Shown here: positions 1-64,000 of the stretch, piece after piece
Numbering within the stretch: position 1 is the stretch's first letter
How the letters are laid out: each line of letters opens with the position of its first letter
Assembly (NCBI GenBank): GCA_963726075.1
Contig: CAVSAQ010000002.1
Coordinates: forward strand, 607,868 to 671,867
DNA from: an uncultured Acidobacteriota bacterium
GTDB taxonomy: Bacteria; Acidobacteriota; Blastocatellia; Pyrinomonadales; Pyrinomonadaceae
Direction of reading: 5' to 3'
DNA length: 64,000 bases
The notes under the pieces: model-generated
Told to the model about the DNA's origin: nothing
What the model saw: only the letters and a program-made list of their open reading frames with translations
Database searches by the model: none
Translations under genes and position numbers: made by a program

Positions 1-458
1 TCCCGACGGAGTGGTCAATCGCGGCATTGGCATTTCTAATCGAGCGGCGTTTCGTCGCCGGGGAAGTCTTGAACGTTTGCGCAGGAGTTGGCAACAGTCC
101 GCGCATGAGAGAAGTTAAAGCCACTTCGCAAGAGCTTTTTGAGAAACATCCGCTCATTCAGAAGTGGCTTCCTATTACCGAACCGAAATTTGTGCCACTG
201 ACTGAATATGAAGAGTACGTCGAGAAGAGCCTTAAAGAAGATGACAAGCTGCTCATTAAAATACTTGGTTTGCTCAACAGGTTCTTACCTCAAATGGGAA
301 TTGACCAAACATTCGACGACAAGCTTTTGACGGCAAGACTGGCCGGCAGTGGTCTTACAATCCCTCCCTTTGGCAGTTACTTTGATAAAGTGATGAGCTA
401 TTGCCTGGACACTGACTGGGGCCGCGCGGGAGGCGATTCACTCCCTGGCGAACGGTAA
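1..458 (+). CDS. hypothetical protein, 3' portion (gene starts upstream of window)
   Basis: Frame of ORF 27..458 stays open back to nt 3; no family recognised. Confidence 0.4.
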   Translation, partial: PTEWSIAALAFLIERRFVAGEVLNVCAGVGNSPRMREVKATSQELFEKHPLIQKWLPITEPKFVPLTEYEEYVEKSLKEDDKLLIKILGLLNRFLPQMGIDQTFDDKLLTARLAGSGLTIPPFGSYFDKVMSYCLDTDWGRAGGDSLPGER

Positions 459-668
459 TTGGAGAGTGTCGGCCGCTTAATTAACTCCTTACAAGCAATA
501 GCAAAAAATATCAGGTGGTGTGACGAAGGCATTGCTAGGGTTCGCGAGCGCGGGAGACTTACCGGATTCTAAGCGAAAATGAATTCGTGGAAACTTTTGA
601 ACTGGCTCAACCGGGAAAAGAGTTTGCCGTCTACACAGAAAACCACTTCAGGCGGAAAGGTAAGTGCA

Positions 669-1547
669 TCAACTAGAGACGCACACCTTGATAAATGCTT
701 GAGCGGCGAGCGTGAGATGTTTGTCCTTTCGATGGATTATTCTCAACTCGCGACTAGCATTCAGACCTTCAACTTTTACGGCAGTCAACAGCTTGGCTTG
801 AAGTTCTGTTTCCACTGCGAACTTCGACACGAAAGCTATTCCCAGCCCAGCTTGCACAGCTTGTTTCACGGCCCCTGGATTGTCCGTCTCCATCACTGTA
901 GTCAAGCGAAGATTCCACTCTCGAAGATTAGAATCGACAAGAGCCTGAGTCGCAGATCCCTGCTCGCGAAAAACGAATCGCTCCGCTGCCAGGTCTTTGG
1001 GCCGAATACTTTTCCTGCCAGCAAACCGATGGTTAACTGGCACGATTAGCGCGAGTTCATCAGTCCGCCAGGGTATGACCTCCACCTCAGTACCGATAAG
1101 GTGTCCGCCAACAAAACCAAAGTCGAACTCGTTCTTAACGATTAAATCTTCCACTTGACGAGTGTCTTTTATGGCGACGTAGACTTCGATCTTTGGGTGC
1201 TGGCGCTTAAACTCGGCAACCAGTTTGGGCACGAGATAAATCCCCGGCGTTGTACTGGCTCCGATTCTCAACGAACCTCGCTCCAATCCCTTCAGCTCCT
1301 GCATCGCCACTTGAGCGTCTTCGAATGCAGCTACTATCCGTCTGGCGTTTCGCTCGAGAACTAATCCAGCCTCAGTCAGTGAGATCTTTTTTCCTGTTTG
1401 CTCGAACAGCTTCATGCCCAGCTCTTCCTGAAGCAGGCGAATGCGAACTGACACACTGGGCTGGCTGAGGTGCATTTCTTCCCCGGCGCGAGTGAAATTC
1501 AGATGTCGCGCGACTGCGAGAAAGACTTCGAGATCACGGGAGTCCAT
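669..1547 (-). CDS. LysR-family transcriptional regulator
   Basis: N-terminal HTH (FTRAGEEMHLSQPSVSVRIRLLQEELG) plus LysR substrate-binding-like C-terminus; divergent from CMD genes. Confidence 0.9.
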   Translation of the reverse strand: MDSRDLEVFLAVARHLNFTRAGEEMHLSQPSVSVRIRLLQEELGMKLFEQTGKKISLTEAGLVLERNARRIVAAFEDAQVAMQELKGLERGSLRIGASTTPGIYLVPKLVAEFKRQHPKIEVYVAIKDTRQVEDLIVKNEFDFGFVGGHLIGTEVEVIPWRTDELALIVPVNHRFAGRKSIRPKDLAAERFVFREQGSATQALVDSNLREWNLRLTTVMETDNPGAVKQAVQAGLGIAFVSKFAVETELQAKLLTAVKVEGLNASRELRIIHRKDKHLTLAAQAFIKVCVSS

Positions 1548-1682
1548 TCCAGCTTACCTTATCATTGACGCTGCCTATCATAACAATAGAAACAATTCAT
1601 TTCTTTGACTCTTTAAACGGTGGTAGGCTGCGGCTACCTACTACTCCGACGCGCTCAAACCTCTGATGGAAGCTACTAGTTA

Positions 1683-1698
1683 CGGCGCGGTCGCGCTG
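1683..1698 (+). promoter_or_regulatory. SECIS-like hairpin (GGUC tetraloop) in 5' UTR, abutting RBS of ORF 1710
   Basis: CGGCGC-GGTC-GCGCTG, 6 bp incl. one G-U; the 12-mer GGCGCGGTCGCG is identical to the SECIS candidate at 2279..2290; ends 11 nt before ATG 1710. Confidence 0.45.
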
Positions 1699-1709
1699 GA
1701 AAGGCATTC

Positions 1710-2024
1710 ATGAAGGACCATTTTGCGGAGTTGACCAACCGATTGCAGCAGGCAGTTCTATTCGGGCCTGGCGAACTCGACTCGAGTATACGGCAAGCTG
1801 CTGCCACCTCTCGTGATGTGCCCGAGCCGATGAAAAAGTACGCAGAGAAAGTTGCCCTGCACGCGTACAAGGTCACCGACGAGGATGTACAAGCACTTCT
1901 ACAAGAAGGTTATTCTGAGGACCAGATTTTTGAGTTGACGGTCAGTGTTGCCCTTGGTGCGGCACTTTCTCGTCGCAATGCAGGGTTGGAATCACTTCGG
2001 AGAGGACAGAGTGATGCGACTTAA
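1710..2024 (+). CDS. small carboxymuconolactone decarboxylase (CMD)/AhpD-like protein without CxxC
   Basis: 104 aa resembling the C-terminal helical half of CMD-family proteins (EDVQALLQEGYSEDQIFELTVSVAL); stop overlaps next start. Confidence 0.65.
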   Translation: MKDHFAELTNRLQQAVLFGPGELDSSIRQAAATSRDVPEPMKKYAEKVALHAYKVTDEDVQALLQEGYSEDQIFELTVSVALGAALSRRNAGLESLRRGQSDAT

Positions 2025-2628
2025 CAAAGTGAGGACGGGCCACCGCCTACCACAAAAGTTCATGATGCTCATGATACGCCTGGTATCACGTGATCCAGAC
2101 CAACCACAAGACGGCATTCGAACGGTTCTTTACCGACCGAAGTTCTTTGGAAAGCCTTTTCAGGATCTGATGCATGAAGCAATGTATCGTCCTACGCACT
2201 GGGCCCGCGGAGAATGCTCACTCTTTGGCGCCTTCACCTCGCTTAAGATGGGATGTCGCTATTGAACAGGTGCCCATGGCGCGGTCGCGTCATTAGCACT
2301 TGGTGATGTGACGATTAAGGAGGTTTTAGACGACTGGCGTTCAGCCCCTATCAGCGACAAACTTAAGGCCATGCTTGGCTATCTGGAAAAGTTAACGACC
2401 AGCCCTGATGAAATAGGGCCAGAGGATGTTCTACCCCTGCGGTCAGCAGGGATCGAGGATGAAGCCATCTTAGAAGCGATTCATGTCTGCGTAGTGTTCA
2501 GTCTGATTGCCAGGTTAGCTGACGCGCTGGACTTTAAGATGCCATCAGCGTTTGCTAATGGGAGAAGCGCGAAAATGTACTTGAGGCTTGGCTATAAATT
2601 GCCAATTGATACAAGAATTGGGACCTAG
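2014..2628 (+). CDS. CMD/AhpD-like peroxidase-related selenoprotein (Sec at UGA 2263..2265)
   Basis: ORFs 1945..2265 and 2308..2628 share one frame, separated only by TGA; joined sequence gives GECSLFGAFTSLKMG-C-R-Y-U-T-G-A-H, i.e. the CMD motif E...CxxCxxxH with Sec at the second Cys; RBS GGAGAGGA before ATG 2014. Confidence 0.75.
2276..2293 (+). promoter_or_regulatory. candidate bacterial SECIS hairpin
   Basis: ATGGCGC-GGTC-GCGTCAT: 7 bp stem (one G-U), GGUC loop at 2283..2286, 17 nt after UGA 2263..2265. Confidence 0.65.
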
Positions 2629-2645
2629 ATTTGACAGGAGGAGAT

Positions 2646-3059
2646 ATGGCTGAAACAAAGCAGGAGTTGGAAGATGAAGTCACGCGGCTTCGTAACAGAG
2701 TTAGTGAGCTTGAAAGCGATCTCGATAGTGAAAGGAAGAAGCCGAAGAAACATTCCAAGACCTCCCAAGCTAAAAACATTTCCAGTCGGGCAGTAGACGA
2801 AGGCAGTGGACTGATCAGGGGAGTCGCAGTCGCGGGAATAGAATCAGTACGATTGGCCGGAAGTGTCATGTCATCCTTTGCTGACACAGTTTCGCAGAGG
2901 AACCGACCGGAAGAGAAAGACGCAACTTCGGATCTGACGCGAGACCTGCCAAAAGATGTCTATTCCGGAGTACTAAACGCGGTTGAGCAAACGTTGGACA
3001 TCCCTGGAAAAGTGATTGATAAGCTACAAGAGGGCTATAAGGAAACCAGAGAAACCTAG
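2646..3059 (+). CDS. hypothetical coiled-coil protein
   Basis: ORF with heptad-like N-terminus (ELEDEVTRLRNRVSELESDL); no family recognised. Confidence 0.45.
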   Translation: MAETKQELEDEVTRLRNRVSELESDLDSERKKPKKHSKTSQAKNISSRAVDEGSGLIRGVAVAGIESVRLAGSVMSSFADTVSQRNRPEEKDATSDLTRDLPKDVYSGVLNAVEQTLDIPGKVIDKLQEGYKETRET

Positions 3060-3222
3060 TTTTGCCCGAAAAGTGTCTGCATAACTCTTCAAGTGTCCTC
3101 TGCGTTAAGACTACTTCATCCACAGGACGCAGAGACGCAGAAGATCGCAGAGAAGACGTCAACACACCCCTTCAACACGTGGCGCGGTTCAACTCACCTT
3201 CCAGCCAACTTAGCATTCTTCA

Positions 3223-4867
3223 ATGTCACCAATCGGATCATCATGGTCGCTTCGTGACGCAACACTAGACATTAGGCGGGCCTTTTTGCCACTGTGGGAG
3301 GCCGCGAAATTGGGAGCAACTACTCTCGTCCGATTCATTCGCGGACAACCCTTAGACTATCCCACGCTCCTGCGCAGTGCTTTAGAAAGATTGGGAGTCG
3401 CATACCTGAAGCTGGGCCAATATCTGGCCATGCGACGAGATTTTTTGCCCGCAGAACTCTGTGAGGAATTAAGCCGTTTGTATGAATCGGCCTCATATCT
3501 AGATTTCAATGAAATCAAAAAAGTAATTGAAAGCGAATTGAATGGTCCACTCGATCAGTTCTTTGCTGCCTTCGAGGAGAAGGCCATAGCGGCCGCATCG
3601 ATTGCTCAAGTACATGAAGCAAAGACTTTGGCAAATGAACGTGTAGCTGTGAAGGTACAGCGTCCTGGTATAAAACCAGTGTTTGATGCAGACATCCGCA
3701 ATCTGCATCGCGCCGCTGCAATCGCAGATGCCGTCGGCATATCTGGGACCCTACCTCTTAAAGAGATCGTAGAAGAGTTTGCTAAGTGGACCTTCGAGGG
3801 AGTTTGATTTCCTAATTGAGGGCCGCACTGCGGAACGTCTTCGCCACAATGCCACGCCGAATGAGGTCGTGCCCGTCGTCTTTTGGAACCTCTCCACAGC
3901 AAAAGTCCTCACTACGGAACTTATTGGTGGCATGAGTCTGGCCCAGATCATTGCGTTAGTTCGGCAGGGCAGAGAGGATTTGGTACGCGCGCGTCTTCCT
4001 AGTCTCGACTTCGAAGCAGCAGGGCACAATATGGCTCTTGCTTCATTACACCAGTTTTTTGTTTGTGGGTTCTTTCACGGTGATCCTCACCCGGGCAATA
4101 TTTTTATTCTTGAAGATAATTCGGTTGCTTTTGTTGACTTCGGTATCTTCGGCGAGTTGACCGACAACCTTCAGGAGATTCTGACCGGCTACATAGAAAG
4201 CGTTGCCGTCGGCAATCTCTCTGACGCCGCTCGGTACTTTTCAAAATTGTGTAGTCCCACGGAACTTACGGACCACCAGGAATTCCTCAAGGACCTCTCG
4301 TTCAACATCCATCATTGGTATCATGCCTCCAAACGTCCAGCCGCTACGTTTGAAGATCGCCACATCGGAAAGTACTTAGGGGATGTGCTTGGATCCGTGA
4401 GACGGAACCACTTGCGCATGGAGATTGATAGCCTCTTATTCTGGCGAGCGCTGAGTGCGCTTGACTATAGCGCGCTGAGCATGTCCCAGCACTTCGAACT
4501 GTTGGATCAACTTCGCCTGTTCTTCGAACAGATTCGGCCGGGACCGATTGAACGATTGATAGATGTACTTACGGATCGGCGGTTCGAAACCGAGGTGATT
4601 GAACTGACACCAAGAGTGCCGGGTTACTTCAGCGAGATCATTAGTCGCGCGTTACAAGGAGAAGGACCGGGTCGAGTTCTGGTCACGCGGGAATCCAAAA
4701 ACCGTTCAGAACTGAGGACCACACGATGTCTGACGGCTGTCTTGGTAGTTATCTCGCTAATAATCGCAGGCCAGGGAAGTCACTTTGGTATAGCAGCAGT
4801 ACTGTCAATGCTGACTGTTGCGGCAATACTCTTCAGTTTCTCCATGGTTGAGGCACGGCTGAGATGA
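3223..4867 (+). pseudogene. ABC1/UbiB-family atypical kinase, interrupted by a 1-nt frameshift near 3795..3805
   Basis: ORF 3223..3807 (LKLGQYLAMR, AAASIAQVHEA) continues as ORF 3779..4867 in the next frame (EFDFLIEGRTAERL, HGDPHPGN); the family sequence is continuous across the junction. Confidence 0.7.
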
Positions 4868-6462
4868 GCGAGAGGTTAGAAAGCGCCGATCGATCTTTCG
4901 TTGAACGTCTTGTGAACGGACCGGTCGGATTTAGGCACCGTCTCGAGCGTCTCGGTCCGGTGTTCATAAAAATAGGACAGTTCCTTGCGTTGCGCCCTGA
5001 CTTATTACCTCAAGAGTACTGCGACGAATTGATGTATTTGACTGATCGAGTTCCTGTCTTCCCGTGGGAACAAGCGAAGGCGATTTTGAAAGCCGAATTT
5101 AAGCAGGAACCCGGAAAGATTTTTGACTACATCAATCCCAATCCAGTCGCCGCGGGTTCTTTAGCACAGACCCATGTCGCTCGTTTGAGAGATGGCAGGG
5201 AAGTCGCGGTCAAAATCCAGCGACCGAATCTAGAAACTCAGGTTTTGCGCGATCTGAAACGAGCCAGACGATTGGCTCGGCTGCTCCAGATGAGTAGCCC
5301 GTCCTTCATCGTCTCACCAAACGAGGTCGTGGCCGAGTTCGCAGAGTGGCTCAGACAGGAGACAGACTTCAATCACGAACTAAACAATTTAACTCGCTTA
5401 TATAAGCTCGCCACCAACAGCAAATTTCAAAAAATACCCGAGCCATTTCCTGAATTCAGCAGTGCTAGAGTTCTAACGAGTGAGTATATCCGTGGGGTTC
5501 CCGTTACCGAGTTGTTACATGCCTTGCGCGCCCAAGGCTCTAACGGAAATCAAACAAGTAAAAGATTCGGCGTAGATCACGACCGGCTCGCCAGAAATCT
5601 GCTCTGGAGTACGCTGGTCCAGATTTTTCGGTACCAATTTTTCCACGCTGACTTGCATCCGGGAAACTTGATGGCTTTATCCGGCGACGTCGTGGGATTC
5701 GTTGACTTCGGGCTTTGTTCGGAACTTGATGAAACCGTCCGCGAACGGCAAATAAGTTACATTTCGGCGTTCTACAGTGGCAATCGCGATCGAATGTTCA
5801 AGGCCGTAACCGATTTTCTTATCGCGACTGAAGAGACAGACATAGATTCTTTTCGTGCGGATTTCATGGCTGAAACTAGCATGCGCGCACCGGTGGATCA
5901 TCCCAGTCATAATGGATCGCGCACTGAAAGAGATCGCCCTTCCATTACGCAGAGCATGGTTGCAATGTTGCGAGCTGCACGCCGCAACAGGTTGCAAGTG
6001 CCCACCAGAGTTCTCTCAATGTACAAGGCATTGCTTACCGCCGAGACAGTTGCTCACGAGCTTGGGACAAATGCTGATTTACGATCGGTGGGCCGGAATT
6101 TCTTTTTCGAGCTGCAGCGCGACGACATCATATCCAGCGTTGAACCGGATAACCTGGAGACATCAGTCCTCAGTACGGTGGCTTTGTTGCGCGATTCACC
6201 TGGTCAACTTCAACAAATCCTCACCGAATTAGCCGAGGGTAAATTTGAACTCAAAGTGAATGTTTCTGAAGGTGCCAAAGTTAGCCGGATAAAGAACCGG
6301 CGCCTGCGGTTGTTAGTGACTTCGATACTTTCGGTCTGCGTTGCCCTGCTTCTCGCAGCGCCTCGTTTGCCGGCAGTGTTCGACGACTCAAGGTGGCCGC
6401 TCTGGGTGGCATTGATCCTGCTCTACGTTTCAATTCTATTTCAATGGAGGCGTCTGAAGTGA
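4864..6462 (+). CDS. ABC1/UbiB-family atypical kinase with C-terminal TM segments
   Basis: IKIGQFLALRPD, AAGSLAQTHVA, HADLHPGN motifs; ATGA start/stop overlap with upstream paralogue. Confidence 0.85.
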   Translation: MSERLESADRSFVERLVNGPVGFRHRLERLGPVFIKIGQFLALRPDLLPQEYCDELMYLTDRVPVFPWEQAKAILKAEFKQEPGKIFDYINPNPVAAGSLAQTHVARLRDGREVAVKIQRPNLETQVLRDLKRARRLARLLQMSSPSFIVSPNEVVAEFAEWLRQETDFNHELNNLTRLYKLATNSKFQKIPEPFPEFSSARVLTSEYIRGVPVTELLHALRAQGSNGNQTSKRFGVDHDRLARNLLWSTLVQIFRYQFFHADLHPGNLMALSGDVVGFVDFGLCSELDETVRERQISYISAFYSGNRDRMFKAVTDFLIATEETDIDSFRADFMAETSMRAPVDHPSHNGSRTERDRPSITQSMVAMLRAARRNRLQVPTRVLSMYKALLTAETVAHELGTNADLRSVGRNFFFELQRDDIISSVEPDNLETSVLSTVALLRDSPGQLQQILTELAEGKFELKVNVSEGAKVSRIKNRRLRLLVTSILSVCVALLLAAPRLPAVFDDSRWPLWVALILLYVSILFQWRRLK

Positions 6463-7463
6463 ACGTCAGAAGTCTGCCCGATACTACTCTCGGAGTTGTT
6501 CGAGATTTGAGTAACGTCGCCTTTGATTTGGCACAACGTCCAATCGCTCTACTGCTCTCACCCTTCTTGTTAGGGCGCTCTGAAAGAGTTGAAGAACTCC
6601 GAGCTGATATTGTCGAGCTCCGCCAACTACTGCGCATTGCAAAAGATGAGGGATTGGATAAGGACCTGGCCGCAGCCCTTAACTTTCTTGCCGAACACAG
6701 TAAACAAATCCAACGTGCCTTCGTTGTTTGGATTGATCTGATTGAAGTCCTGGTTCAAGACGCCGAACGCCGCTATGGAGCCACTCGTGGTATGGGCGAA
6801 CTCAAAGCCGCTCACGTTAAAGGGGCAGTACGCTATCTTCTGCGGGACAAGTCTTTTGATATCCCGGATGTTCCAAAGTTTCTCGGGCCAGTGGTCATGG
6901 ACGTGGTGACAGATTGGAGCGTCGATGTGGCAGTGCTATTGGCAAATCGCTATGGCTTGTGGGTTGAAAAGGATTCCATTGCGAAACCACACTCCCTACT
7001 AACAACAATCAAATTACAGTTACGACGAGCAGCGCGGTCGGTCCTCGGTCTTATCTTCTGGGTGTATTTACGTATTAGGCAGGCGATGCAAAGGGAAGTA
7101 ATCATAAGTCCTGAAATAAAGGCTGCGATAGACGCGGTGAGGCGCGAAGGGTTAATAGTTCATCACCGAGAGCTCTTCAAGGGAGTTGCTGACTTACTGG
7201 TCTGGATCAGCGCGAAGCGAAAAACTTTGATGGTGCTGGTCGAAGTTACATCAGCCGCTGTGCAGCAAGCTGAAGTCTACGTCTCACTCACCGGCACTGA
7301 AAAGAAGGCTTATGCGCGCGATCTCGTTCTCGCAGTGCTTCATGAGTTGGGGTTTGAGCAAGGAACAGGACTGCTATTTTCAATCATCGATTCAACAGTA
7401 CAGAGCTCGATCGAGATGAGTGTCAACTTATTCAATAAGCGCGGTGTATTTTCACATCATTGA
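6444..7463 (+). CDS. hypothetical protein
   Basis: Long ORF overlapping the stop of the upstream kinase gene (operon-like); no family recognised. Confidence 0.5.
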   Translation: MEASEVNVRSLPDTTLGVVRDLSNVAFDLAQRPIALLLSPFLLGRSERVEELRADIVELRQLLRIAKDEGLDKDLAAALNFLAEHSKQIQRAFVVWIDLIEVLVQDAERRYGATRGMGELKAAHVKGAVRYLLRDKSFDIPDVPKFLGPVVMDVVTDWSVDVAVLLANRYGLWVEKDSIAKPHSLLTTIKLQLRRAARSVLGLIFWVYLRIRQAMQREVIISPEIKAAIDAVRREGLIVHHRELFKGVADLLVWISAKRKTLMVLVEVTSAAVQQAEVYVSLTGTEKKAYARDLVLAVLHELGFEQGTGLLFSIIDSTVQSSIEMSVNLFNKRGVFSHH

Positions 7464-7718
7464 ACTCTCGAAGAAGACGCATGGGTGAGAATTACCAGAT
7501 CGCCTGGGCGAGGACAGCGCAGTTCTTTTGGTTGTTAGTGCCATTGGCCCGTCCCGTAATGCAAGGGTCAGGCGTCTGGGTTCAAACGGTTTCAGCGATT
7601 GGTTTCGTTACATGTGACGAGGAGCGTTTTGAATTGCCTGAGCAAAAACAATAAGCGCCGCAGGCACTCTCCGTTTGTGTGAAGCGTGCGCCCGGATCGC
7701 TCTTAGAGGGGGCACATC

Positions 7719-8795
7719 ATGACAGAACCCAAACTTGTAAATCCGTCGGTCTTGCGGTTTGTGCCTAGCACGGCATGGCGCGAGGTGATTGTACCCGGAG
7801 AGGAGCAGCTCTTCGATGATTTTGCGAACCGTGTAATCGTGGCTAAACAGAAAGAAGTCGCGGCGCAGGGGGATGGAACCGTATTGCGCGGGTTCCACGC
7901 AAAGCTACACGCTGGACTGGTGGGCGAGTTTCAGGTTCTGGATGACCTGCCCGAGTATGCGCGTTTCGGAGTATTCAGTGAGCCTCGTGTCTTCCCGGCG
8001 GTGATCCGGTTCTCCAACGGCATGCCGAGTCGCGAGCGTGACAAGGGTCCGGATACGCGGGGCATCGCCATCAAGCTCATAGGTGTCCCCGGAGACAAGT
8101 TGCCGCCGAGCAATAAGGATGACGTGACTCAGGACTTCCTGGCCACGAGCCGCTCAACCATTTCGACGGTTCGCAATGCAGGGCAGTTCTTAGCGTTCAT
8201 GGACGCGTCGCGCAAACCCTGGCTACTACCCTTCAACCTCGCTCGTTCGGTAGGGGTGTACGAGTCGCTACGCATCATATCTGCGCTCTTCCGCAGCGTC
8301 GTTCTCGGCAGGGTGCGCAGCGTCGCCACGGAGCATTACTCCAGCACTGCGCCTATTAAGTTCGGGCCGTACGCGGTGAAATTCACGGTGCGGCCCGCCG
8401 AGGGCACTGAGCCACCAGCGCGCCGTCGGCGGACGGCCAACTTTTTGCGGGAGGAGTTGACGAATCGGCTGCGTAAGGGTGACTTGTTGTTCGACTTCGT
8501 TGTTCAGTTCTACGTAGACGAAAAGCGCACCCCGATTGAGGATACCTCTGTTACGTGGAAACCCAAGAACACGCCGTTCGTAAGAGTTGCGCAACTGCGT
8601 ATTCCAAGCTGTAATCTTGATGACCCTCTCATCAAGGCGCGGAGCGACGTGATTGATCGATACTTGTTCTTTCCGTGGCACTCGATCGAGGAACACCGCC
8701 CACTGGGCAATACGAATCGTTCGAGACTGGTCACTTATCAGGCGAGTGCAACTCTACGAGGGCACAGTCCCGAACCAACAAGCTTACCTCGCTAA
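7719..8795 (+). CDS. catalase-related (mini-catalase / allene-oxide-synthase-like) heme protein
   Basis: Distal-His motif LRGFHAKLHAG, FSNG motif, proximal R..VTY near C-terminus; only 358 aa. Confidence 0.7.
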   Translation: MTEPKLVNPSVLRFVPSTAWREVIVPGEEQLFDDFANRVIVAKQKEVAAQGDGTVLRGFHAKLHAGLVGEFQVLDDLPEYARFGVFSEPRVFPAVIRFSNGMPSRERDKGPDTRGIAIKLIGVPGDKLPPSNKDDVTQDFLATSRSTISTVRNAGQFLAFMDASRKPWLLPFNLARSVGVYESLRIISALFRSVVLGRVRSVATEHYSSTAPIKFGPYAVKFTVRPAEGTEPPARRRRTANFLREELTNRLRKGDLLFDFVVQFYVDEKRTPIEDTSVTWKPKNTPFVRVAQLRIPSCNLDDPLIKARSDVIDRYLFFPWHSIEEHRPLGNTNRSRLVTYQASATLRGHSPEPTSLPR

Positions 8796-9180
8796 AGATG
8801 ACCGAATGCGGAATTGGCAAAGGCGCTTCGGCTCTGAATGACAGCACAGGAGAGGTTGTGTAGTAACCCTTGTTTCGAACTCGCGGCGGTAACGGGAATT
8901 GCAGCGGTAGTTCAGCTGAGCATCTAGTTAGGAACTTCGCAGCGTTTATTACGATCCTCAGACGGCGGGCGGAATGTGGATTTCCATAGCATTCGACCGG
9001 GTTAAAGCTCCTAGCGCGCTTGCGACAAACCTACCCCCGAGCAGCGAGAATTGAACGAGTTGTCCAGCAAAAGATCTCGCTCGCTTTTTGTTTTATGACG
9101 TGATAGAGTCCGCGCCTCGTTTTTGCGAGACGCTTCAAGCCCTTGCCAGTGAACCGCATAAGGTTCCAAAGGAGTCTGTC

Positions 9181-10047
9181 ATGCGTAGAAGATTACTCCC
9201 GCTTCTTGCTCTAATAGTAGCAATCCTTTTTCTTGGAGCCTGCAAAAGCAGCACCGACATGGCACCGCAGCAAAGGCTACGTATGACCATGATCCCGACC
9301 ACTGATCCCGGCAAAGTTGTGCGTGAAAGCCAACCCCTTGTGTCCTACCTTGAGAAAGAGACAGGGGCCAAGATCGAGTTAACAGTGCCTACCAACTACG
9401 CGGCTGCGGTTGAGGCGATCGCTTACGATCAAGTGGACATCGCCTACCTGGGTGGCTTTACGTATGTGCAAGCATCGAAACGCGCAGGGGTCTTGCCGCT
9501 TGTCCAACGTGAGCGCGATCAGAACTTTCACAGTGTCTTCATCACTCAGCAGGATTCGAAAATTGCCAGTCTGGATGACCTCAAGGGCCACACATTCGCC
9601 TTCGGCGATGTTAACTCCACTTCGGGGCACCTGATGCCTGAGTACTTCATGCGTGAAGCAAAAGTAGACCCGGACGTCATCGCCCGCGCGATCTACTCAG
9701 GCGGCCACGACGCAACGGCGCTCGCCGTGGCCAATCGGAAAGTCGACGCGGGGGCTTTGGATGAAACTGTATATCAGCGGATGACAAAGGACGGCAAAGT
9801 TGATCCTGCACAGGTTAGGATCTTTTACACTACACCGCCTTTCTACGACTACATCTGGGTTGCGCGAAAGGGGCTCGACCCGAAGCTCGCTGACGCATTC
9901 AGCGCGGCGTTCTTGAAACTCGACGCTAACAACCCGACACACAAACCTATCCTAGATCTGTTGGTCGCGAACAAATACATCAAGGCGGAAGATCGTAATT
10001 ATGACAAACTCCGCCAAGCTGCAAGAGATTCAGGATTGTTAAAGTGA
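9181..10047 (+). CDS. phnD: phosphonate/phosphite ABC transporter substrate-binding lipoprotein
   Basis: Lipoprotein signal (LFLGAC), PhnD-like motifs (YLGGFTYV, TSGHLMP); RBS AAAGGAG before ATG 9181. Confidence 0.8.
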   Translation: MRRRLLPLLALIVAILFLGACKSSTDMAPQQRLRMTMIPTTDPGKVVRESQPLVSYLEKETGAKIELTVPTNYAAAVEAIAYDQVDIAYLGGFTYVQASKRAGVLPLVQRERDQNFHSVFITQQDSKIASLDDLKGHTFAFGDVNSTSGHLMPEYFMREAKVDPDVIARAIYSGGHDATALAVANRKVDAGALDETVYQRMTKDGKVDPAQVRIFYTTPPFYDYIWVARKGLDPKLADAFSAAFLKLDANNPTHKPILDLLVANKYIKAEDRNYDKLRQAARDSGLLK

Positions 10048-10886
10048 TCTATTCGCTCCAGGACGTTAGTAAGACTTATTCGACGTCACGTGCAGTAGTG
10101 CACGCGCTCGATGGATTTACGTTCGATGCTGAGCCGGGCGAACGCATTGCACTCCTCGGCCCTTCAGGCGCCGGTAAGACCACGCTTTTTCGTTTGCTCA
10201 ACGCCACGTTGCGTCCCACAAGCGGCAGTCTGCGTTTCGACAGCACGGATGTGAGTGCCATGTCGGGGCGCGAACTGCGGTCTATGCGCCGACGGATTGG
10301 TACGATTTACCAGCAATACTACCTTGTTCCATCCCTGTCCGTGCTTGAAAACACCCTATGTGGCAGGCTTGGTTACTGGTCATTTCTTCATACGATTCGC
10401 AGTGCTATGCAACCTGCGAAGGAAGAACGGGAACAGGCAATGGCGGCTCTGGAAGCGGTCGGTCTCGCGGACAAGCAATGCTGTCGCGCTGACGAACTTT
10501 CAGGAGGTCAGCAGCAACGCCTCGCCATTGCTCGTGTCCTCATGCAGGATCCGGAAGTGATCCTGGCGGATGAGCCGTTCGCCTCGCTGGACCCCAGTTT
10601 AAAGGAAACGCTGGCCTCGCTGCTTCTTGTCCTCGTTACTAATAGCAAGCGGACTTTGGTTGCGACCTTGCACGATGTCGAAACGGCATTGCGATTTTTT
10701 CCGCGCATAATTGCGTTGCGCGAGGGGCGCGTTGCATTCGATAAGCCAGCTTCTGAAGTCGATCGCCCAACGCTCGAGGCGCTCTACTCCGACAACTCAG
10801 AACCGAGTAAGGCTGCGCCTGAGGTTAGTAAAACGCAGGTAGCCGAGAATATTGAGCCCAAATGTGCACCAGTCTGCACGCCGTAG
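10044..10886 (+). CDS. phnC: phosphonate ABC transporter ATP-binding protein
   Basis: Walker A GPSGAGKTT, signature LSGGQQQR, Walker B ILADEP; start overlaps phnD stop. Confidence 0.85.
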   Translation: MIYSLQDVSKTYSTSRAVVHALDGFTFDAEPGERIALLGPSGAGKTTLFRLLNATLRPTSGSLRFDSTDVSAMSGRELRSMRRRIGTIYQQYYLVPSLSVLENTLCGRLGYWSFLHTIRSAMQPAKEEREQAMAALEAVGLADKQCCRADELSGGQQQRLAIARVLMQDPEVILADEPFASLDPSLKETLASLLLVLVTNSKRTLVATLHDVETALRFFPRIIALREGRVAFDKPASEVDRPTLEALYSDNSEPSKAAPEVSKTQVAENIEPKCAPVCTP

Positions 10887-12690
10887 CAATGAGTACTTCA
10901 CGCACCACGATAACTTGATTAGTGCTCGCCGCCTTACCGCGGCGATTGCGTTCAGCGTAGTACTCATCCTCTGCTGGCGCTTTGCTGAAATACGCCCCAC
11001 CGCTTTTTTTGAGCCCGGCGCAGCGGCGGGTGTGTGGAAATTCGTTCGCGCTCTTTTTCCACCAGATCTATCTCCCAGCTTCCTTCGAATTGTCGCGGCG
11101 GCTACGCTGCAAACCCTCGCTATAGCTATTGCCGGCACCGCGCTTTCGGTTGTCATCGGTCTTCCGCTTGCTTTCCTGGCCACGCCCACCTTGTGGCAAC
11201 GCGGCGTCCTGGTCGCAGGAGATCCACCCAGCGCAGCTCGATTCTTCTTGTCTGGGGTTAGTCGCGTGACGCGTGCACTGTTTGGTTTTTTGCGTGCAGT
11301 GCCCGATCTGATGTGGGGATTACTGTTCGTGGTAGCTGTCGGACTTGGCTCAGTTGCTGGAACGCTCGCCCTTGCCGTCAGCTATGGCGGCGTGCTTGGA
11401 CGAGTTTATGCGGATGTATTCGAAGATGTTGATCCTCGCGCGCTTGAGGCCTTGCATGGAGTTGGCGCTACACGTTTTCAAGTGTTCCTGCGCGCGATTT
11501 GGCCTCAGGCGGTTCCTAGCGTTACCGGATACACGATTTATTCATTCGAGTGTTGCGTGCGTGCTGCTTCAGTCCTGGGTTTTATCGGCGCCGGCGGCAT
11601 CGGCTACGAGATCAATCTCTCCATGAGAATGTTCAATTACGGCGAGGTATTGACGCTCGTCACCAGCCTGCTTGTGTTGGTTGCCGGCACAGATGCAGTA
11701 AGCCGGTTCGTGCGCCGCCGCTTGAACGCCAATGTTCCAGCAGCTTTCTTAGCTCGTAGGGAGATACGAGGCGCGCGCATTCTATTCCGGCGGCCGATTT
11801 GGTCCAGGCGTTCGCCAAGCGGAATCGTAACTTTTACAGCTCTCCTTGTAGTTGGTTGGAGCTTCTACGCAACGGGTTTCTTCAGTAGTGGTTTACTTGA
11901 CCTTGGGCTGCCGAGTCGAGTCGTCAGACTTGTTGGAGAAATGTTCCCTCCGGATCTTGACCTTGATTTTCTGAGGTCATTGCTTTTCCCTCTTCTTCAA
12001 ACGATAGGAATCTCGGTAATTGGCACCTTGATGGGAATTGTCATCAGCGTTGGCTTGTCTCTCCCTGCTGCGTCAACACTGATCTTTAGTGACAGGGACT
12101 CTGCCGGCAGGAGGTCATGGTTCGGCCAGGCAACGCGCTGGGCGATCTATTTTTCGGCGCGACTGATGCTCAACGTCCTCCGCTCGATCCCGGAACTGGT
12201 TTGGGTTCTCGTTTGTATTATCGCTGTAGGTTTAGGGCCATTTGCGGGCACGCTGGCAATCGGTCTGCACACAGGTGGCGTACTCGGCAAACTCTATGCA
12301 GAGACGCTCGAAGAAGTTCCTTCCCGACCAATTGAAGCTTTACGAGCAAATGGCGCACGGTCACTTCAGATTCTGGTCTGGGGAATTTGGCCATTATTAC
12401 GACCGACGCTGATCAGTTACACCGTCCTTCGTTGGGAGACGAACCTGCGCGTCTCCACGATCCTCGGTTTGGTCGGAGGTGGCGGTCTGGGTCAGGCAAT
12501 CTTCAACAATATTCAGCTCGGGTTCTACCAACGCATCGCGGTACTAATTGCGATCATATATGCCCTGGTCCTGACAACTAACTGGATTGGGGATCGGATG
12601 CGGCGGCGCCCTGCTTCCTTCGATTGGAAGTTTCAAAACGTGGGACGTCGGTTTCGAATTAAAGAACCCCAGCGTCACATGTCCACCTGA
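10852..12690 (+). CDS. phnE: phosphonate ABC transporter permease, fused double PhnE-type domain
   Basis: Two tandem permease halves each with the EA..GA.. loop (LEALHGVGATRFQ and IEALRANGARSLQ). Confidence 0.75.
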   Translation: MSPNVHQSARRSNEYFTHHDNLISARRLTAAIAFSVVLILCWRFAEIRPTAFFEPGAAAGVWKFVRALFPPDLSPSFLRIVAAATLQTLAIAIAGTALSVVIGLPLAFLATPTLWQRGVLVAGDPPSAARFFLSGVSRVTRALFGFLRAVPDLMWGLLFVVAVGLGSVAGTLALAVSYGGVLGRVYADVFEDVDPRALEALHGVGATRFQVFLRAIWPQAVPSVTGYTIYSFECCVRAASVLGFIGAGGIGYEINLSMRMFNYGEVLTLVTSLLVLVAGTDAVSRFVRRRLNANVPAAFLARREIRGARILFRRPIWSRRSPSGIVTFTALLVVGWSFYATGFFSSGLLDLGLPSRVVRLVGEMFPPDLDLDFLRSLLFPLLQTIGISVIGTLMGIVISVGLSLPAASTLIFSDRDSAGRRSWFGQATRWAIYFSARLMLNVLRSIPELVWVLVCIIAVGLGPFAGTLAIGLHTGGVLGKLYAETLEEVPSRPIEALRANGARSLQILVWGIWPLLRPTLISYTVLRWETNLRVSTILGLVGGGGLGQAIFNNIQLGFYQRIAVLIAIIYALVLTTNWIGDRMRRRPASFDWKFQNVGRRFRIKEPQRHMST

Positions 12691-12710
12691 AAGATTACTG
12701 ATCGGGTGAA

Positions 12711-12726
12711 GTGTCAGAAAGACCAG
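12711..12726. promoter_or_regulatory. degenerate CTGTCA-N4-TGACAG-type palindrome
   Basis: GTGTCAGAAAGACCAG, upstream of porin 12854; weakest copy, no TAnnnT at the usual spacing. Confidence 0.25.
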
Positions 12727-12853
12727 TGTAAGTATTCCCAGGGTTGGCAACAGTCAACCCACTTAACTTAACTCGGAAGAAAGTCGGAGAATGCTATCCG
12801 CGCATACAGCGGACGGCTTCGCTTGACTTGAGAGAAAGTGAGGCACCTCAACC

Positions 12854-14356
12854 ATGAAACGCACACTCTTATTAGCAACCCTACTCTTCGTTGTAGGAGC
12901 TTTTGCCACGATCGGGTCGGCGCAAACGGCTGAACAGAACTCAACTGCCAAGACGCGCTCTAACCTGACTGCTTCAGATTCAAACCCTACTAAAGTCTCA
13001 AGCGTCGACAATGGCGGCGGCATGCCGTCTGAGGTTGAGGCTCTGAAAAGTCGAATCGAGGAGCTAGAAAAACAAAACCGCACCGTTTTGGAAATGCTGA
13101 CAAGGGTTCAAACACAGCTAGAAACTATGAATCGCTCAACAACCGATGGCAATCGGTCAGCATCATCGGCTTCTCCTCCGGCACCGACAGCCGAAGCTGC
13201 GACCGTTAACAGCCAACCTGCTGCCACTAACAAAAACCAACCTGTTAGTTGGGGAGAGTTGATTAGTGAAGGCAACAAGATCAAATTGTATGGCTTTCTT
13301 AGGCTTGACTTGATTGCTGATTCACAGCGCCCAAACAACGGGCAGGCGATCCTGTTCATTACATCTCCCGACCCGCGGATTGGCACCGACAACGGGAACT
13401 TCACCATACATCCTCGTCTCACGCGCTTGGGAATTGATTGGAATGGCCCGCAAATCGCCAAGTTGGGAAACGCAAAGCTTACGGGCAAGCTGGAGACGGA
13501 TTTTCAAAACGGGGGCACGGAGTCTCGTCAAATTATCCGGATTCGTCACGCGTACCTGCGAATGGATTGGAAGAAGTTTTCAATTCTTGGTGGGCAAACT
13601 TGGGATCTATTCTCGCCTCTTTTTCCTACTGTTAATGGCGATACACTTCAATGGAATGCCGGCAACGTCGGCGATCGGCGACCCCAACTCCGCTTCACGT
13701 ATGAACCACCGGTAGGCCGTGGCAAGTTCTCTCTGGCGGGCGCCGTGGCGCTGATGGGAGCTATTGACTCATTAGATCTTGACGTTAACGGAGTGCGGGA
13801 CGGTGAAGAGTCTGCACGACCGCAGATCCAAGGACGCTTCGGATACTCTCGATCCCTTGGCAAAGATCGGGTGCTGAATTTTGGAATATCCGGAGAGTAC
13901 GGGTATTTGAAGACTGCGCGCGCGATCGTAGGCAGGACGGACTTTCGCAGTCAGATTGTAAATGTTGATTTCACAATTCCTGTTACGAGCCGCTTTGGTT
14001 TCAAAGGTGAAGGTTGGTGGGGTCGTAATATGAGTGACGTTCGCGGCGGTGCTGGCCAGGGAATCAATGTCGCGACTGCGAGTGAGATCAGAGGGAGTGG
14101 CGGTTGGATTGAGATTAACGGAAAAGTGTGGCGTTACTTGACCATAAATCCGGGCTTCTCAATTGATGACCCCGTGGACTTTGACATTCCTGTTGGCGGA
14201 CGCACTCGCAATCGCGCATTCTTTGTTGCGAACCGAATCACGCCCGGAGGAAATTTCGTTATTGGCCTTGACTACCTGCGTTGGCAGACAACTTATAAAG
14301 GTTTCTTGCGGGGGAATGATAACCGAGTGAATTTGTTTCTTCAATACAACTTCTAA
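12854..14356 (+). CDS. outer-membrane porin with N-terminal coiled coil (DcaP-like)
   Basis: Signal peptide, coiled coil (EVEALKSRIEELEKQN), beta-barrel-like body (IRIRHAYLRMDW), C-terminal aromatic YNF. Confidence 0.7.
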   Translation: MKRTLLLATLLFVVGAFATIGSAQTAEQNSTAKTRSNLTASDSNPTKVSSVDNGGGMPSEVEALKSRIEELEKQNRTVLEMLTRVQTQLETMNRSTTDGNRSASSASPPAPTAEAATVNSQPAATNKNQPVSWGELISEGNKIKLYGFLRLDLIADSQRPNNGQAILFITSPDPRIGTDNGNFTIHPRLTRLGIDWNGPQIAKLGNAKLTGKLETDFQNGGTESRQIIRIRHAYLRMDWKKFSILGGQTWDLFSPLFPTVNGDTLQWNAGNVGDRRPQLRFTYEPPVGRGKFSLAGAVALMGAIDSLDLDVNGVRDGEESARPQIQGRFGYSRSLGKDRVLNFGISGEYGYLKTARAIVGRTDFRSQIVNVDFTIPVTSRFGFKGEGWWGRNMSDVRGGAGQGINVATASEIRGSGGWIEINGKVWRYLTINPGFSIDDPVDFDIPVGGRTRNRAFFVANRITPGGNFVIGLDYLRWQTTYKGFLRGNDNRVNLFLQYNF

Positions 14357-14580
14357 GCGGACTACAACGGGCTGCGAGAGCTTCATAAAAACGCTCTATC
14401 GCGTCCGGGCGTGTGGATTGCGTTGGAACGATTTACAGGGTTGTGGCACAAACTTTATTGACGGCATTATTCGAGGGAGATTTAAGCTCACGCGCGTAGC
14501 GCAACCAAAACAATCCGAAATTGACGTTGTCACTAGCTTGGCTGCTCGAAGCCGATAGGGCACGAAAGGAGTCTCCTGTT

Positions 14581-15312
14581 ATGGGCCGCATCCTTGCTTT
14601 TCTCTACGGTGTTGTCAGTTATTTGGTCTTCTTCATCACCTTCCTGTATGCAATAGGTTTCGTCGGAAATGTATTTGTTCCCAAGTCGATCGACTCAGGC
14701 ATGCCTGGTCCGTTCGGTCAGGCACTCGTGATCGACGCGATTCTGCTGGGCCTCTTTGCGATTCCGCATAGCATCATGGCGCGGCCGGGTTTCAAAAACT
14801 GGTGGACGAAAATTGTTCCTCCAGTCGTTGAGCGCAGTACTTACGTTCTCATTTCGAGCCTGCTCTTGGCATTACTTTTCTGGCAATGGCAACCCATCCT
14901 GACCATTATTTGGGACGTGAGGAATCCAATCGGCAGCCTGGTTCTTCAAGGGCTTTTCTGGGCGGGTTGGGCGCTGGTGGTTCTCAGCACATTTCTAATT
15001 AATCACTTCGATCTATTTGGCCTGCGCCAAGTCTATGTGTATCAAGTCGGCAAGCTGTCCGGTGAATCGAAATTCAAGACGCCCAGCTTATACAAGATCG
15101 TTCGTCACCCGCTAATGCTCGGCTTCATCATCGGATTCTGGGCGACACCCAGGATGACATTGGGGCACTTGGTGTTTGCGGTTGCTAATACGGCCTACAT
15201 ACTAATCGCAATTCAATTCGAAGAGCGCGATCTGGTCAACATTCACGGGAATGCTTATGAGGAGTATCGCCGGCGGGTTTCGATGTTGCTGCCGCTGCCA
15301 AAAAAGCGCTGA
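14581..15312 (+). CDS. membrane methyltransferase, ICMT/PEMT-like (MddA-like methanethiol S-methyltransferase family)
   Basis: Multi-TM protein with INHFDLFGLRQV and LYKIVRHPLMLGF motifs typical of this family. Confidence 0.65.
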   Translation: MGRILAFLYGVVSYLVFFITFLYAIGFVGNVFVPKSIDSGMPGPFGQALVIDAILLGLFAIPHSIMARPGFKNWWTKIVPPVVERSTYVLISSLLLALLFWQWQPILTIIWDVRNPIGSLVLQGLFWAGWALVVLSTFLINHFDLFGLRQVYVYQVGKLSGESKFKTPSLYKIVRHPLMLGFIIGFWATPRMTLGHLVFAVANTAYILIAIQFEERDLVNIHGNAYEEYRRRVSMLLPLPKKR

Positions 15313-15345
15313 CCTGTTGGTCGGTGGCTGAGTATTAAGCGGTTT

Positions 15346-15601
15346 CGGCCGAAGGCGTGTTTGAATCTGTGTTGCTGGAGCGAGTTTCATTCCCAACAGT
15401 CAACACGACCACAAATAAGCGTTTCACCAGCCTTCGGGGTTATACAGATTGAGATGTGAAATGACTCCAAACTGGAATCGCGCTTCATAGCGCAGAGGAG
15501 TCAATTCAATGATAAGTAGTACCGATCACAGCAGGGCGTCAAAGAGTCACAGTGAGTTTTCACGCAATCCAGCAACACAGGTTTCAGACACTACCCGGCC
15601 G
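15346..15601. repeat. MITE-like element / long imperfect inverted repeat in selD leader region
   Basis: 34-nt arms 15346..15379 and 15568..15601 (shared CGGCCG...TGAA.CTGTGTTGCTGGA) flank about 190 nt of non-coding sequence. Confidence 0.45.
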
Positions 15602-15700
15602 AATTGTAAGGGGATCGTACTTCCGAAAATTGTTTGACATTACACGGCGAATGGGTGGACTCTTAGTTGTCTAAACTTCGCAGAGGGAGAGGGCAATCTC

Positions 15701-16732
15701 ATGCGTCTCACTGAGATGGTCTCGCGTGCTGGCTGAGCGGCTAAGCTCAGCCCGAGCATACTCGCTCAGGTCTTGAGCGAGCTACCAAGACAGCCATTCA
15801 ACGAGAATCTAATCGTAGGCTTTGAAACAGCCGATGATGCAGGAGTGTATCGTCTCAGAGACGACTTAGCGATTGTGCAGACGCTCGACTTCCTGCCGCC
15901 AATCGTGGACGACCCTCACGACTACGGGCGTATTGCCGCGCTAAATTCAATTAATGATGTTTGGGCTATGGGTGGAACTCCGATTACAGCTATCGCAATC
16001 ACTTGTTTCCCTGAAAATGGTGTCGATCCGGCGATACTCAACGAGATCAACCGTGGCGGTCTTGATACTTTGATGGAGCACGGCATTACTTTGATGGGTG
16101 GTCACAGTGTCCATAACCAGCAAATCATGTTTGGCTATTCAGTAACTGGAGTGATCGATCCGCGAAGAATCGCAACCAACAGTGGGGCGCGTTCGGGCGA
16201 CATCATCGTCCTCACGAAACCGATCGGGACAGGTGTTATCTCAGTGGGTGTCAGAGTCGAAAAAGCGAGTGAAGAAACCGCAGCGGCTTCTTTGTCGACG
16301 ATGTTAATAGCAGGCGATCATGCTGCAGAGCTTATGCGGCAGTTCGATGTTCGCGGAGCTACCGACATTACGGGCTTCGCTTTGATCGGTCACACATGGG
16401 AGATGGCTTGTGCAAGCCGCGTGACTATAGAACTCGATTCGGGTTGTGTGCCGATAATCACCGGAGCGCTGGAGTTGGCCTCGAATGGATTTCTGACGGC
16501 CAGCGACAAAACAAATCGTCAGTACGTCGGTGAAGACATCGTGATTGCTGAATCTGTCAGGCAGGAAATGAGCAATTTGCTATTCGATCCTCAGACGGCT
16601 GGAGGTATGTTGATCTCGATTTCTGCAGATCGCTCGGATGAATTGCTGGGACGTCTCCGCGAAAGGTATCCCCAGGCGACGAAGATTGGACGCGTTCTTG
16701 AGCGTGGCGAGCACTCGATTGTTGTGAAGTGA
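15701..16732 (+). CDS. selD: selenide, water dikinase (selenophosphate synthetase), Sec-containing form (UGA 15734..15736)
   Basis: ATG 15701 gives [29 protein letters not shown] in frame with ORF 15773..16732; UGA sits at the catalytic Cys/Sec of the G(C/U)xxK loop; RBS GGGAGAGGG upstream. Confidence 0.9.
15731..15781 (+). promoter_or_regulatory. candidate SECIS region of selD (two hairpins)
   Basis: GGCTGAGC-GGCTAA-GCTCAGCC (15731..15752, includes the UGA) and CTCGCTCA-GGTCT-TGAGCGAG (15761..15781, perfect 8 bp, GGUCU loop). Confidence 0.55.
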
Positions 16733-16804
16733 GTCGAGGCCTCTGATTCGCAAGCGAAATTAGGTTTCTGTATCGCATTGCTCAGTTGCAGATGGGAAGG
16801 ATTT

Positions 16805-18415
16805 ATGGCTGTCGAGACCCAATCAAGGAAAGCCCTGGCAGAGAATTGTGTTAAATCAAACCTGATTCAACTGTCTCGTCGCAACACTCCTAAACTGAGC
16901 TTTGCAGGAAAAAGAGGCAGCCAAAAGGCGATAAGGGCACTCTTTATTAACCCAGAGTTACCGGTTACCTATTGGGGCTTCCAGCATTCCACTTCATTTG
17001 AAGGTCACCGTTCGGCTTCCCCACCGCTGGGCCTGGTGACGATAGCCGCCATGCTCCCGGGGGATTGGCAGCGACGACTGGTGGATATGAACCTCCGAGC
17101 ACTTGGGACTGCTGACTTGGAATGGGCGGATATTGTGTTCGTCACCGGCATGATTGTCCAAAAGGAATCACTCCATCACGTCGTCGATTTGTGCAAGCAG
17201 TATGGGAAACGTGTAGTAGTTGGCGGACCGTACATTACGACCAGTCCGGAGACTCTCCCGCACGCGGATCACATCTTTCTTGGGGAAGCCGAGACTACCT
17301 TTCCGGAATTCCTGCGCGACCTGAAAGACGGCCAACCGAAACGGATCTACAAGGCGAATGAACGACCGCCACTTTCGCTGGTGCCTTTACCGGACATAAG
17401 CCTCCTTGATCTAAAGCAATACAGCTTCATGTCGTTGCAATACTCGCGCGGCTGCCCCTTCAACTGCGAGTTCTGCGACATCATTGAGATTTACGGTCGC
17501 GTTCCTCGCACCAAGGGAAACGAGCAGGTGATTGCTGAGTTGGACGCACTCCTCCGAGCCGGTTGGTACGGGATAGTCTTCATCGTTGATGACAACTTTA
17601 TCGGCAACAAGCGCAACGTCAAGCGTTTGCTCCCAGATTTGATCGACTGGTCCGAACGACATCACCACCCTTTCTCTTTCGCGACTGAGGCGAGCGTGAA
17701 TCTCGCAGACGACGACGACTTGCTGGAGATGATGCGGCGCGCGGGTTTCCGCCACGTATTTATTGGCATTGAAACACCGGTTGAGGCGTCTCTGAGGGAG
17801 ACACAGAAAAAGCAGAACACGCATCGAGATCTTCTCGAATCAGTCAAGAAAGTTCAGAGCTATGGCATTGAAGTAATGGCAGGTTTTATCGTTGGATTCG
17901 ACAATGATCCTGACGATATTTTCGAGCGCCAAATCAACTTCATAAGGGAAAGCGCCATCCCAATGGCAATCGTCAGTTTATTAACTGCTCTCCCGGAGAC
18001 ACAACTTTGGCGCAGGCTTAACAAGGAGGGAAGGCTTCTCACGGAAAGCACGGGCAATCTTACCGATAGCACGCTAAACTTTGTCCCCAGGATGGACGCG
18101 TCGCGCCTCGTTGATGGGTACAAGATGATTATGCGCACGATCTATAGCCCTGGTGAGTATTACGAGCGTGTCCTTAATTGTCTGGCGCAGCTGCGACGAT
18201 ATAGGCGGGCACCTCGGCGACTCTCACCCGCCGGCGAAATTGCTGCATTGACTCGCGTCGTCGTTAGGCTCGGTATGCGCGGTCACGGGCGGCGCGAGTT
18301 TTGGCGATTCATGAAGCGTGTTTTGGTCTCACATCGCCAAGAGCTACCAAATGCGGTGATGCTGGCCGCAATGGGCCATCACTTCAGAAAGCTTACGGAG
18401 ATATATTGCCGATAA
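16805..18415 (+). CDS. B12-binding-domain radical SAM protein (DUF4070-type C-terminus)
   Basis: N-terminal B12-binding-like region ([13 protein letters not shown]), CxxxCxxC ([13 protein letters not shown]), long C-terminal extension. Confidence 0.85.
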
Positions 18416-18672
18416 GAAACGGCAAGCTCGTATTCTTTTAGCCTTTCGCGCTAGAACTTATGCAGATCGGTTGAATGATCTGATTGGGACGAGAGCAGCG
18501 AGCGAAATTATCGTCGTCCCAAACGCGAAAAGGCTGATTCCAAATCCTAGTGAACGCTAGATGGTGTAAGCTTCGAGTTATCAAGTAAAAATCCGGCATC
18601 ACCTTTTGAGTTGCGATGCGACTGGCTTTCTTAGCTGGCTGAGGCTAGCTCCTCAGCTGAGATGAAAATCAA

Positions 18673-19809
18673 ATGACGCAACACCGATCTCTTCTTACCG
18701 TACTCTGGTTGTTGGCATTTGTTACTTCCAGTTGCGCTCAGACGAAGCAGGAACGTGAACCTGTCGCCGCCGCCCCGCCGCGGCTCATTTGGCAACATGA
18801 CACTGGTGGTTGACTGTTCTCGGTCCCCGCGGTCGCGGAGGATACGGTCTTCGTCGGTTCATGTGCCGGAATTTTCTATGCGTTCAACAAAGCTACGGGG
18901 GCGGTGCGGTGGAGTTATGACATTGGGAAAGATGGAAAGCAAAAGAGCTTTCATGGGAACCCGTTAATTACCGATGATTTGATTCTGATTGGCACTGATC
19001 TTAACTGTGTGCCCGATGGCGTTGGGCACGTCTACGCTTTTGAAAGAAGCACCGGCAAAGTGCGCTGGAAGTATCAAACAACCAGTGTCCCTACAGACAT
19101 CCTCCGTATCGGCCCGAACGTTTATTTCGGCAGCTTCCAGGATAATTGGTACGCAGTTGCGCTGCGGACTGGTGAGTTGGTCTGGAAATTTTCAACCGGC
19201 TCACCAAATGAAAGCTGCGACATGATCAAATCGCCGGTTGCTGATGACCGGCATCTTTACATCACCGGAATGGATGGAATTGTCTACTCGCTTGAGGCCG
19301 CATCCGGTCGCGTCGCCTGGAAACGAAAGCTGCCCGCGGCTCCCTCGACTGGTTTGGCGCTCAAGGGCAAGACGCTTTTTGTCGGCGCCAGCAACAATCA
19401 GATTTATCGACTGAACGCCGAGACGGGAACCACCGTTGCCGAGTTCCCGGTAGTGGCGATGCCTTTTGGAAGAATCACGTGGACCGCCAACGCACTGCTG
19501 TTGTTTTTAGACAATCGCTCGGAACGTGCGGGATACGTTGTTACAGTCGATCCGGATCTAAAGAAAGCGCGATGGCAGCAGTCATCTGCGAATTGGAGAT
19601 CCGAACGTCCTCACGCCTGGGGGGATCTGGTCGTGGCCGGTAACTGTCGCGGTGAGGTAGAAGCATTTCAGGCTTCTGACGGTGCGCCACAGTGGCAGCT
19701 GAATCTGAAGGGCTGTATTTCGAGCATTGGGAGTTCCGAAAAGAGAATGTTTGTTGGCGTGCAGGAGGGAACGCTTTACGCGTATGAACTCTTGTCGCCA
19801 AAGCAATAG
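18673..19809 (+). CDS. PQQ-like (BamB-type) beta-propeller lipoprotein with in-frame UGA 18811..18813 (candidate selenoprotein; alternatively a nonsense pseudogene)
   Basis: ATG 18673 encodes lipoprotein signal MTQHRSLLTVLWLLAFVTSSC; the frame continues through TGA with no other stop into ORF 18904..19809; repeated W...G..YA...TG..W propeller blades. Confidence 0.6.
18824..18842 (+). promoter_or_regulatory. candidate bacterial SECIS hairpin
   Basis: TCC-CCGC-GGTC-GCGG-A-GGA: 7 bp with one bulged A, GGUC loop at 18831..18834, 17 nt after UGA (same spacing and apex as at 2283). Confidence 0.55.
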
Positions 19810-19834
19810 CAACTTAAGCAAGAGGAGAATACAA

Positions 19835-20311
19835 ATGAAACGTTTAGGATTAGTAGTCGCAATCGCAATCGCGGTCGTTGGCTTCGCCATCGGCCAAAAC
19901 ATGAGCCACTCATCAGATCATGGCTTCTTCCAAACAGCGGACCTGAAGTGGACGGACGGACCGGCATCTCTGTCAAAGGGAGCGAAGGTCGCTTTGATGG
20001 AAGGTAATCCGGCTCAGGAAGGTCCATTCACGATGCGCTTGCATCTACCGGACGGTTTTAAGATTCAGCCGCATTCGCATCCGGCCGTTGAGCACGTCAC
20101 CGTGATCTCCGGCACGTTCAATCTCGGCATGGGCGAGAAGTTTGACACGTCTGCGGGCCGCGCCCTGCCCGCCGGCTCTTTTGCTTTCATGCAGCCCGGT
20201 ATGAAGCACTTCGCCTGGGCGAAGGGAGAGACTGTGGTTCAGGTGCACGGGATCGGCCCCTGGAAAATTAATTACGTGAATCCAGCGGACGATCCGAGAA
20301 ATCAGAAGTAG
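19835..20311 (+). CDS. secreted cupin-domain protein
   Basis: Signal peptide, cupin motifs (HSHPAVEHVTVISG ... MKHF); 25 nt after the propeller gene, RBS AGAGGAG. Confidence 0.7.
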   Translation: MKRLGLVVAIAIAVVGFAIGQNMSHSSDHGFFQTADLKWTDGPASLSKGAKVALMEGNPAQEGPFTMRLHLPDGFKIQPHSHPAVEHVTVISGTFNLGMGEKFDTSAGRALPAGSFAFMQPGMKHFAWAKGETVVQVHGIGPWKINYVNPADDPRNQK

Positions 20312-20499
20312 TCGCTTGCGATTGCAAAAGCGCTGCTGCTGATGGCTGCTGTTGGAAAGCGACGGAGAAAAATCCGTCCCCCAAACGTCCCCCAGCAATA
20401 CGCAAATCAGGCAATGCATGCACGGGTATGCAGCGCATGCACGTTGATTTTTCCTGAGCCGTTTTGTAAGTTGTGAAAATAAAGGAGCGAAACTTTTGA

Positions 20500-20544
20500 T
20501 TCCCAAGCTGAAAGTTGCGAGTTCGAGCCTCGTCACCCGCTCCA
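20500..20544 (+). other. tRNA-Gly 3' fragment (anticodon loop to CCA), probable integration-site remnant
   Basis: TTCCCAAGCT...GCGAGTTCGAGCCTCGT-CACCCGC-T-CCA resembles a bacterial tRNA-Gly 3' half (T-arm, acceptor CCCGC, discriminator U); no matching 5' half upstream. Confidence 0.5.
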
Positions 20545-20756
20545 AATTCCTCAGTAATTTCGTATCTCAATTTTCGAACGTTAGAGAAACGTTAGAAACG
20601 TCTCGCAAACGTCCGGCAGAGTCTCTCTGCGTAACTGTCAGGCTCCAGAAGTAAATTGATAATGTCTTCAGGTAGGTGATTCGCAAGCATCAATATCCTG
20701 GCAGGTCAAAATTTGCTCAGCTTGATGACAAGGGGCACACCCAAAATTTCAGACGA

Positions 20757-21197
20757 TTACAGTTTCGCGAAGAGGCCGGGATTTCGCCGATTGTCTGGCG
20801 GGAACGTGGCGTGACATTCATACATCAACGTTGCATCTGCCTTGACAGTGATTTCATTGATCACAGACACGACGCCATTGGCAGTCTGCGCTGCGTGAGT
20901 AGCAGCCATCTTATTGCCGAAGTCATTGACAGTTCCTCGCAGCGTAACCACGCCATCACGAGAGAGAACACAAATCTCGCGCGAACCGATATCATTACCT
21001 AAGCCAATCTCCCTTAATATCCATTGTTCGACCTCGCTGTCTCGTAGTTTGCGCACGATAGATCTCTCCATGTTTTGTGGCTTGCAGCAATGCCCGAGAC
21101 GTGAGGACCGGGTCGCAGGGATCAACGGGCCAACTTCAAATACCGGCACGTGGGCCACTTTTCTCAAGCTGATGTTGGCGGGCCCTTTCTTAGCCAT
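20757..21197 (-). CDS. BON-domain protein (start may be the internal Met at 21071)
   Basis: VVTLRGTVNDFGNKMAATHAAQTANGVVSVINEITV is a BON-domain signature. Confidence 0.6.
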   Translation of the reverse strand: MAKKGPANISLRKVAHVPVFEVGPLIPATRSSRLGHCCKPQNMERSIVRKLRDSEVEQWILREIGLGNDIGSREICVLSRDGVVTLRGTVNDFGNKMAATHAAQTANGVVSVINEITVKADATLMYECHATFPPDNRRNPGLFAKL

Positions 21198-21322
21198 ACC
21201 TGGCGCAAACGCGGCCGGAATCCGGCCACGGTTCGAGGTTCTTGCACAACTCAGACACGAGGTTCAGTTCGAGACCATGGCGGTAGTTGTGTTCCTCTCG
21301 CAATCGCATGCATTCACGACGA

Positions 21323-22348
21323 TCAAAAATCCCCGCGGCTTATTCCCTTGTTCGCGATGCCTTTGTTCTGCAAAATGCGGACTTCGACTCGCCGGTTCTT
21401 CGCGCGACCGGCCGCCGTTTTGTTATCGGCCACGGGCTTTGACTCGCCGAATCCAAATGGTTGAACCAAACGGCGCAGATCCAGACCATGCACGCCCACC
21501 AGGTATTGAATTACTGCCTTTGCGCGGCGCTCGCTGAGGGCGCGATTCCTCGCGGTATTGCCGGTGGTATCTGCGTAACCGACTACTTCAACCAGCCAAC
21601 CGTTCGCATTTCCGCTGGCTTTCTCCGCTTTTGCCCAAGCCGCCGCTTCGTCGATTGTCGCCCTGGCCGTAGGATTGATTACGCTGCTGTTCACTTTAAA
21701 CAAGACTGGTATGTTACGAATCGTATCGTAATCATCGAGCCCATTGATCCGGTTGTTCGCCAAAGCAGCATCTTTGAAAGCCTGATCAGCCGTTGCCTGG
21801 GCTGCCTCGGCCTTGGCCCTGGCATCATTGGCGAGCGCGGTGTTTTCGGAGATCTGACCTGCCATAACGCGCGCGTTCTCTTCGGCCCTTCGGGCGGCCT
21901 CTTCAGCAGCTGCAATTCTCGCCTGGTTATCCTGGGCCATTTCATCCGTTTGTCTCACAGCTTGCGCAGATCGCAAGTCCTGCTCATCAAACCTCACCCA
22001 ATCGGCAACCAGATTGCCATCCGAATCTCCTCGTCCCTGAGCTTGCAAACGCAGACCGCGCATGATGTAGGTGACGGGATAGTCTTTCTTGCCCCTGAGA
22101 CCTCTGCTATGCGAAGTCACATCGGTGGAACTCGTTAAGAGCACCGTGGTCTCGTTGCCGCCCGGATCACGTACTTTGATCGCATCCCCGCTGCGGGTAC
22201 TGACGACCCCCTGAATCTTTAGCTTTTGACCCTGTGGCACCGACACGGATCGGACACTGTCGGGTTGCGCCGAGGCCGCGACTACGGACATCAGCGTTAC
22301 CCCAAAGGCCAACGCCATAAGCACCGCGATTGATTTTCTGTTTGTCAT
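21323..22348 (-). CDS. OmpA-family protein with central coiled coil
   Basis: Signal peptide; C-terminal OmpA-like domain (GYADTTGNTARNRALSERRAKAV). Confidence 0.8.
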   Translation of the reverse strand: MTNRKSIAVLMALAFGVTLMSVVAASAQPDSVRSVSVPQGQKLKIQGVVSTRSGDAIKVRDPGGNETTVLLTSSTDVTSHSRGLRGKKDYPVTYIMRGLRLQAQGRGDSDGNLVADWVRFDEQDLRSAQAVRQTDEMAQDNQARIAAAEEAARRAEENARVMAGQISENTALANDARAKAEAAQATADQAFKDAALANNRINGLDDYDTIRNIPVLFKVNSSVINPTARATIDEAAAWAKAEKASGNANGWLVEVVGYADTTGNTARNRALSERRAKAVIQYLVGVHGLDLRRLVQPFGFGESKPVADNKTAAGRAKNRRVEVRILQNKGIANKGISRGDF

Positions 22349-22507
22349 TTCTCTCCTCCCAAGTTAGTAGGTTGTGGTCCAGCGAAACAAGTAAGTTCTG
22401 GCTCCCCAAACGGGTCCTTCTTCTGGAAAACGACACGGCGTTTACCGTCCGTCTCGCGCCACAAGTGGTCAATCACAAATGGTAAAAGCGATGTTAAGCA
22501 TTTAGTA

Positions 22508-22523
22508 CTGTCAAATCTGACAG
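22508..22523. promoter_or_regulatory. CTGTCA-N4-TGACAG palindrome
   Basis: CTGTCAAATCTGACAG; TACCAT (minus strand, 22479..22484) 23 nt beyond, facing the OmpA-family gene. Confidence 0.55.
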
Positions 22524-22713
22524 TATGGGTAGCGACCGAAGGGTGAAGTTGTTTTGCATGTCATCGCTTTGAATGAAACTGGCAGGAGGGCGAGTGGGTT
22601 AAACCTTAGCCGCGAAAGAGCGCTGGAATTCGAGACAATTTCGTCGCGAACGAGCGTCGATTTTGATGCTGTATTCGATCTCAGAGGCTTGGCAAGACTG
22701 TCTCAGCAAATGG

Positions 22714-23343
22714 TTAGCGAAAGGCACTGATAGAAACACTACGATTTAGGATCATGTCGAATTCGGTTCCGGGCTCCACCTCGGCCTCCTGACCTTTCTT
22801 GATGAACCCGCGAGCCGCCCCCACCAGGCCTCCGCTAACCACACCTGATCCGCCGCTAATTAATCCTCCCACCACCATGCCACGGCCAATGAACCGGGCA
22901 TTCCGTTTCTTTGAAGACTTGCCCTTGATTTCGCTTTCATTGTCCGAGGAATCAGAAGCAGCCAGCGACCCGCTGATGGAATAGCTCACGCCGTTCGGAG
23001 TCGTTATCGACGTAAAAGTGACATTGAGGCTGCCGGCCTCGCTCTTGCGGCTGGCGCGTTCGACGTGCGTTACGTGACCGTGAACAATGGCGCCTGCCGG
23101 GATGACTTCCACGCCTTTCACATACACCGGAGTCACCACCGTCGTAATAAACGGACTACCAACCTGAGCTTTTTTTGAAGTAAGTCTGTCGTTCATTCGC
23201 AGACGAATAATCGTGTCGGCCGCCACTGTGTACTTTGGGGTCTTGCGTTTTGCCTGGCCTGCGCCCGCGATCGTGACCGTTGTTAACATCGATGCGATTA
23301 ACGGCGTGAGCAACAGACACTTGAAGATGTTATTTCGCTGCAT
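22714..23343 (-). CDS. secreted hypothetical protein with C-terminal glycine-zipper region
   Basis: Signal peptide from Met at 23343 (RBS GGGAGG); GGLISGGSGVVSGGLVGAA near C-terminus. Confidence 0.5.
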   Translation of the reverse strand: MQRNNIFKCLLLTPLIASMLTTVTIAGAGQAKRKTPKYTVAADTIIRLRMNDRLTSKKAQVGSPFITTVVTPVYVKGVEVIPAGAIVHGHVTHVERASRKSEAGSLNVTFTSITTPNGVSYSISGSLAASDSSDNESEIKGKSSKKRNARFIGRGMVVGGLISGGSGVVSGGLVGAARGFIKKGQEAEVEPGTEFDMILNRSVSISAFR

Positions 23344-23416
23344 CGAGCCTCCCACCGAGCGATCAGGAATAATCAAATTGGTGGGTAACGATAGCTTGGG
23401 GTGTGGGCGCCGCGCC

Positions 23417-23432
23417 CTGTCAAAAGTACCAG
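23417..23432. promoter_or_regulatory. CTGTCA-N4-TGACAG-type palindrome between divergent genes
   Basis: CTGTCAAAAGTACCAG; TAAACT 23 nt to the right and TATCGT (minus) 23 nt to the left. Confidence 0.5.
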
Positions 23433-23564
23433 TTCGCGGTGTTTAGAGTCGCGCGTAAACTCTGCCAGACAGTGTCCGAAAGGACTGCTGGGAAACAACG
23501 TGCTGGCCTTAGAGGCAAAAATCATCGGACAGAACCCGTCGTTGATAAGAACCAGGAGTCGGCT

Positions 23565-24095
23565 ATGAAACTACGATTCGCTTTGGTATTGCTTTCCGTG
23601 CTGATCGCATTCTCCTCGCCGCAAATTCTTGCGCAAGAGACAAACGATGCGACCGAAACCGCGGAGAGACTTCGCGGACAAATGAGTCAAGTACAGAATG
23701 ACGAGGCTGAGTTGAAAATTCGGCTGGAGCAGATCACTTTTGACCTAAGACCCGAGAATATCGAACGCCACTTTGCGGGGTACGGGTCGACTCGCCCAGA
23801 GGAACTGCGCGAAGGGCGTCGCCGGAAACTTCAACTGGAAAAAGACCGGGTTCAGTCGTTACTGACTGAATTGGATGGACGCCGGCAGCGTTTGGAATCA
23901 GCAATCGCAGCGGCTGATGCGAAGGTTTATCAGCAGAGTGCGCTTGGAGCGGTATCACTCCAATCCGATCCAGAACGGCAAGCGCGATTTTTCACAGCCA
24001 CACGCATGCTGGCGGGCGGCGTGATCGTTTTGCTTCTGATCGGCGGGGTTTTGCTGCTCTTCGCCGCGCGAAAACGGCGACAGTTGGCCGCCTAA
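23565..24095 (+). CDS. secreted coiled-coil protein with C-terminal TM anchor
   Basis: Signal peptide MKLRFALVLLSVLIAFSSPQILAQ, coiled coil, C-terminal hydrophobic segment plus KRRQ. Confidence 0.5.
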   Translation: MKLRFALVLLSVLIAFSSPQILAQETNDATETAERLRGQMSQVQNDEAELKIRLEQITFDLRPENIERHFAGYGSTRPEELREGRRRKLQLEKDRVQSLLTELDGRRQRLESAIAAADAKVYQQSALGAVSLQSDPERQARFFTATRMLAGGVIVLLLIGGVLLLFAARKRRQLAA

Positions 24096-24220
24096 CCTTT
24101 CTTTAAGTTGGCCTGATCGATTCTTCAGAAGTTGCGGCTAATTACTCAATACTGACGAACACTGTCGAACCTAACACTCGTGCGACTTTGCGAGCGTCCT
24201 GGTCACTGGTTTTGCTCAGC

Positions 24221-24236
24221 CTGTAAAAACTGACAG
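24221..24236. promoter_or_regulatory. CTGTCA-N4-TGACAG-type palindrome
   Basis: CTGTAAAAACTGACAG; TAAATT at 24261..24266, 24 nt beyond; upstream of 24311. Confidence 0.5.
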
Positions 24237-24310
24237 TTACCGCCGCCGCGGACTGATCGCTAAATTCACTCACCCCGGATCAGAATTCTGAAAGGAAGAA
24301 GGTGTTAGCG

Positions 24311-24889
24311 ATGAAGCGTATGGGACTCTTTCACATCTTAGCGATGGCCGCAGTGTTGGCGTTGTGGTGTGTGTCGGCGACAGCGCAGGAGATCAAGTTT
24401 AATTTCATGCCCGGGACCGATTTTTCGAAATACCGCACCTATAAGTGGGTGCGCGTTCCGAAAGCCGAATATCCCAATCAAATCCTCGATACGCAAATTA
24501 TGCAGGCCATCGACGCCCAGCTGTCTATAAAAGGCCTGGCCAAGACCGACGGCGAAGCTCCGGATCTCTATGTCGCGTACCAAGCGGCGGTAAACCAGGA
24601 GAAGCAATGGAATTCGTACAGTACTGACATGGGCGGGTTTGGCTATGGCCGATGGGGCGGCTGGGGAGGATATGGCGGCGGTATGTCAACCACGACTACC
24701 ACGAGTGAGACGATAAATATTGGCACCTTGAATGTAGACATCTACGATGTGGCCGCGAAGAACCAGATTTGGCGCGGCGCGGCGACCAAGACGCTCGGTT
24801 CGGGCAAAGATCCATCCAAAGTCCAGAGGAACATTAATAAGGCCATGGAGAAACTTTTCAAGAAATATCCTCCCCCAGCGAAGAATTAA
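24311..24889 (+). CDS. DUF4136-like secreted/lipoprotein with Gly/Trp-rich insert
   Basis: Signal peptide; FSKYRTYKW and DLYV motifs typical of DUF4136; GGFGYGRWGGWGGYGGG insert. Confidence 0.55.
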   Translation: MKRMGLFHILAMAAVLALWCVSATAQEIKFNFMPGTDFSKYRTYKWVRVPKAEYPNQILDTQIMQAIDAQLSIKGLAKTDGEAPDLYVAYQAAVNQEKQWNSYSTDMGGFGYGRWGGWGGYGGGMSTTTTTSETINIGTLNVDIYDVAAKNQIWRGAATKTLGSGKDPSKVQRNINKAMEKLFKKYPPPAKN

Positions 24890-25028
24890 GTCGGTTGTGT
24901 GGCCGTTCGTGGAAGACAGCCGGCCAGGGCTCGATGACGGCAGCCGCAAGTGGCTGATCCTGTTGTTGTCGCTACTCCAACAGGCGACCGTCAGGCCGCT
25001 CAACTCTTTCGTTGGACTTGCTGCGACC

Positions 25029-27308
25029 ATGCGACAGTTGTTCATCGGCACTCTCCTTTTTATTCTCCCTACACTAGTACTTGCTCAAAACACGCGTCCC
25101 CTACCGCAACGGCGTCAGGCCAAGCGGTCGAATCAAGTCAGAAACTCGGCTCACGTGCGTGACTGGGAAAATCGCGTGATGTCCCGCGTGCTATCCAACG
25201 ACCCGAAGGTCCGGATAACCGCCGAAGCCGCCCTGGTCCAACGGAGGGAGCGTTCGCTTCCCTTGCTGAGGCGACTCCTCAACCATGGCGATGAAGATCT
25301 GGATCAAAGGACTTTTAAGATCATCCAGCGGATTGGTCCACGGGCCATTCCGCTGCTGGTGGAACTGCTTCGGCATGACGACGTCTCTCTCCGGCGCAGC
25401 GCTCTTAATGAATTGATTGACCTGGTGCCCGATACGGAACCGATTCAACCGGCGTTGAGGCGGGCTCTGAAAGACGAGGATTCGATAGTTGTGGGTGATG
25501 CCGCACGTGCCTTGGGCGCTTTGGGCCCTAAGGCGAGTCCTTCGGTACGCGCTCTGGTTCAGACTCTCTCGCACGACGATCCATACGTTCGCATTTACGT
25601 GGCTGAGGCCTTGGCCTCCATCGGTCCGAAGGCGCGCGCGGCGACCAAAGACCTCGCCAGAGCGCTGAGCGATCCGATTCCCGGTGTCCGTTGGGCGGCG
25701 TGTGAGGCTCTCGCAAGCATTGGCCCGGCCGCGCAGTCCGCAGTGCCGCAGTTGATCGAAGCTCTGAAGGATGAATTCCTCTATGTGCGCATCTTCGCGG
25801 CTGGTGCACTGGGAAGCATCCAACCGAGGACACAGACGGCAGTTGAGGCGCTGAGAGCGGCCGCAAACGATCCCGCGATGCGTGACGAAGTGTTGTGGGC
25901 GTTGAATCGAATCGCCGGCGTCGAGTCCGGACAGACTGTCGTCTCAACCCGCATATCCTCCCCCACTCCTGCGCCCCAACCTGCGACGACAGTGGCCCCA
26001 ACGGGCAATCCCCCGGTTGAGTGGAATATCACCACGGGGAAGAACATCGTCTGGAGCGTCGAATTGGGAAACGAGACGTTTGGGAGTCCGGTAGTTGCCG
26101 GCAATTTGGTCTATGTGGGTACCGACAACGACAGAAAAATGAACCCCGCCTTCCAGGAAGAGTCCGGCGTGCTCATGGCTTTTCGGATTACGGATGGCGC
26201 GTTCCTTTGGCAGGACGTGGCCCCGCGAGTTGAGCGCGGACTGCGGGAATTTCTGCTGCCTTCGACGACTAGCGCACCGTATGTGGAAGGTAACCGTTTG
26301 TACTACGTCACCGCTGAGTGCCAACTTCGTTGCCTCGACACGCAGGGGTTTCTCGACGACGGGAACGTTGGCCCATTTCGAGAAGAGGTCTTCAAGGACC
26401 GTGCTGCGGCCGATATCGTCTGGGAACTGGACATGGCCCGCTTGGGTGTCTATCCGCATGAAGCCTGCAACAGCGAGGTTCTGCCTGTGGGTAATCTACT
26501 GGTGGTCTCTACTTCCAACGGCCAGAATGAAGGCCACACGCGCGTCCCATCGCCGCGCGCCCCAAGTCTGATCGCCGTGAACAAACACTCGGGCGAAGTC
26601 GTCTGGCGTGCGATGGGCGCGGGCGATCAGGTTTTGCATGGCCAGTGGTCCAGCCCGGTGGCGGCAAATGTCAACGGACGCATGCAGGTGCTCTTCGGCG
26701 GAGGAGATGGCTGGCTGCGCGCTTACGACGCAGCGGCGGGCCGAGAAGTCTGGCGATTCGACGGCAATCCGAAAGACGCCCGCTTTCTTCCGCGCCCCGG
26801 CGTACTTTCGCGCAGCGCTATCATTGCTTCACCGGCGTTCGCCGACGGCCGCGTCTTCATCGCGATGGGGCAGAGTCCAGGCCACGGCGATGGACCTTCT
26901 CTGATTCATGCCGTCAGTCCCAACGGCCAGGGAGAAGTCACCGAGAGCAGACTCCTCTGGACTTCTCGCGAGGTGGGCCGCGTGGTTGGCACGCCCATCG
27001 TGAAAGACGGTCTGCTGTACGTTGGGGACCTGGGCGGAACGATTCATTGTCTGGACGCGACAACCGGCGCAACAGTCTGGAAGCACGACACGTTCGAGGC
27101 CATCTGGGGTTGCCTCCTGCTGGCCGGCGACCGCCTTTACGTTGGGAACGCGGCCGGCAGCATGACCGTTTTACGTGCCGGACGGCGAAAGGAATTGCTG
27201 GCGCAGATCGAAATGGATGCGCCGCTCTATTCGCGTCCGGCGGTGAGCGGCGATGCGCTTTACTTGGCCACTGCCAGCCGCTTGTACCTTATCGCGGCAA
27301 GGCCTTGA
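25029..27308 (+). CDS. secreted HEAT-repeat plus PQQ-like beta-propeller protein
   Basis: Signal peptide; repeated HEAT units (D..VR..AA.ALG.IGP.A); C-terminal propeller blades (G..VW). Confidence 0.75.
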   Translation: MRQLFIGTLLFILPTLVLAQNTRPLPQRRQAKRSNQVRNSAHVRDWENRVMSRVLSNDPKVRITAEAALVQRRERSLPLLRRLLNHGDEDLDQRTFKIIQRIGPRAIPLLVELLRHDDVSLRRSALNELIDLVPDTEPIQPALRRALKDEDSIVVGDAARALGALGPKASPSVRALVQTLSHDDPYVRIYVAEALASIGPKARAATKDLARALSDPIPGVRWAACEALASIGPAAQSAVPQLIEALKDEFLYVRIFAAGALGSIQPRTQTAVEALRAAANDPAMRDEVLWALNRIAGVESGQTVVSTRISSPTPAPQPATTVAPTGNPPVEWNITTGKNIVWSVELGNETFGSPVVAGNLVYVGTDNDRKMNPAFQEESGVLMAFRITDGAFLWQDVAPRVERGLREFLLPSTTSAPYVEGNRLYYVTAECQLRCLDTQGFLDDGNVGPFREEVFKDRAAADIVWELDMARLGVYPHEACNSEVLPVGNLLVVSTSNGQNEGHTRVPSPRAPSLIAVNKHSGEVVWRAMGAGDQVLHGQWSSPVAANVNGRMQVLFGGGDGWLRAYDAAAGREVWRFDGNPKDARFLPRPGVLSRSAIIASPAFADGRVFIAMGQSPGHGDGPSLIHAVSPNGQGEVTESRLLWTSREVGRVVGTPIVKDGLLYVGDLGGTIHCLDATTGATVWKHDTFEAIWGCLLLAGDRLYVGNAAGSMTVLRAGRRKELLAQIEMDAPLYSRPAVSGDALYLATASRLYLIAARP

Positions 27309-27508
27309 TCCTAAAAACCGGCAGTTAACACCGCGCGGGCAAGCGCAGCCAAGACCAAACTGGGCTTAACGCAAAGGAACGCGGAGAAGTTGGTGTAGAC
27401 ATTAGTTCCTCAGAAATTTTTTTGTCATCACCCGACCGCGGTAATGCCGGTTTTCGATCGGAAGGGTATTAGATCGTAAGGCGGATTCCGAGCCTGAGAC
27501 CTTGAGCT

Positions 27509-28207
27509 TCATCGAGTCGGATTTCCTTCCGGACCGTGCCGGTGCGGTGGATGCCGATGAAAGGCCGAAACGCACCTTTTCGCCTGGAGTAATTGCCTGA
27601 GCCTCATGCGAGCCCGATGAAGTTGCGACTTGGAGGTTCCGATCGAGCAGCCGAGCAGATTCGCAATCTCATCATGTCTATGACCTTCGATAACGAAAAG
27701 AACGAACACAGATCGGCAACCAGGAGCCAATTGGGCGAGGGCTGATTTTAAAGCTACGCGGTCGACAAGTTGCGCATTAGACAACCGCTGGTTCCGGGCG
27801 AAAACCGCATCACTTGCATCATCAATCATCTGGAGCTCTCTGCGGATCGTAGGACTCCGAAAATGCATCAGCACCAGATTTGCAGTAAGACGGTGCAGCC
27901 AGGTAGTGAAGCGACTGTCGCCTCGAAATGTCCCGATCTTGCGCAGCAGATGAATGAAAACTTCCTGCGTTAAGTCCTCAGCATCGGCTCCATTTCGCGT
28001 CATACGCAAAGCGAGTGCGTAAACTCGCCCGCGGTGACGGCTATATAATTCTCCGAGCGCGCTGGTTGATCCCTTCGCTGCCGCGCGCGCCAGGAGGTAA
28101 TCTGAATCATTCAGATGTTCAGGCGTTAAGACCACGCCGTACCGCCCGTGCATGAGAGCAGTGTTCGCGGCTGGGTTGGTTTGAATTGTCTGTAAGCTTC
28201 CGCTCAT
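27509..28207 (-). CDS. ECF-type RNA polymerase sigma factor
   Basis: Region 2 (DAEDLTQEVFIHLLRKIGTFRGDSRFTTWLHRLTAN) and region 4 HTH (HDEIANLLGCSIGTSKSQLHRAR). Confidence 0.85.
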   Translation of the reverse strand: MSGSLQTIQTNPAANTALMHGRYGVVLTPEHLNDSDYLLARAAAKGSTSALGELYSRHRGRVYALALRMTRNGADAEDLTQEVFIHLLRKIGTFRGDSRFTTWLHRLTANLVLMHFRSPTIRRELQMIDDASDAVFARNQRLSNAQLVDRVALKSALAQLAPGCRSVFVLFVIEGHRHDEIANLLGCSIGTSKSQLHRARMRLRQLLQAKRCVSAFHRHPPHRHGPEGNPTR

Positions 28208-28222
28208 TCCTTAATCTTCCGA

Positions 28223-28853
28223 TCACTGCCACAGCAACTCACACTGCGTTCTGATTCGCTCGCACAACTCCACGATCGCATCCAAATCGCTTCGCGCTTT
28301 TAAGGATCCAATTACGTGAAGCACACGCTCTGTGGGTAATTCATTCCGAACCGCGTCCTCGATTAGAGCCGAGAGTGCCTGAAGTGAAAGCCTCAATTGT
28401 GGACGGTCAGCCGGGAGTTCCAGTCTGCGAACGGCTTCCCTCGGTGTTGAATTGGCGAGCGCCAGAGAGGAGCGGATCCGTATTGCACGTTTTCTTATCT
28501 CTGCCATTTCGACTGCAATCGCCCTGAAATCGAGTTCGTTAGATTGCGACGCGCGCGTTAAGTGAGCCGCAGCGGTTTTGAGGTACTTAAGGTCATCCGT
28601 CAGCAGAGTTCGAGCTGAATTGGACTCGCCCAGGACGATTGGGTTGCTACCAGGGTCTTGAACCTTGAAGCGCTCCCACATAAGGAGAGTCACGATACTC
28701 GCACCGCTTGCGCTCAGGTCCTTCAATTCCCGCGCATGCCGCGCGCCGTTCGTTGGATGGCGGAGGCTGAGCGACTGCTGATGTAGCGATGCATGTCGCG
28801 ACGAATATCGCTGCCAAAAGATTAGACGTTGTGCGTGATTTCATCCCGTGCAC
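28223..28853 (-). pseudogene. secreted hypothetical protein, apparently split by a 1-nt frameshift near 28730..28745
   Basis: ORF 28647..28853 carries only a signal peptide; ORF 28223..28726 continues in another frame; dropping one nt gives ...NERRAAARELKDLSASG... Confidence 0.4.
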
Positions 28854-28899
28854 CTGAAAGACCCTAATTGTATGTAAGGCACGGAAAGGCGAGCAGGCA

Positions 28900-28915
28900 C
28901 TGTCAGTTTTGACAG
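28900..28915. promoter_or_regulatory. CTGTCA-N4-TGACAG palindrome (consensus copy)
   Basis: CTGTCAGTTTTGACAG; TACGAT 28939..28944 23 nt to the right (porin operon); TACATA (minus) 23 nt to the left. Confidence 0.6.
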
Positions 28916-29005
28916 TTACTTGCTCTGGATCACGTCGTTACGATTCCGCGTGTTGACAGGCTCCTTGTCCGGCAAATGGTCGGAGCAAATGTCGAAGGAG
29001 GTTAG

Positions 29006-30467
29006 ATGAAAATCAGACATCAGTCGCAGCGGTTGAAGGTCGTCGGCTCAATGCTCATTGGAATCGTTTTGCTGGCTCCTGGCGGCACGTTGATAGCTCA
29101 ATCACCGGACCCGCAAAAGCCTTCTCCGGCGAGCCCGGAAGTACAGCAGCTCAAAGATCGAGTGCTGCAGCTCGAGGAAACGGTCAAGCTGCTCAAGGCC
29201 CAGGTTGAGTCCGTGAACTCGCAAAAGACACCTGATGTGGCGATCGGCGAGAAGGTCGCGTCGCCTGCGACTACGTCGGCCGCTACGGATGCGGTGAACG
29301 CTCCAGCGACCACGGCAAAACCTGACGACCCGCCGGGCGAGAGCACCTTCACGATTTATGGATTTGCGATGCTCGATTCGGGTTACCAATTCAAGCAAAA
29401 CCATCCGGATTGGTTCGACGTGGTCCGTCCAACTAAGTTGCCATCGTTTTCAGATGAGTTTGCGCCTAACGGCAACACGTTTTTTGGTGTCAGACAGAGC
29501 CGGCTCGGTGTTAAGTCGTCGACACCAACCAAATACGGCGAACTAAAAACTCAATTTGAGTTCGAATTGTTTGGCACCGGTGCGGACGCAGGGCAAACGA
29601 CTTTCCGCTTGCGCCACGCTTGGGGAGAGTTGGGCCAATTCGGCGGCGGCCAGCATAACAGCACCTTCATGGACGGCGATGTGTTTCCAAACACGATCGA
29701 GTATTGGGGACCAAACGGAATGGTTCTGTTCCGGAACGTGCAGTTTCGTTGGATGCCAATGAAGGGACGCAACGCCTTAAACATTGCTCTGGAGCGACCA
29801 GGCGCCAGCGCCGACCAGGGCCGGTTTGTAGATCGCATCGAGCTACAGGGTGTGCGGCCGCACAACAGACTGCCAGACCTTACCGCGAATTTTCGAATGA
29901 CTCGCGACTGGGGTCATTTCCAGGTGGCGGGCCTCCTAAAGCGGATGGCATGGATCGACACGATTGCTGACGACGTTGATTTGGACGGCAGCGCCGTTGG
30001 TGCGGGACTCAACCTGACTTCCGCAGTCAAGTTTGGCGAGAACTCCACGGGAAAGTTTGCCGTTCGTTTTTGGCCAGGGAATCCAAAACTACATGAACGA
30101 TGCGGATGTTGACGTTGGCATCGAGACGAATCTTGCGGCTGGAGATCCTCGACGTCCGATCGTTGGTAAGGCGTTACCGATGTGGAGCTTTATCGCTTAT
30201 CTGGACCACAACTGGAACAAGCGCTTCAGCTCATCCTTCGGATATTCAATGATGGATGTCGACAACTCCAACGGTCAGGCACCCGACGCATACCGGCGCG
30301 GCCACTACGCTTCGGGCAACCTGCTTTTCTACCCGGTCGACAACACCATGCTGGGCGGTGAATTCATCTGGGGTCGTCGGGAAAACTTCCTGGACGGCTT
30401 CAAATCAGACGACTTTCGAATTCAATTCTCGTTCAAGTACAACTTTTCGAAAGAGTTTAAGTTCTGA
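29006..30467 (+). pseudogene. DcaP-like coiled-coil porin interrupted by a frameshift in the T5 run at 30067..30071
   Basis: ORF 29006..30112 and ORF 30033..30467 are in different frames; the barrel sequence continues ...STGKFAV/VFGQGIQNYMND...; ends FKF. Confidence 0.65.
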
Positions 30468-30528
30468 AACGGATCGCTCGCTACTCGGAGCGAGCTAATC
30501 ACCCGACTTTGTGAAGGAGAAATACGCA

Positions 30529-31587
30529 ATGTTGAGACGAAGATTCAGTTCAAAGATCGCCGTGATGCTGTTCATCACGATCCTGTCTACGGTGCCGTTC
30601 TCTGTTTCGGGACAGAAAGCCAGTCCGGTAGCGCCTAATCGTGCTCAGGTTGAGACGGTGATTAAGGAGGCTTACGAAAAGTTTCGCAGCGATACCAGCG
30701 GGAAGAACGCCGACTACATTCCGTTTCTGGCGCAGGTGGATTCAAAGATGTTCGGAGTCGCCGTCGTCAGTACTGATAAGCAGGCAGTATCGGTCGGCGA
30801 GGTCAATTATTCCTTCTCGATCCAGTCAATCTCCAAAGTCTTCACGTTGGCGTTGGCGATGGAGGAACTGGGAGCAGCCCGCGTCTTTGAGCGCATCGGC
30901 AGCGAACCCACGGGGCGAGCTTTCAACTCAGTGCCGGCCGTGGTTGACATGCAAACGCACACAGGTAATCCGCTGGTAAACGCGGGCGCCATTGCCACCA
31001 CCAGTCTTATCTCAGGCAAAGACGCTAACGAAAAGTGGAACAAGATTCTCGACTTCTACAGCCGCGCGGCCGGCGAAAAACTCACGCTCATCGATGAAGT
31101 CTATAAATCCGAGGCCGCGACAAACGCGGGCAATAAGGCGCTCTCCATGCTGCTTGCGAAATACGAACGCATCTATGCCGACCCGTTTGAGTCCGTCGAC
31201 ATTTACACGAAGCAATGCTCGGTCGGAGTGAATGTGATCCAGCTCGCGCGCATGGGCGCGACGCTGGCGAACAATGGCAAGAACCCGCTGACCGGTGAAC
31301 AGGTAATCAAGCCTGAGAACGTTCCTTACATTCTTTCAGCCATGACGATGGCCGGCTTGTATGACGGCTCGGGAGGATGGGCCTGGAAAGTTGGCCTGCC
31401 TGCAAAAAGCGGCGTGGGCGGCGGCATAGTTGCAGTCGTCCCGGGCAAAGGCGCGATCGCGGTTTTCTCGCCCCGGCTCGACGAAGCCGGTAACAGCGTC
31501 AAGGCGCAGAGAGTAATCGAATACGTGGCTGACAAGCTCGACTTCAATTTGTTCTCGCCACGCTCTGTTGGATTGAAGGGCGAATAA
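30529..31587 (+). CDS. glsA: glutaminase A with N-terminal signal peptide
   Basis: Serine-beta-lactamase-like glutaminase motifs (IQSISKVFTLALAME, NAGAI, VGGGIVAVVPG); RBS GAAGGAGA. Confidence 0.85.
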   Translation: MLRRRFSSKIAVMLFITILSTVPFSVSGQKASPVAPNRAQVETVIKEAYEKFRSDTSGKNADYIPFLAQVDSKMFGVAVVSTDKQAVSVGEVNYSFSIQSISKVFTLALAMEELGAARVFERIGSEPTGRAFNSVPAVVDMQTHTGNPLVNAGAIATTSLISGKDANEKWNKILDFYSRAAGEKLTLIDEVYKSEAATNAGNKALSMLLAKYERIYADPFESVDIYTKQCSVGVNVIQLARMGATLANNGKNPLTGEQVIKPENVPYILSAMTMAGLYDGSGGWAWKVGLPAKSGVGGGIVAVVPGKGAIAVFSPRLDEAGNSVKAQRVIEYVADKLDFNLFSPRSVGLKGE

Positions 31588-31614
31588 GACGACCTGTCGA
31601 GATGGGGCAATGCA

Positions 31615-33228
31615 ATGAGGATGACCTTGGCTCTTTCTCACGATCGCACGGTACCGCGGCGGCGCAGCGGCTTAATGCTACGCACCGCGGTGCTCGTCGC
31701 GGTTCTATTGATTTCAAGTGTTGTCTGCTACCCACAGAACCCGAACGAGAAAGAACAGCAACCCGATGCAAAGCCTACACCCGATCAGAATCCGCTAACG
31801 AACGATGAGCGCGCTGAACTGTTGAAGCTAATTCGCAGTCTTCAGGAACGCGTGGAGAGACTTGAAGCCGCACAAGCGGATACTCAAACTTCAGCGCCTA
31901 CACAATCTGTTGGAACAAACGCCGGCGCGAGAACGAGCGATCAAACTGACGTCGCTGCTGTTCCAGTCGCAGAACCAAAGCCTCCCAAACAAGACGACGA
32001 CAAGAATTTCGACGGAAAGTACACGCCCAACCTCGGATACAAAGTCGCTAACACCGAATACGGCGACATGAACATCAGCATTTATTCGTACGTTCGCTAC
32101 TTAAACCAGCGTGCTTTGGATCCGACGTACACCGACGCATTCGGGAACACCAAAGACATTCAGCGCCGCCAGGACATCCAACTGCTAAAGCTGCAAGTTA
32201 AGTTTCTGGGATGGATTCTCGATCCGAAGCTGCGCTACTTCCTGTACGCGTGGACGTCCAATGCCAACCAGGGACAGGGCGCGCAGGTGGTGCTGGCCGG
32301 AAACCTTCAGTACACCTTCAACCGCCACCTCACGGTTGGCGGCGGAGTTCGATCCTTGCCCGGCACCCGCAGCGTTGAAGGCAACTTCCCGTTCTGGACC
32401 AACGTCGACAGCCGTCATATCGCCGATGAATTCATGCGGCCTTCCTACACGTCAGGTGTCTGGGCCACGGGCGAAATCGTCAAGCGTTTGAAGTACCAGG
32501 TCATGCTCGGCAATAACATGAGCACGCTCGGAGTGCCTGCGTCACGTTTAGACAACGGCCTCAACACTCTTTCCAGTGCGCTCATCTGGTTTCCGACCGG
32601 CGACTTCGAAAAAGGATTTTCCGGGCAGGGCTGGGGAGACTTTGAGCATCACGACCAATTCTCCACGCGAGTCGGATTTCACTACACTCGCAGCAACGAA
32701 AACAAAGAAAGCCAACCAAGTTCAGATCAATTCGAGAACACTCAACTGCGATTGTCGGATGGCACCGTCATCTTCACCACCGACCTGTTCGGACCCGGCA
32801 TCACGATTACAGATGCGCGCTACCAGATGGCCACAATCGACGCGGCCTTCAAGTATCGAGGCTTTTCTGTCGAAGGCGAGTACTTCTGGCGCTGGATCGA
32901 TAACTTCAAATTCTTAAATCAGATAACTCCGCAACAGGGCGCCTCAGTCAACAATCTGTTCGACCACAGCTTCCAGATTCAGGGTACAGCGATGTTGGTG
33001 CCGAAGAGTTGGCAGGCTTATGTCGGCTTCTCGAAAATCTTTGGACAGTACGGCCAGCCGCGCGATTTCCGCGCCGGCATGAATTGGTTTCCCTTCGGGA
33101 ACAAGGTGCTTCGGTGGAACAACGAAGCACTCTACCTGCACAGGTCGCCCGTTGGTTACACGTCCGTCCCGTATCCCGTCGGCGGACGTGGCTGGGTGTT
33201 CCACTCGAGTTTAGAACTGGCATTTTGA
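31615..33228 (+). CDS. outer-membrane porin with N-terminal coiled coil (paralogue of 41591)
   Basis: Signal-like N-terminus, coiled coil (LIRSLQERVERLEAAQ), beta-barrel body, C-terminal LAF. Confidence 0.65.
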   Translation: MRMTLALSHDRTVPRRRSGLMLRTAVLVAVLLISSVVCYPQNPNEKEQQPDAKPTPDQNPLTNDERAELLKLIRSLQERVERLEAAQADTQTSAPTQSVGTNAGARTSDQTDVAAVPVAEPKPPKQDDDKNFDGKYTPNLGYKVANTEYGDMNISIYSYVRYLNQRALDPTYTDAFGNTKDIQRRQDIQLLKLQVKFLGWILDPKLRYFLYAWTSNANQGQGAQVVLAGNLQYTFNRHLTVGGGVRSLPGTRSVEGNFPFWTNVDSRHIADEFMRPSYTSGVWATGEIVKRLKYQVMLGNNMSTLGVPASRLDNGLNTLSSALIWFPTGDFEKGFSGQGWGDFEHHDQFSTRVGFHYTRSNENKESQPSSDQFENTQLRLSDGTVIFTTDLFGPGITITDARYQMATIDAAFKYRGFSVEGEYFWRWIDNFKFLNQITPQQGASVNNLFDHSFQIQGTAMLVPKSWQAYVGFSKIFGQYGQPRDFRAGMNWFPFGNKVLRWNNEALYLHRSPVGYTSVPYPVGGRGWVFHSSLELAF

Positions 33229-33236
33229 GGATTGAA

Positions 33237-34343
33237 ATGAAAAACCGACGCCGTTGGGAGGTCAGTCCGCGATTCGCGCAAATTCTATTTCTCTGTGCGC
33301 TGATCGCGTCATCGATTTCACCGGCCACCCGGGCAGGTTCAAATACCGCGCAAGCTGACGACTACCTTTTCAACGACACTCACTTTCACCTGACCAACTA
33401 TATTCAGGAAGGCATCGACATTCACGACTTCCTGAAAGTCATGGGCAACAAAGCCGGGCGAGTCGCAATCTTCGGAATTCCGCTCCAACAACAGTGGTCG
33501 TATCGCGTGGATGGCGAACGCGCTCCCACTTATTATCTCAACTCTGACGCGCCGCTCTATTACTACTCGTTCACCGACGCGCGGATTGCAACGTCTTACA
33601 AGTCTTTATCGAAAGAAGACCAGGCGCGCTTTGATCCGATGATTACCGGGTTCAATCCTACGGACATGTACGCCGCGGATCATATTCGGCGCGTATTGAA
33701 AACTTTTCCGGGAGTGTTCAGCGGCATCGGCGAATTCTCGATACATAAGGAATTCGTCTCGGCCAAAATTTCCGGCGAGGTTGCCAGCCTCAACGACCAG
33801 GCGCTGGACCGGCTGATCGACTTCGCCGCTGAGGCGGGCCTTGTCATCCTGCTTCATTGCGACGTGGACGCTCCGTTTCCAAAAGCGGGAGCCTCACCGG
33901 CATACGCCGCGCAGATCAAGACGCTGTTTAAACGGCATCCCAATGCCCGCATCATTTGGGCCCACATTGGCGTCGGCCGCATCGTTCGCCCGGTCCAAGA
34001 GCAGGGCGCGATTGTCGAAGAAATCATCAATGATCCGCAGCTCAAGAACGTGCACTTCGATATTTCGTGGGATGAAGTTGCGAAGTACATCGTCGCTACA
34101 CCTGAATCAACCAAAAATGCCGCCGCGATAGTTAATCGCTATCCCGATCGTTTCCTTTTTGGCACGGACGAGGTCGCGCCGGCTAATCAAGAGCAGTACC
34201 TGAGGGTCTATCAACAGTACGCGTCTTTTTGGAAACTCTTGACACCGGAAGCGAGCGAGAAAGTGCGCAAGGGAAACTACGTCAGACTATTCGATGAAGC
34301 GCGCCGCCGCGTGCGGAATTGGGAAGCAGCAAATTCGAAATGA
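33237..34343 (+). CDS. secreted amidohydrolase-family (TIM-barrel metal hydrolase) protein
   Basis: Signal peptide; DTHFHL metal motif near N-terminus, LHCD, later FGTD. Confidence 0.65.
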   Translation: MKNRRRWEVSPRFAQILFLCALIASSISPATRAGSNTAQADDYLFNDTHFHLTNYIQEGIDIHDFLKVMGNKAGRVAIFGIPLQQQWSYRVDGERAPTYYLNSDAPLYYYSFTDARIATSYKSLSKEDQARFDPMITGFNPTDMYAADHIRRVLKTFPGVFSGIGEFSIHKEFVSAKISGEVASLNDQALDRLIDFAAEAGLVILLHCDVDAPFPKAGASPAYAAQIKTLFKRHPNARIIWAHIGVGRIVRPVQEQGAIVEEIINDPQLKNVHFDISWDEVAKYIVATPESTKNAAAIVNRYPDRFLFGTDEVAPANQEQYLRVYQQYASFWKLLTPEASEKVRKGNYVRLFDEARRRVRNWEAANSK

Positions 34344-34435
34344 AGTTCAGAGTACAAAGCTTTAGCTTGCTAGTTTCAGGCAACAGCCCGCGGGCTGGAC
34401 TCTGAACGATGGGCCGGAAAGTCAGGAGGCTTGAA

Positions 34436-36025
34436 ATGGAACGAAGAAAAATAAGCGCGGTTTGCCGGTCACGAATGGTTCGCTGGATCGCGTTGATTAC
34501 GAGCGTGGCCGTTTTTGTGGCGTTAACGCCATTGGCGCGAGCGGAGAATCTGCCGCCCCAACCGCCGGCGGCGGATGACGCAGTGAAGATACCGGCGGAT
34601 CAGCTTGATGCGCTCGTCGCGCCCATCGCGCTATACCCGGATAACTTATTGAGTCAAACGCTAGTGGCTTCAACTTATCCTCTGGAGATCGTTCAACTTC
34701 AGCAATGGCTGGGACGAAACCCGGACCTTGTTAAGGACCAAAAGAAGTTGGCCGATGCAGTTAAGAAGCAGCCATGGGACCCGAGCATTCAGGCAATGGC
34801 GGCTTTGCCAGACTTAGTGAAGCGGCTGGCTGATGATATCCAGTGGACCACCGACATGGGCAATGCTTTTCTTGCTCAGCAGAGTGATGTGATGGATGCC
34901 GTCCAAAGAATGCGTGGGAAAGCGCAGGACAAGGGTGCACTGCAATCGAACCAACAACACAGGGTCGAAACCCAGGTGATCCAGAGCAAGGAGGTGATCG
35001 TAATCGAACAGTCAAACCCAGAAGTGGTCTATGTACCCTCGTACAATCCAACGGTTGTTTATGGTGCGGCGGTCTATCCGTATCCGCCCATTTACTACCC
35101 ACCTTCAACCGGCGCCGTGATTGCCGCGAGTGCAATTGGGTTCGGGGTTGGCTGGGCCATGGGCGCTGCTTGGGGCGGTGGCGGCTGGGGTTGGGGCGCT
35201 GGCTGGGGTGGCAACGATATCAACGTCAACATGAACAATAACTTCAATCGCAGCGCGAACATTAACAACATTAGTGGAAATCGCGTCGGCAACACCGCCG
35301 CGCGTGGCGGTAATAAATGGCAGCACAATCCGTCTCATCGCGGCGGAGCACCTTACGGCGATCGCAGTACCGCGAATAGATTCGGCGGCACCGCGCGGGG
35401 TGATTCACTGAACAATCGCCAACGAGCCGCGACCAGAGACATTGGACGGCAGGGTGGCAATCTCGGTAGTACAACCCGGCCGGGCGGTGTCGGCGACAAC
35501 CGTGGCGGTGTTGGAAATAACCGTGGCGACGTCGGCAACCGCGGTAGTGTGGGCGACAATCGTGGCGGCGTTGGAAATAATCGCGGCGACGTCGGCAACC
35601 GCGGTGGTGTGAGCGACAACCGCGGCGGCGTTGGAAATAACCGTGGCGACGTTGGCAATCGTGGCGGAGTGGGCGACAACCGGGGTAGTGCCGGCAATCG
35701 TGGCGGAGCCGGTGTGAGTGATCGCTCATCCGGCATTTCCAACCGAGGCGGAAGCAGCGGCAACTTCGGTGGCAGCGATCGCGTGGGTAACCGCAGTGTC
35801 GGCAGTAGTTCTTCCTCAATGAGTAATCGTGGTGGCGGATTCGGCGGTGGCTCGGGCGGCTTTGACGGAGCGAGCGCTCGTTCCAGTAGCAGTCGGGGCG
35901 CTTCGAGTATGAGCAGCGGAAGTCGCGGTGGTGGTGGCGGCTTCGGCGGCGGCGGTGGTGGTGGTAGTCGCGGAGGAGGCGGCGGTGGTGGTGGTCGCGG
36001 AGGCGGCGGTGGCCGCCGACGTTAA
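34436..36025 (+). CDS. DUF3300-domain protein with Gly/Arg/Asn-rich repetitive C-terminus
   Basis: LVAPIALYPDNLLSQTLVASTYPLEIVQLQQW is the DUF3300 signature; low-complexity tail. Confidence 0.75.
   Translation: MERRKISAVCRSRMVRWIALITSVAVFVALTPLARAENLPPQPPAADDAVKIPADQLDALVAPIALYPDNLLSQTLVASTYPLEIVQLQQWLGRNPDLVKDQKKLADAVKKQPWDPSIQAMAALPDLVKRLADDIQWTTDMGNAFLAQQSDVMDAVQRMRGKAQDKGALQSNQQHRVETQVIQSKEVIVIEQSNPEVVYVPSYNPTVVYGAAVYPYPPIYYPPSTGAVIAASAIGFGVGWAMGAAWGGGGWGWGAGWGGNDINVNMNNNFNRSANINNISGNRVGNTAARGGNKWQHNPSHRGGAPYGDRSTANRFGGTARGDSLNNRQRAATRDIGRQGGNLGSTTRPGGVGDNRGGVGNNRGDVGNRGSVGDNRGGVGNNRGDVGNRGGVSDNRGGVGNNRGDVGNRGGVGDNRGSAGNRGGAGVSDRSSGISNRGGSSGNFGGSDRVGNRSVGSSSSSMSNRGGGFGGGSGGFDGASARSSSSRGASSMSSGSRGGGGGFGGGGGGGSRGGGGGGGGRGGGGGRRR
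35489..35713 (+). repeat. in-frame 60-nt tandem repeat (about 3.7 copies) inside the DUF3300 gene
   Basis: Units start at 35489, 35549, 35609, 35669, each encoding V(G/S)DNRGGVGNNRGDVGNRG(S/G). Confidence 0.85.
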
Positions 36026-36053
36026 GCAAAGCATGGGAAAGGAGAGAAGAAAA

Positions 36054-37031
36054 ATGAAATCACTAGTCAATAATCTACAAAGCTGCGCACTTAGGCTAAT
36101 GGTGGGAGCACTCACCCTTTCGTGTTTGCTGTTGGGCTCCGCGTCTCACACGGATGCACAAACAAAGTCTCAAACATTCTGGACGCCGCAGGCCGCGGCT
36201 GACGCGTTGATTGATGCTGCGGGAAAATTTGACGAAGCGACTCTTAAAGAGATCCTTGGCCCCAACAGTCAAGACATCATTCATTCCGGTGAACCAGCCC
36301 GCGATAAGGAGAGAGCGATCCAGTTTGCCGCACTTGCCCGAACCAGGCAGAGAGTGACGAAAGACGCATGGAATTCTCGCCGCGCAACACTATTTGTCGG
36401 CAATGAGGATTGGCCTTTTCCCGTGCCGATCGTCAAACGGCCGAACAACAAATGGTCCTTTGACTCGGCCGCAGGCCTGCAGGAGATTCTTCGCCGCCGA
36501 GTTGGTCAGAACGAACTTACGGCGATTGAAATCTGCCGCGGCTTTGTCGAAGCACAGCATGAATACGCGTTGATGAAAAAGACCGGCGGCGTGAATCAAT
36601 ACGCGCAGCGAATTATCAGCGCGGAAGGTCAGCAAGACGGATTAGCCTGGAAGAACACCGACGGAATCTGGGGTGGACCAATAGGCGAGAAGGCGGCCCA
36701 GGCTATTACTCGCGGCTATCACAGCGGTGATCCCTATCACGGCTACTTTTTCAAAGTCCTGAAAGGGCAAGGTCCCTTGGCGCCCCTGGGCCAATTGGAC
36801 TTTGTCGTGAAGGGCGTGATGATTGGCGGCTTTGCTCTGATCGCGACGCCGGCTCAATACCGGATTACCGGAGTCAAAACGTTCATGGTCAGTCACGACG
36901 GCGTGGTCTATGAAAAAGATCTGGGACCTAAGACGCTGGAAATCTTTCAAGCGGTAGAGCGGTTTAACCCGGACCAGAGTTGGAAACCGGTCTCGGAAGC
37001 TGTGAGCTACAAAGTGAAACCGGGGGCGTGA
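36054..37031 (+). CDS. DUF2950-like secreted protein
   Basis: Signal peptide; usual partner of DUF3300 genes; motifs YHGYFFKVL and FALIATPAQY. Confidence 0.65.
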   Translation: MKSLVNNLQSCALRLMVGALTLSCLLLGSASHTDAQTKSQTFWTPQAAADALIDAAGKFDEATLKEILGPNSQDIIHSGEPARDKERAIQFAALARTRQRVTKDAWNSRRATLFVGNEDWPFPVPIVKRPNNKWSFDSAAGLQEILRRRVGQNELTAIEICRGFVEAQHEYALMKKTGGVNQYAQRIISAEGQQDGLAWKNTDGIWGGPIGEKAAQAITRGYHSGDPYHGYFFKVLKGQGPLAPLGQLDFVVKGVMIGGFALIATPAQYRITGVKTFMVSHDGVVYEKDLGPKTLEIFQAVERFNPDQSWKPVSEAVSYKVKPGA

Positions 37032-37158
37032 ATCATTTTCTGCAATATCCCGCGGAACGCGGCTTTGCACAAAAAGTCTTAGGTGACGCTGATTGCTCTT
37101 GATTGATCGCTGATCACTTCAGATCTGGCTGACAATATTTAACGAAGCTGCGAACGCA

Positions 37159-37452
37159 GCGGATGTATTTAAGCCCAAGTCGAGGCTTTGCGAGCCTTGG
37201 GTTACGATGGTTAATAAAATTTGTAGGAGCCGCGGAGCGGCGACCTTGAGTTAAGCTATCGAAAGGATCGCTAGCAAGATTTCTCTTCAGAATGGACCAC
37301 TCAACGAGGCACTCAACGTTGGTTCTGACTCGAAACTCAAAACTCTGAGCCTCGGGAGTGAGATGTCGCCCGCTTCGCGGGCTCCGCTCATCTATAACGG
37401 GCATGGTTTCCCAAGGCTCGCAAAGCCTCGCCTTGGGCTTAGCTACATCCGC
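37159..37452. repeat. pair of inverted REP-like elements
   Basis: Arm 37159..37250 and arm 37360..37452 are reverse complements (core GCGGATGTA..TAAGCCCAAG.CGAGGCTTTGCGAGCCTTGGG plus GGAGCC.GCG.AGCGG.CGAC). Confidence 0.75.
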
Positions 37453-37606
37453 CCCGATGAATCGGGGCTCGACGAGTTTGTTCGCTCACCCCGGCCTTTT
37501 TGGGCAAAGCTCGCGGACGCTGATTATGCCAATAGCCGAGGCGTGAATCACCCCTGTTCCGCCAGTTGCTCTGTACCTCAAAGCTGCATTCCTTCCCTTG
37601 GAAAAA

Positions 37607-37622
37607 CTGTCAGTTTTGACAG
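37607..37622. promoter_or_regulatory. CTGTCA-N4-TGACAG palindrome (consensus copy)
   Basis: CTGTCAGTTTTGACAG; TACAAT 37646..37651 23 nt beyond; 77 nt upstream of sdaA. Confidence 0.6.
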
Positions 37623-37699
37623 TGGTTCGCTGAATCTCACCCATCTACAATTTTCAATCGGCGAATGCGATCAACAGCTCATTTTGCAAAGGAGTAGCG

Positions 37700-39361
37700 A
37701 TGTCTAACGAAAAGCAACTGCCCATGGATGACTCAAAACTACCAACTCCTGATAGTGACGGTGAAGATGTCCTGGGGAACATGGAAGAACTACTTTCGCA
37801 GGAGGTCCCGCCCGGCGTAGATCGCCGTAATTTCCTGATTCGAAGCGCCGTGGGTGGTGCCGCCGCAGTGATGATGGGTACCCTTGTCTTGCCTGCCGAG
37901 AGAACAGCCAGGGCTCTAGCAACGCTTCCGCAGAAGCCTGCCACGCCACAGCCTCCTCTCTCGAAAGACCTCCACGTCGTTAAAAAGGGCGAGGGGCCGG
38001 TGCTGACAGTTGTGGACGAGTTCTACAAAGTCGGCCCAGGTCCATCAAGCTCGCACACGATTGGCCCGATGCGCATCACCTACGATTTTTATCAGCGAGC
38101 CGAAAAGCTGCCCGCGGACAAACTCGCCAAGGCGACGGCTTTGAAGGTTCATCTTTTCGGAAGTCTCAGTGCCACCGGCAAGGGGCACGGGACGGAACGA
38201 GCTGCATTGGCGGGACTCATCGGCAAAGAGCCCGCAACCGTCGACCCGTTGTTTCTCGACAGCCTGCGCGACAAGCCTGACCAAACGTTTCCAGTAAAGC
38301 TCGGCGACAAGACGATCACGGTCGGTCTTAAAGACATCGTTTATGACGCGACGAAGGGCGACTTCAAGCACCCAAACACGATGACTGCCAAGCTCATGGC
38401 AGGAGATGAGGTGCTGCTCGAGCAGGAGTATTACTCAGTGGGCGGCGGATTCATCGAGTGGAAAGGCTACACGCCTCCGAAGAAGAACCCGCCTAAGTAT
38501 CCCTTCAGGCTAATGAAGGAGCTTCGGGCCCACGCGGACAACAATAAGATCTCGATCGCGAAAGTAATGCTTGCCAACGAGATGTCGATCGCCGGCAGGA
38601 CTGAAGCAGAGGTCTATGCCTTCATCGACAAGATCATCAACGCGATGGTCGCGACGGTGAAGTCAGGGCTTTCGATGCCGGAGGATGACGTGCTGCCTGG
38701 TCCGATCAAACTGCACAGCAAGGCAGCGACCGTTTACAAGCGCGCGATGGACGACAAGCTTCAATCAGACCGTGGTATCGCCGCTCTATCGGCCTTCGCG
38801 ATTGCCGCATCCGAAGAGAATGGACGCGGCCACCTCGTTATCACAGCTCCGACCGGTGGTTCCGCCGGCGTCATGCCGTCGCTGGTCTATGGACTCCTTG
38901 AAGTCCGGAAGCTCGACCGGCAGAAGATCCGTGACGGCATGCTCGCCGCGGCGGCGGTCGGCTACCTTTGCAAGCACCATGCGACATTGTCTGCGGCCGA
39001 AGGTGGCTGCCAGGCAGAAATAGGCGTGGCGTCGTCGATGGCTGCGGCATTGACGGCTACGGCGTACGACGCACCATCGCTGGTGGTCGAGAATGCCGCG
39101 GAATCGGCTCTTGAGCATCACCTCGGCATGACGTGCGATCCAGTCGCCGGCTATGTACAGGTCCCATGCATCGAGCGGTGTGCATTCGGTGCGGTCAAGG
39201 CGTGGACTGCCTATGCGATCGCCAGCAATGAGATCGCTTCCCGACACCGTGTAAATTTCGACGCAACCGTGATGGCTCTGGCCGAAACCGCGAGAGACAT
39301 GAACAGCAAGTACAAGGAAACAAGCGAAGCCGGCCTCGCCCTGTCCGTGACGCTATGCTGA
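37700..39361 (+). CDS. sdaA: L-serine ammonia-lyase (Fe-S dependent, single-chain) with Tat-type signal
   Basis: N-terminal DRRNFLIRSAVGGAAAVMMG...ARA, then the canonical SDH core (FYKVGPGPSSSHTIGPM, EGGCQAEIGVASSMAA). Confidence 0.9.
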   Translation: MSNEKQLPMDDSKLPTPDSDGEDVLGNMEELLSQEVPPGVDRRNFLIRSAVGGAAAVMMGTLVLPAERTARALATLPQKPATPQPPLSKDLHVVKKGEGPVLTVVDEFYKVGPGPSSSHTIGPMRITYDFYQRAEKLPADKLAKATALKVHLFGSLSATGKGHGTERAALAGLIGKEPATVDPLFLDSLRDKPDQTFPVKLGDKTITVGLKDIVYDATKGDFKHPNTMTAKLMAGDEVLLEQEYYSVGGGFIEWKGYTPPKKNPPKYPFRLMKELRAHADNNKISIAKVMLANEMSIAGRTEAEVYAFIDKIINAMVATVKSGLSMPEDDVLPGPIKLHSKAATVYKRAMDDKLQSDRGIAALSAFAIAASEENGRGHLVITAPTGGSAGVMPSLVYGLLEVRKLDRQKIRDGMLAAAAVGYLCKHHATLSAAEGGCQAEIGVASSMAAALTATAYDAPSLVVENAAESALEHHLGMTCDPVAGYVQVPCIERCAFGAVKAWTAYAIASNEIASRHRVNFDATVMALAETARDMNSKYKETSEAGLALSVTLC

Positions 39362-39387
39362 TCAAATAGGGCTCCTCGAAAGAATAG

Positions 39388-39447
39388 GGCTCCTCGATAG
39401 AACTCGGACTGGGAATCCGTTCTATTGAGGAGCCTCTAATTTTTTTT
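39388..39447 (+). terminator. rho-independent terminator after sdaA
   Basis: 16-bp stem GGCTCCTCGATAGAAC / GTTCTATTGAGGAGCC followed by a T8 run at 39440..39447. Confidence 0.8.
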
Positions 39448-39527
39448 ACGCTCGCGTTTCCATTACTTCAATTCAAGGATCGTTCAGGGACATGGTGGCT
39501 TTGCCGAAAAAGTGATTCATGCAACGC

Positions 39528-39680
39528 GGCTATGCCGCCTGATGTGCGGAAGTGCTTCGCGCTTCCGCTCCGGGTCGTAGTGAATTGGGCTACGCCCCAA
39601 CAACACTGGGCATAGCCCAAAGATCAGATGTCGGTCTTGCCGGAAGGCCAAAGGCCTTCCGCACATCCGACGGCATAGCC
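39528..39680. repeat. REP/MITE-like inverted repeat
   Basis: Arms GGCTATGCCGCCTGATGTGCGGAAG (39528..39552) and CTTCCGCACATCCGACGGCATAGCC (39656..39680), inner hairpin GGAAGGCC-AAA-GGCCTTCC. Confidence 0.6.
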
Positions 39681-39793
39681 GCCGACCTTTTGGGCAAGGC
39701 GCGGACAGGCTGATAACCACCGCCGTCTACACCAAAGGTTCCCAGTTGTATCGGCGTTGACGACCGTCTCGTTGTGCACGAAAAAGGTGAATA

Positions 39794-40543
39794 ATGAAGG
39801 ATCTTAGCTTGACGCAAAAGATGTCGGCGGAATTTCTCGGAACGTTCTGGCTTGTCTTTACGGGCTGTGGCAGCGCGGTTTTGGCTGCCGCTTTTCCAGG
39901 TGTCGGAATTGGACTGCTCGGGGTCTCATTCGCGTTCGGCCTTTCGGTTCTCACGATGGCTTATGCGGTGGGCCATATTTCAGGCGGTCACTTCAACCCG
40001 GCAGTGACGCTCGGACTTTTCAGCGGCGGTCGCATTCCGTTGAAAGACGTCGCTCCCTACATCATCGCTCAGCTCGTAGGGGCGATTGCCGGCGCGGGAG
40101 TTTTGTACCTGATTGCCAGCGGCAAAGCAGGCTTCGATGTCACCGCCGGCTTTGCGTCGAATGGTTACGCCGATCACTCGCCCGGCGGATACACGATGGT
40201 TGCAGCTTTGATCGCCGAAGTCGTAATGACTTTCTTTTTCCTGATTGTAATTCTTGGCGCTACTGACGAACGCGCGCCTAAAGGATTGGCCCCGATTGCG
40301 ATCGGTTTAGCATTGACGCTGATACATCTGGTCAGTATCCCGGTGACAAACACCTCCGTGAATCCGGCGCGCAGCACTGGTCCGGCGCTCTTTGTCGGCG
40401 ATTGGGCGGTGAGACAGTTGTGGCTTTTCTGGGTCGCACCGATCGTTGGCGCAGTGCTCGCTGGCGCCGTCTACAGATTGCTCGGCAACGAAAGCCAAGT
40501 CGCAGAAATGGCAACCACGCCGGCGAGACCGGTTACACCTTAA
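39794..40543 (+). CDS. aqpZ: aquaporin Z
   Basis: Two NPA boxes ([17 protein letters not shown]), six-TM MIP architecture. Confidence 0.9.
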
Positions 40544-40683
40544 CTTTTGATTGACGCAGGGGAAGATTGAGGAGCACAGCAAGAAAATGGTGAAGGCTTG
40601 CAGTGCTCCTCGTTCCGTGTACTCACCCAGGTGCGGCCGGGTGGTCACAGCTTAGGGCAAGAGATGCCAAAGGCTTTCGGCAA

Positions 40684-41379
40684 CTAGCGAATTACTATGC
40701 CGGCGCCAATGCGAAAGTTATGCTGAGTCTTACCGGGTATGACGAAGGGCGAGCCCACCGTTTGAAATGGTGTCGGCACGAGGACGATCCCCGTCTGCTG
40801 ATCACCGCGAAAGATCATGTTCCAGTCCAGTTGAATTATGCGTACGTCAAATCGTTTATTAAGTTTGATATCAACACCGCCTCCAAACGCCATGGCAAAG
40901 CTGGTTTCGTTAACGCTGAAATCGCTGATGCCTAAAACTGCAGGTAGATCTGGACTGTCGATGTCGACCTTCTGAGTTGCCAAGCCGAATAGTGCATGTC
41001 CAAAAGGCTTGAAGGTTGGGCCATCCTCTTCGTTATTCTTGATTTGGATACCGCCAAGGAAATTCTGAACCGTCGAGTCTACCGTGCCGCTTCCCGCGGG
41101 GCGTGAGAAGTTGTCTTCGCGCAGGTGAAGCGAGTAGTCAAACTTGACGCCGAAGTATCGATCGAAGTTGCGGGTTATCGCCAGGTTGAACCCACGCAAC
41201 GTGTTTTTCTCGCCCAGCACGTCGTTGACTGCAGGGTTGTCCGTGTCACCTCCGAGGTTGTCAAAGCTCAGCGCCGAATAACCCCCGAAGAATTCCCACT
41301 TCCTGTAATCGTTGGACTGCGCTAACGAAGTCGAGGCGCAAATCAGCGCGACTGCGGCCAGTGATAGTAATCGTTTCAT
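40684..41379 (-). CDS. small outer-membrane beta-barrel protein (OmpA-barrel/porin_2-like)
   Basis: Signal peptide MKRLLSLAAVALICASTSLAQ (RBS AGGAGA), alternating beta-strand pattern, C-terminal aromatic-rich end. Confidence 0.6.
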   Translation of the reverse strand: MKRLLSLAAVALICASTSLAQSNDYRKWEFFGGYSALSFDNLGGDTDNPAVNDVLGEKNTLRGFNLAITRNFDRYFGVKFDYSLHLREDNFSRPAGSGTVDSTVQNFLGGIQIKNNEEDGPTFKPFGHALFGLATQKVDIDSPDLPAVLGISDFSVNETSFAMAFGGGVDIKLNKRFDVRIIQLDWNMIFRGDQQTGIVLVPTPFQTVGSPFVIPGKTQHNFRIGAGIVIR

Positions 41380-41459
41380 TGGAGTCTCCTTTGGCAATTG
41401 TTTGGTTACGTGGCAGGGAGCCATGCGGAAAGCCTAGAGCAGACCGAGTCGCTTGTTCA

Positions 41460-41475
41460 CTGTCAATTCTTACAG
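41460..41475. promoter_or_regulatory. CTGTCA-N4-TGACAG-type palindrome
   Basis: CTGTCAATTCTTACAG; TAGGCT (minus, 41431..41436) 23 nt beyond, facing the gene at 41379. Confidence 0.5.
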
Positions 41476-41523
41476 GGACGAAAAGTTGGGGCCTCCGAAA
41501 CGAAAGAAAAGACGCGCGACATC

Positions 41524-41539
41524 CTGTCAGTTTTGACAG
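41524..41539. promoter_or_regulatory. CTGTCA-N4-TGACAG palindrome (consensus copy)
   Basis: CTGTCAGTTTTGACAG; TAGGGT 41562..41567 22 nt beyond; upstream of porin 41591. Confidence 0.6.
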
Positions 41540-41590
41540 TTTTGCGTTGCTTCAAAAGGAATAGGGTAGAACCGCCCACGCGAGTCAATC

Positions 41591-43330
41591 ATGATTTTGA
41601 GGTCGAGCTTCAGCATGTCGGCACGACGCGCACACATCAAGCTTTCAGTCGCACTAGTGCTGGCGTCAATTGGGTTCTTCACGTCTTCTGCTTTTGGACA
41701 GTCTCCGGCAAACCCGCCGACCAACATTAATAAAGGAATAGCCACAGCTCAGGAGTCCAAGTCGGAAATCTTGGGAAGTAAAGTCGCTGTGGATCCCAAA
41801 CGAATCACCTCGGAGAAAAACGACGCGGTTGACGACCCCAAGCGAGGTGACCTGAAAAGCGAAATCGAAGCCGTTAAGGCTGAGAACGCCGCGGTTAGAG
41901 AACAACTTCAGAAGATGGAAGAGCAGCAGAGGTTAATGCTGGAACTGGTGGAAAAGTTACAGCGGCGGCTTGACGGCGCCGCGTCCACGATTCTGCCGGC
42001 CACTGGTCAGACGGCTGAACCGGCGACAGCAACAAACATAACGTTGCCCGCGATAACCGGACCAACGGTACCGGCCCCGGCGACAGATGCGCCAGCCGAT
42101 CCCTCACCGCCGACACCCTTGCAGAATAAACCCAATGACGATCGCTACCGTGACGGAATTATCATCTGGCAGACTTCTGACGATGCTAAGGTGCCGTTCC
42201 TGCTGAGGTTCAACAACAACACTCAGCTCAGATACCTCAATACGCTTAATAGCGACGAAACTTTCACCGACCACTTGGGTAATGTCCGCGAGGTTCATAA
42301 ACGCAATGACATTACGGTAAATCGCTCGATGTTCATTCTAGGCGGGTACATCTTCGACAAGAGGGCGCAATATAGTCTCACTGTCTGGACGTCCGCAGGG
42401 GCCGCCTCGATCGTCGTCGCTGGGAACATTGGCTGGCGATTCAACAAGCGACTGACAATCATGGGAGGTTACACGGGTGTTCCGGGGAGCCGGTCGCTGG
42501 TTAACACGTTTCCCTATTACACAGCAACCGATAGGAGCATGGCGGACAACTTCTTCCGGCCCGGCTTCACCCAGGGCGCATGGGCGACCGGAGAACTCGC
42601 GAAGGGGTTGAATTACAATGCGTTCGTCGGCAACGCGCTCAACAGCATAAATGTCTCGGCCGCCAAGATCGATACCAAGCTGCTGGTTGCCGGCAGTGTC
42701 TGGTGGGAACCTTTGGGGAGATACGGGGAACCCGGCAAGTCAGTCAACATGTACGATGATTATTTTGCCAGGAAGAAGGTTCGTATTCGACTTGGTACTT
42801 CGTTTACAAGATCCCCAGAAGATCGTTTTTCAAATCTGGATGTATCAAGCCCGGAAAACACTGCACTGTACAACTCCGACGGCGTCCTTACGTTTTCAAC
42901 CGGAGCGTTTGCGCCGGGTGTGACCGTCGACAAAGCTCTCTACAAAATGTGGGCGATCGACGGCGGCATCAAATACAACGGGCTGGCTGTCAACGGGCAG
43001 TACTTCATGCGTTGGCTAAACGATTTCGTAGCTGACGGGCCGATTCCGGAGACATCGACGTTCGACCACGGCTATGAATTCTCGGCCAGCCATTTTGTTA
43101 TTCCTAAGAAGCTGCTCGTGTACGCCAAGAGTTCCCAGGTCTTTGGACACTTTGGCAACTCGTACGAATACGCTGGCGGCGTCAAATGGCATTTCCTTCC
43201 GACTGAACGTTTGTGGCTCAACTTCGAGATGATGCGGGTTAACAAATCACCTTATAGCGGGGCCTTCACTCCGTATACCGCAGGTATGAATGGTTGGGTG
43301 CCGATGCTGCAGTCGATCATCGCTTTTTGA
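41591..43330 (+). CDS. outer-membrane porin with N-terminal coiled coil (paralogue of 31615)
   Basis: Signal peptide, coiled coil (EIEAVKAENAAVREQLQKMEEQQ), barrel body alignable with 31615 (TSAGAASIVVAGNIGWRFNKRLT), C-terminal IAF. Confidence 0.65.
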   Translation: MILRSSFSMSARRAHIKLSVALVLASIGFFTSSAFGQSPANPPTNINKGIATAQESKSEILGSKVAVDPKRITSEKNDAVDDPKRGDLKSEIEAVKAENAAVREQLQKMEEQQRLMLELVEKLQRRLDGAASTILPATGQTAEPATATNITLPAITGPTVPAPATDAPADPSPPTPLQNKPNDDRYRDGIIIWQTSDDAKVPFLLRFNNNTQLRYLNTLNSDETFTDHLGNVREVHKRNDITVNRSMFILGGYIFDKRAQYSLTVWTSAGAASIVVAGNIGWRFNKRLTIMGGYTGVPGSRSLVNTFPYYTATDRSMADNFFRPGFTQGAWATGELAKGLNYNAFVGNALNSINVSAAKIDTKLLVAGSVWWEPLGRYGEPGKSVNMYDDYFARKKVRIRLGTSFTRSPEDRFSNLDVSSPENTALYNSDGVLTFSTGAFAPGVTVDKALYKMWAIDGGIKYNGLAVNGQYFMRWLNDFVADGPIPETSTFDHGYEFSASHFVIPKKLLVYAKSSQVFGHFGNSYEYAGGVKWHFLPTERLWLNFEMMRVNKSPYSGAFTPYTAGMNGWVPMLQSIIAF

Positions 43331-43421
43331 CGAGATTCCCTTCTGAAATTAGCCGCTGGACGGCATAGACAACCTCCTCAAATTCCGCAAGAGTTTTCGA
43401 AGTAAACACTAATAAGAACAC

Positions 43422-43437
43422 CTGTCAGTTTTGCCAG
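43422..43437. promoter_or_regulatory. CTGTCA-N4-TGACAG-type palindrome
   Basis: CTGTCAGTTTTGCCAG; TAGAGT 43462..43467 24 nt beyond; upstream of MFS-pta-ackA-pflBA. Confidence 0.55.
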
Positions 43438-43494
43438 TGTGTTGCATTGCTGCGAAGGCAATAGAGTAGTTGGCCGGGAAGATGAGAGATTTCT

Positions 43495-44781
43495 ATGGCC
43501 CAGGCGGCAGCACAAATCGGCACCAAACGTGACACCGTAAACAGGGTGCGGATGGCAACTGTTGTCTGGCTGCTCACGGCCGTCTTTTACTTCTACCAGT
43601 ACGCGATGCGTTCGGCCCCGGCGGTGATGATTCCGCAGCTATCTGCGGCGTTCGAACTCAGTGCCTTAGGCGTCGCGTCGATTGTTGGCCTCTTCTACTA
43701 CGGTTATTGCCCTTTCAGTCTTATAGCCGGGGCGGCGATGGATCGGCTTGGCCCTCGCCGCCTCGTGCCTTTTGCCGCGGTGACCGTCGGTATTGGCGCA
43801 CTCTTATTTGCTACAGGAAATACTCAGGTCGCCAGCATTGGTAGATTTCTGCAGGGGGCCGGCGGCGTCTTTGCTTTTCTCGGCGCTCTCTATATCGCCA
43901 GCAATAATTTTCCCGCATCGCGCGCGGCTACCTTGATCGGCGCGACGCAGATGTTCGGAATGGCGGGCGGCTCCGCAGGTCAGTTTGTCGTAGGGCCGAT
44001 GATCGGTGGCGGCCTTGCGTGGAATCACTTTTGGATTGGGATGGGGGTCTTTGGTTTGCTGATCGGAGTCGTCCTCTTCTTTTTGATCCCAAATGAGCCC
44101 GCGTCAGGACAAACTGGCGGCGGACTGAAGGTCGTCGCCAAAGGTTTTGGCGTGGTCTTTAAGAATCCGCAATCGATTTTGTGTGGCTTGATTGCCGGTC
44201 TCCTTTTTTTACCCACGACTATCTTCGACATGATCTGGGGCGTGCGTTTCCTGCAGGAAGCGCACGGCCTCGACTATGGCTCGGCGGTCATGCGCTCAGC
44301 GACGATCCCGTTCGGATGGATTATCGGCGCTCCACTGCTTGGCTTCATTTCGGATCGCATCGGCAGACGCAAGCCCGTCATTATCGGAGGAGCAACCGTC
44401 CTCCTCGCTTGCCTCGGCTGGATTCTGTACGGCAAGCCCGGCTTGTTTCCGCCGTATGTTCTTGGCTTAATAGCGGGCATCGCCTCGGCCGCTGCAATGC
44501 TTCCTTACACCGTTGTTAAAGAAGCAAACCCTCCACAGTTCAGCGGCACCGCAACTGGTGTCCTCAACTTTGTGAATTTCACTCTTAGCGCCTTATTGGG
44601 CCCGGTCTTCGGATGGATTTTGCTGCGAGTTTCGGGCGGTGCAGAGGCACTGGAACTCCGGCATTTCCAAACGACGTTCGCCCCGCTGCTTTACGGTGTC
44701 GCCATCGCGATCTTTCTGGCTTTGGTTTTAAAAGAAACAGGGCCGCGAGGGCGGCAGCCTCAAGCAGCTAAGGCTTTGTAA
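43495..44781 (+). CDS. MFS transporter
   Basis: 12-TM-like hydrophobic pattern, MDRLGPRR loop motif between TM2 and TM3. Confidence 0.8.
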   Translation: MAQAAAQIGTKRDTVNRVRMATVVWLLTAVFYFYQYAMRSAPAVMIPQLSAAFELSALGVASIVGLFYYGYCPFSLIAGAAMDRLGPRRLVPFAAVTVGIGALLFATGNTQVASIGRFLQGAGGVFAFLGALYIASNNFPASRAATLIGATQMFGMAGGSAGQFVVGPMIGGGLAWNHFWIGMGVFGLLIGVVLFFLIPNEPASGQTGGGLKVVAKGFGVVFKNPQSILCGLIAGLLFLPTTIFDMIWGVRFLQEAHGLDYGSAVMRSATIPFGWIIGAPLLGFISDRIGRRKPVIIGGATVLLACLGWILYGKPGLFPPYVLGLIAGIASAAAMLPYTVVKEANPPQFSGTATGVLNFVNFTLSALLGPVFGWILLRVSGGAEALELRHFQTTFAPLLYGVAIAIFLALVLKETGPRGRQPQAAKAL

Positions 44782-44792
44782 GACGGAAAAGC

Positions 44793-45758
44793 ATGAAGCA
44801 AGCAACCGCAACAGGAACTGGAAAGTACGAACGACTCTTAGAGCGCTGCGCGAGCTTGGAGCCGGTCCCAACCGCCGTCGTCTATCCGTGTGAAGCGGCG
44901 GCGCTCGCCGGCGCACTTGAAGCCGCTGAGAAGAAATTGATTGTGCCGATTCTGATTGGCCCGGCAGAACAAATCCATGCCACTGCGAAATCCGCGGGGC
45001 TCGATCTTCTTAACTTGCGGGTTGTGGATGTACCAGACAGCCAAGGCTCTGCGAAAAAAGCGGTGGAACTCATTCGCGAAGGCAAAGCGGACGTCTTAAT
45101 GAAAGGAAGTCTGCATACCGACGAGTTGATGTCGGCCATTGTTTCGCGCGAAGGCGGTCTTCGTACCGGGCGTCGCATCAGTCACGTATTCATCATGGAT
45201 GTGCCGACGTATCACAAAGTGCTGATCGTCACGGATGCTGCAATCAATATCGCACCCGCCCTTGAAGACAAAGTTGACATCTGTCAGAACGCGATCGATC
45301 TGGCCATCTCGCTTGGTCTTGAGAAACCGAAGGTCGCGATTCTCTGTGCGGTTGAGACTGTAAATTCGAGGATGCCGGCAACGCTCGACGCCGCGGCACT
45401 CTGCAAGATGGCCGAACGCGGACAAATCAAGGGAGGAATTCTCGATGGACCGTTGGCGTTCGATAACGCGATCAGTAAGGACGCCGCAAAAACGAAAGGC
45501 ATCAAGTCAGAGGTTGCCGGCGATCCGGACATTTTGCTCGCGCCCGATTTGGAAGCGGGCAATATCCTCGCCAAGCAGCTCAGTTTCCTCGCGAATGCCG
45601 ATAGTGCAGGGATGGTCTTAGGCGCGCGAGTGCCGGTGATACTCACCAGTCGCGCCGACAGTGTCCGATCGCGAATTGCGAGTTGCGCGGTTGTCAAGTT
45701 GGTGACCCATGCGCGGCGCAGCAGGAAAGTGTCATGGACGACTATGCACTGGTTGTAA
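44793..45758 (+). CDS. pta: phosphate acetyl/butyryl-transferase (PTA_PTB family)
   Basis: PTA_PTB motifs (ADVLMKGSLHT, ILLAPDLEAGNILAK, PVILTSRADS). Confidence 0.8.
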   Translation: MKQATATGTGKYERLLERCASLEPVPTAVVYPCEAAALAGALEAAEKKLIVPILIGPAEQIHATAKSAGLDLLNLRVVDVPDSQGSAKKAVELIREGKADVLMKGSLHTDELMSAIVSREGGLRTGRRISHVFIMDVPTYHKVLIVTDAAINIAPALEDKVDICQNAIDLAISLGLEKPKVAILCAVETVNSRMPATLDAAALCKMAERGQIKGGILDGPLAFDNAISKDAAKTKGIKSEVAGDPDILLAPDLEAGNILAKQLSFLANADSAGMVLGARVPVILTSRADSVRSRIASCAVVKLVTHARRSRKVSWTTMHWL

Positions 45759-47047
45759 ACGCGGGCTCATCGAGCCTGAAGTTCTGCGTGTTTCAGCGGC
45801 CAAGCGGAGGGAATTGGCGGTTGGAGGCGCAGGGCCAGATCGAGGGCATTGGCACATCGGCCCGATTGTCTGTCAAGGGCGCCAATGGTGAGCGGCTGGC
45901 TCATCAGCAGCTCGCTCACTCTGTACGTGACGGACGTGATGCGATCGATGCCCTCGCTCGCTGGCTTGGATCCAAATATGGCGGCGCGCGAGTGCTCGCG
46001 GTTGGCCATCGCGTTGTCCACGGGGGCACACGCTTTGCCGCGCCCACGATTGTGAACCAGAAGGTAATAGAAAATCTTCACGATCTAATTCCACTCGCTC
46101 CTTTGCATCAGCCTTACAACCTCGCCGCTATTGAAGCTGTCTCTGAACGGCTTCCTGGCGTTCCGCAAGTTGGCTGTTTCGACACCAGTTTTCATCGCGG
46201 CCATGCCCGCGTGACTGACCTAATTCCGCTACCACGTGCAATCTGTAAGTCGGGTGTGGAACGCTACGGCTTTCACGGCATCTCGTACGAATACATCGCT
46301 TCGATCCTGCCAGAGGTCGCGCCCGAGATCGCAAACGGAAGAGTAATCGTGGCGCATCTCGGCAGCGGCGCCAGTCTCTGCGCGCTGAAGGATGGGAAGA
46401 GCGTTGACACGACCATGGGTTTCACGGCCGTTGATGGGTTGTGCATGGGAACGCGGCCGGGAGCAATCGATCCGGGTGTCGTCCTTTTTCTTTTTCAAAC
46501 GCTCGGCCTCTCCGCCAAAGAAGTCGAGACAATCCTCTACAGGAGGTCCGGCCTGCTGGCGATTTCCGAAATCAGTAATGACATGCGCGACCTGTTGGTG
46601 AGGACCGAACCCAAAGCGCGTCTCGCGGTGGACTACTTCGTCTATCGCGCCGCGAAAGAGATCGGGGCGCTGACAGCCGCGCTCGGCGGCGTTGATGCGG
46701 TGGTGTTCACCGCAGGCATCGGCGAGAACTCACCCGAGATCCGACGACGGATCTGTGAAGCATCCGCATGGTTGGGAATGGAACTTAGCGAAGACGCAAA
46801 CGCCAACAACGCCACGCGAATTTCTAAACCGGAGAGCAAGGTTTCGGTTTGGATGATCCCGACAAATGAAGAACTGATGATCGCCCGACATACGGGAAGA
46901 CTTCTGGGATTAAATTCTCGGGCACAGAGAAGGCAGCGTAAGGAGAAACGAAGATGGCCAGTGCAAAAGCAGAAATTGCAATTGAACGCGATCAAGCGAG
47001 AAAGCCGTGGGCGGGATTCCAACCCGGTCTCTGGCAAAAGGAAATAA
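45734..47047 (+). CDS. ackA: acetate kinase (with unusual basic C-terminal extension overlapping pflB)
   Basis: [43 protein letters not shown]; the ORF runs about 40 codons past the usual family end. Confidence 0.85.
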
Positions 47048-49218
47048 ACGTTCGCGACTTCATCCAGCAGAACTTTACTCCGTACGAAGGAGATGATTCC
47101 TTTCTCGCCCCGGCAACTGAGAGAACCACGAATCTTTGGGCTCGGCTCAGCGAATTGTTTCTCGAGGAACGCAAAAAAGGTGTGCTCGACGTCTCACAAA
47201 TTCCCACTTCGATCACCGCGCACGCACCCGGCTACATCGATCGCCAAAACGAAGTCATCGTCGGTCTGCAAACCGAAGCTCCTTTGAAGCGCGCCATCAT
47301 GCCCAATGGCGGCTTCCGCATGATCGTGAATGCGCTAAAGACGTACGGATACGAGCCGGACCCGCAGGTCGTTGAAACCTTTACTAAGTATCGTAAAACG
47401 CACAATGACGGGGTGTTCGATGCCTACACAGACGACATTCGGCGCTGTCGGAGCTCACATATTCTTACGGGCCTGCCGGACGCCTACGGCCGCGGGCGCA
47501 TCATTGGTGATTACCGGCGGGTGGCGCTCTATGGGGTAGCGCGCTTGATTGAACAAAAGCAGGAAGAGAAGCGCAGTCTCGACTCCGCAATGTCCACCGA
47601 AGACATTATTCGCGACCGCGAGGAGCTGAGCGAACAAATTCGCTCACTCAAAGAATTGCAGCAGATGGCGGTGAGTTATGGTTTTGATATTTCCATTCCG
47701 GCGAGCAACGCAAAGGAAGCTGTGCAGTGGCTTTACCTTGGCTATCTCGCGGCAGTGAAGGAACAAAATGGAGCAGCGATGTCGCTGGGCCGTACTTCGA
47801 CGTTTCTCGACATCTATTTCCAGCGCGATCTCGAGGCCGGTACGCTGACGGAAGAACAGGTACAAGAGATCATCGATGACTTTGTCATCAAGTTGCGCAT
47901 TGTGCGGTTTCTGCGAACGCCCGAATATGACGACTTGTTTGCGGGCGATCCAACCTGGGTTACCGAATCGATCGCCGGCATGGGCGACGATGGTCGGCCG
48001 CTAGTGACGAAGAGCAGCTTTCGCTTTCTCCACACGCTCTACAACCTCGGTCCGGCGCCAGAACCGAACATGACGATCTGGTATTCACCGCGCTTGCCGG
48101 ATGGATTTCGTAGTTACTCAGCAAAGGTGGCGATCGAAACCAGCTCAATTCAATTCGAGAGCGATGAAATCATGCGACGCGAGTGGGGTGACGACGGCGC
48201 CGTGGCGTGCTGCGTCTCGCCAATGTTAATGGGCAAGCAAATGCAGTTCTTTGGAGCGCGTGCGAACCTCGCGAAGTGCCTTCTTTATGCAATCAACGGC
48301 GGCCGCGACGAAATCACCGGAGATCAGGTGGGGCCGGTAATAGTCGAGGTAGAAGGCGACTACCTGGACTTCGACGACGTGCTGGACCGGTTCGAGCAGA
48401 TGATGGATTGGCTCGCCCGCGTTTACGTTAACGCGATGAACGTGATCCATTACATGCATGACAAGTATGCCTACGAGCGACTCAAGATGGCCCTGCATGA
48501 CTATGCGCCGTTGCGGACGATGGCCTTCGGCATGGCCGGCATGTCGGTGGTTGCTGACAGTCTTTCGGCAATTCGTTACGCAAAGGTGAAAGTGATTCGC
48601 GACGACACGGGATTAGTCACTGATTACAAAACGGAAGGTGAGTTTCCGCACTTCGGTAATAACGACAATCGCGTTGACCATCTCGCCGCTTGGCTGGTGA
48701 CGACCTTCATGGGCAAGCTGCGAAAGCACCCCACCTACCGTAACGCTCTCCACACCCAGTCAATTCTGACTATTACCTCGAACGTCGTGTACGGCAAGAA
48801 CACCGGCAATACGCCTGATGGGCGGCGACGCGGAGAACCATTTGCTCCCGGCGCCAATCCGATGCACGGACGCGACGTGCACGGAATTCAGGCATCGGCG
48901 GCTTCGGTGGCCAAGATTCCTTACCGCGATGCTGCGGATGGAATTTCTTTAACGACGACGCTGGTGCCGGAAGGTCTTGGACGAGTAATCGCTGAGCGGA
49001 TCACGAATCTCCGCAGCATGCTCGATGCGTTCTTCAGCATTACGGGCTATCACATGAACGTGAATGTCCTCAATCGCGAGATGCTTTTATATGCCATGGA
49101 TCATCCCGAGAAGTATCCGCACCTGACGATTCGTGTCTCGGGTTACGCGGTTAACTTTGTACGTCTGACCCGCGAGCAGCAACTGGATGTAGTCAACCGA
49201 ACCTTCCATGGAATGTAA
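46954..49218 (+). CDS. pflB: pyruvate formate-lyase (formate C-acetyltransferase)
   Basis: Active-site VACCVSPM and glycyl-radical motif [11 protein letters not shown]; N-terminus [25 protein letters not shown]. Confidence 0.95.
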
Positions 49219-49344
49219 GACATGCGCGCTGCACGGCTCGTACAACCGAATTCGATAGAAGGCGCCAGCCCGTATGAGCTTCGCGTGGATCAAGCCGCAG
49301 GGGTTTCGGAGTCAGCAGTGAAGACGGCTTTGGAAACTGGAGAC

Positions 49345-50067
49345 ATGGGCTTCCTGCATTCATTCACCACTGGCTCTACGGTGGACGGGCCCGGCGTGCG
49401 TGTGGTGGGTTGGACTGCCGGGTGTCAGTTTCGCTGCCTTTACTGTCACAACCCGGACACGTGGAAAATGCTGAACGGCATGCCTGTAACGGTGGAGCGG
49501 GCCGTTCAGTCGATCAACAAATATCGTCATAGCCTGAGAATCATGTCGGGAGGATTCACGTTGAGCGGTGGCGAACCGCTAATGCAAGACCGGTTCGCGA
49601 TTAGATTGTTTACCGCCGTCAAGGCGCTGGGCATCCATACCGCGCTGGACACGAATGGTTTTCTTGGCGAGCGGCTTTCGGACGAAGAGTTGGACCAAAT
49701 CGATTTGGTTCTGCTGGACATCAAGGCCTGGGACGCGGAACGACATCGCGCGCTGACCGGAAAGGACGTCGGTCCAACACTGGACTTCGCCCGCCGCCTG
49801 GCTGACGGTAACCGGCCGATTTGGCTTCGCTTCGTCCTGGTTCCCGGTTTGACTGACGACGATGAGAATGTCACCTCGATCGCGAAGTTCGCCGGTGAAT
49901 TAGGCAACGTCCGGAGGGTGGACGTGCTCCCGTTCCATCAGATGGGCCGATTCAAGTGGAAGAAGCTCGAGCTCGACTACGCGCTTAACAGCATAGAGCC
50001 TCCATCGCGACATGCGGTCGCGCGAGCTTGTGCTCAGTTTCAAGCCGAGGGGCTCGCAGCGTATTGA
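49345..50067 (+). CDS. pflA: pyruvate formate-lyase activating enzyme (ORF open from 49222; Met 49345 matches the family N-terminus)
   Basis: GFLHSFTTGSTVDGPGVR and CQFRCLYCHNPDTW radical-SAM cluster motif. Confidence 0.9.
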   Translation: MGFLHSFTTGSTVDGPGVRVVGWTAGCQFRCLYCHNPDTWKMLNGMPVTVERAVQSINKYRHSLRIMSGGFTLSGGEPLMQDRFAIRLFTAVKALGIHTALDTNGFLGERLSDEELDQIDLVLLDIKAWDAERHRALTGKDVGPTLDFARRLADGNRPIWLRFVLVPGLTDDDENVTSIAKFAGELGNVRRVDVLPFHQMGRFKWKKLELDYALNSIEPPSRHAVARACAQFQAEGLAAY

Positions 50068-50072
50068 TGGTC

Positions 50073-50160
50073 AGTACCGGGAACAGACCGGGGTCCCCGC
50101 GCGGGCAGCCCGCGTGGGGTGCGACCGGGAACCCGTGACGGATCGCCACTGCCCGGTACT
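50073..50160. other. GC-rich nested hairpin element between pflA and the cation exchanger gene
   Basis: Outer arms AGTACCGGG/CCCGGTACT; inner 11-bp hairpin CCCCGCGCGGG-CAG-CCCGCGTGGGG (50095..50119); no T-run. Confidence 0.4.
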
Positions 50161-50183
50161 CACTCCATGCCTTACGGATTGAA

Positions 50184-51314
50184 ATGAATCACACATCGAC
50201 AATGCAGATTTCGGCTCCGCTGACCAAGGCGCTGAAAAGTCCGATCAATTGGTTCTTGATCTTTGTTCTGATCAGCGTCGTGTTAGATCACGCCGGACAC
50301 GTCCCGGCGCCGTTGATCTTCTTTTCAGCAGCTTTAGCAATTATGCCGATTGCCGCGATGATCGTGCGGGCCACCGAACAGTTGGCCACGCGCACCGGCG
50401 ATGCGGTGGGTGGGTTGCTGAACGCCACCTTCGGCAACGCACCGGAGTTGATTATTTCGCTGGTGGCACTCAGAACCGGCTATTTGGACATGGTGCGTGC
50501 TTCGCTGGTCGGTGCGATTCTCGCCAACTTATTGCTCGCTCTGGGTGTCGCATTCTTAACGGGCGGCCTTCGTTTTCACGATCAGCGATTCAATCCAAAC
50601 GCGGCGCGTACCTACAGCACGATGATGTTTCTCGCCGCGATTAGCATGACCGTGCCCAGCGCCTTCAGCCGAGTCTTCGCCAGTGAAGTTGTGATCCGGC
50701 AAGAACAAATCTTGAATGTGGGCATCGCCGGGTTGTTGCTAGCGGCTTATGGATTGTACGTACTGTACTCGCTAAAGACCCACTCCAGCGCGTTCGCCAG
50801 CATGGAAACCGCACCGGGATCGAGTCACGAAGGAGAGCAATGGGGACTGCCGCGAGCCATCGGGACTCTAATTTTTGCATCGGTGCTGGCTGCGTGGATG
50901 AGTGAGATTTTGGTCGGTGCGGCGGAAGAAACCGGAAAGGCTCTTGGCATGACGCAGATTTTCATCGGCATCGTTTTTATCGCCGTTGTTGGCGGCGCGG
51001 CTGAGAGTGGTTCCGCGGTGGCAATGGCGCGCAAGAATAAGATGGATCTGTCGGTGGGAATCGCGCTGGGAAGCTGCATACAGATCGCCCTATTCGTAGC
51101 GCCCTTGCTGGTGCTGGCGAGTTACTTCATTGCACCACAGCCCTTGGATCTTTCATTTAGCCGAGCAGAGATCGGCTCGCTCTTCATGGCGGTGCTAATT
51201 GGCGCCATGGTCAGCGGCGACGGGCAGTCGAATTGGTACAAGGGTGTTCAGTTGATCACGGTGTACGCGATTATCGCACTGATGTTTTATCTGATGCCCG
51301 AATTGCCGAAGTGA
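50184..51314 (+). CDS. Ca2+/H+ exchanger (CaCA family)
   Basis: Two alpha-repeats (GNAPELI and GGAAESGSAV) in an 11-TM-like protein. Confidence 0.8.
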   Translation: MNHTSTMQISAPLTKALKSPINWFLIFVLISVVLDHAGHVPAPLIFFSAALAIMPIAAMIVRATEQLATRTGDAVGGLLNATFGNAPELIISLVALRTGYLDMVRASLVGAILANLLLALGVAFLTGGLRFHDQRFNPNAARTYSTMMFLAAISMTVPSAFSRVFASEVVIRQEQILNVGIAGLLLAAYGLYVLYSLKTHSSAFASMETAPGSSHEGEQWGLPRAIGTLIFASVLAAWMSEILVGAAEETGKALGMTQIFIGIVFIAVVGGAAESGSAVAMARKNKMDLSVGIALGSCIQIALFVAPLLVLASYFIAPQPLDLSFSRAEIGSLFMAVLIGAMVSGDGQSNWYKGVQLITVYAIIALMFYLMPELPK

Positions 51315-51369
51315 CTGGCGCCCGGAATTGGCCCCTTCATATCGCCCTTCGCTTAGAGCGCTCCCCCAC

Positions 51370-51385
51370 CTGTCAATACTGACAG
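51370..51385. promoter_or_regulatory. CTGTCA-N4-TGACAG palindrome
   Basis: CTGTCAATACTGACAG; upstream of 51493; only a CATCAT hexamer at the 23-nt position. Confidence 0.5.
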
Positions 51386-51492
51386 TACTTCTGACCTCAC
51401 GAATCTTTCATCATTCAATCGCAGAACCAACTGAAAAAGCTTGTGTTCGTGAGGTCTCGCACCATCAAGACTTGCCTTCAACTGAAAGGAAG

Positions 51493-52458
51493 ATGCAAAC
51501 CGTATCAACCATCCAGAGACTTCAGATAGTGCTCGGCATAGTGTGTATCCTGGCCGGCGCTGCTCAGGCGATGACGCAGACTCAGCCTGTTATCAGTTGG
51601 TCGTCAACCAACGATCCGGAGAAGGCAGGAGTGGCGAAACCGGTCGTGTTGGATCTCTCCACGGACGAAAAGACTTTCGAAATCTGCCGCGACCACGCAT
51701 ACAAGACTGCCGCTATCAGGAACGTTTCGACAACGCCAGTAAGAACAGCAGAAAAAACAGTCGCGCGATCGCAAGCCGGACCCGCTGACAAGTGGCATTT
51801 CATATTCAGTCCATATTTCTGGATGGCCGGTTTACACGGGACGACCGGGACTCCAGGGCGGACCATAGTGGTCGACGAAAGCTTCAGCGATATCTTTGGT
51901 TCGTTAAATTTTGCCTTCATGGGACTTTTTGAAGCGCGAAAAGGCAATTGGTTGGTACTAACCGACGTTGAGTTCGTAAGCCTCGAAGACGAAAGAGCGA
52001 CGCGTGGCCCACTCTTTTCTGCCGTCAACGCAAAGGTCAAGATGTTCAACTTCAAACCCGAGGTGGGCTACCGCGTTTTCGCCGACATCGAGAAAGGACA
52101 CTTCATTGATGTCGTAGGCGGGGCCCGGATCTGGCACATCAGCACCGATCTGACTTTCAGTCCGGGGATTCTGCCAACAGCCCAAGTCGATGCCAGCCGG
52201 AGCTGGGTGGACGCTGTGGGCGGGCTGCGCGGCAAAGTTTCGCTGTCAGAAAGAGTGTTCTCCATCGGCAAACTTGATCTGGGCGGTGGTGGCTCGAAGT
52301 TCACCTATCAATTGTTTGGTGGGCTTGGATACAACTTAAACAGGAAGGTCGCCCTCGTTGGTGGCTACCGCGTTCTGGACGTTAACTATGACAAGAATAG
52401 TTTTGTTTACGACATGAACCAGCGCGGACCGATCATCGGCGCGGCATTAAGGTTCTGA
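51493..52458 (+). CDS. secreted hypothetical protein, probable outer-membrane beta-barrel
   Basis: Signal peptide from Met 51493 (RBS AAAGGAAG); alternating strand pattern; C-terminal ALRF. Confidence 0.5.
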   Translation: MQTVSTIQRLQIVLGIVCILAGAAQAMTQTQPVISWSSTNDPEKAGVAKPVVLDLSTDEKTFEICRDHAYKTAAIRNVSTTPVRTAEKTVARSQAGPADKWHFIFSPYFWMAGLHGTTGTPGRTIVVDESFSDIFGSLNFAFMGLFEARKGNWLVLTDVEFVSLEDERATRGPLFSAVNAKVKMFNFKPEVGYRVFADIEKGHFIDVVGGARIWHISTDLTFSPGILPTAQVDASRSWVDAVGGLRGKVSLSERVFSIGKLDLGGGGSKFTYQLFGGLGYNLNRKVALVGGYRVLDVNYDKNSFVYDMNQRGPIIGAALRF

Positions 52459-52482
52459 TTTTTGAATAAGGAGAGAAGGGAA

Positions 52483-53061
52483 ATGCGAAAGTTGATGAGA
52501 ACAAGCCTGTTGATTGCCGGTATGTTGAGCTCGATACTGGTGACAACCCCGGCAACTTCCGCTCAGAAACTACCGAAGCGCATTCACATTCAGGCGCAGG
52601 CGATGGGAACGTCCACGCAGTTGGGCCGATCCGTAAGTGTGAACCTCATCATCGAGGAGATAACGACGGACGAAGAAAGAGCCGGCATGCTCGAAGCGTT
52701 CCAGCAGAAAGGCAATGAGGGTTTGGTTAACGCTCTGGACAAGATGAAGAGTAAAGGGCGCATGGCGATCACCGGCACCCTGGGCTACGACGTCAATTAC
52801 GTCAAAATATTTCCGCAACCGGACGGCACGACCCTGTTGCGCATGGTAACGGATCGCCCGCTGTTGTTTGGCGAAGTCTGGGCCAGTACCAGGTCGGCCG
52901 ATTACGAACTGGCAGGAGTGGAAATCGTTATCAGTAAAGACAAGAAGAAGCATACCGGCACACTTTATCCTGCCTGTAAGTTCAAGATAAACAAAAAGAA
53001 TGAACTGGAGCTGGAGCTCTTTCAGAACCCATGGAAACTCGTGAACATCATGAAGCGTTAA
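52483..53061 (+). CDS. secreted hypothetical protein
   Basis: Signal peptide MRKLMRTSLLIAGMLSSILVTTPATSAQ; RBS AAGGAGAGAAGGG. Confidence 0.5.
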   Translation: MRKLMRTSLLIAGMLSSILVTTPATSAQKLPKRIHIQAQAMGTSTQLGRSVSVNLIIEEITTDEERAGMLEAFQQKGNEGLVNALDKMKSKGRMAITGTLGYDVNYVKIFPQPDGTTLLRMVTDRPLLFGEVWASTRSADYELAGVEIVISKDKKKHTGTLYPACKFKINKKNELELELFQNPWKLVNIMKR

Positions 53062-53121
53062 GCTTCGAGGAGTGTTTGCGTGCGGACACGCCGGCCCGGC
53101 GACAATCATGAAGGTGAACTT

Positions 53122-54024
53122 ATGACGGACAAGTTATCAGAGCTCGATGGCCCCTACGCGCAATCTGATGATCAACTTCCGGAATCTTTTTCAGCAGCGC
53201 TAACTGTTGACTTATTCGCGATCTCAGATCCCGGGCATGTGAAGAGTAATAACGAAGATCATTATCTGGTCGCGCGCATCGGAAGAGCTTTAGAAGTGCA
53301 GTTCAGCAATCTGCAGGAAAATTCGCCCGGTCTCAAAATCGACGAGTCAGGTTATGCCATGGTCGTGGCTGACGGGGTAGGTGGACAGCCTGCGGGCGAG
53401 ATTGCCAGCAGTCAGGCGATCTTTACGCTGCTTAGCCTGGCGTTACGTACGCCTGATTGGCAATTCCGGTGGCGCCCGAGAGAAATCAACGAAGTAATGT
53501 GGCGCGCGCAAGATCGTTTCCAGCGGGTCAATGAGGCCCTGCTTCAGGAAGCGACTGCGCATTCCGCGCTTAGTGGAATGTGCACGACCTTGACCGTGGC
53601 GTTGTCCTACGGGAAAGATCTCGTCATCTCCCATGTGGGTGATTCGCGCGTCTATCAACTGCATGATGGAAAGCTGAAGTGTTTGACGCGCGATCACACG
53701 GTGGCCGCTCAACTGCTGGATGAAGGCGCCATCGCCAGCGACGACCCACTGATTACCAAACTGGACAATGCTTTGCTTCAGGCAGTGGGCAGCGGGGAAA
53801 GTGACTTGAGACCCGACGTGAACCACCACGAACTGGAAGCTGGCGACCAGCTATTGGTGTGCTCGGATGGTCTTACGAATATGGTTGACGATGGCCTGAT
53901 CGCGTCTGTCTTAAACGAGTCGAGGTCGGCCGAACGGGCTTGCCGCACTCTGCTTGACCTCGCGTTGGCTAACGGTGGCTTAGACAACATAACACTGATC
54001 GTCGCGCGTTATTCGATCCCATAG
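53122..54024 (+). CDS. PP2C-family Ser/Thr protein phosphatase
   Basis: VVADGVGGQPAGE, HVGDSR, LLVCSDGL, GGLDNITLIV motifs. Confidence 0.8.
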   Translation: MTDKLSELDGPYAQSDDQLPESFSAALTVDLFAISDPGHVKSNNEDHYLVARIGRALEVQFSNLQENSPGLKIDESGYAMVVADGVGGQPAGEIASSQAIFTLLSLALRTPDWQFRWRPREINEVMWRAQDRFQRVNEALLQEATAHSALSGMCTTLTVALSYGKDLVISHVGDSRVYQLHDGKLKCLTRDHTVAAQLLDEGAIASDDPLITKLDNALLQAVGSGESDLRPDVNHHELEAGDQLLVCSDGLTNMVDDGLIASVLNESRSAERACRTLLDLALANGGLDNITLIVARYSIP

Positions 54025-54136
54025 CGGTGCTTACCGCCGTGAACGCGAAAAAAGCCTAATCGGCTGCTTCAGACTTACAATTTAGAGAGACCGCCGAGTT
54101 CTTCAAGAAAATATTCAGGCCATTCAGCGGCACATT

Positions 54137-55306
54137 TTAGGTTTTTGCAACTACCTGACCCAGTTCAATAGCCTCGTCTTTTGACACTACCGGATCCGAG
54201 TTTGGATGCTCGGTGACCCACATCATAAAGACCTGATGTCCAATCGCGAACAACGTCGCGCCGACAAACATTCCCAGGATTCCGCCGCTAGCCATCCCAC
54301 CTAACGCGCCGAGCAAGATTACCGGCATTGGTACATCCACGCCGCGACCCAGCATCATTGGTTTCAAAATGTTGTCCGCAATGCCGGTCACCAGCAAGAG
54401 AATGGTATGTATGATCGCCGCGGCCGTACCGTAGTGACCGCTCGACCAGATGTAAATGATTGCGGGAAGCGTGATGATTAGCGCCGGCACTTGGGCAATG
54501 CAAAGGACGAGCGCAATGACCGCCAGAACACCCGCCGCCGGTACGCCCGCAAGCAGCAGCGCCAATCCAATGAGCGTTGCTTGAAGGAAAGCGACGCCGA
54601 TAACGCCTGATGCGACTGCGCGGATGGTTGCCGTCGTTAGCTTGAAGAGTTTCTCGCCTCTGGTGTTACCGGCAACACGAACGAAAACCCCTCGACTAAC
54701 GCCGGCTCCTGATTCGCCGTAGGCCATCAGGATGCCGGCAACAACGAAGGAGATCAAAAACAGTAACAGGCCGGTGCCAATGCTTGCGACCATGCCAAGT
54801 GCTTTCTGGGCCAGTTGGCCAATCTTCGGCTGCAGGCTCCGCACAAATCCGGGCAGGTCCGCATGAGCTTTTGACCAGGCGTCGTGAAGCCGCTTGCCGA
54901 CCACCGGCCAATTCTCAACGCCTGCTCGCGGCGGGGGAATCGCCAGTTTGTCCTGCTGCGCGGCGCCGATGAAATGACGAGTTGAGTCGGCAAAGGAATT
55001 CATCAGCAATGCCACTGGCGTGATGATCAACAAGAGTCCAACGATAATCAGAATAGCCGAGGCCAAGCCTTGTTTTCTGCCAATCCTGCTCGCGAACCGT
55101 TGATGCAACGGATACAAGGTGACCGCCAGGATGATCGACCAGACCGTCAGCGTCAGGAATGGCGAAAAGATCTGGTAGCACAGCACGGCCAGCGCGCCAA
55201 TCAAAACGATTCGAATCAACACATCCATCAGTGGGATGGATGCTCTCGTGGCAGTGGGTTCCGTGGCGGCCGATGCTCGGGACGCCACTCTTCGCACAGC
55301 TTCCAT
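54137..55306 (-). CDS. AI-2E family (PerM-like) transporter
   Basis: Multi-TM protein with a typical AI-2E C-terminal half (ILLGALGGMASGGILGMFVG); RBS AAGGTGAG before Met 55306. Confidence 0.75.
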   Translation of the reverse strand: MEAVRRVASRASAATEPTATRASIPLMDVLIRIVLIGALAVLCYQIFSPFLTLTVWSIILAVTLYPLHQRFASRIGRKQGLASAILIIVGLLLIITPVALLMNSFADSTRHFIGAAQQDKLAIPPPRAGVENWPVVGKRLHDAWSKAHADLPGFVRSLQPKIGQLAQKALGMVASIGTGLLLFLISFVVAGILMAYGESGAGVSRGVFVRVAGNTRGEKLFKLTTATIRAVASGVIGVAFLQATLIGLALLLAGVPAAGVLAVIALVLCIAQVPALIITLPAIIYIWSSGHYGTAAAIIHTILLLVTGIADNILKPMMLGRGVDVPMPVILLGALGGMASGGILGMFVGATLFAIGHQVFMMWVTEHPNSDPVVSKDEAIELGQVVAKT

Positions 55307-55424
55307 TTTTGGCTCACCTTCAGCAAGCATGAAAATTAAGCACTGGGTTGGCCACGGCGTGTCGCGGTGCCAGTGCATGCCAGGGGATTCTGAGTGATTT
55401 TATTGCCTGCTTGAGGGCTGATAA

Positions 55425-55440
55425 CTGTCAGAAATGACAG
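55425..55440. promoter_or_regulatory. CTGTCA-N4-TGACAG palindrome
   Basis: CTGTCAGAAATGACAG; TAAAAT (minus, 55397..55402) 22 nt beyond, facing the AI-2E gene. Confidence 0.55.
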
Positions 55441-55564
55441 GAAGGCTTACATCTATTCGAGCAACCAAACTTTGTTGGCAGGCGCAAAAAGAATTACCGA
55501 TTCGACAAATTAGACTTCCAGCGGCTGTCCACCGGGAGCGGGTAACTCTTTCCGGCACCACACG

Positions 55565-55580
55565 CTGTAAAAACTAACAG
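55565..55580. promoter_or_regulatory. CTGTCA-N4-TGACAG-type palindrome
   Basis: CTGTAAAAACTAACAG; TACGGT 55604..55609 23 nt beyond, facing the BASS transporter gene. Confidence 0.45.
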
Positions 55581-55755
55581 TATCAACAGACGGCCAGGCC
55601 TTCTACGGTAATCCTTCTCGGCGCAGAAAGATCCGAGGCGTGACCCCGCTCTGCAGAGGTATGACTTACGGGGAATGGCGGAAGAGCTTAGTACGAATGA
55701 CATCGCAGATGTCATGCATACTCGATGGTCTTGGAAGGTGCCACGGTAAACGCTT

Positions 55756-56622
55756 ATGGAACTAATGCAGAAAGCAACCTCGATCGTCACGTTAATCTTT
55801 GTGCTCTCCAGCATGCTGGGGATGGGTCTGGGTCTCACGGTCAGTCAAATCATCAGCCCGCTTCGCAATGTCCGGTTGGTAGTGCTGGCCCTGCTGGCAA
55901 ATTTTGTGTTGATGCCACTTGCCGCCCTTGGCCTCGCCACCCTGTTGCGGCTCGACCCACCGCTGGGCGTGGGTCTGCTGGTATTGGGGACGGCAGCCGG
56001 CGCGCCGTTCCTGCCGAAATTGGCCCAGCTCGCCAAGGGCAACCTGGCCTTCGGGGTGGGCTTGATGGTGCTGCTGATGATCGTCACGGTGGGCTATCTG
56101 CCGCTCGTCCTGCCGCTTTTGCTGCCGGGCGTTTCAGTCAACCCCGTGAAGATTGCGAGCTCACTATTTCTGTTTATGTTGGTTCCGTTGGCGCTCGGGC
56201 TGGCTGCAAAAGCTTGGTTCGCGGTTGCCGCCGCGCGCACAAAACCCGTGCTCGATAAGGTCTCCAACCTGAGCCTCATTTTGCTGATGTTGCTGATCAC
56301 CGTAGCCAACATCAAGAGCGTGCTGGCCGTCTTCGGTACGCGCGGCATCCTCGCCGGTCTCCTCTTCATTGCTGTGGGTTTTGGCGTAGGGTGGTTGCTC
56401 GGCGGACCAGGCCGGGACACGCGGCCGGTCCTGGCCCTGGGCACAGCGCAACGCAACATTGCCGCCGCGCTTGTGGTAGGCGGTCAAAGTTTTAGTGACC
56501 CGAAAGTTGTCGTCATGGTGATTGTCGTCGCCATCGTTGGGCTTCTGGTTCTGATGCCGTTGTCCAAAGCCCTGGGCCGGCGAACACCTGCCCCTGCGGA
56601 AGGTGCCTTAGTTGGCCCGTGA
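55756..56622 (+). CDS. bile acid:sodium symporter (BASS/SBF-like) family transporter
   Basis: Multi-TM protein with SBF-like motifs (LLALLANFVLMPL, LGTAAGAP). Confidence 0.75.
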   Translation: MELMQKATSIVTLIFVLSSMLGMGLGLTVSQIISPLRNVRLVVLALLANFVLMPLAALGLATLLRLDPPLGVGLLVLGTAAGAPFLPKLAQLAKGNLAFGVGLMVLLMIVTVGYLPLVLPLLLPGVSVNPVKIASSLFLFMLVPLALGLAAKAWFAVAAARTKPVLDKVSNLSLILLMLLITVANIKSVLAVFGTRGILAGLLFIAVGFGVGWLLGGPGRDTRPVLALGTAQRNIAAALVVGGQSFSDPKVVVMVIVVAIVGLLVLMPLSKALGRRTPAPAEGALVGP

Positions 56623-56738
56623 GAAGCCACTTCTCCACATTCCTGCGGTTGCCGAGGCTTTCGCGTGGGAATCACGTTCAGCGTTGAGCAACTGACAAGG
56701 CAGGGAGCGATGAACTGAACGCCGTCTCGTGCGAATCC

Positions 56739-56754
56739 CTGTCAAAAGTGCCAG
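56739..56754. promoter_or_regulatory. CTGTCA-N4-TGACAG-type palindrome
   Basis: CTGTCAAAAGTGCCAG; TAGCAT 56779..56784 24 nt beyond; upstream of the paralogue pair/DyP cluster. Confidence 0.5.
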
Positions 56755-56845
56755 TGGTTGACCGTGCCCGCATTGAAATAGCATTCCAGAATCACACCCG
56801 GTGAACTTCGCACGCGAACTTGATCGACTAAAAAGGAGGTTCAAG

Positions 56846-57385
56846 ATGGATATCAAAACACAGGCGATGGCCATGCCGAGGGACATGAGTCAGTTGCCGC
56901 AAGGTAAGTACGGCCCAATATTTCCCAAGACACCGGCAAACTACGGATTCAGCATTCTGGCGAAGATAAAACCCGGACGTGAGCCGATCTTTTACGAGTA
57001 CGCGCAGAGTATCGAGTCGGCGGTTGCCGAGACACCGGACTGCCTCGCACCGCTCAAGCTTCACTACCTGCGGTGGATACTCTTTCCCATTGACGGCGAG
57101 ATCTACTTTATGTACCAAGGGATCTTTGACACGGATTTCGACAAGTACACGGAGGATGCTGTAGCCCTTTTTGGGGCGACGGGCTTGAAGACCGTTTTCG
57201 AGAATCTCGAGCGGTTTCCCGAGGACTGGCAGACCAACCCGGAGGCTTTCGTGAAGTTCGTCCGCGAGCACCACATGCCGAGCTTCCTTGAGATCGGCGA
57301 GTATCCGTTCGTCTCCTCCGATGAGATCAAGAGGGCCCTCAATGTTAAGGACGCATTGTCCACAATGCTCGACCACATGCAGTAG
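56846..57385 (+). CDS. conserved hypothetical protein, paralogue A (YQGIFDTDFDKYTEDA motif)
   Basis: 179 aa; roughly 70 percent identical by eye to the next gene; strong RBS AAAAGGAGG. Confidence 0.6.
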   Translation: MDIKTQAMAMPRDMSQLPQGKYGPIFPKTPANYGFSILAKIKPGREPIFYEYAQSIESAVAETPDCLAPLKLHYLRWILFPIDGEIYFMYQGIFDTDFDKYTEDAVALFGATGLKTVFENLERFPEDWQTNPEAFVKFVREHHMPSFLEIGEYPFVSSDEIKRALNVKDALSTMLDHMQ

Positions 57386-57414
57386 GACGCCAGGAGAAAA
57401 CCGGAGATAAAAAT

Positions 57415-57954
57415 ATGACGATCAAACCACAAGCGATGGCTATACCGAAGGACACCTCAGGTCTACCTCAGGGTAAGTACGGCCCCATTTATCCGAGGAC
57501 ACCAGCTTGTTATGGGTTCAGTCTTGTAGCCAAGATCAAACCAGGCCGTGAGGATGCCTTCTACGAGCATGGTAAGAGGATGGAGGCCGCCGTGACGAAA
57601 ACACCGGATTGCCTTGCGGTGCTCAAACTGCATTTCCTGCGCTGGCTCCTCTTCCCGATCAACGGCTCAACCTACTTCATGTACCAGGGGATATTCGATA
57701 CTGATTTTGATAAGTACACAGAGGATGCCGTTGCAATCTTCGGGTCAACGGGCCTTACCACGGTGTTCGAGAATCTCGAAGGGTTCCCGGAAGACTGGGC
57801 GACAAACCCTGAGGCGTTCGTGAGATACGTGCGAGCTTGCCAGGTCCCGAGCTTCCTCGAGTATGGCGAGTACCCATACGTATCAGCCGACGAGATCAAG
57901 AAGGCGCTGAATGTAAGGTCTGCGCTGTCAAACATGCTGGATCAAATGCAGTGA
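57415..57954 (+). CDS. conserved hypothetical protein, paralogue B
   Basis: 179 aa tandem duplicate of 56846..57385 (shared LPQGKYGPI, KIKPGRE, YFMYQGIFDTDFDKYTEDAVA, FPEDW). Confidence 0.6.
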   Translation: MTIKPQAMAIPKDTSGLPQGKYGPIYPRTPACYGFSLVAKIKPGREDAFYEHGKRMEAAVTKTPDCLAVLKLHFLRWLLFPINGSTYFMYQGIFDTDFDKYTEDAVAIFGSTGLTTVFENLEGFPEDWATNPEAFVRYVRACQVPSFLEYGEYPYVSADEIKKALNVRSALSNMLDQMQ

Positions 57955-57986
57955 CCTGCGGTTTCTGAGAAAAGTGAGATTAAGTC

Positions 57987-58994
57987 ATGGGCAACGCAGC
58001 GCGCACTTACAACCAGGATCATATCGCGCGCAAATACGCGCCGGGCAAACGGCGCTTGAGTATCTACTGGAGCTGGAGCTACGCATGGGAATCGCAACGC
58101 GATTTAACCGAAATGGAGAATCGTTTTTCGACCATGACCGAAGTGCGCCGGGTGGCGTGGCCGAATTATGAAAAGCCCGAGTGGGGTTCGGCGGAATTTC
58201 TACAAGGCATTGCCGGGACGCTCGAATTATTCCATCGCTCGGCTTTGAGCTTTCAGCAGATCGCAGGTGAAGCGACAGGACATCCAGTTGCGGTTTTCCA
58301 GCGTATAGATCAGGCAGGATACAAGCAGCCCATCGACGCACGTATTCTCGATGATTGCGACACGCTGCTCGTGTTTGGGCTAGACCATCTCGCCTCAGGC
58401 GAGGAAGCTGCGCCGGAAGAAATAGATGCGATCAATGAATGGTTAAAGCGTGAAGGCACTTGCTTGCTGCTCGCTCCTCATCATGACGTTGGCTTTACGG
58501 ACGACTTACCGCAGCGGCAGATCGAATACAAGCATCACGGCGATGCCCTTGTACCGCGCCAACAACGATTCAGCTCCTACGCGCGTTCGTTATTGAAGGC
58601 GCTCGAGATTCCGGTCTGGAACAGTTGGGGTTTGCGGCCGGCACTTGTCGACGGCACGCGCGACATCGCGCCGCTCACCTCTTTCAGAGATCTGGACAAG
58701 CTCGGGCTGCTCAACAACGTGCCCACCCTCAATTTTCATCCACATCTGCCCCATTACGAGCTTACCAGCGACAACGGGAACGCGGTCCAAGTGCTGGCGC
58801 GCCAACCGATCGATCCTAATCGACCGCACCCGTTCACCGCAGCGGGTAACACCGAATTTAACTGCTTGCTCTGGCTGCCGCCGGCCGGCGATCGTGCGGG
58901 CGACATCGTGATGGTCGATTCGACGAATTTCACAACTTTGTTTGGCGGTACGGACAGCCTGAAAAACTTTTGGAAAAATCTGGCCACGATGTGA
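57987..58994 (+). CDS. hypothetical protein (possibly class-I glutamine-amidotransferase/ThuA-like fold)
   Basis: Long ORF 32 nt after paralogue B; DTLLVFGLDH...CLLLAPHHD pattern; family assignment uncertain. Confidence 0.5.
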   Translation: MGNAARTYNQDHIARKYAPGKRRLSIYWSWSYAWESQRDLTEMENRFSTMTEVRRVAWPNYEKPEWGSAEFLQGIAGTLELFHRSALSFQQIAGEATGHPVAVFQRIDQAGYKQPIDARILDDCDTLLVFGLDHLASGEEAAPEEIDAINEWLKREGTCLLLAPHHDVGFTDDLPQRQIEYKHHGDALVPRQQRFSSYARSLLKALEIPVWNSWGLRPALVDGTRDIAPLTSFRDLDKLGLLNNVPTLNFHPHLPHYELTSDNGNAVQVLARQPIDPNRPHPFTAAGNTEFNCLLWLPPAGDRAGDIVMVDSTNFTTLFGGTDSLKNFWKNLATM

Positions 58995-59087
58995 AGAAGC
59001 GATGGAGCGGCCTCGGATTTGAGGTGGTACGTGGTCACGTTTGCGGCGGCTTTGCCGCAAAAGTGCCGAACGCGGTTCAGAGGAGAG

Positions 59088-59292
59088 CGACGCGTAGCGT
59101 CGTGATGAATTTAGCCCGGCCTTTGAAGGCCGGGATTAAGTCGTCCAAAACTTTTGCTGCGTCGCGCTAGCGACGCAATGAGACCAAGGACCAGGGTTTC
59201 ATTCCATCGTCGCTACGCGACGGACGATCGTTGTGACTCCAGCTACCCGGCCTTAAAAGGCCGGGCTAAATTCACGTCGACGCTACGCGTCG
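59088..59292. repeat. pair of inverted REP-like elements
   Basis: 59088..59134 (CGACGCGTAGCGTCG...TTTAGCCCGGCCTTTGAAGGCCGGG) and its reverse complement at 59246..59292, plus extra small hairpins between. Confidence 0.75.
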
Positions 59293-59356
59293 GCTTTTCG
59301 GAGTCGTCGCGACTTTTGAAACTAAACTGCTCGCGGCGTTTTCGCGATTGAGATCT

Positions 59357-60670
59357 ATGCTCGAACTCGACGACATACAAAGCGGGGTATTGCGTCCACG
59401 GCCGTCGCCTTATGTGGCGACGTACATCGCGCTCCGGATCGACGACCGCCAGGCTGGACGTGCGTTGATGCAACGCATATCGAACGCAATAACTTCAGCA
59501 GCACACCCCGAAAGTCCGTTGGCCGATACCTGGGTAAGTACGGCGTTGACTTACCAGGGCCTGAAGGCGTTGGCCGTGCCGGAAGAGTCGCTCAGTAGTT
59601 TGTCCTGGGAGTTTCGCCAGGGGATGGCGGCTCGCGCCAAAGAGTTGGGGGACGTCGGCGAAAGTGATCCTCAGAATTGGGAGAAGCCGTTGGGGAGTTC
59701 AGATGTCCACGTGATCATCGTAGCCGTCTCACCTGACGCTGAACGACTCGAGGCGGCGGTCGCGAGGGCACGCGAAACCTACCAAACGATGACAGGCATT
59801 GAAGCCATCTGGCGCCAAAACTGTCATGCGCTGCCAAACGAGAAAGAGCCCTTTGGCTTCCGCGATGGAATCAGCCATCCCGCGATCGTGGGCAGCGGCA
59901 TTCCCGGAACAAATCCCCACGAACAGCCACTCAAAGCGGGTGAATTCGTGCTCGGCTACAGGGACGAACTCGGCGGCGTGCAAAAGACCACGCCTGAAGT
60001 GCTCGGACGCAACGGCACTTACGTTGTTTTTCGCAAGCTTCATCAACGGGTTGCCGACTTCCGCCGCTTTCTCAAAACCAGTTCAAACTCTTCCGACGAC
60101 GAAGAATTGCTGGCGGCGAAGATGATGGGCCGGTGGCGCAGTGGAGCCCCGCTCGCCCTCTGTCCATTCCATGACGATCCACATCTCGGGGCAGACCCGA
60201 AACGGAACAACGCTTTCATGTTTGAGGAAGATGACAAGGCTGGTTTGAAGACACCGGGTGGTTCACATATTCGCCGCACCAACCCACGTGACGCCTCGAT
60301 CGCCGGCGTTGCTCGCATCCATCGAATGATTAGGCGAGGTACAGCCTACGGTCCCTTGCTGCCCGAAGGGGCCCTGGATGACGACGGCGCCGATCGCGGA
60401 ATCATCTTCGCCTTCGTCGGTGCAAACATCAGCCGTCAATTCGAGTTCGTGCAGTCGCAGTGGATTAACGACGGAATTTTTTTTGGGGCTGCCGACGATA
60501 AAGATCCAGTTATTGGATCAAACGGTGATGCCGGCAATTTTACTGTACCGCGCAAACCGGTTCGGCGGAGGCTTCAGGGTATCCCAAACTTTGTAGTTAC
60601 GCGCGGCGGCGAATACTGCTTCATGCCCGGCCTGCGCGCCTTGCGCTGGCTCGCCGACCTTCAGACGTAG
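59357..60670 (+). CDS. DyP-type (dye-decolorizing) heme peroxidase
   Basis: LDDIQSGVL N-terminus, EPFGFRDGISHP (GxxDG), RRGTAYG, FEFVQSQW motifs. Confidence 0.85.
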   Translation: MLELDDIQSGVLRPRPSPYVATYIALRIDDRQAGRALMQRISNAITSAAHPESPLADTWVSTALTYQGLKALAVPEESLSSLSWEFRQGMAARAKELGDVGESDPQNWEKPLGSSDVHVIIVAVSPDAERLEAAVARARETYQTMTGIEAIWRQNCHALPNEKEPFGFRDGISHPAIVGSGIPGTNPHEQPLKAGEFVLGYRDELGGVQKTTPEVLGRNGTYVVFRKLHQRVADFRRFLKTSSNSSDDEELLAAKMMGRWRSGAPLALCPFHDDPHLGADPKRNNAFMFEEDDKAGLKTPGGSHIRRTNPRDASIAGVARIHRMIRRGTAYGPLLPEGALDDDGADRGIIFAFVGANISRQFEFVQSQWINDGIFFGAADDKDPVIGSNGDAGNFTVPRKPVRRRLQGIPNFVVTRGGEYCFMPGLRALRWLADLQT

Positions 60671-60683
60671 GGGACGCCGCCCG

Positions 60684-61613
60684 ATGACGCGAAGTCTCAG
60701 CGCCCGACTGCTAACCTCCGCTATGCTGGCCGCCACATGCTGCTTCACACTCACACGCACGACGAGTGCGCAGAACCGAGGCGTCTATCCGCTCGGCATG
60801 AGCGCCACTAACTCGGGTGTGACACCCGAGCCCGGCTTTGTGTATGTGAATCAGCTGCTGATTTACACGCGCGATGAATCGAAGGGGCCTGACGGTGAGG
60901 TGTTGGGTACGGGGAACAACTCGGTCGTGATGGATATGAACACCCTCGCGTGGGTCAGCAAGAAAAAGATTCTCGGTGCGAAGTTCTCGATGACGGCCAC
61001 GGTGCCGGTTGCCAGAAACTCGCTTACCTCCGACGTCACCGGCCCTGTCAGTGGCGGGGGCGGTCTTGCCGATTCTTATTATCAACCATTCATTTTGGGT
61101 TGGCAGGAATCGCGTTTCGCCATCCGCGCGGTCTATGGTTTTCTCGCGCCCACTGGTCAATTTCGTAACGGCGCAAACGATAACGTCGGCTCCGGATATT
61201 GGACGCACGCATTCTCTTCAGGACAAACATTTTATCTAACCAAAAACAAAGCGACTTCGATCTCGGCATTTCAAATGTACGAAGTGCACACGACCCAGAA
61301 GAGTACCTCCATTCACCCTGGCGACACTCTTGATCTTGATTATTCGGTGATGCATTCGCTCTCGTTGGGAGGTGAGAAGCGCGTGCAGCTAGGGCTGGTG
61401 GGATACAACGCGAGGCAAACTACCGACAAAACCGGTCCGACGATCACGCCGGAACAGTCAAAGGCGCACTACAAAGTGAACGCGTTGGGTGTGGGCTCGA
61501 ACCTACACCTCTCGGCGAAAATCAATGTCGGTTTTAAGTATTTCAAAGAGTTTGCTAATCGCTCGACGTTCCAGGGACAGTCAATTCAGTTTTCAGGATC
61601 GTTCAAATTTTGA
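60684..61613 (+). CDS. outer-membrane channel of the MetA-pathway/phenol-degradation-like family
   Basis: Signal peptide; GYWTHAFSSGQTFYL and terminal FSGSFKF typical of this beta-barrel family. Confidence 0.65.
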   Translation: MTRSLSARLLTSAMLAATCCFTLTRTTSAQNRGVYPLGMSATNSGVTPEPGFVYVNQLLIYTRDESKGPDGEVLGTGNNSVVMDMNTLAWVSKKKILGAKFSMTATVPVARNSLTSDVTGPVSGGGGLADSYYQPFILGWQESRFAIRAVYGFLAPTGQFRNGANDNVGSGYWTHAFSSGQTFYLTKNKATSISAFQMYEVHTTQKSTSIHPGDTLDLDYSVMHSLSLGGEKRVQLGLVGYNARQTTDKTGPTITPEQSKAHYKVNALGVGSNLHLSAKINVGFKYFKEFANRSTFQGQSIQFSGSFKF

Positions 61614-61615
61614 AT

Positions 61616-63034
61616 ATGTTGGACGTGCTTGTTATCGGGGGTGGCCCAGCCGGCGTAGTTGCCGCCCTGCGGGCGGGGGATCTCGGCGCCAGTACTGCGC
61701 TGGTGACTGAGAGAGAATTTGGCGGCATGGCCGCCAATGATGGACCAGTGCCCGTGCGGACCCTTGCTCATGCTGCGCGTTTGATTCGCGATGCGCGGCA
61801 ACTTGGCCGCTACGGGATTCAGGTGGACGAACCACGATTGGATTACTCGCAACTGCTTGAGCGGGTCAGGGAAGTAGTTGACGACGTTCGCGTCCATTCA
61901 ACGTTCCGTTCACAGACTGACTCAGCAGGGGTTCAGATTCATGAGAATGTCGGGTTGGCTCGGTTCGTGGATCCGCACATGGTGGTGACTGCGAACGGTC
62001 TGACATTGCAATGCGACAAGATTATTCTTTGCCCAGGCGGTACCAGTAGAAGCCTCTCGGTTCCCGGCGCGGAATTGACGGCCACTCATAGCGACGCCTG
62101 GGGCCTCGACTCAGTGCCGCAGTCCATCATCGTGATTGGGGGCGGCGCCACTGGAGCGCAAGTAGCATCTGTGTTCAACGCATTCGGTGCGAAAATCCAG
62201 CTTTTCCAAAGTGGGCCGCGAATTCTGCCCACCGAAGACGAGGACGTTTCAGCAGCCGTAGCCGCAGCATTTCGCGAGTCGGGCATTGCGGTGCGAGAAG
62301 ACTTCGGAACCATCGAATCGTTTGAAAAGACTCCGTCAGGAATCCGAATGCATTTCTCGAAGAATGGAAATTGTGAATCTGCACAAGCAGCACTTGCGGT
62401 AGTGGCCATTGGTTGGGTCGCAAATACCTCGGCACTGGATCTCTCAAAAGCCGGCGTGGAAACCAATGCCCGAGGATTTGTCGGCGTGGATGAATTCCTG
62501 AGAACAAGTGCTGCGAATATATTTGCTGCAGGAGATGTTACGGGCCGACTCATGCTGGTGCCGCAAGCCATTCAGGAAGGATTCGTGGCGGCGACAAATG
62601 CAGTGCGGGGTTCAGCGACGAAGCTGCTGGATCAGCCCGCGCCGATTGGCAGCTTCACTGACCCTGAATACGCGCAGGTTGGCCTAACGGAAACTACAGC
62701 CAGAGAAAAGCATGATATCGCGACAGCCCGCGTCGACTTCAAATCCACTACTCGCATGATTATTGATGGGCGCACGACTGGGTTTTGCAAGTTGATCGCC
62801 GATCGGACCACGCGAAGGATTCTCGGTTGCCACGTAGTGGGCGAACGTGCTGTCGAGATTACTCAAATAGCCGCGGTCGCCATGGCCGGCAACCTGCGCG
62901 TTGATGACCTGGCCCAAGTACCGATTTCATTTCCCACCTACGCAGGCGTCCTCGGGCGCGTCGCCGCCATGGTCACCCGGCAGCTTAATCTTAATTTAGA
63001 TTGGCAGGGAAACCGCGCGGAAGACGCGCGTTAA
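61616..63034 (+). CDS. FAD/NAD(P)-dependent pyridine nucleotide-disulfide oxidoreductase homologue lacking the redox CxxxxC
   Basis: DVLVIGGGPAG and IIVIGGGATG dinucleotide folds; the site GGTCxNxGCxPSK reads GGMAANDGPVPVRT; overlaps the upstream stop. Confidence 0.8.
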   Translation: MLDVLVIGGGPAGVVAALRAGDLGASTALVTEREFGGMAANDGPVPVRTLAHAARLIRDARQLGRYGIQVDEPRLDYSQLLERVREVVDDVRVHSTFRSQTDSAGVQIHENVGLARFVDPHMVVTANGLTLQCDKIILCPGGTSRSLSVPGAELTATHSDAWGLDSVPQSIIVIGGGATGAQVASVFNAFGAKIQLFQSGPRILPTEDEDVSAAVAAAFRESGIAVREDFGTIESFEKTPSGIRMHFSKNGNCESAQAALAVVAIGWVANTSALDLSKAGVETNARGFVGVDEFLRTSAANIFAAGDVTGRLMLVPQAIQEGFVAATNAVRGSATKLLDQPAPIGSFTDPEYAQVGLTETTAREKHDIATARVDFKSTTRMIIDGRTTGFCKLIADRTTRRILGCHVVGERAVEITQIAAVAMAGNLRVDDLAQVPISFPTYAGVLGRVAAMVTRQLNLNLDWQGNRAEDAR

Positions 63035-63154
63035 GAGCCTCAGCGAGCCTTGGGTAACTGGCTTTTATGCAGTCCTGGGCGAGTTGTGTTTGTGGTGCGC
63101 GTGGCCGGCAACGTCGCATCGTGACCATCCAGGGCGGCGCCAGGGAATTCTTCA

Positions 63155-63961
63155 TCAGCGCGACGCATCCGCGGCGATCGAGTTGCGCAGATCAACCAGA
63201 GGTTGTTGAGAGACTTTCATGATGCCGCTGCCAGGACGATCGAGCGAGACGATCAGGGCGAACACCAGGGCGAAGGCCAGAGCCAGGGCCGGCCGCCTCA
63301 GGGAACGTTTAGACCCCGCGATCTTTGTCTGATAGCCCAGGCTGATCATGCCGAGAATCGTGATACCAAGCAGCACCACCCAAACTTCACCTGGAATTCG
63401 CGCTTGAATCCCAATCGCCACCCTCGACGCGTGGATCCCGAATACCTCATTCAGTGATTCGATGTATAGTGCGGCCACGTCTGAGTTCATGTCCTTTCCA
63501 GCGTTCGCGACCGCCATGTTCCACAGGCGGTCTTGCATTTGTTTTGTCTCGAACAGTGCACTCGCGACGCGCTCGGCTTCGACATTCTTCCCTGCTGTGA
63601 ACGCCAACCGCTGGTCAACATATTGGCTTAACAACGCCTTCGCTTCGGCGCGATCCGTTTCCGGCAGAAAGTCCGCTCGCTGCCAGGCGGTCCGGATGGC
63701 GATGGCATCTTCCAGCACCAGTGCTTTTTTGGCGTTATAGCGGTCCGACACGATACCGAACGTGAAAGCCAGCATAAAAGCCGCCAACCCGAGGATCGCG
63801 CCCGCGCCGGTGGAGTCGGATACTTCATCATCTTCCGCGGAGCGGCGGCGGCGGATAGCGTGCGCAAGCCAATACCCGGCTTCGATCGCGGCCACCACGA
63901 TCAAGAACGTGGCGGCGAACGCAACCCAAATGGGAATGACATCCATGACATTTCCGATCAT
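63155..63961 (-). CDS. DUF4239-like membrane protein
   Basis: N- and C-terminal TM pairs around a soluble helical region (DRYNAKKALVLEDAIAIRTAW). Confidence 0.6.
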   Translation of the reverse strand: MIGNVMDVIPIWVAFAATFLIVVAAIEAGYWLAHAIRRRRSAEDDEVSDSTGAGAILGLAAFMLAFTFGIVSDRYNAKKALVLEDAIAIRTAWQRADFLPETDRAEAKALLSQYVDQRLAFTAGKNVEAERVASALFETKQMQDRLWNMAVANAGKDMNSDVAALYIESLNEVFGIHASRVAIGIQARIPGEVWVVLLGITILGMISLGYQTKIAGSKRSLRRPALALAFALVFALIVSLDRPGSGIMKVSQQPLVDLRNSIAADASR

Positions 63962-64000
63962 CCTCGCAAGGGTCGTGCGGTGATCCTTACCTGAAGTGTG

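Follow-up and report, generated by a model that had tools for sequence, protein, structure and literature searches.

The analysed stretch of DNA (the window, 64 kb) derives from a soil acidobacterium that is Pyrinomonadaceae/Blastocatellia-like, and its features are listed in Table 1. The gene order and coordinates given in the first-pass annotation for positions 14581–20544, running from MddA through selD, a B12-binding radical SAM (rSAM) gene, a propeller gene and a cupin gene to a tRNA-Gly 3' fragment, were reproduced, as were the spacings of 72 nt between selD and the rSAM gene, 257 nt between the rSAM and propeller genes and 25 nt between the propeller and cupin genes. Consensus scans for promoters and terminators gave chance-level matches only and are therefore uninformative on co-transcription.

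Table 1. Features of the 64-kb window
Feature	Position	Strand	Evidence or remark
LysR-family regulator, 'selenium metabolism-associated' type	669..1547	-	NCBIfam NF040786, 250.7 bits (cut-off 250)
Second selD copy reduced to a remnant, C-terminal residues ~289–334	8932..9067	+	tblastn of the window selD against the window
PhnD-like periplasmic substrate-binding protein of a putative selenate/oxyanion ABC importer	9088..10047	+	TIGR04553 ('putative selenate ABC transporter', a model itself graded only 'hypothetical equivalog'), 270 bits (cut-off 250)
ABC transporter ATPase, PhnC-like	10044..10886	+	TIGR02315, 245 bits, under the cut-off of 266
Fused double permease, PhnE-like	10852..12690	+	TIGR01097, matched over two stretches, 424 bits
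Secreted protein of 500 aa, possible outer-membrane porin	12854..14356	+	DcaP as sole Pfam match, weak at 22 bits (cut-off 27)
MddA, membrane methanethiol S-methyltransferase family	14581..15312	+	NCBIfam NF045656 equivalog, 377 bits (cut-off 270)
Intergenic DNA, ~310 nt	15313..15623	.	Absent from relatives
Selenophosphate synthetase SelD, Sec form	15701..16732	+	TIGR00476, 345 bits
B12-binding, radical SAM and DUF4070 protein	16805..18415	+	Pfam/NCBIfam matches, none at family cut-off
Gap between rSAM and propeller genes	18416..18672		257 nt
Sec-containing eight-bladed beta-propeller lipoprotein, PQQ_2/BamB-like	18673..19809	+	In-frame TGA at 18811–18813 (Sec47)
SECIS-like hairpin of the propeller mRNA	18824..18842	+	Invariant GGUC loop, +21 to +24 from the U of UGA
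Secreted metal-binding-type cupin, Cupin_7/DUF4437, signal peptide	19835..20311	+	Pfam matches
Repeat element, with the 3'-terminal 45 nt of a tRNA-Gly(CCC) at 20500–20544	20366..20652	+	blastn and alignment

The selenium-handling neighbourhood suggested by the first-pass annotation is borne out, and extends to the left part of the window with the putative selenate importer and a selenium-type LysR regulator, the latter 61 % identical to the LysR proteins adjoining the propeller operons of relatives. In listing the known partners of selD as missing, the annotation was incomplete, as it overlooked the TIGR04553 protein and the NF040786 LysR. The window lacks selA, selB, senA and senB, together with tRNA-Sec and the UbiE/ArsM-like methyltransferase gene described below. 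A block of selenate-type ABC importer, porin-like protein, MddA and Sec-type SelD recurs in relatives, and the arrangement in the window is repeated in the related loci L123 and L166. The importer block with its PhnD-like binding protein is also present in L123 and L001, in both of which the PhnC-like ATPase is syntenic, and the porin-like protein (62–73 % identity) is syntenic in L001, L123 and L166 and keeps its place between the transporter and MddA. The remnant of a second selD lies just 5' of the transporter genes; in L123 there is a second copy of selD, with TGA at codon 12, on the block phnD–ATPase–permease–porin–MddA–selD.

The window selD has its Sec codon at position 12 (in-frame TGA at 15734–15736), a codon retained in L001, L123, L166 and L167, and is predicted to form a hairpin with a GGUCU loop at about 15761–15781. 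The final ~77 nt before the gene (15624–15700) represent a conserved selD leader, which is kept in L123, L166 and L167.

MddA matches the equivalog model over its full length, and differs from known MddA in being embedded, here and in relatives, among selenium genes. It adjoins a Sec-propeller or SenB gene in 12–15 of 80 loci, and in the window, L123 and L166 is placed between the selenate-type transporter/porin and selD; MddA is recurrently associated with selenium genes. A literature search found no paper tying MddA to selenium methylation, so a selenol substrate for this enzyme is hypothetical.

The most interesting gene of the locus encodes an exported beta-propeller lipoprotein, a member of a large family of selenocysteine proteins. 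A signal peptide ending in a lipobox is followed by Sec47, Cys64 and His94 (the lipobox contributing its own Cys), and the Sec residue lies at the start of propeller blade 1 in the motif W-x-Y-[DE]-T-G-G-U-[VIL]-F-S-x-P. The TGA is retained, with an in-frame signal peptide upstream, in all 79 metagenomic homologues (57–75 % identity), and is found too in distant forms of 36–42 % identity. Among 58 distinct sequences, 90.4 % of the cells of the SECIS-like hairpin are paired and compensatory changes occur in four of the seven pairs; none of 500 shuffles reached the observed values. Cys replaces Sec in four homologues (P0278, P0288, P0325 and P0390). Across 66 representative clusters, the presence of Sec or Cys at position 47 matches that of Cys64 without exception, Cys64 being kept in 59/59 Sec-type and 4/4 Cys-type clusters and absent from 3/3 Ala-type clusters. 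The gene thus encodes a genuine selenoprotein, and the earlier suggestion of a periplasmic Sec redox protein is very probably correct, on the evidence of the conserved UGA, the covarying hairpin, the Cys homologues and the co-variation of residues 47 and 64. The selenoprotein family has no NCBIfam or Pfam family model and no description in the literature searched.

The propeller shares with bacterial selenoproteins containing a Sec/Cys pair (such as thioredoxin-fold or peroxiredoxin-like ones) an in-frame UGA, a downstream SECIS, Cys homologues and a nearby resolving Cys. Its SECIS, a hairpin ~10 nt after the UGA with a GGUC apical loop, can be likened to that of Escherichia coli fdhF, in which a hairpin about 10 nt downstream of the UGA likewise has a GGUC apical loop. 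It differs in having U-x16-C across a beta-hairpin rather than a CxxU/UxxC helix motif, in its eight-bladed PQQ/BamB-like fold, in being an exported lipoprotein, and in the strong preponderance of Sec over Cys forms (59 versus four clusters).

The sen genes had been treated in the first-pass annotation as irrelevant to this locus, which proved wrong, as members of the propeller family elsewhere often have SenA and SenB next to them. In comparison with the senABC selenoneine cluster, relatives carry SenA and SenB equivalogs (499 and 369 bits; NCBIfam cut-offs 420 and 300) directly beside the propeller, whereas the window has SelD, which has the SenC role, and lacks senA and senB. The acidobacterial clusters, in which the propeller gene forms part of an operon, add to senABC a LysR_Se regulator transcribed divergently from that operon (258 bits, cut-off 250), a cytoplasmic UbiE/ArsM-like methyltransferase, MddA, the Sec-propeller, the secreted cupin and two further secreted proteins, one a THAP4-like beta-barrel and the other made of HEAT repeats. 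Neither a propeller nor a methyltransferase appears in the main text of the senABC preprint (Kayrouz et al., bioRxiv 10.1101/2022.04.13.486033). Of the 23 propeller loci whose upstream sequence extends to 3.5 kb or more, 13 have LysR_Se, and 37 of the 45 with both flanks have at least one partner gene. The cupin gene lies directly up- or downstream of the propeller gene, on the same strand, in 23 propeller loci. TlpA/AhpC-like redoxins are found close to some copies of the propeller gene.

Taken as a whole, positions 14581–20544 are reasonably likely to represent the right-hand portion of a locus for acquiring and assimilating selenium that includes a periplasmic Sec/Cys redox propeller. Its biochemistry can be inferred as follows, gene context being the only guide to the substrates and reactions of the propeller, the cupin and the MddA clade. 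The AlphaFold2 model of the propeller, which lacks residue 47, has a pLDDT of 90. Sec47 and Cys64 are predicted to lie at opposite ends of the first beta-hairpin and to share one face of the protein. In the exported protein they could form a selenenylsulfide/selenol–thiol redox couple, with His94 nearby, acting on periplasmic chalcogen species; the most likely role would be the capture or reduction of selenium compounds for uptake or detoxification. The cupin may be a metal-dependent partner of the propeller, and MddA may act at the membrane to methylate the selenols or thiols so produced. SelD would convert imported selenide to selenophosphate for Sec synthesis, including that of SelD itself and the propeller, and where SenA and SenB are present this selenophosphate would also feed selenoneine synthesis. 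The rSAM gene would fall outside this core, as a syntenic neighbour in one lineage.

A possible, though unlikely, alternative is that the propeller is linked to selenium by co-regulation only, acting on a non-selenium substrate (for example as a periplasmic thiol, peroxide or sulfur-compound oxidoreductase) and occurring in selenium-regulated operons only because its own synthesis requires selenium. Distant Sec-form propellers (36–49 % identity; L170–L173) are not in selenium contexts, and the chemistry of the family therefore need not involve selenium as substrate. In keeping with this, the fold resembles that of tetrathionate hydrolase, which is a sulfur enzyme of the periplasm, MddA is documented to use methanethiol (as in the family name), and redoxins lie near some propeller copies. 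Against it, the partners of the Pyrinomonadaceae-type subfamily are specifically selenium genes (SenA, SenB and LysR_Se), the window and L123 also have a selenate-type transporter and selD, and MddA is itself embedded between these two.

The central idea of the first-pass annotation, that selD and the rSAM gene form a module for selenium chemistry by radical or methyl transfer, with the propeller and cupin downstream, is improbable. It draws on a real arrangement: in all six contexts of one monophyletic rSAM subclade, which carries a conserved 44-aa N-terminal extension, selD or MddA lies directly upstream. The rSAM gene follows selD on the same strand after 58–224 nt in five of these (the window, L001/L002, L164/L165, L166 and L167), and directly follows MddA in L003. 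However, among 80 rSAM loci of other species (46–69 % identity; 67 with at least 1.5 kb of upstream sequence), none has selD, MddA, the propeller or the cupin within 10 kb. The rSAM family has no conserved neighbour; the most frequent one, an MFS transporter, is seen at 12 of 83 loci. The rSAM gene occurs in just one of 80 propeller-centred loci, on the opposite strand. Within the subclade an unrelated epimerase, encoded on the opposite strand, is the other conserved neighbour; this fits synteny by descent. The link with selD is restricted to one lineage, and the rSAM gene is read as lineage-specific synteny, not as a core component. The protein shares a B12-binding domain, a CxxxCxxC core and a DUF4070 tail with class B (B12-binding) radical SAM enzymes such as PhpK, HpnR and BchE, but is far under the cut-off for every named subfamily (best PhpK, 87 bits against 600). 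The nearest solved structure is 9ccb, a radical SAM protein without a name (E = 6e-11).

BamB (YfgL), a non-catalytic scaffold, is the top PDB match of the propeller (TM 0.81–0.85), and tetrathionate hydrolase also matches; both are eight-bladed PQQ-like propellers without PQQ (TM 0.8–0.85). BamB is likewise a lipoprotein. Tetrathionate hydrolase is periplasmic and concerned with chalcogen compounds, as is proposed for the propeller, but uses an Asp (its PDB entry is titled as a D325N mutant) where the propeller has a Sec/Cys pair. That the propeller is simply the BamB of this organism, an outer-membrane protein assembly lipoprotein, is highly improbable despite these structural matches, its lipoprotein signal peptide and a match to Pfam PF13360, given 107 bits against TIGR03300 (cut-off 285), only 16–18 % identity to BamB, and a Sec/Cys47–Cys64 pair and selenium operon context with no BamB counterpart.

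The intergenic DNA upstream of the selD leader, described previously as a MITE-like insert, is absent from relatives; its MITE nature is unconfirmed, as it carries a single 16-nt inverted repeat (15364–15379 with 15568–15583) and is not repeated elsewhere in the window or in any of the loci examined. The tRNA-Gly 3' fragment downstream of the cupin gene is real: although ARAGORN and Rfam did not detect it, all 45 nt are identical to the 3' end of a genuine tRNA-Gly(CCC) on L156, a related contig (803–877). The repeat element that carries it is present in at least three copies in L156 and in one copy in L155.

The in-frame-UGA lipoprotein gene of the window (hereafter the propeller) is predicted, from its own sequence and those of its relatives, to encode a selenoprotein of a large, overlooked family. 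The best 120 database homologues all start after the UGA, many of them exactly one residue past it, and are called as proteins of 297-333 aa; this family is shortened by gene callers. In 80 metagenomic loci of 57-75% identity, the codon for residue 47 is TGA wherever it is covered (79 of 79), and the 45-50 codons 5' of it stay in frame. These upstream codons encode a conserved signal peptide of the lipoprotein type with an invariant final Cys (...S-x-S-C-A-Q), followed by a linker and the motif W-x-Y-[DE]-T-G-G-U-[VIL]-F-S-x-P. A SECIS-like hairpin of 7 bp (+14 to +31), with an invariant GGUC loop, lies ten nucleotides past the TGA. Among 58 distinct sequences, 90.4% of cells are paired and compensatory changes occur in four of the seven pairs, values that none of 500 shuffles reached. 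In several cases the compensatory change replaces encoded residues as well (Ala/Ala to Thr/Val), an indication that the RNA itself is under selection.

Features of the selenium-related region and copies of the tRNA-Gly fragment repeat (window positions, or positions on the related contigs L155 and L156)
Feature	Position	Strand	Evidence or remarks
LysR_Se-family regulator	669-1547	minus	NF040786, 250.7 bits vs cut-off 250
MddA gene	14581-15312		NCBIfam MddA equivalog, 377 bits vs cut-off 270, residues 2-238 of 238
selD	15701-16732		TIGR00476, 345 bits vs cut-off 125; in-frame TGA at codon 12
Radical SAM gene (rSAM)	16805-18415		72 nt 3' of selD; B12-binding, radical SAM and DUF4070 domains
Gap between rSAM and propeller			257 nt
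Propeller gene	18673-19809		PQQ_2/BamB-like; TGA codon 47 at 18811-18813
Cupin gene	19835-20311		25 nt 3' of propeller; signal peptide, Cupin_7/DUF4437
tRNA-Gly fragment repeat, window copy	20366-20652		
tRNA-Gly fragment repeat, other copies	L156:7740-8030, 18095-18290, 18985-19100; L155:8287-8482		

HMMER, run exhaustively over 1.84 billion cluster representatives, returned 434 propeller matches at E <= 1e-30. Within the top 150 of these, 59 representatives (30-63% identical) start right past position 47, and Cys64 and His94 are present in every one of them. Four full-length homologues (P0278, P0288, P0325 and P0390) carry Cys at position 47 and retain Cys64, and three carry Ala at 47 and lack Cys64; the two positions co-vary. 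The in-frame TGA was seen directly in the DNA of two distant members (contigs L170 and L171; identities of 42% and 36%), and in two further distant members a 38-codon ORF abuts the called start, a telltale sign. In this family Sec forms are more numerous than Cys forms, which is unusual. Should the selenoprotein prediction hold, dozens of clusters at 50% identity have gone unnoticed in a phylum that ranks among the most abundant in soil. One related contig (L163) carries two propeller paralogues, at 468-1580 and 4341-5021. In a single case, on a 3.4-kb contig (L169), the gene for the Cys form P0288 (241-1362, minus strand) divergently adjoins an Aminotran_5 gene (1496-2671); this family includes cysteine desulfurases and selenocysteine lyases.

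The AlphaFold2 model of the propeller, which spans residues 48-378 with Sec47 outside it, is confident (pLDDT 90) and eight-bladed. The best PDB matches found with Foldseek are to BamB (TM 0.81-0.85, 16-18% identity), and tetrathionate hydrolase is also matched. The propeller resembles BamB in being an eight-bladed lipoprotein with a conserved lipobox Cys, but scores 107 bits on TIGR03300 against a cut-off of 285. No family-specific NCBIfam or Pfam model matches it, and the single NCBI name encountered among homologues reads 'PQQ-binding-like beta-propeller repeat protein'. Residues of about 49-55 and 58-62 are predicted strands that form the first hairpin; in this layout residue 64 would face residue 49, which is two positions away from Sec47. 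His94 would probably stand on the same face, where the next blade's first strand begins. The predicted geometry fits a selenenylsulfide couple between Sec47 and Cys64.

Neighbouring genes were clustered across 80 propeller loci, named with NCBIfam and Pfam, and then mapped. The recurrent operon includes a secreted THAP4-like beta-barrel protein, MddA and a secreted HEAT-repeat protein, and at least one recurrent partner is present in 37 of the 45 loci with both flanks. A divergent gene for the 'selenium metabolism-associated' LysR regulator, LysR_Se (NF040786, 258 bits against a cut-off of 250), accompanies the propeller in 13 of the 23 loci with enough upstream DNA. The direct upstream neighbour is a cytoplasmic UbiE/ArsM-like methyltransferase in 19 of 58 loci and SenB (TIGR04348, 369 bits against a cut-off of 300) in 10; SenA (NF041186, 499 bits against a cut-off of 420) also lies beside the propeller in relatives, and SenA/SenB are found there in 10-16 of the 80 loci. 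The cupin gene immediately precedes the propeller in 11 loci and immediately follows it in 12; a search of PDB sequences gave no match for it. selD and rSAM each occur once among the propeller loci. Secreted TlpA/AhpC-type thioredoxin-fold proteins are encoded no more than a few kb from the propeller in about four or five loci per cluster (for example L156:12608-13519, and the L146 and L115 clusters), and are candidates for reducing the Sec-Cys couple in the periplasm.

These partners suggest a scheme in which the exported propeller would work on periplasmic chalcogen species through its Sec47-Cys64 redox couple, the most plausible substrates being selenium compounds bound for uptake or detoxification. 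The cupin may act as a metal-dependent partner, MddA would methylate selenols or thiols at the membrane, and SelD would provide selenophosphate. The fullest form of this reading is put forward tentatively, as possible rather than probable: the Sec-propeller would be a new and abundant family of selenoproteins, present in soil Acidobacteria and in other bacteria too, lipid-anchored in the periplasm and handling selenium species through Sec47 and Cys64. Together with a selenium-dedicated MddA clade, the UbiE/ArsM-like methyltransferase and the secreted cupin, it would form a hitherto unrecognised branch of selenium metabolism that reaches from periplasm to cytoplasm, serves scavenging, volatilisation or both, and is coupled genetically to the making of selenoneine. 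The main rival is that the substrate is something other than selenium and that co-regulation with selenium supply is the gene's only tie to this element. The distant Sec forms, which sit in unrelated contexts, speak for this rival, and the selenoneine genes in the propeller operons speak for a selenium substrate; we regard the rival as rather unlikely.

No PQQ-, BamB- or propeller-type selenoprotein appears in the main texts of the sen-cluster preprint, the selenoproteome reviews of 2022 and 2026, the 2016 comparative-genomics study, the deep-Sep paper or the BSepDB paper, supplementary tables and subscription journals being outside this search. The literature search likewise returned nothing on accessory genes of sen clusters and no paper tying MddA to selenium methylation. 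The selenoprotein family and the accessory genes of the selenium-utilisation/selenoneine locus may thus be new, and an earlier description is possible. The tight linkage of the propeller family to SenA/SenB, a selenium-type LysR, methyltransferases and MddA provides the selenoneine pathway, itself a recent discovery, with concrete and testable accessory genes. Dimethylsulfide from soils is known to come in part from MddA, and the linkage suggests a possible role of this enzyme in selenium volatilisation too.

In the window itself, the gene order and coordinates of the first-pass annotation, which had proposed selD, rSAM, the propeller and the cupin as a possible selenium-handling module with MddA upstream, were reproduced exactly. 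The selD gene is itself Sec-encoding: its N-terminal loop reads S-R-A-G-U-A-A-K, with Lys downstream of Sec, and the TGA is kept in four relatives. A tRNA search of the window found none, and promoter and terminator scans gave hits at chance level only. The insert between MddA and selD, earlier called MITE-like, did not bear out that name: it has one internal 16-nt inverted repeat, no second copy was found in the window and about 170 related loci, and a MITE would have terminal inverted repeats and multiple genomic copies. Only its last ~77 nt, the selD leader, are kept in relatives.

Directly to the left of these genes is a gene for a binding protein of the TIGR04553 family, 'putative selenate ABC transporter' (270 bits against a cut-off of 250), a family whose substrate is itself predicted only. 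A PhnC-like ATPase and a PhnE-like fused permease adjoin it, and a porin-like protein belongs to the same block. Immediately upstream of the transporter genes, at 8932-9067, is a remnant of a second selD (the C-terminal ~45 residues, 52-61% identical). With the LysR_Se-family regulator, the transporter, the porin-like protein and the selD remnant all in the window, the genes first reported therefore form the right half of a larger selenium locus. The transporter-porin-MddA-selD block is found again in two related contigs (L123 and L166), and in L123 the transporter-selD block carries a second copy of selD, whose codon 12 is TGA. SenA and SenB were sought in the window by tblastn (E <= 1) and neither was found, so that the senABC arrangement, SenA and SenB beside SelD/SenC, does not occur there; the UbiE/ArsM-like methyltransferase of related propeller operons is also absent from the window.

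The place of rSAM in the proposed module was assessed from its relatives. The family is very large and highly conserved (more than 8000 matches, about 68% identity across Acidobacteriota); the protein scores far below the cut-off of every named class B subfamily (PhpK, HpnR, BchE and others), matching generic domains only, and a search of PDB sequences likewise gave only generic matches. Close relatives differ from the rest: seven sequences share a 44-aa N-terminal extension and group as one clade in a neighbour-joining tree. In all six readable contexts of this clade the gene directly upstream is selD (five) or MddA (one), and an unrelated epimerase gene lies downstream on the opposite strand. 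A second sample comprised 80 loci from 80 other species (46-69% identity), 67 with at least 1.5 kb of upstream sequence and 53 with at least 5 kb. tblastn with all proteins of the window neighbourhood found selD, MddA, the propeller and the cupin in none of them, and clustering of neighbouring ORFs yielded no conserved neighbour, the best being an MFS transporter in 12 of 83 loci. The adjacency of rSAM and selD is therefore not unique to this genome, yet is confined to one lineage, where it accompanies other lineage-specific synteny; it is read as synteny by descent. Genuine recruitment of rSAM to selD, to which the six contexts might be ascribed, is quite improbable given the 80 other-species loci, and these dispose of rSAM as a general conserved partner of selD. 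The propeller-cupin pair has ended up behind a lineage-specific rSAM within the larger selenium locus.

The tRNA-Gly 3' fragment reported downstream of the cupin is real, although neither ARAGORN nor Rfam called it: positions 20500-20544 are identical to the 3'-terminal 45 nt of a genuine tRNA-Gly(CCC), intact at L156:803-877. It belongs to a repeat of ~180-290 nt, in which a conserved left part of ~130 nt is joined to these 45 nt. In L156, copies flank a LysR-methyltransferase-propeller-MddA operon on both sides, which suggests that the repeat marks the border of a cassette that is mobile or prone to recombination. An integrase was looked for in L156 and not found, and an integrase island border is not supported.

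Three further features of the window were noted. At 539-658, a match to the C-terminal 40 residues of the THAP4-like secreted beta-barrel protein (65% identity) is convergent with the LysR_Se gene, not divergent; in relatives this protein opens the propeller operon. An 853-aa protein (24747-27308), with HEAT-like repeats and a C-terminal PQQ/BamB-like propeller region, is weakly similar to the Sec-propeller, with no in-frame TGA noted. Two overlapping ORFs (3223-3807 and 3779-4867) match the two halves of a UbiB/ABC1 kinase profile (positions 23-193 and 195-401) and look like a single gene split by a frameshift; an intact paralogue follows at 4864-6462, and on the related contig L164 two ABC1 genes, both intact, stand in tandem.

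Follow-up and report, generated by a model that had tools for sequence, protein, structure and literature searches.

Within the window, that is, the whole stretch of 64,000 nucleotides analysed here from an uncultured member of the Pyrinomonadaceae (Acidobacteriota), an ATG at 18673 on the forward strand opens a frame of 378 codons, which is interrupted solely by a TGA at 18811-18813 (codon 47) and ends with a TAG at 19807-19809. Four codons 5' of this ATG stands an in-frame stop, with no start in between, and the frame covers 46 codons before it reaches the TGA. As read from the sequence, residues 1-21 (MTQHRSLLTVLWLLAFVTSSC; 18673..18735, + strand) constitute a hydrophobic signal peptide whose last residue is a lipobox-type cysteine (Cys21, TGC at 18733-18735), in agreement with the lipoprotein-type signal that an earlier note on this DNA had placed at this start; the pre-protein would be exported and probably lipid-anchored at Cys21. 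Joined across the TGA (...DTGG-U-LFSVPAVAEDTVFVGSCAG...), the product is a PQQ_2/BamB-type propeller (Pfam E = 4e-34). Based on the reading frame, its orthologues, and a structural model of a cysteine homologue, we regard 18673..19809 as very probably a genuine and complete selenoprotein gene for an eight-bladed BamB-like (Pfam PQQ_2) propeller, which carries a conserved SECIS element and whose codon 47 (UGA, 18811..18813, + strand) would be read as selenocysteine (Sec47), a residue in the loop that precedes blade 1's innermost strand.

A small secreted cupin gene (19835..20311, + strand; Cupin_7/DUF4437-like by its Pfam matches) follows 25 nt after the propeller stop and is probably co-transcribed with the propeller gene. 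Upstream on the same strand lie mddA, encoding an H2S/methanethiol S-methyltransferase (14521..15312; NF045656, 376.9 bits against a cut-off of 270), and, 1.9 kb from the propeller gene, selD for selenophosphate synthetase (15701..16732; TIGR00476, 315.6 bits against a cut-off of 125). The latter is itself a selenoprotein gene with an in-frame UGA at 15734-15736 in the motif G-U-A-A-K, as expected for the Sec-type selD that had been noted about 2 kb upstream. A promoter scan found nothing.

Conservation of the UGA codon across the family

We read 46 family loci at the DNA level, comprising the window, seven genome and 28 metagenome loci, eight distant cluster representatives, and two further loci (L067 and L068). 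All of them, at 31-88 % protein identity, have TGA at the identical column, and in each one a signal peptide and a W-x-[FY]-D-T-G-G strand are encoded in frame 5' of it. More specifically, the aligned codon is TGA in 7/7 genome loci, which stem from Pyrinomonadaceae and other Acidobacteriota MAGs, in 28/28 metagenome loci that reach the column, and in 8/8 distant representatives (31-49 % identity), whose DNA likewise encodes signal and strand in frame, as does that of L067 and L068 around their TGA. The lowest identity among the TGA loci, 31 %, belongs to L064, a tblastn match. In most Pyrinomonadaceae copies the signal peptide ends in Cys, and several distant members possess an ordinary signal without this residue.

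The gene family, which comes mostly from soil Acidobacteriota, is called short at the Sec codon by gene callers. For instance, none of the 120 database proteins closest to the window protein (62-100 % identical) starts before the residue following the UGA, and many of them are exactly 331 residues long because translation can be initiated at the next codon. When cluster representatives at 50 % identity were searched exhaustively, 434 matches below 1e-30 were obtained. Among the 94 single-domain representatives listed, 87 begin after the Sec column, four span it with Cys (P0158, P0168, P0205, and P0270, full-length and uninterrupted), and three with Ala (P0175, P0197, and P0251, also full-length). 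The cysteine codon at this column is TGC/TGT in L058 and L066, and no Trp, Arg or Gly was found there among the orthologues examined.

These comparisons bear directly on the view that the TGA is a true stop, so that the locus would encode a 46-residue secreted peptide followed by a signal-less propeller, or else represent a pseudogene or an assembly error. This is how all annotation pipelines call the gene, and the TGA is often followed by GTG or TTG, both of which are possible starts. However, 46 independent assemblies, with identities as low as 31 %, keep the TGA and the frame across it, the conserved W-x-[FY]-D-T-G-G stretch is modelled as a propeller strand in a Cys homologue, the Cys homologues are uninterrupted, and the window has CTG, not a start codon, directly 3' of the TGA. 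We therefore give a true stop next to no credence, and a sequencing error at the TGA is ruled out by dozens of independent assemblies. The earlier suggestion that a single gene is read through an in-frame TGA, with TGA or Cys rather than Trp or Arg to be found in its orthologues, is thus upheld by the frame on both sides in 46/46 loci and by full-length relatives that have Cys (four) or Ala (three); conservation of this extent goes far beyond chance.

A further alternative is that the UGA is read as Trp, Gly or Cys, either by an altered code or by near-cognate read-through. In its favour, one database entry (P0272) shows W at the Sec column, but the underlying DNA reads TGA, and translation under code 11 does not yield the product; this W is hence a gene-caller artefact. 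The homologues carry Cys, never Trp or Gly, and 24 of the 43 window genes end in TGA, more than in any other stop, from which it follows that the genetic code is standard. With a conserved SECIS and selD also speaking against it, the chance of such a reading appears negligible.

The affected clusters number dozens and derive from Pyrinomonadaceae, Thermoanaerobaculia, candidate division KSB1, and metagenome lineages. At NCBI and JGI the truncated products go by the names 'PQQ-binding-like beta-propeller repeat protein' or 'BamB'. As these entries are N-terminally truncated and signal-less, both the location and the chemistry of the proteins are mis-predicted, and a curated model including the Sec position would repair the annotation of the family at once. 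In selenoprotein families, Cys forms usually outnumber Sec forms; here, at least 63 Sec-form clusters stand against four Cys-form clusters, and since the Sec forms are so clearly in excess, the family is useful for asking why selenium has been retained.

The SECIS hairpin and selenium use by the host

The bacterial SECIS hairpin spans 18824..18842 (+ strand) and has the arms CCCCGC / GCGG(A)GG, with one bulged A, closed by an apical GGUC loop at 18831-18834. In a numbering that begins at the U of the UGA, its stem comprises bases 14-20/25-31 and its loop bases 21-24, and the hairpin lies 13 nt downstream of the UGA. Folding of the 66 nt that surround the UGA also predicts it, there extended by a lower stem in the window sequence. 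One sequence alone, however, proves nothing, as the single-sequence fold of the hairpin was no better than that of shuffled sequence (z = -0.42). Furthermore, the codons for Pro-Ala-Val-Ala-Gly (CCN GCN GTN GCN GGN) are intrinsically self-complementary, so that four of the five inner pairs of the stem would arise anyway, and an Ala-type paralogue folds into a similar hairpin as well, but with a GGUA loop. The caution, voiced from the beginning, that the hairpin might merely reflect a common Pro-Ala-Val-Ala motif was hence well founded.

Across the 29 distinct sequences, the GGUC tetraloop occupies bases 21-24 in 28, and 87 % of the cells of the 7-bp helix are paired, compared to 39-66 % in slid registers. 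Distant members possess a perfect 7-bp stem, and the bulged A on the 3' arm is present in some members only. Cells changed on both sides of the helix numbered 19, versus 5.3 in shuffles, none of which reached 19 in 500 trials; pairs with compensatory changes (3 versus 2.4, with 204 of 500 shuffles reaching 3) are not distinctive by themselves. The pair built from two silent third positions is CG 22 times, UA and AU twice each, and GC and UG once each, and the outer silent pair (15-30) is CG 14 times, GC six times, UG three times, and GU and UA once each. In addition, the third positions of the two loop codons display an entropy of 0.39 and 0.20 bits, as opposed to 1.5-1.9 bits at other four-fold sites, and host codon usage gives GCG 36 % of Ala codons and GTC 31 % of Val codons. 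These frozen silent loop positions and compensated silent pairs are not explicable by the protein sequence. The GGUC hairpin with one bulged A described in the earlier note is present as drawn, and the double-changed cells together with the silent-site compensation provide the covariation expected of it.

A second gene in the window points in the same direction. In an AhpD/CMD-like (carboxymuconolactone decarboxylase) selenoprotein gene, the TGA at 2263 precedes a hairpin with a 7-bp stem and a GGUC loop whose register is exactly that of the propeller gene (stem bases 14-20/25-31), so that the likeness in apex and spacing already remarked upon extends to an identical hairpin geometry. On the + strand of the window, two GGUC-tetraloop hairpins have a TGA exactly 17 nt upstream, these being the in-frame TGAs of the propeller and AhpD/CMD-like genes, where shuffled sequences led us to expect 0.1 and never contained more than one in 200 trials. 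A GGUCU loop also follows the UGA of selD, albeit farther downstream than in the propeller gene. Within the window selD is the sole piece of Sec machinery, as it contains neither a tRNA-Sec nor any other tRNA gene, and selA and selB were absent from the 10 large window ORFs scanned. At the distant locus L064, a T-P-G-U peroxiredoxin selenoprotein gene lies 650 nt downstream of the propeller, and thus this organism also uses Sec. Following the established bacterial mechanism, SelB with Sec-tRNA(Sec) would recognise the GGUC-loop hairpin in the coding sequence, and the bound Sec would be delivered to the ribosome when the UGA occupies the A site.

Fold, putative active site and gene neighbourhood

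The Cys homologue P0168, whose matched region shares 35 % identity with the window protein, was modelled with AlphaFold2 using 60 family sequences (pLDDT 87.9, pTM 0.86). Its best PDB matches in Foldseek were BamB structures (TM 0.73-0.83 at 19-20 % identity), after which came designed 'Cake' propellers, YxaL, and tetrathionate hydrolase, the latter being a fold-level match of 13-14 % identity. On this model, the propeller protein is predicted to be an eight-bladed BamB-like fold. The W-x-[FY]-D-T-G-G residues upstream of the Sec column form a confidently modelled propeller strand in the Cys homologue, and the Sec-equivalent residue sits in the loop connecting this protein's N-terminal strand (residues 32-38) to strand A of blade 1.

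As for its assignment, BamB is the best NCBIfam match of the propeller protein, yet the scores fall far below the cut-offs (TIGR03300, 107.4 bits versus 285.2; NF008351, 94.3 versus 423), and an identity as BamB was rejected. The same applies to a PQQ-dependent dehydrogenase (TIGR03075, 81.8 bits versus 480; 378 residues versus ~600), and no specific NCBIfam family fits the joined protein.

Besides structural Gly and Trp, the only residues invariant in 69 Sec-type representatives are C64, F93, H94, and D109. Cys64 (TGT, 18862..18864, + strand), our proposed resolving partner of Sec47, falls, by the secondary structure of the model, into the blade 1 loop that joins strands B and C. It is present in 63/63 Sec-type representatives covering the column and in 4/4 Cys-type but 0/3 Ala-type proteins, and the idea put forward at the outset, that a cysteine 17 residues after the UGA acts as a partner, is thereby strengthened, as this residue tracks the Sec/Cys column perfectly. 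In four-stranded propeller blades, the loop before strand A and the B-C loop emerge on the same face; from this topology and the model's secondary structure, we infer that Sec47 and Cys64 would share one face of blade 1. His94 (CAT, 18952..18954, + strand), in the loop into strand A of blade 2, and Asp109 (GAT, 18997..18999, + strand), at the blade 2 position equivalent to Cys64, occur in 69/69 Sec-type representatives, with the constraint relaxed in Cys and Ala forms. By repeat alignment, both belong to blade 2 loops equivalent to the Sec/Cys loops of blade 1.

Likely, Sec47 and Cys64 form a redox couple, which would cycle between selenol/thiol and selenenylsulfide, assisted by His94 and Asp109, both invariant, from the adjacent blade, although these two residues would suit a metal site or a nucleophile triad equally well. 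Together, the four residues would constitute a periplasmic chalcogen-based redox or transfer site that may be recycled by a thioredoxin-fold reductant. In this regard, the Sec-type member P0210 (locus L068, whose DNA has both the TGA and the hairpin) carries a fused C-terminal TlpA/Redoxin domain with the motif WTDTCPFC, a fusion which, although known from a single cluster, fits thiol-disulfide exchange with a thioredoxin-fold partner.

The same four residues might instead coordinate a metal or metalloid (e.g. Cu, Zn, Ni, or As/Se species), with the UGA still encoding Sec and the propeller acting as a periplasmic metal/metalloid binder or metalloenzyme. Sec, Cys, His, and Asp are a typical set of soft-metal ligands, and here they are jointly invariant in the 69 Sec-type representatives and relaxed once Sec is replaced. 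Furthermore, the 2026 catalogue of selenoproteins includes several metal-binding families (PMC13188914), the methyltransferase encoded upstream weakly matches arsenite methyltransferase models, and an ArsR-type regulator and a methyltransferase are encoded near the L068 gene. However, two of the four Cys forms lack the His and two lack the Asp while both cysteines are kept, the fused CxxC thioredoxin-fold domain points to thiol-disulfide exchange, and a metal transporter or chaperone is not a conserved neighbour. We consequently hold metal coordination to be unlikely and favour the Sec47/Cys64 redox couple.

Gene context offers some hints at a substrate, although it is conserved within Pyrinomonadaceae only, distant loci having unrelated neighbours that differ by locus. 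The Pyrinomonadaceae cluster starts with a divergent LysR gene, a THAP4/DUF1579-like beta-barrel gene, and a UbiE/ArsM-like SAM-methyltransferase gene, followed sometimes by mddA and then by the propeller and secreted cupin genes. In the window, by contrast, mddA, selD, and a B12/radical-SAM (DUF4070) gene precede the propeller, and the LysR homologue is located 17 kb away, beside the AhpD/CMD-like selenoprotein gene. The downstream cupin gene is also found in L001, L002, L003, L007, L014/15, and L027, and mddA upstream of the propeller in L005, L021, L023-25, L040, and L043, being recurrent in the window's subclade. The methyltransferases near L059 and L068 had no detectable homology to the Pyrinomonadaceae methyltransferase. 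The upstream beta-barrel neighbour gave no Pfam match to DUF6265 and a weak BLASTP match to this domain (E = 5e-4 over 46 residues); a DUF6265 domain is fused in three other members of the propeller family.

MddA is reported to methylate H2S and methanethiol (PMC11445057), and the association therefore suggests a link of the propeller, within one family of organisms, to small sulfur or selenium compounds. Because methyltransferase genes adjoin, our best guess for the substrate is likewise a small sulfur or selenium species. In a different scheme, Sec47 would be the nucleophile of a Sec-His-Asp triad acting on sulfur or selenium compounds as a hydrolase, lyase or transferase, with Cys64 as an accessory residue, similar to Cys-His-Asp enzymes or, in acting on sulfur compounds, to tetrathionate hydrolase. 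His94 and Asp109 are indeed invariant next to Sec47, mddA and SAM-methyltransferase genes adjoin, and both the sequence and the fold searches matched tetrathionate hydrolase, a propeller enzyme of the periplasm whose substrates are sulfur compounds. Nevertheless, this similarity is at fold level only (13-14 % identity), and a two-chalcogen couple accounts better for the strictness with which Cys64 accompanies Sec or Cys at the UGA column, so that we regard a catalytic triad as decidedly improbable.

Returning to the Sec47/Cys64 couple, and going well beyond it, we put forward as a speculative picture, rather unlikely to hold in all its parts, that the protein is the first beta-propeller selenoenzyme, a catalyst of the periplasm that uses a Sec-Cys-His-Asp site on the face of the propeller to act on small sulfur or selenium species such as H2S, methanethiol, their disulfides or selenium analogues, in conjunction with MddA or a SAM-methyltransferase and the secreted cupin, in soil Acidobacteriota. 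If true, this would represent a new catalytic use both of selenocysteine and of the BamB-like fold.

Relation to known selenoproteins and propellers

Table 1 of the May 2026 catalogue by Zhang et al., with 119 prokaryotic selenoprotein families or subfamilies (PMC13188914), lists none of the domain models PF13360, PF01011 and PF13570 and contains no propeller, PQQ or BamB entry, in accordance with the earlier statement that no beta-propeller is among the described bacterial families. These terms are equally absent from the main text of the May 2026 review, of the deep-Sep and BSepDB papers, and of Haft's 2022 preprint, and full-text literature searches returned nothing that links propeller, PQQ or BamB with selenocysteine. 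Given this absence from the catalogue and the selenoproteome papers, we rate the BamB-like propeller as a new selenoprotein family, whose recoding mechanism is the ordinary bacterial one.

With regard to recoding, the propeller gene shares with the fdhF type of E. coli a GGUC-loop hairpin in the coding sequence just after the UGA. Its apical G residues lie within the stretch, about 16-37 nt past the UGA, in which a bacterial SECIS is expected to have them. In fdhF, the GGUC loop lies at bases 22-25, and G23 and U24 contact SelB. The propeller hairpin differs in that it has no bulged U on the 5' arm and is formed by codons for Pro-Ala-Val-Ala-Gly within a propeller strand, so that one stretch of sequence serves as both recoding signal and protein motif.

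Concerning the fold, BamB (YfgL), a lipoprotein belonging to the outer-membrane beta-barrel assembly machine (BAM), is likewise an eight-bladed PQQ_2-type propeller of ~350 residues with a lipobox-type signal, but it has neither a Sec/Cys pair nor a catalytic site, and the propeller locus lacks the BAM gene context. The PQQ-dependent alcohol/methanol dehydrogenases share the repeat type, and a loop on their active-site face holds a redox-active vicinal Cys-Cys. This loop probably leads into an innermost strand, as the Sec47 loop does; our alignments with these enzymes begin a few residues past it. Unlike the propeller selenoprotein, however, these enzymes comprise ~600 residues and bind PQQ plus Ca or a lanthanide, and we know of no PQQ alcohol/methanol dehydrogenase that is a selenoprotein. 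The methanethiol oxidase SELENBP1/SBP56 is another propeller tied to methanethiol metabolism, according to reports on this enzyme (PMC5739008, PMC10362175), a connection that in our case is made via the mddA gene neighbourhood only. Yet, SELENBP1/SBP56 belongs to a different propeller family and is copper-dependent and devoid of selenocysteine.

Finally, the envelope selenoproteins catalogued so far include DsbA/DsbG-like proteins, thiol:disulfide interchange proteins, the TlpA-family UGC proteins, and the FCYXU TonB-dependent receptor (PMC13188914). Like the propeller, they are bacterial, exported, and presumed to fulfil thiol/selenol redox roles. However, they are mostly thioredoxin folds with UxxC or CxxU motifs, whereas the protein described here would pair Sec47 with a cysteine 17 residues away, in a different loop of a propeller. 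With it, the bacterial selenoproteome gains a non-thioredoxin, all-beta fold.

Surroundings and extra domains of the propeller family

Immediately upstream of the propeller gene, window 14521-18415 carries three genes in head-to-tail order, namely mddA (encoding the H2S/methanethiol S-methyltransferase, 377 bits), selD (15701-16732), and a gene for a B12-binding radical-SAM protein, which contains DUF4070 and matches no specific family. The reason for this grouping may lie in sulfur or selenium methylation chemistry. Furthermore, the propeller cluster known from sister Pyrinomonadaceae was apparently rearranged in the genome of the window. A LysR regulator on the minus strand (669-1547), sharing 63% identity with the LysR that flanks the cluster in sister genomes, adjoins a 40-residue remnant (539-658), which is all that is left there of the cluster's THAP4/DUF1579-like beta-barrel gene.

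Several Sec-type representatives of the family possess additional C-terminal regions, which are DUF6265 in P0172, P0256, and P0264, and a ChaN-like region in P0161 and P0191. In a BLASTP alignment of 46 residues (E = 5e-4), the DUF6265 domain displays weak similarity to the beta-barrel protein whose gene adjoins the propeller gene in Pyrinomonadaceae, and this similarity may be a sign of a conserved partner.

Other genes of the window

The window's second PQQ-like repeat protein is encoded at 24747-27308; it comprises 853 residues with a BamB-like repeat region at its C-terminal end (residues about 747-844), and no signs of Sec were seen in it. The coding sequence of an ABC1 atypical kinase is broken into two ORFs, 3223-3807 and 3779-4867, whose frames differ; this reflects a frameshift, a pseudogene, or an error in the assembly, and the split copy (3223-4867) is followed by a second, intact ABC1 kinase gene (4864-6462). 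Farther along, the acetate kinase gene (45683-47047) and the pyruvate formate-lyase gene (46954-49218) precede an ORF (49222-50067) that may encode the lyase activase. Fermentative genes such as these, present here in a genome from Pyrinomonadaceae, suggest that the organism lives as a facultative anaerobe.

In-frame TGA codons at other family loci

At locus L064, two ORFs annotated 650 nt downstream of a distant propeller-family member are parts of a single peroxiredoxin gene (7624-8136) with an in-frame TGA in the motif F-T-P-G-U, a known Prx selenoprotein type. At locus L067 (318-1421, protein P0272), the JGI gene call passes through the TGA and enters Trp at that position, probably due to a code-4 model having been picked for a short contig. 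Such entries could mislead searches for Trp at Sec columns.

Further selenoprotein genes and their hairpins

An AhpD/carboxymuconolactone-decarboxylase-like (AhpD/CMD-like) gene, a name taken from the label of the earlier note and from its motif, lies at 1945-2628 and contains an in-frame TGA (2263-2265) as the U of a C-R-Y-U (CxxU) motif. It probably belongs to an already catalogued selenoprotein family. Its hairpin (2276-2293), consisting of a 7-bp stem and a GGUC loop, stands in a register identical to that of the propeller gene. The selD product is itself a selenoprotein, its gene having its own in-frame TGA at 15734-15736. The selD hairpin, whose GGUCU loop occupies bases 35-39 downstream of this UGA, is more distal to the codon than the hairpins of the propeller and AhpD/CMD-like genes.

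Follow-up and report, generated by a model that had tools for sequence, protein, structure and literature searches.

A palindrome at a fixed distance from the -10 hexamer as the putative class II operator of a NarL/FixJ-type activator in Acidobacteriota and Nitrospirota

A 16-bp palindrome, CTGTCA-N4-TGACAG, recurs in the 64,000-nucleotide stretch analysed here (the window), which raises the question of whether it is an operator, from which position it would act and which protein would read it. Six exact copies (CTGTCANNNNTGACAG) were counted in the window, against 0.00 expected from 100 shuffles, and 13 copies with at most two mismatches, against 1.99 +/- 1.31 in shuffles. The first-pass annotation had proposed 13 intergenic copies, twelve of which are retained, including those at 28900, 37607 and 41524, whose sequence (CTGTCAGTTTTGACAG) is indeed identical; its 'weak' copy at 12711 (GTGTCAGAAAGACCAG) was dropped as an operator, since it has three mismatches and lacks a correctly spaced hexamer. 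A copy with one mismatch at 4802, missing from that list, is located inside a coding region, has no hexamer and probably arose by chance. The intergenic sites (12 for about 30 transcription units in the window) are listed below with their -10-like hexamers, the offsets of these in nucleotides and the predicted targets.

22508..22523, minus strand: operator CTGTCAAATCTGACAG (exact); -10 TACCAT 22479-22484 (minus), offset 23; OmpA-family gene 21323-22348 (minus).
23417..23432, used both ways: operator CTGTCAAAAGTACCAG (2 mismatches); plus side, TAAACT 23456-23461 (plus), exported coiled-coil protein 23403/23565-24095; minus side, TATCGT 23388-23393 (minus), exported protein 22714-23376 (minus).
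24221..24236, plus strand: operator CTGTAAAAACTGACAG (1 mismatch); -10 TAAATT 24261-24266, offset 24; DUF4136 lipoprotein 24302-24889 and HEAT/PQQ-repeat protein ending at 27308.
28900..28915, plus strand: operator CTGTCAGTTTTGACAG (exact); -10 TACGAT 28939-28944, offset 23; DcaP-like porin 29006-30112, followed on the same strand by glutaminase 30511-31587, amidohydrolase, DUF3300 and DUF2950 genes, ending at 37031, which probably form one operon with it.
37607..37622, plus strand: operator CTGTCAGTTTTGACAG (exact); -10 TACAAT 37646-37651, offset 23; L-serine dehydratase sdaA 37700-39361.
41460..41475, minus strand: operator CTGTCAATTCTTACAG (1 mismatch, in the distal half once oriented); -10 TAGGCT 41431-41436 (minus), offset 23; outer-membrane beta-barrel protein 40684-41424 (minus).
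41524..41539, plus strand: operator CTGTCAGTTTTGACAG (exact); -10 TAGGGT 41562-41567, offset 22; porin-like protein 41591-43330.
43422..43437, plus strand: operator CTGTCAGTTTTGCCAG (1 mismatch); -10 TAGAGT 43462-43467, offset 24; MFS transporter 43495-44781, pta 44793-45758, ackA, pflB 46954-49218, pflA 49222-50067 and cation exchanger 50184-51314.
51370..51385, plus strand: operator CTGTCAATACTGACAG (exact); variant hexamer CATCAT 51409-51414, offset 23, where none had been given before; 3' of it, exported protein (probable start 51493, end 52458), ORF 52462-53061 and PP2C phosphatase 53080-54024.
55425..55440, minus strand: operator CTGTCAGAAATGACAG (exact); -10 TAAAAT 55397-55402 (minus), offset 22; AI-2E family transporter 54137-55378 (minus).
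55565..55580, plus strand: operator CTGTAAAAACTAACAG (2 mismatches); -10 TACGGT 55604-55609, offset 23; bile-acid/Na+ symporter-family transporter 55756-56622.
56739..56754, plus strand: operator CTGTCAAAAGTGCCAG (1 mismatch); -10 TAGCAT 56779-56784, offset 24; tandem paralogues 56801-57385 and 57415-57954, and probably also the cluster with a DyP-like gene 59348-60670.

Intergenic enrichment, named in the first-pass annotation as a check, was strong. According to crude ORF calls, 8 of 11 sites in the window fell in the 12.8% non-coding fraction (p = 8e-6), as did 39 of 48 non-seed sites in intergenic DNA of related loci (p = 2e-22). The three window sites scored as coding comprise the real coding hit at 4802 and sites lying under ORFs over-extended to upstream TTG or GTG starts. 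A long ORF follows 118 of 125 oriented sites at a median distance of 60 nt, gene calls being crude here as well.

A TANNNT hexamer lies 22-24 nt away from 11 of the 12 intergenic window sites, and every hexamer coordinate given earlier was reproduced at these offsets. In order to follow the arrangement beyond the window, public genomes were scanned for the exact 17-mer, which yielded 117 loci, a set biased by that selection; there, 58 of the 238 flank directions had TANNNT at offset 23, compared with about two at each other offset. An independent replicate of 80 metagenome loci, which were chosen by protein and not by motif and carry no taxonomic label, gave 14, 65 and 32 occurrences at offsets 22, 23 and 24, respectively, and about two elsewhere. 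The same geometry was found at 11 of 18 sites in Nitrospirota, and the hexamer is absent from offsets 22-24 at about 30% of sites. The proposed fixed spacing is thus borne out as 23 +/- 1 nt in two independent data sets. From the dyad centre to the first base of the hexamer downstream of it there are 31 bp, which puts the centre at about -43.5 if TANNNT is read as a -10 hexamer occupying -12 to -7. As noted in the first pass, -35 hexamers are poor: the palindrome abuts the -35 position, which is degenerate and retains only T-W.

Orienting the sites by their -10 hexamer changed the picture of their variation. The right half had been described as the more variable one, which is true in plus-strand notation only; once oriented, the promoter-proximal half is the better conserved, with 0, 1 and 2 mismatches in 70, 35 and 6 sites, compared with 50, 40 and 21 sites for the distal half. 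The full consensus layout is (A/C)CTGTCA-RWWT-TGACAGT(T/A)-N21-TANNNT, in which T17 (73/79) and W18 (71/79) are conserved on the promoter side only, and about 30 of 36 seeds have GTTTTGACAGT facing the promoter. All 61 occurrences of TGACAG-N23-TANNNT were preceded by a distal half within two mismatches of CTGTCA, which indicates that both half-sites are required and that this is a dimer site rather than a half-site. Single palindromes are used in two directions at 23417 in the window and at further positions elsewhere (456, 2582 and 2618 in L002, 2565 in L009 and 7444 in L097), as the symmetry of the site allows. Fixed spacing and the need for both halves agree with the earlier proposal of a dimeric activator site at a class II position, activation itself being predicted.

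As judged from the titles of metagenome-assembled genomes, the 117 loci include 60 from Acidobacteriota (Terriglobia, Blastocatellia, Pyrinomonadaceae and Chloracidobacterium) and 13 from Nitrospirota. Non-seed copies occur at 2.0 per 10 kb in Acidobacteriota, 0.94 in Nitrospirota and 0.72 in the other loci, and none of those in other-phylum loci is exact; the related DNA sampled holds 1-4 sites per 10 kb. Conservation upstream of orthologues, also suggested as a check, was found for sdaA in six genomes (L002, L009, L019, L071, L092 and L113), whose loci were themselves retrieved through the exact 17-mer. On this comparative evidence, the putative promoter class is conserved across Acidobacteriota and Nitrospirota, and the predicted regulon is large.

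Among 106 first downstream genes, we counted 13 Response_reg, 10 GerE, 6 OMP_b-brl, 5 OmpA, 4 sulfatase, 4 serine dehydratase, 3 SpoIIE, 3 DUF4136 and 3 DcaP genes, and there were no housekeeping families among the 25 most frequent (27 further families lie beyond these). The envelope part of the regulon consists of porins and outer-membrane proteins, its signalling part of response regulators, HisKA_3 kinases, PP2C phosphatases and an ECF sigma factor, and its catabolic part of the fermentative or amino-acid genes sdaA, glutaminase and pta-ackA-pflBA; exported proteins of unknown function and sulfatases belong to it as well.

The promoter class is probably read by an activator of the NarL/LuxR-type response-regulator kind. 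The most likely binder is an uncharacterised NarL/FixJ-type family with a receiver domain and a LuxR/GerE helix-turn-helix, whose genes are the commonest first genes behind the motif; they were present in at least 14 of 60 seed loci, as well as in L053 (Nitrospiraceae) and L023 (Phycisphaerales). Its candidate recognition helix reads (P/A)RTVAFHKY, with T189, H193, K194 and Y195 invariant across phyla. No other DNA sampled was as rich in the motif as the loci selected by the regulator protein, with 4.2 copies per 10 kb; in 29 of 68, a copy lay no more than 500 nt upstream of the gene for the regulator. In L023 the motif lies directly upstream of a receiver-only gene adjoining the full-length regulator, and in L064 (Verrucomicrobiae) directly upstream of a receiver-only gene that resembles the companion family and was the only gene of the system found there.

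From motif, geometry, conservation and gene linkage, we consider it fairly probable that a dimeric activator uses the palindrome as its operator from a class II position, a NarL/FixJ-type regulator being the probable binder; activation, contacts with RNA polymerase, identity of the protein and the signal are all predicted features of this proposal. The RTVAFHKY response regulator would bind ACTGTCAGTTTTGACAGT, and its promoter-proximal subunit would take over the role of the -35 contact through interactions with sigma region 4 and RNA polymerase alpha (class II recruitment). The regulator would control its own gene and the companion receiver-only protein, and it may act as a repressor or in a dual role at some sites.

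Known systems offer partial parallels. The dyad box to which the NarL-family regulator DosR of Mycobacterium tuberculosis binds as a dimer is centred at -43.5 with a suboptimal -35 and a good -10, and DosR recruits RNA polymerase via sigma-A region 4, alpha-CTD and alpha-NTD (PMC13486717). This geometry (-43.5) coincides with the one inferred here, and the candidate regulator, which hits the DevR structure 3c3w with E = 6e-17, belongs to the same family; as no NCBIfam equivalog reaches its cut-off, it is no orthologue of DosR. In sequence, the Dev box (GGGACT-NN-AGTCCC-like) is unlike CTGTCA-N4-TGACAG, and the Dev regulon comprises about 50 genes, usually with tandem boxes, whereas single boxes and a far larger, multi-phylum regulon are seen here. 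The lux box, ACCTGTAGGATCGTACAGGT, which is centred at -42.5 and acts by class II, shares the outer CTGT...ACAG, and the lasB box core, CTGCCAGTTCTGGCAG, differs from the motif at two symmetric positions. The lux, las and rhl boxes are palindromes upstream of the promoter, bound by GerE/LuxR helix-turn-helix dimers (PMC4444344). These LuxR-type proteins have an acyl-homoserine-lactone-binding domain and small regulons, in contrast to the phospho-receiver domain of the regulator linked here. The PhoB Pho box, in which direct repeats of CTGTCAT, separated by an A/T-rich spacer of 4 bp, take the place of the -35 box, resembles the motif in its half-site, its spacer and in an activator substituting for -35 recognition; however, it is a direct repeat 10 bp from the -10, read by a winged-helix OmpR-family protein, and not an inverted repeat 23 bp from it. 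As in the first pass, where no described operator was recognised, no description of the operator or regulon was found in the literature searched.

Another dimeric regulator might bind the same operator by the same class II mechanism, with the NarL-type and receiver-only genes as members of its regulon, which we regard as unlikely. The motif is carried by 43% of the regulator genes and by 44% of those neighbours in the same loci whose upstream region is free, so that the regulator could be, instead of the binder, a target conserved within motif-rich islands, and the window contains no gene of the candidate family despite its 12 sites. Against this, the copy at the receiver-only gene is the sole one in both L023, where it is next to the regulator itself, and L064, which is the usual signature of a self-regulated factor; moreover, motif and recognition helix are invariant across one and the same set of phyla, and no other DNA-binding family recurs downstream, bar one orthologous ECF sigma group.

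A CRP/FNR-family activator, the type named in the first-pass annotation for this position, is an improbable binder, and the label fits the position only. The dyad at the class II position, beside a TAN3T-type -10, resembles the promoters of the cyanobacterial CRP-family protein NtcA (PMC3898017), likewise a phylum-wide global activator, whose GTAN8TAC site is centred near -41.5 at a fixed distance from a TAN3T -10 with no -35 (PMC3898017). The present half-sites differ from that site and the centre lies 2 bp further upstream of -41.5. CRP/FNR class II promoters in general share the position relative to the -10 and, as predicted here, activator dependence in place of a -35 box, but the CTGTCA half-sites in their 16-bp frame match neither the CRP (TGTGA-N6-TCACA) nor the FNR (TTGAT-N4-ATCAA) consensus. 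In addition, linkage is to the NarL/FixJ-type family and not to CRP/FNR-family genes: tblastn with E. coli queries, of limited sensitivity, gave three CRP/FNR-like hits in the 1.32 Mb of motif-rich DNA, which holds dozens of genes of the response-regulator family.

It is still less probable that RNA polymerase itself reads the element as part of the core promoter, either as a distal -35-like TTGACA recognised by sigma or as an UP-like element recognised by the alpha C-terminal domains. The proximal half does read TTGACA with an orientation bias, the span of about -51 to -36 is UP-element territory, and, in the sampled DNA, the element stands before 30-44% of the genes whose upstream region is free. 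However, the 24-bp spacer, already judged too long in the first pass, is out of reach of sigma region 4 (17 +/- 1 bp being established), the distal half is always present and one site suffices for both directions. The window also lacks the element in its first 22 kb and last 7 kb, and in other phyla the element occurs only at the regulator locus; no translation-machinery family was among the 25 most frequent downstream families, and no tRNA gene located in the loci was directly downstream of a motif promoter.

A repressor operator such as a LexA-type SOS box is highly improbable. Every exact copy fits the gammaproteobacterial pattern CTGT-N8-ACAG, and the same 17-mer occurs in Pseudomonas and Xanthomonadaceae loci; yet the sites keep a constant distance from the -10 hexamer, upstream of it and without overlap, they are far too numerous for an SOS regulon, the 25 families seen most often among the 106 downstream genes include none for DNA repair, and a LexA homologue is absent from the 1.32 Mb searched. 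The LexA box of Acidobacterium capsulatum is reportedly GTTC-N7-GTTC. The three identical 16-mers in the window might point to a dispersed repeat, REP or MITE-like, or to a pattern arisen by chance; this reading is refuted by the 0 exact copies in shuffles, by cross-phylum conservation with constant spacing to the -10 hexamer and by flanks that, contrary to the conserved ones expected of a repeat, carry an information content of about 0 outside positions 0-18 and the hexamer.

The site at 28900 is a weak candidate for a second promoter on its minus side, where TACATA stands at offset 23 towards an operon ending in an ECF sigma gene (27509-28207, minus strand).

The exact pattern CTGTCANNNNTGACAG was found six times in the 64-kb window and never in 100 dinucleotide-preserving shuffles; with up to two mismatches allowed, 13 copies were present, compared to 1.99 ± 1.31 in the shuffles. 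All positions recorded in the first-pass annotation were reproduced, including the identical triplet at 28900, 37607 and 41524 and each -10-like hexamer (TANNNT). The weak copy at 12711 was removed from the count, since it has three mismatches and lacks a hexamer at the right distance, and an extra one-mismatch copy at 4802, absent from that annotation, was also left out because it lies within a coding sequence and lacks a hexamer. The 12 remaining sites, all of them intergenic, span 22.5-56.8 kb of the window, and the candidate operator sequence is ACTGTCAGTTTTGACAGT. At 11 of the 12, TANNNT occurs 22-24 nt away in at least one direction, and the remaining one (51370) has CATCAT at 23 nt. Since we estimate that TANNNT falls at any of these three offsets in about 3% of directions, this proportion cannot be due to chance. 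The window has a G+C content of 54%, encodes DcaP-like porins, OmpA proteins, an ECF sigma factor, sdaA, glutaminase and pta-ackA-pflBA, and shares synteny with Acidobacteriota loci of subdivision-4/Pyrinomonadaceae type, to which it is 66-83% identical in nucleotide sequence.

The exact 17-mer CTGTCAGTTTTGACAGT was scanned against one genome per GTDB species, which yielded at least 117 loci (L-numbers below). Among the matches listed, 60 belonged to Acidobacteriota (Terriglobia, Blastocatellia, Pyrinomonadaceae and Chloracidobacterium) and 13 to Nitrospirota; the others were scattered as chance matches would be, about 70 of which are expected by our estimate. Further copies were dense in the first of these phyla, as listed below, and the motif is genuine, strongly non-random and kept across phyla.

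Motif density (copies with up to two mismatches; seed copies excluded in the comparison loci, all copies counted in the window)
Acidobacteriota loci: 2.0 further copies per 10 kb, 17 of the copies exact
This window, all copies: 2.03 per 10 kb
Nitrospirota loci: 0.94 further copies per 10 kb
Other loci: 0.72 further copies per 10 kb, none exact

One locus from a contig labelled 'uncultured Actinomycetes' (L005) has a motif copy followed by a hexamer at 24 nt and shows 66-71% nucleotide identity to the DyP and DUF3300/DUF2950 regions of the window; the contig resembles acidobacterial DNA and is possibly mis-binned.

Of 238 flank directions over the window and the Acidobacteriota loci, 58 had TANNNT exactly 23 nt past the palindrome, 7 had it at 22 nt and 14 at 24 nt, against about two for each other offset. 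An independent set of 80 metagenome loci, fetched by the regulator protein considered below, gave the same picture (14, 65 and 32 at 22, 23 and 24 nt). The dyad centre is consequently placed 31 ± 1 bp upstream of the initial T of TANNNT at 58 + 7 + 14 of 119 sites, and at 111 of 158 in the independent set, which corresponds to the class II position (about -41.5 to -43.5) when TANNNT is taken as the -10 box. The same geometry was observed at 11 of 18 Nitrospirota sites, with a correctly placed TA in most of the others. A long ORF starts downstream of 118 of 125 oriented sites, at a median distance of 60 nt, and the intergenic placement noted at first reading was borne out both in the window (p = 8e-6) and in the loci (p = 2e-22). 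Hexamers at 23 nt on both flanks, between divergent genes, were found at 23417 in the window and at L002 456/2582/2618, L009 2565 and L097 7444. On its minus side, the 28900 palindrome has TACATA at an offset of 23 (28876-28881), facing 28726-27509 (a gene without assigned role followed by that of the ECF sigma factor); in L002, L009 and L040 the motif at orthologous sigma factor genes is followed by a proper TANNNT hexamer, and the 28900 site may also be bidirectional.

Alignment of 79 distinct promoters, oriented by their hexamer, gave the consensus (A/C)CTGTCA-R-W-W-T-TGACAG-T-(T/A)-N21-TANNNT, the rest of the 116-nt frame carrying no information. Because information content is about zero from -29 to -1 and from 19 to 39, the element is not a dispersed repeat (REP/MITE) with conserved flanks, the outcome by which the first-pass annotation had proposed that its motif could be refuted. 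The distal half, farther from the hexamer, was within two mismatches of CTGTCA in all 61 occurrences of TGACAG-N23-TANNNT, so the unit is the dyad and not the half-site, and the dyad symmetry of 16-20 bp with both half-sites required is that of LuxR/GerE-type operators. The proximal half is better conserved than the distal one, and exact seeds are oriented about 30:6 with GTTTTGACAGT facing the promoter. A T followed by T/A after the proximal half (T17 and W18) is conserved solely on the promoter side, where it would occupy positions one and two of a -35 hexamer spaced by 17 bp; the remaining positions of this hexamer are random, with at most 0.21 bits at positions 19-22, in agreement with the poor -35 hexamers described at first reading. 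The proximal half reads TTGACA, the sigma-70 -35 consensus, but it ends 24 bp before TANNNT instead of the 17 ± 1 bp needed, and a sigma-70 -35 element was rejected on this spacer, as the earlier reading had argued. A sigma-54 site was also discarded: the invariant GG of the -24 element is missing from the consensus, even though CTGGCAC-TTTT-GACAG stands at two orthologous sites.

A dyad that needs both halves, is kept at a fixed distance (± 1 bp) from the hexamer with a degenerate -35 and is used in either direction bears the sequence signature of a putative symmetric dimeric activator, which would contact RNA polymerase from about -43.5 (class II). Fixed spacing, the need for both halves and the degenerate -35 thereby support and sharpen the class II dimeric-activator reading first proposed. 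The geometry is an observation, from which we infer activation and the RNA polymerase contacts; the palindrome is very probably a class II-type activator operator. DosR, a NarL-family response regulator, has its box centred at -43.5 in a promoter with a suboptimal -35, and its dimer recruits RNA polymerase via sigma-A region 4, alpha-CTD and alpha-NTD (PMC13486717). The arrangement of the motif promoters matches this solved one, and in operation they would resemble activator-dependent promoters of the DosR, LuxR and NtcA classes.

The comparison with CRP/FNR-type activators, which the first-pass annotation drew for the class II position, held for that position but not for the half-sites and their spacing: CTGTCA-N4-TGACAG fits neither TGTGA-N6-TCACA nor TTGAT-N4-ATCAA in a 16-bp frame. 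Genes of that family are also rare near the motif, with three tblastn matches of limited sensitivity in 1.32 Mb, confined to L123, L125 and L127, all of which are regulator-selected metagenome loci. A LexA-type pattern, CTGT-N8-ACAG, fits every exact motif copy; an SOS box was rejected because position, genes and number of sites are wrong, the motif lying at a constant 23 nt ahead of the -10 hexamer, none of the 25 commonest families of 106 downstream genes being a DNA-repair family, and no LexA homologue being found in the same 1.32 Mb. The 17-mer also occurs in Gammaproteobacteria (L004, L041, L074, L103 and L104 from Pseudomonas, L048 from Lysobacter and L111 from Xanthomonas), where the 23-nt geometry is absent save in L074, scored as chance, and where L104 has three related motif copies; these copies, which fit CTGT-N8-ACAG, may be SOS or prophage operators.

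A Pfam scan of the first genes behind 106 motif promoters matched 52 families; many others have a signal peptide and no Pfam match. An anaerobic sulfatase maturase is also among the predicted targets, beside pflBA, pta-ackA, sdaA and glutaminase.

Pfam families of the first genes behind motif promoters (genes of 106)
Response_reg: 13
GerE (LuxR-type helix-turn-helix): 10
OMP beta-barrel: 6
OmpA: 5
Sulfatase: 4
Serine dehydratase: 4
SpoIIE/PP2C: 3
DUF4136: 3
DcaP-like porin: 3
ECF sigma: 3
AI-2E transporter: 2
HisKA_3 kinase: 2

A housekeeping or universal promoter element was rejected, since the 25 most frequent of the 52 families include none of translation, replication or the central biosynthetic machinery and since about 30 kb of the window, its first 22 kb and last 7 kb, are motif-free. 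None of the five tRNA genes compared (ARAGORN) lies directly downstream of a motif promoter, and Rfam, searched for RNA genes as start-site proxies, gave no match in the window and 10 loci. By crude gene calls, a site is present within 400 nt upstream of 30% of the window genes with a free upstream region and of 44% in related loci. Conservation upstream of orthologues was found for sdaA in six genomes, whose loci had been found through the seed, but in L092, L113 and L009 it was not found for porin or MFS, whose orthologues there seem to follow sdaA in one unit; regulon membership is thus fluid.

The commonest downstream family is a single NarL/FixJ-type response regulator (receiver plus LuxR/GerE helix-turn-helix), often encoded beside a related receiver-only protein and sometimes beside HisKA_3 kinases. 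By tblastn it was detected in at least 14 of 60 motif-seeded Acidobacteriota loci, as well as, with the motif adjacent, in Nitrospiraceae L053 and Phycisphaerales L023, and Verrucomicrobiae L064 has a receiver-only gene resembling the companion family, assigned by eye from similarity in a C-terminal stretch. In both L023 and L064 the sole motif copy lies directly upstream of a receiver-only gene with TA at offset 23, where a chance 17-mer match would not be expected to land. The recognition helix, (P/A)RTVAFHKY, is invariant across phyla in an alignment of 15 members. The closest solved structures are VraR, NarL, DesR and DevR, and no NCBIfam equivalog was reached at its cut-off (best MctR, 131 bits vs 300). 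In the reverse test, 68 of the 80 metagenome loci fetched by this protein family had enough upstream DNA, and in 29 of them the 500 nt preceding the regulator gene contained the motif, compared to about one expected by chance; these loci also had the highest motif density sampled (4.2 sites per 10 kb). The identity of TTGACA with the -35 consensus, together with nine downstream proteins that match Sigma70_r4_2, a sigma region 4 model with which GerE-type domains cross-match, suggests that the regulator may read DNA in the manner of sigma region 4.

Regulator gene and motif are linked across taxa, as in self-regulation, but neighbouring genes carry the motif equally often (44%, against 43% for regulator genes in the same loci). 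As the window, moreover, has no gene of the family, the regulator could be a conserved regulon target and not the binding protein, and the near-equal frequencies lower our confidence in the assignment. We give the RTVAFHKY family a marginally better than even chance of being the activator.

Two full-length regulator copies each are present in L031, L070 and L094, with an additional receiver-only gene in L031. The receiver pocket is degenerate in one paralogue (L031 2858-3514) and its orthologues in L037 and L106, with LIASDQ for ADDH and LDLGESW for LDxxMP, but the recognition helix is intact, and this variant may act on the same operator independently of phosphorylation. In L031 (5913-6157), L037 (3719-4123), L106 (5403-5666) and L118 (about 3600-4001), unusually long leaders (230-390 nt) lie between the motif promoter and the response-regulator gene. 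They possibly hold a small ORF or an uncharacterised RNA element; no Rfam family was found in that of L037.

No description of the motif, of promoter architecture, start sites or global regulation in Acidobacteriota, or of a LuxR-type regulon in that phylum was found in 8 million full texts, few subscription journals among them. The motif is the predicted operator of a response-regulator-type class II activator and as such belongs to a known class; its unusual traits are density, conservation across at least two phyla, bidirectional use and, possibly, a single site on which paralogous regulators converge. Acidobacteriota rank among the most abundant bacteria of soils, and the main nitrite oxidisers belong to Nitrospirota. 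For these phyla the motif would offer a sequence handle on a very large predicted regulon of porins, envelope and signalling proteins and fermentative enzymes, predict the start sites of hundreds of genes, name one concrete candidate master regulator, and provide a ready inducible-promoter design for genetic tools that both phyla lack. It would also exemplify a single operator kept intact across phyla during regulon expansion. A far-reaching scenario, which we put forward as speculation and hold to be rather unlikely, is that at least a tenth of Acidobacteriota and Nitrospirota transcription units swapped their -35 box for the palindrome, and that paralogous regulators sharing one sigma-4-like helix, with receiver-only partners, converge on this operator. 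The two-component system would then act like an alternative sigma factor, supplying these slow-growing soil phyla, which are without RpoS, with the general stress, stationary-phase or hypoxia switch they are missing, and would have expanded from a small self-regulated module still present in Planctomycetota and Verrucomicrobiota.

Other features of the window concern individual genes. Behind the 56739 operator, and before the DyP-like gene at 59348-60670, lie two closely similar tandem paralogues of about 180-190 aa (56801-57385 and 57415-57954), the first of which has no Pfam match. The DUF3300/DUF2950 pair at 34409-37031 ends the same-strand gene run behind the porin and glutaminase genes; the listed start of 35928-37031 crosses a stretch rich in GTG, with an internal Met as the probable true start. 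An ABC1 atypical-kinase domain is split into N- and C-terminal parts in the overlapping ORFs 3223-3807 and 3779-4867, which represent a frameshifted pseudogene or a sequencing error, and an intact ABC1 paralogue adjoins the split copy at 4864-6462.
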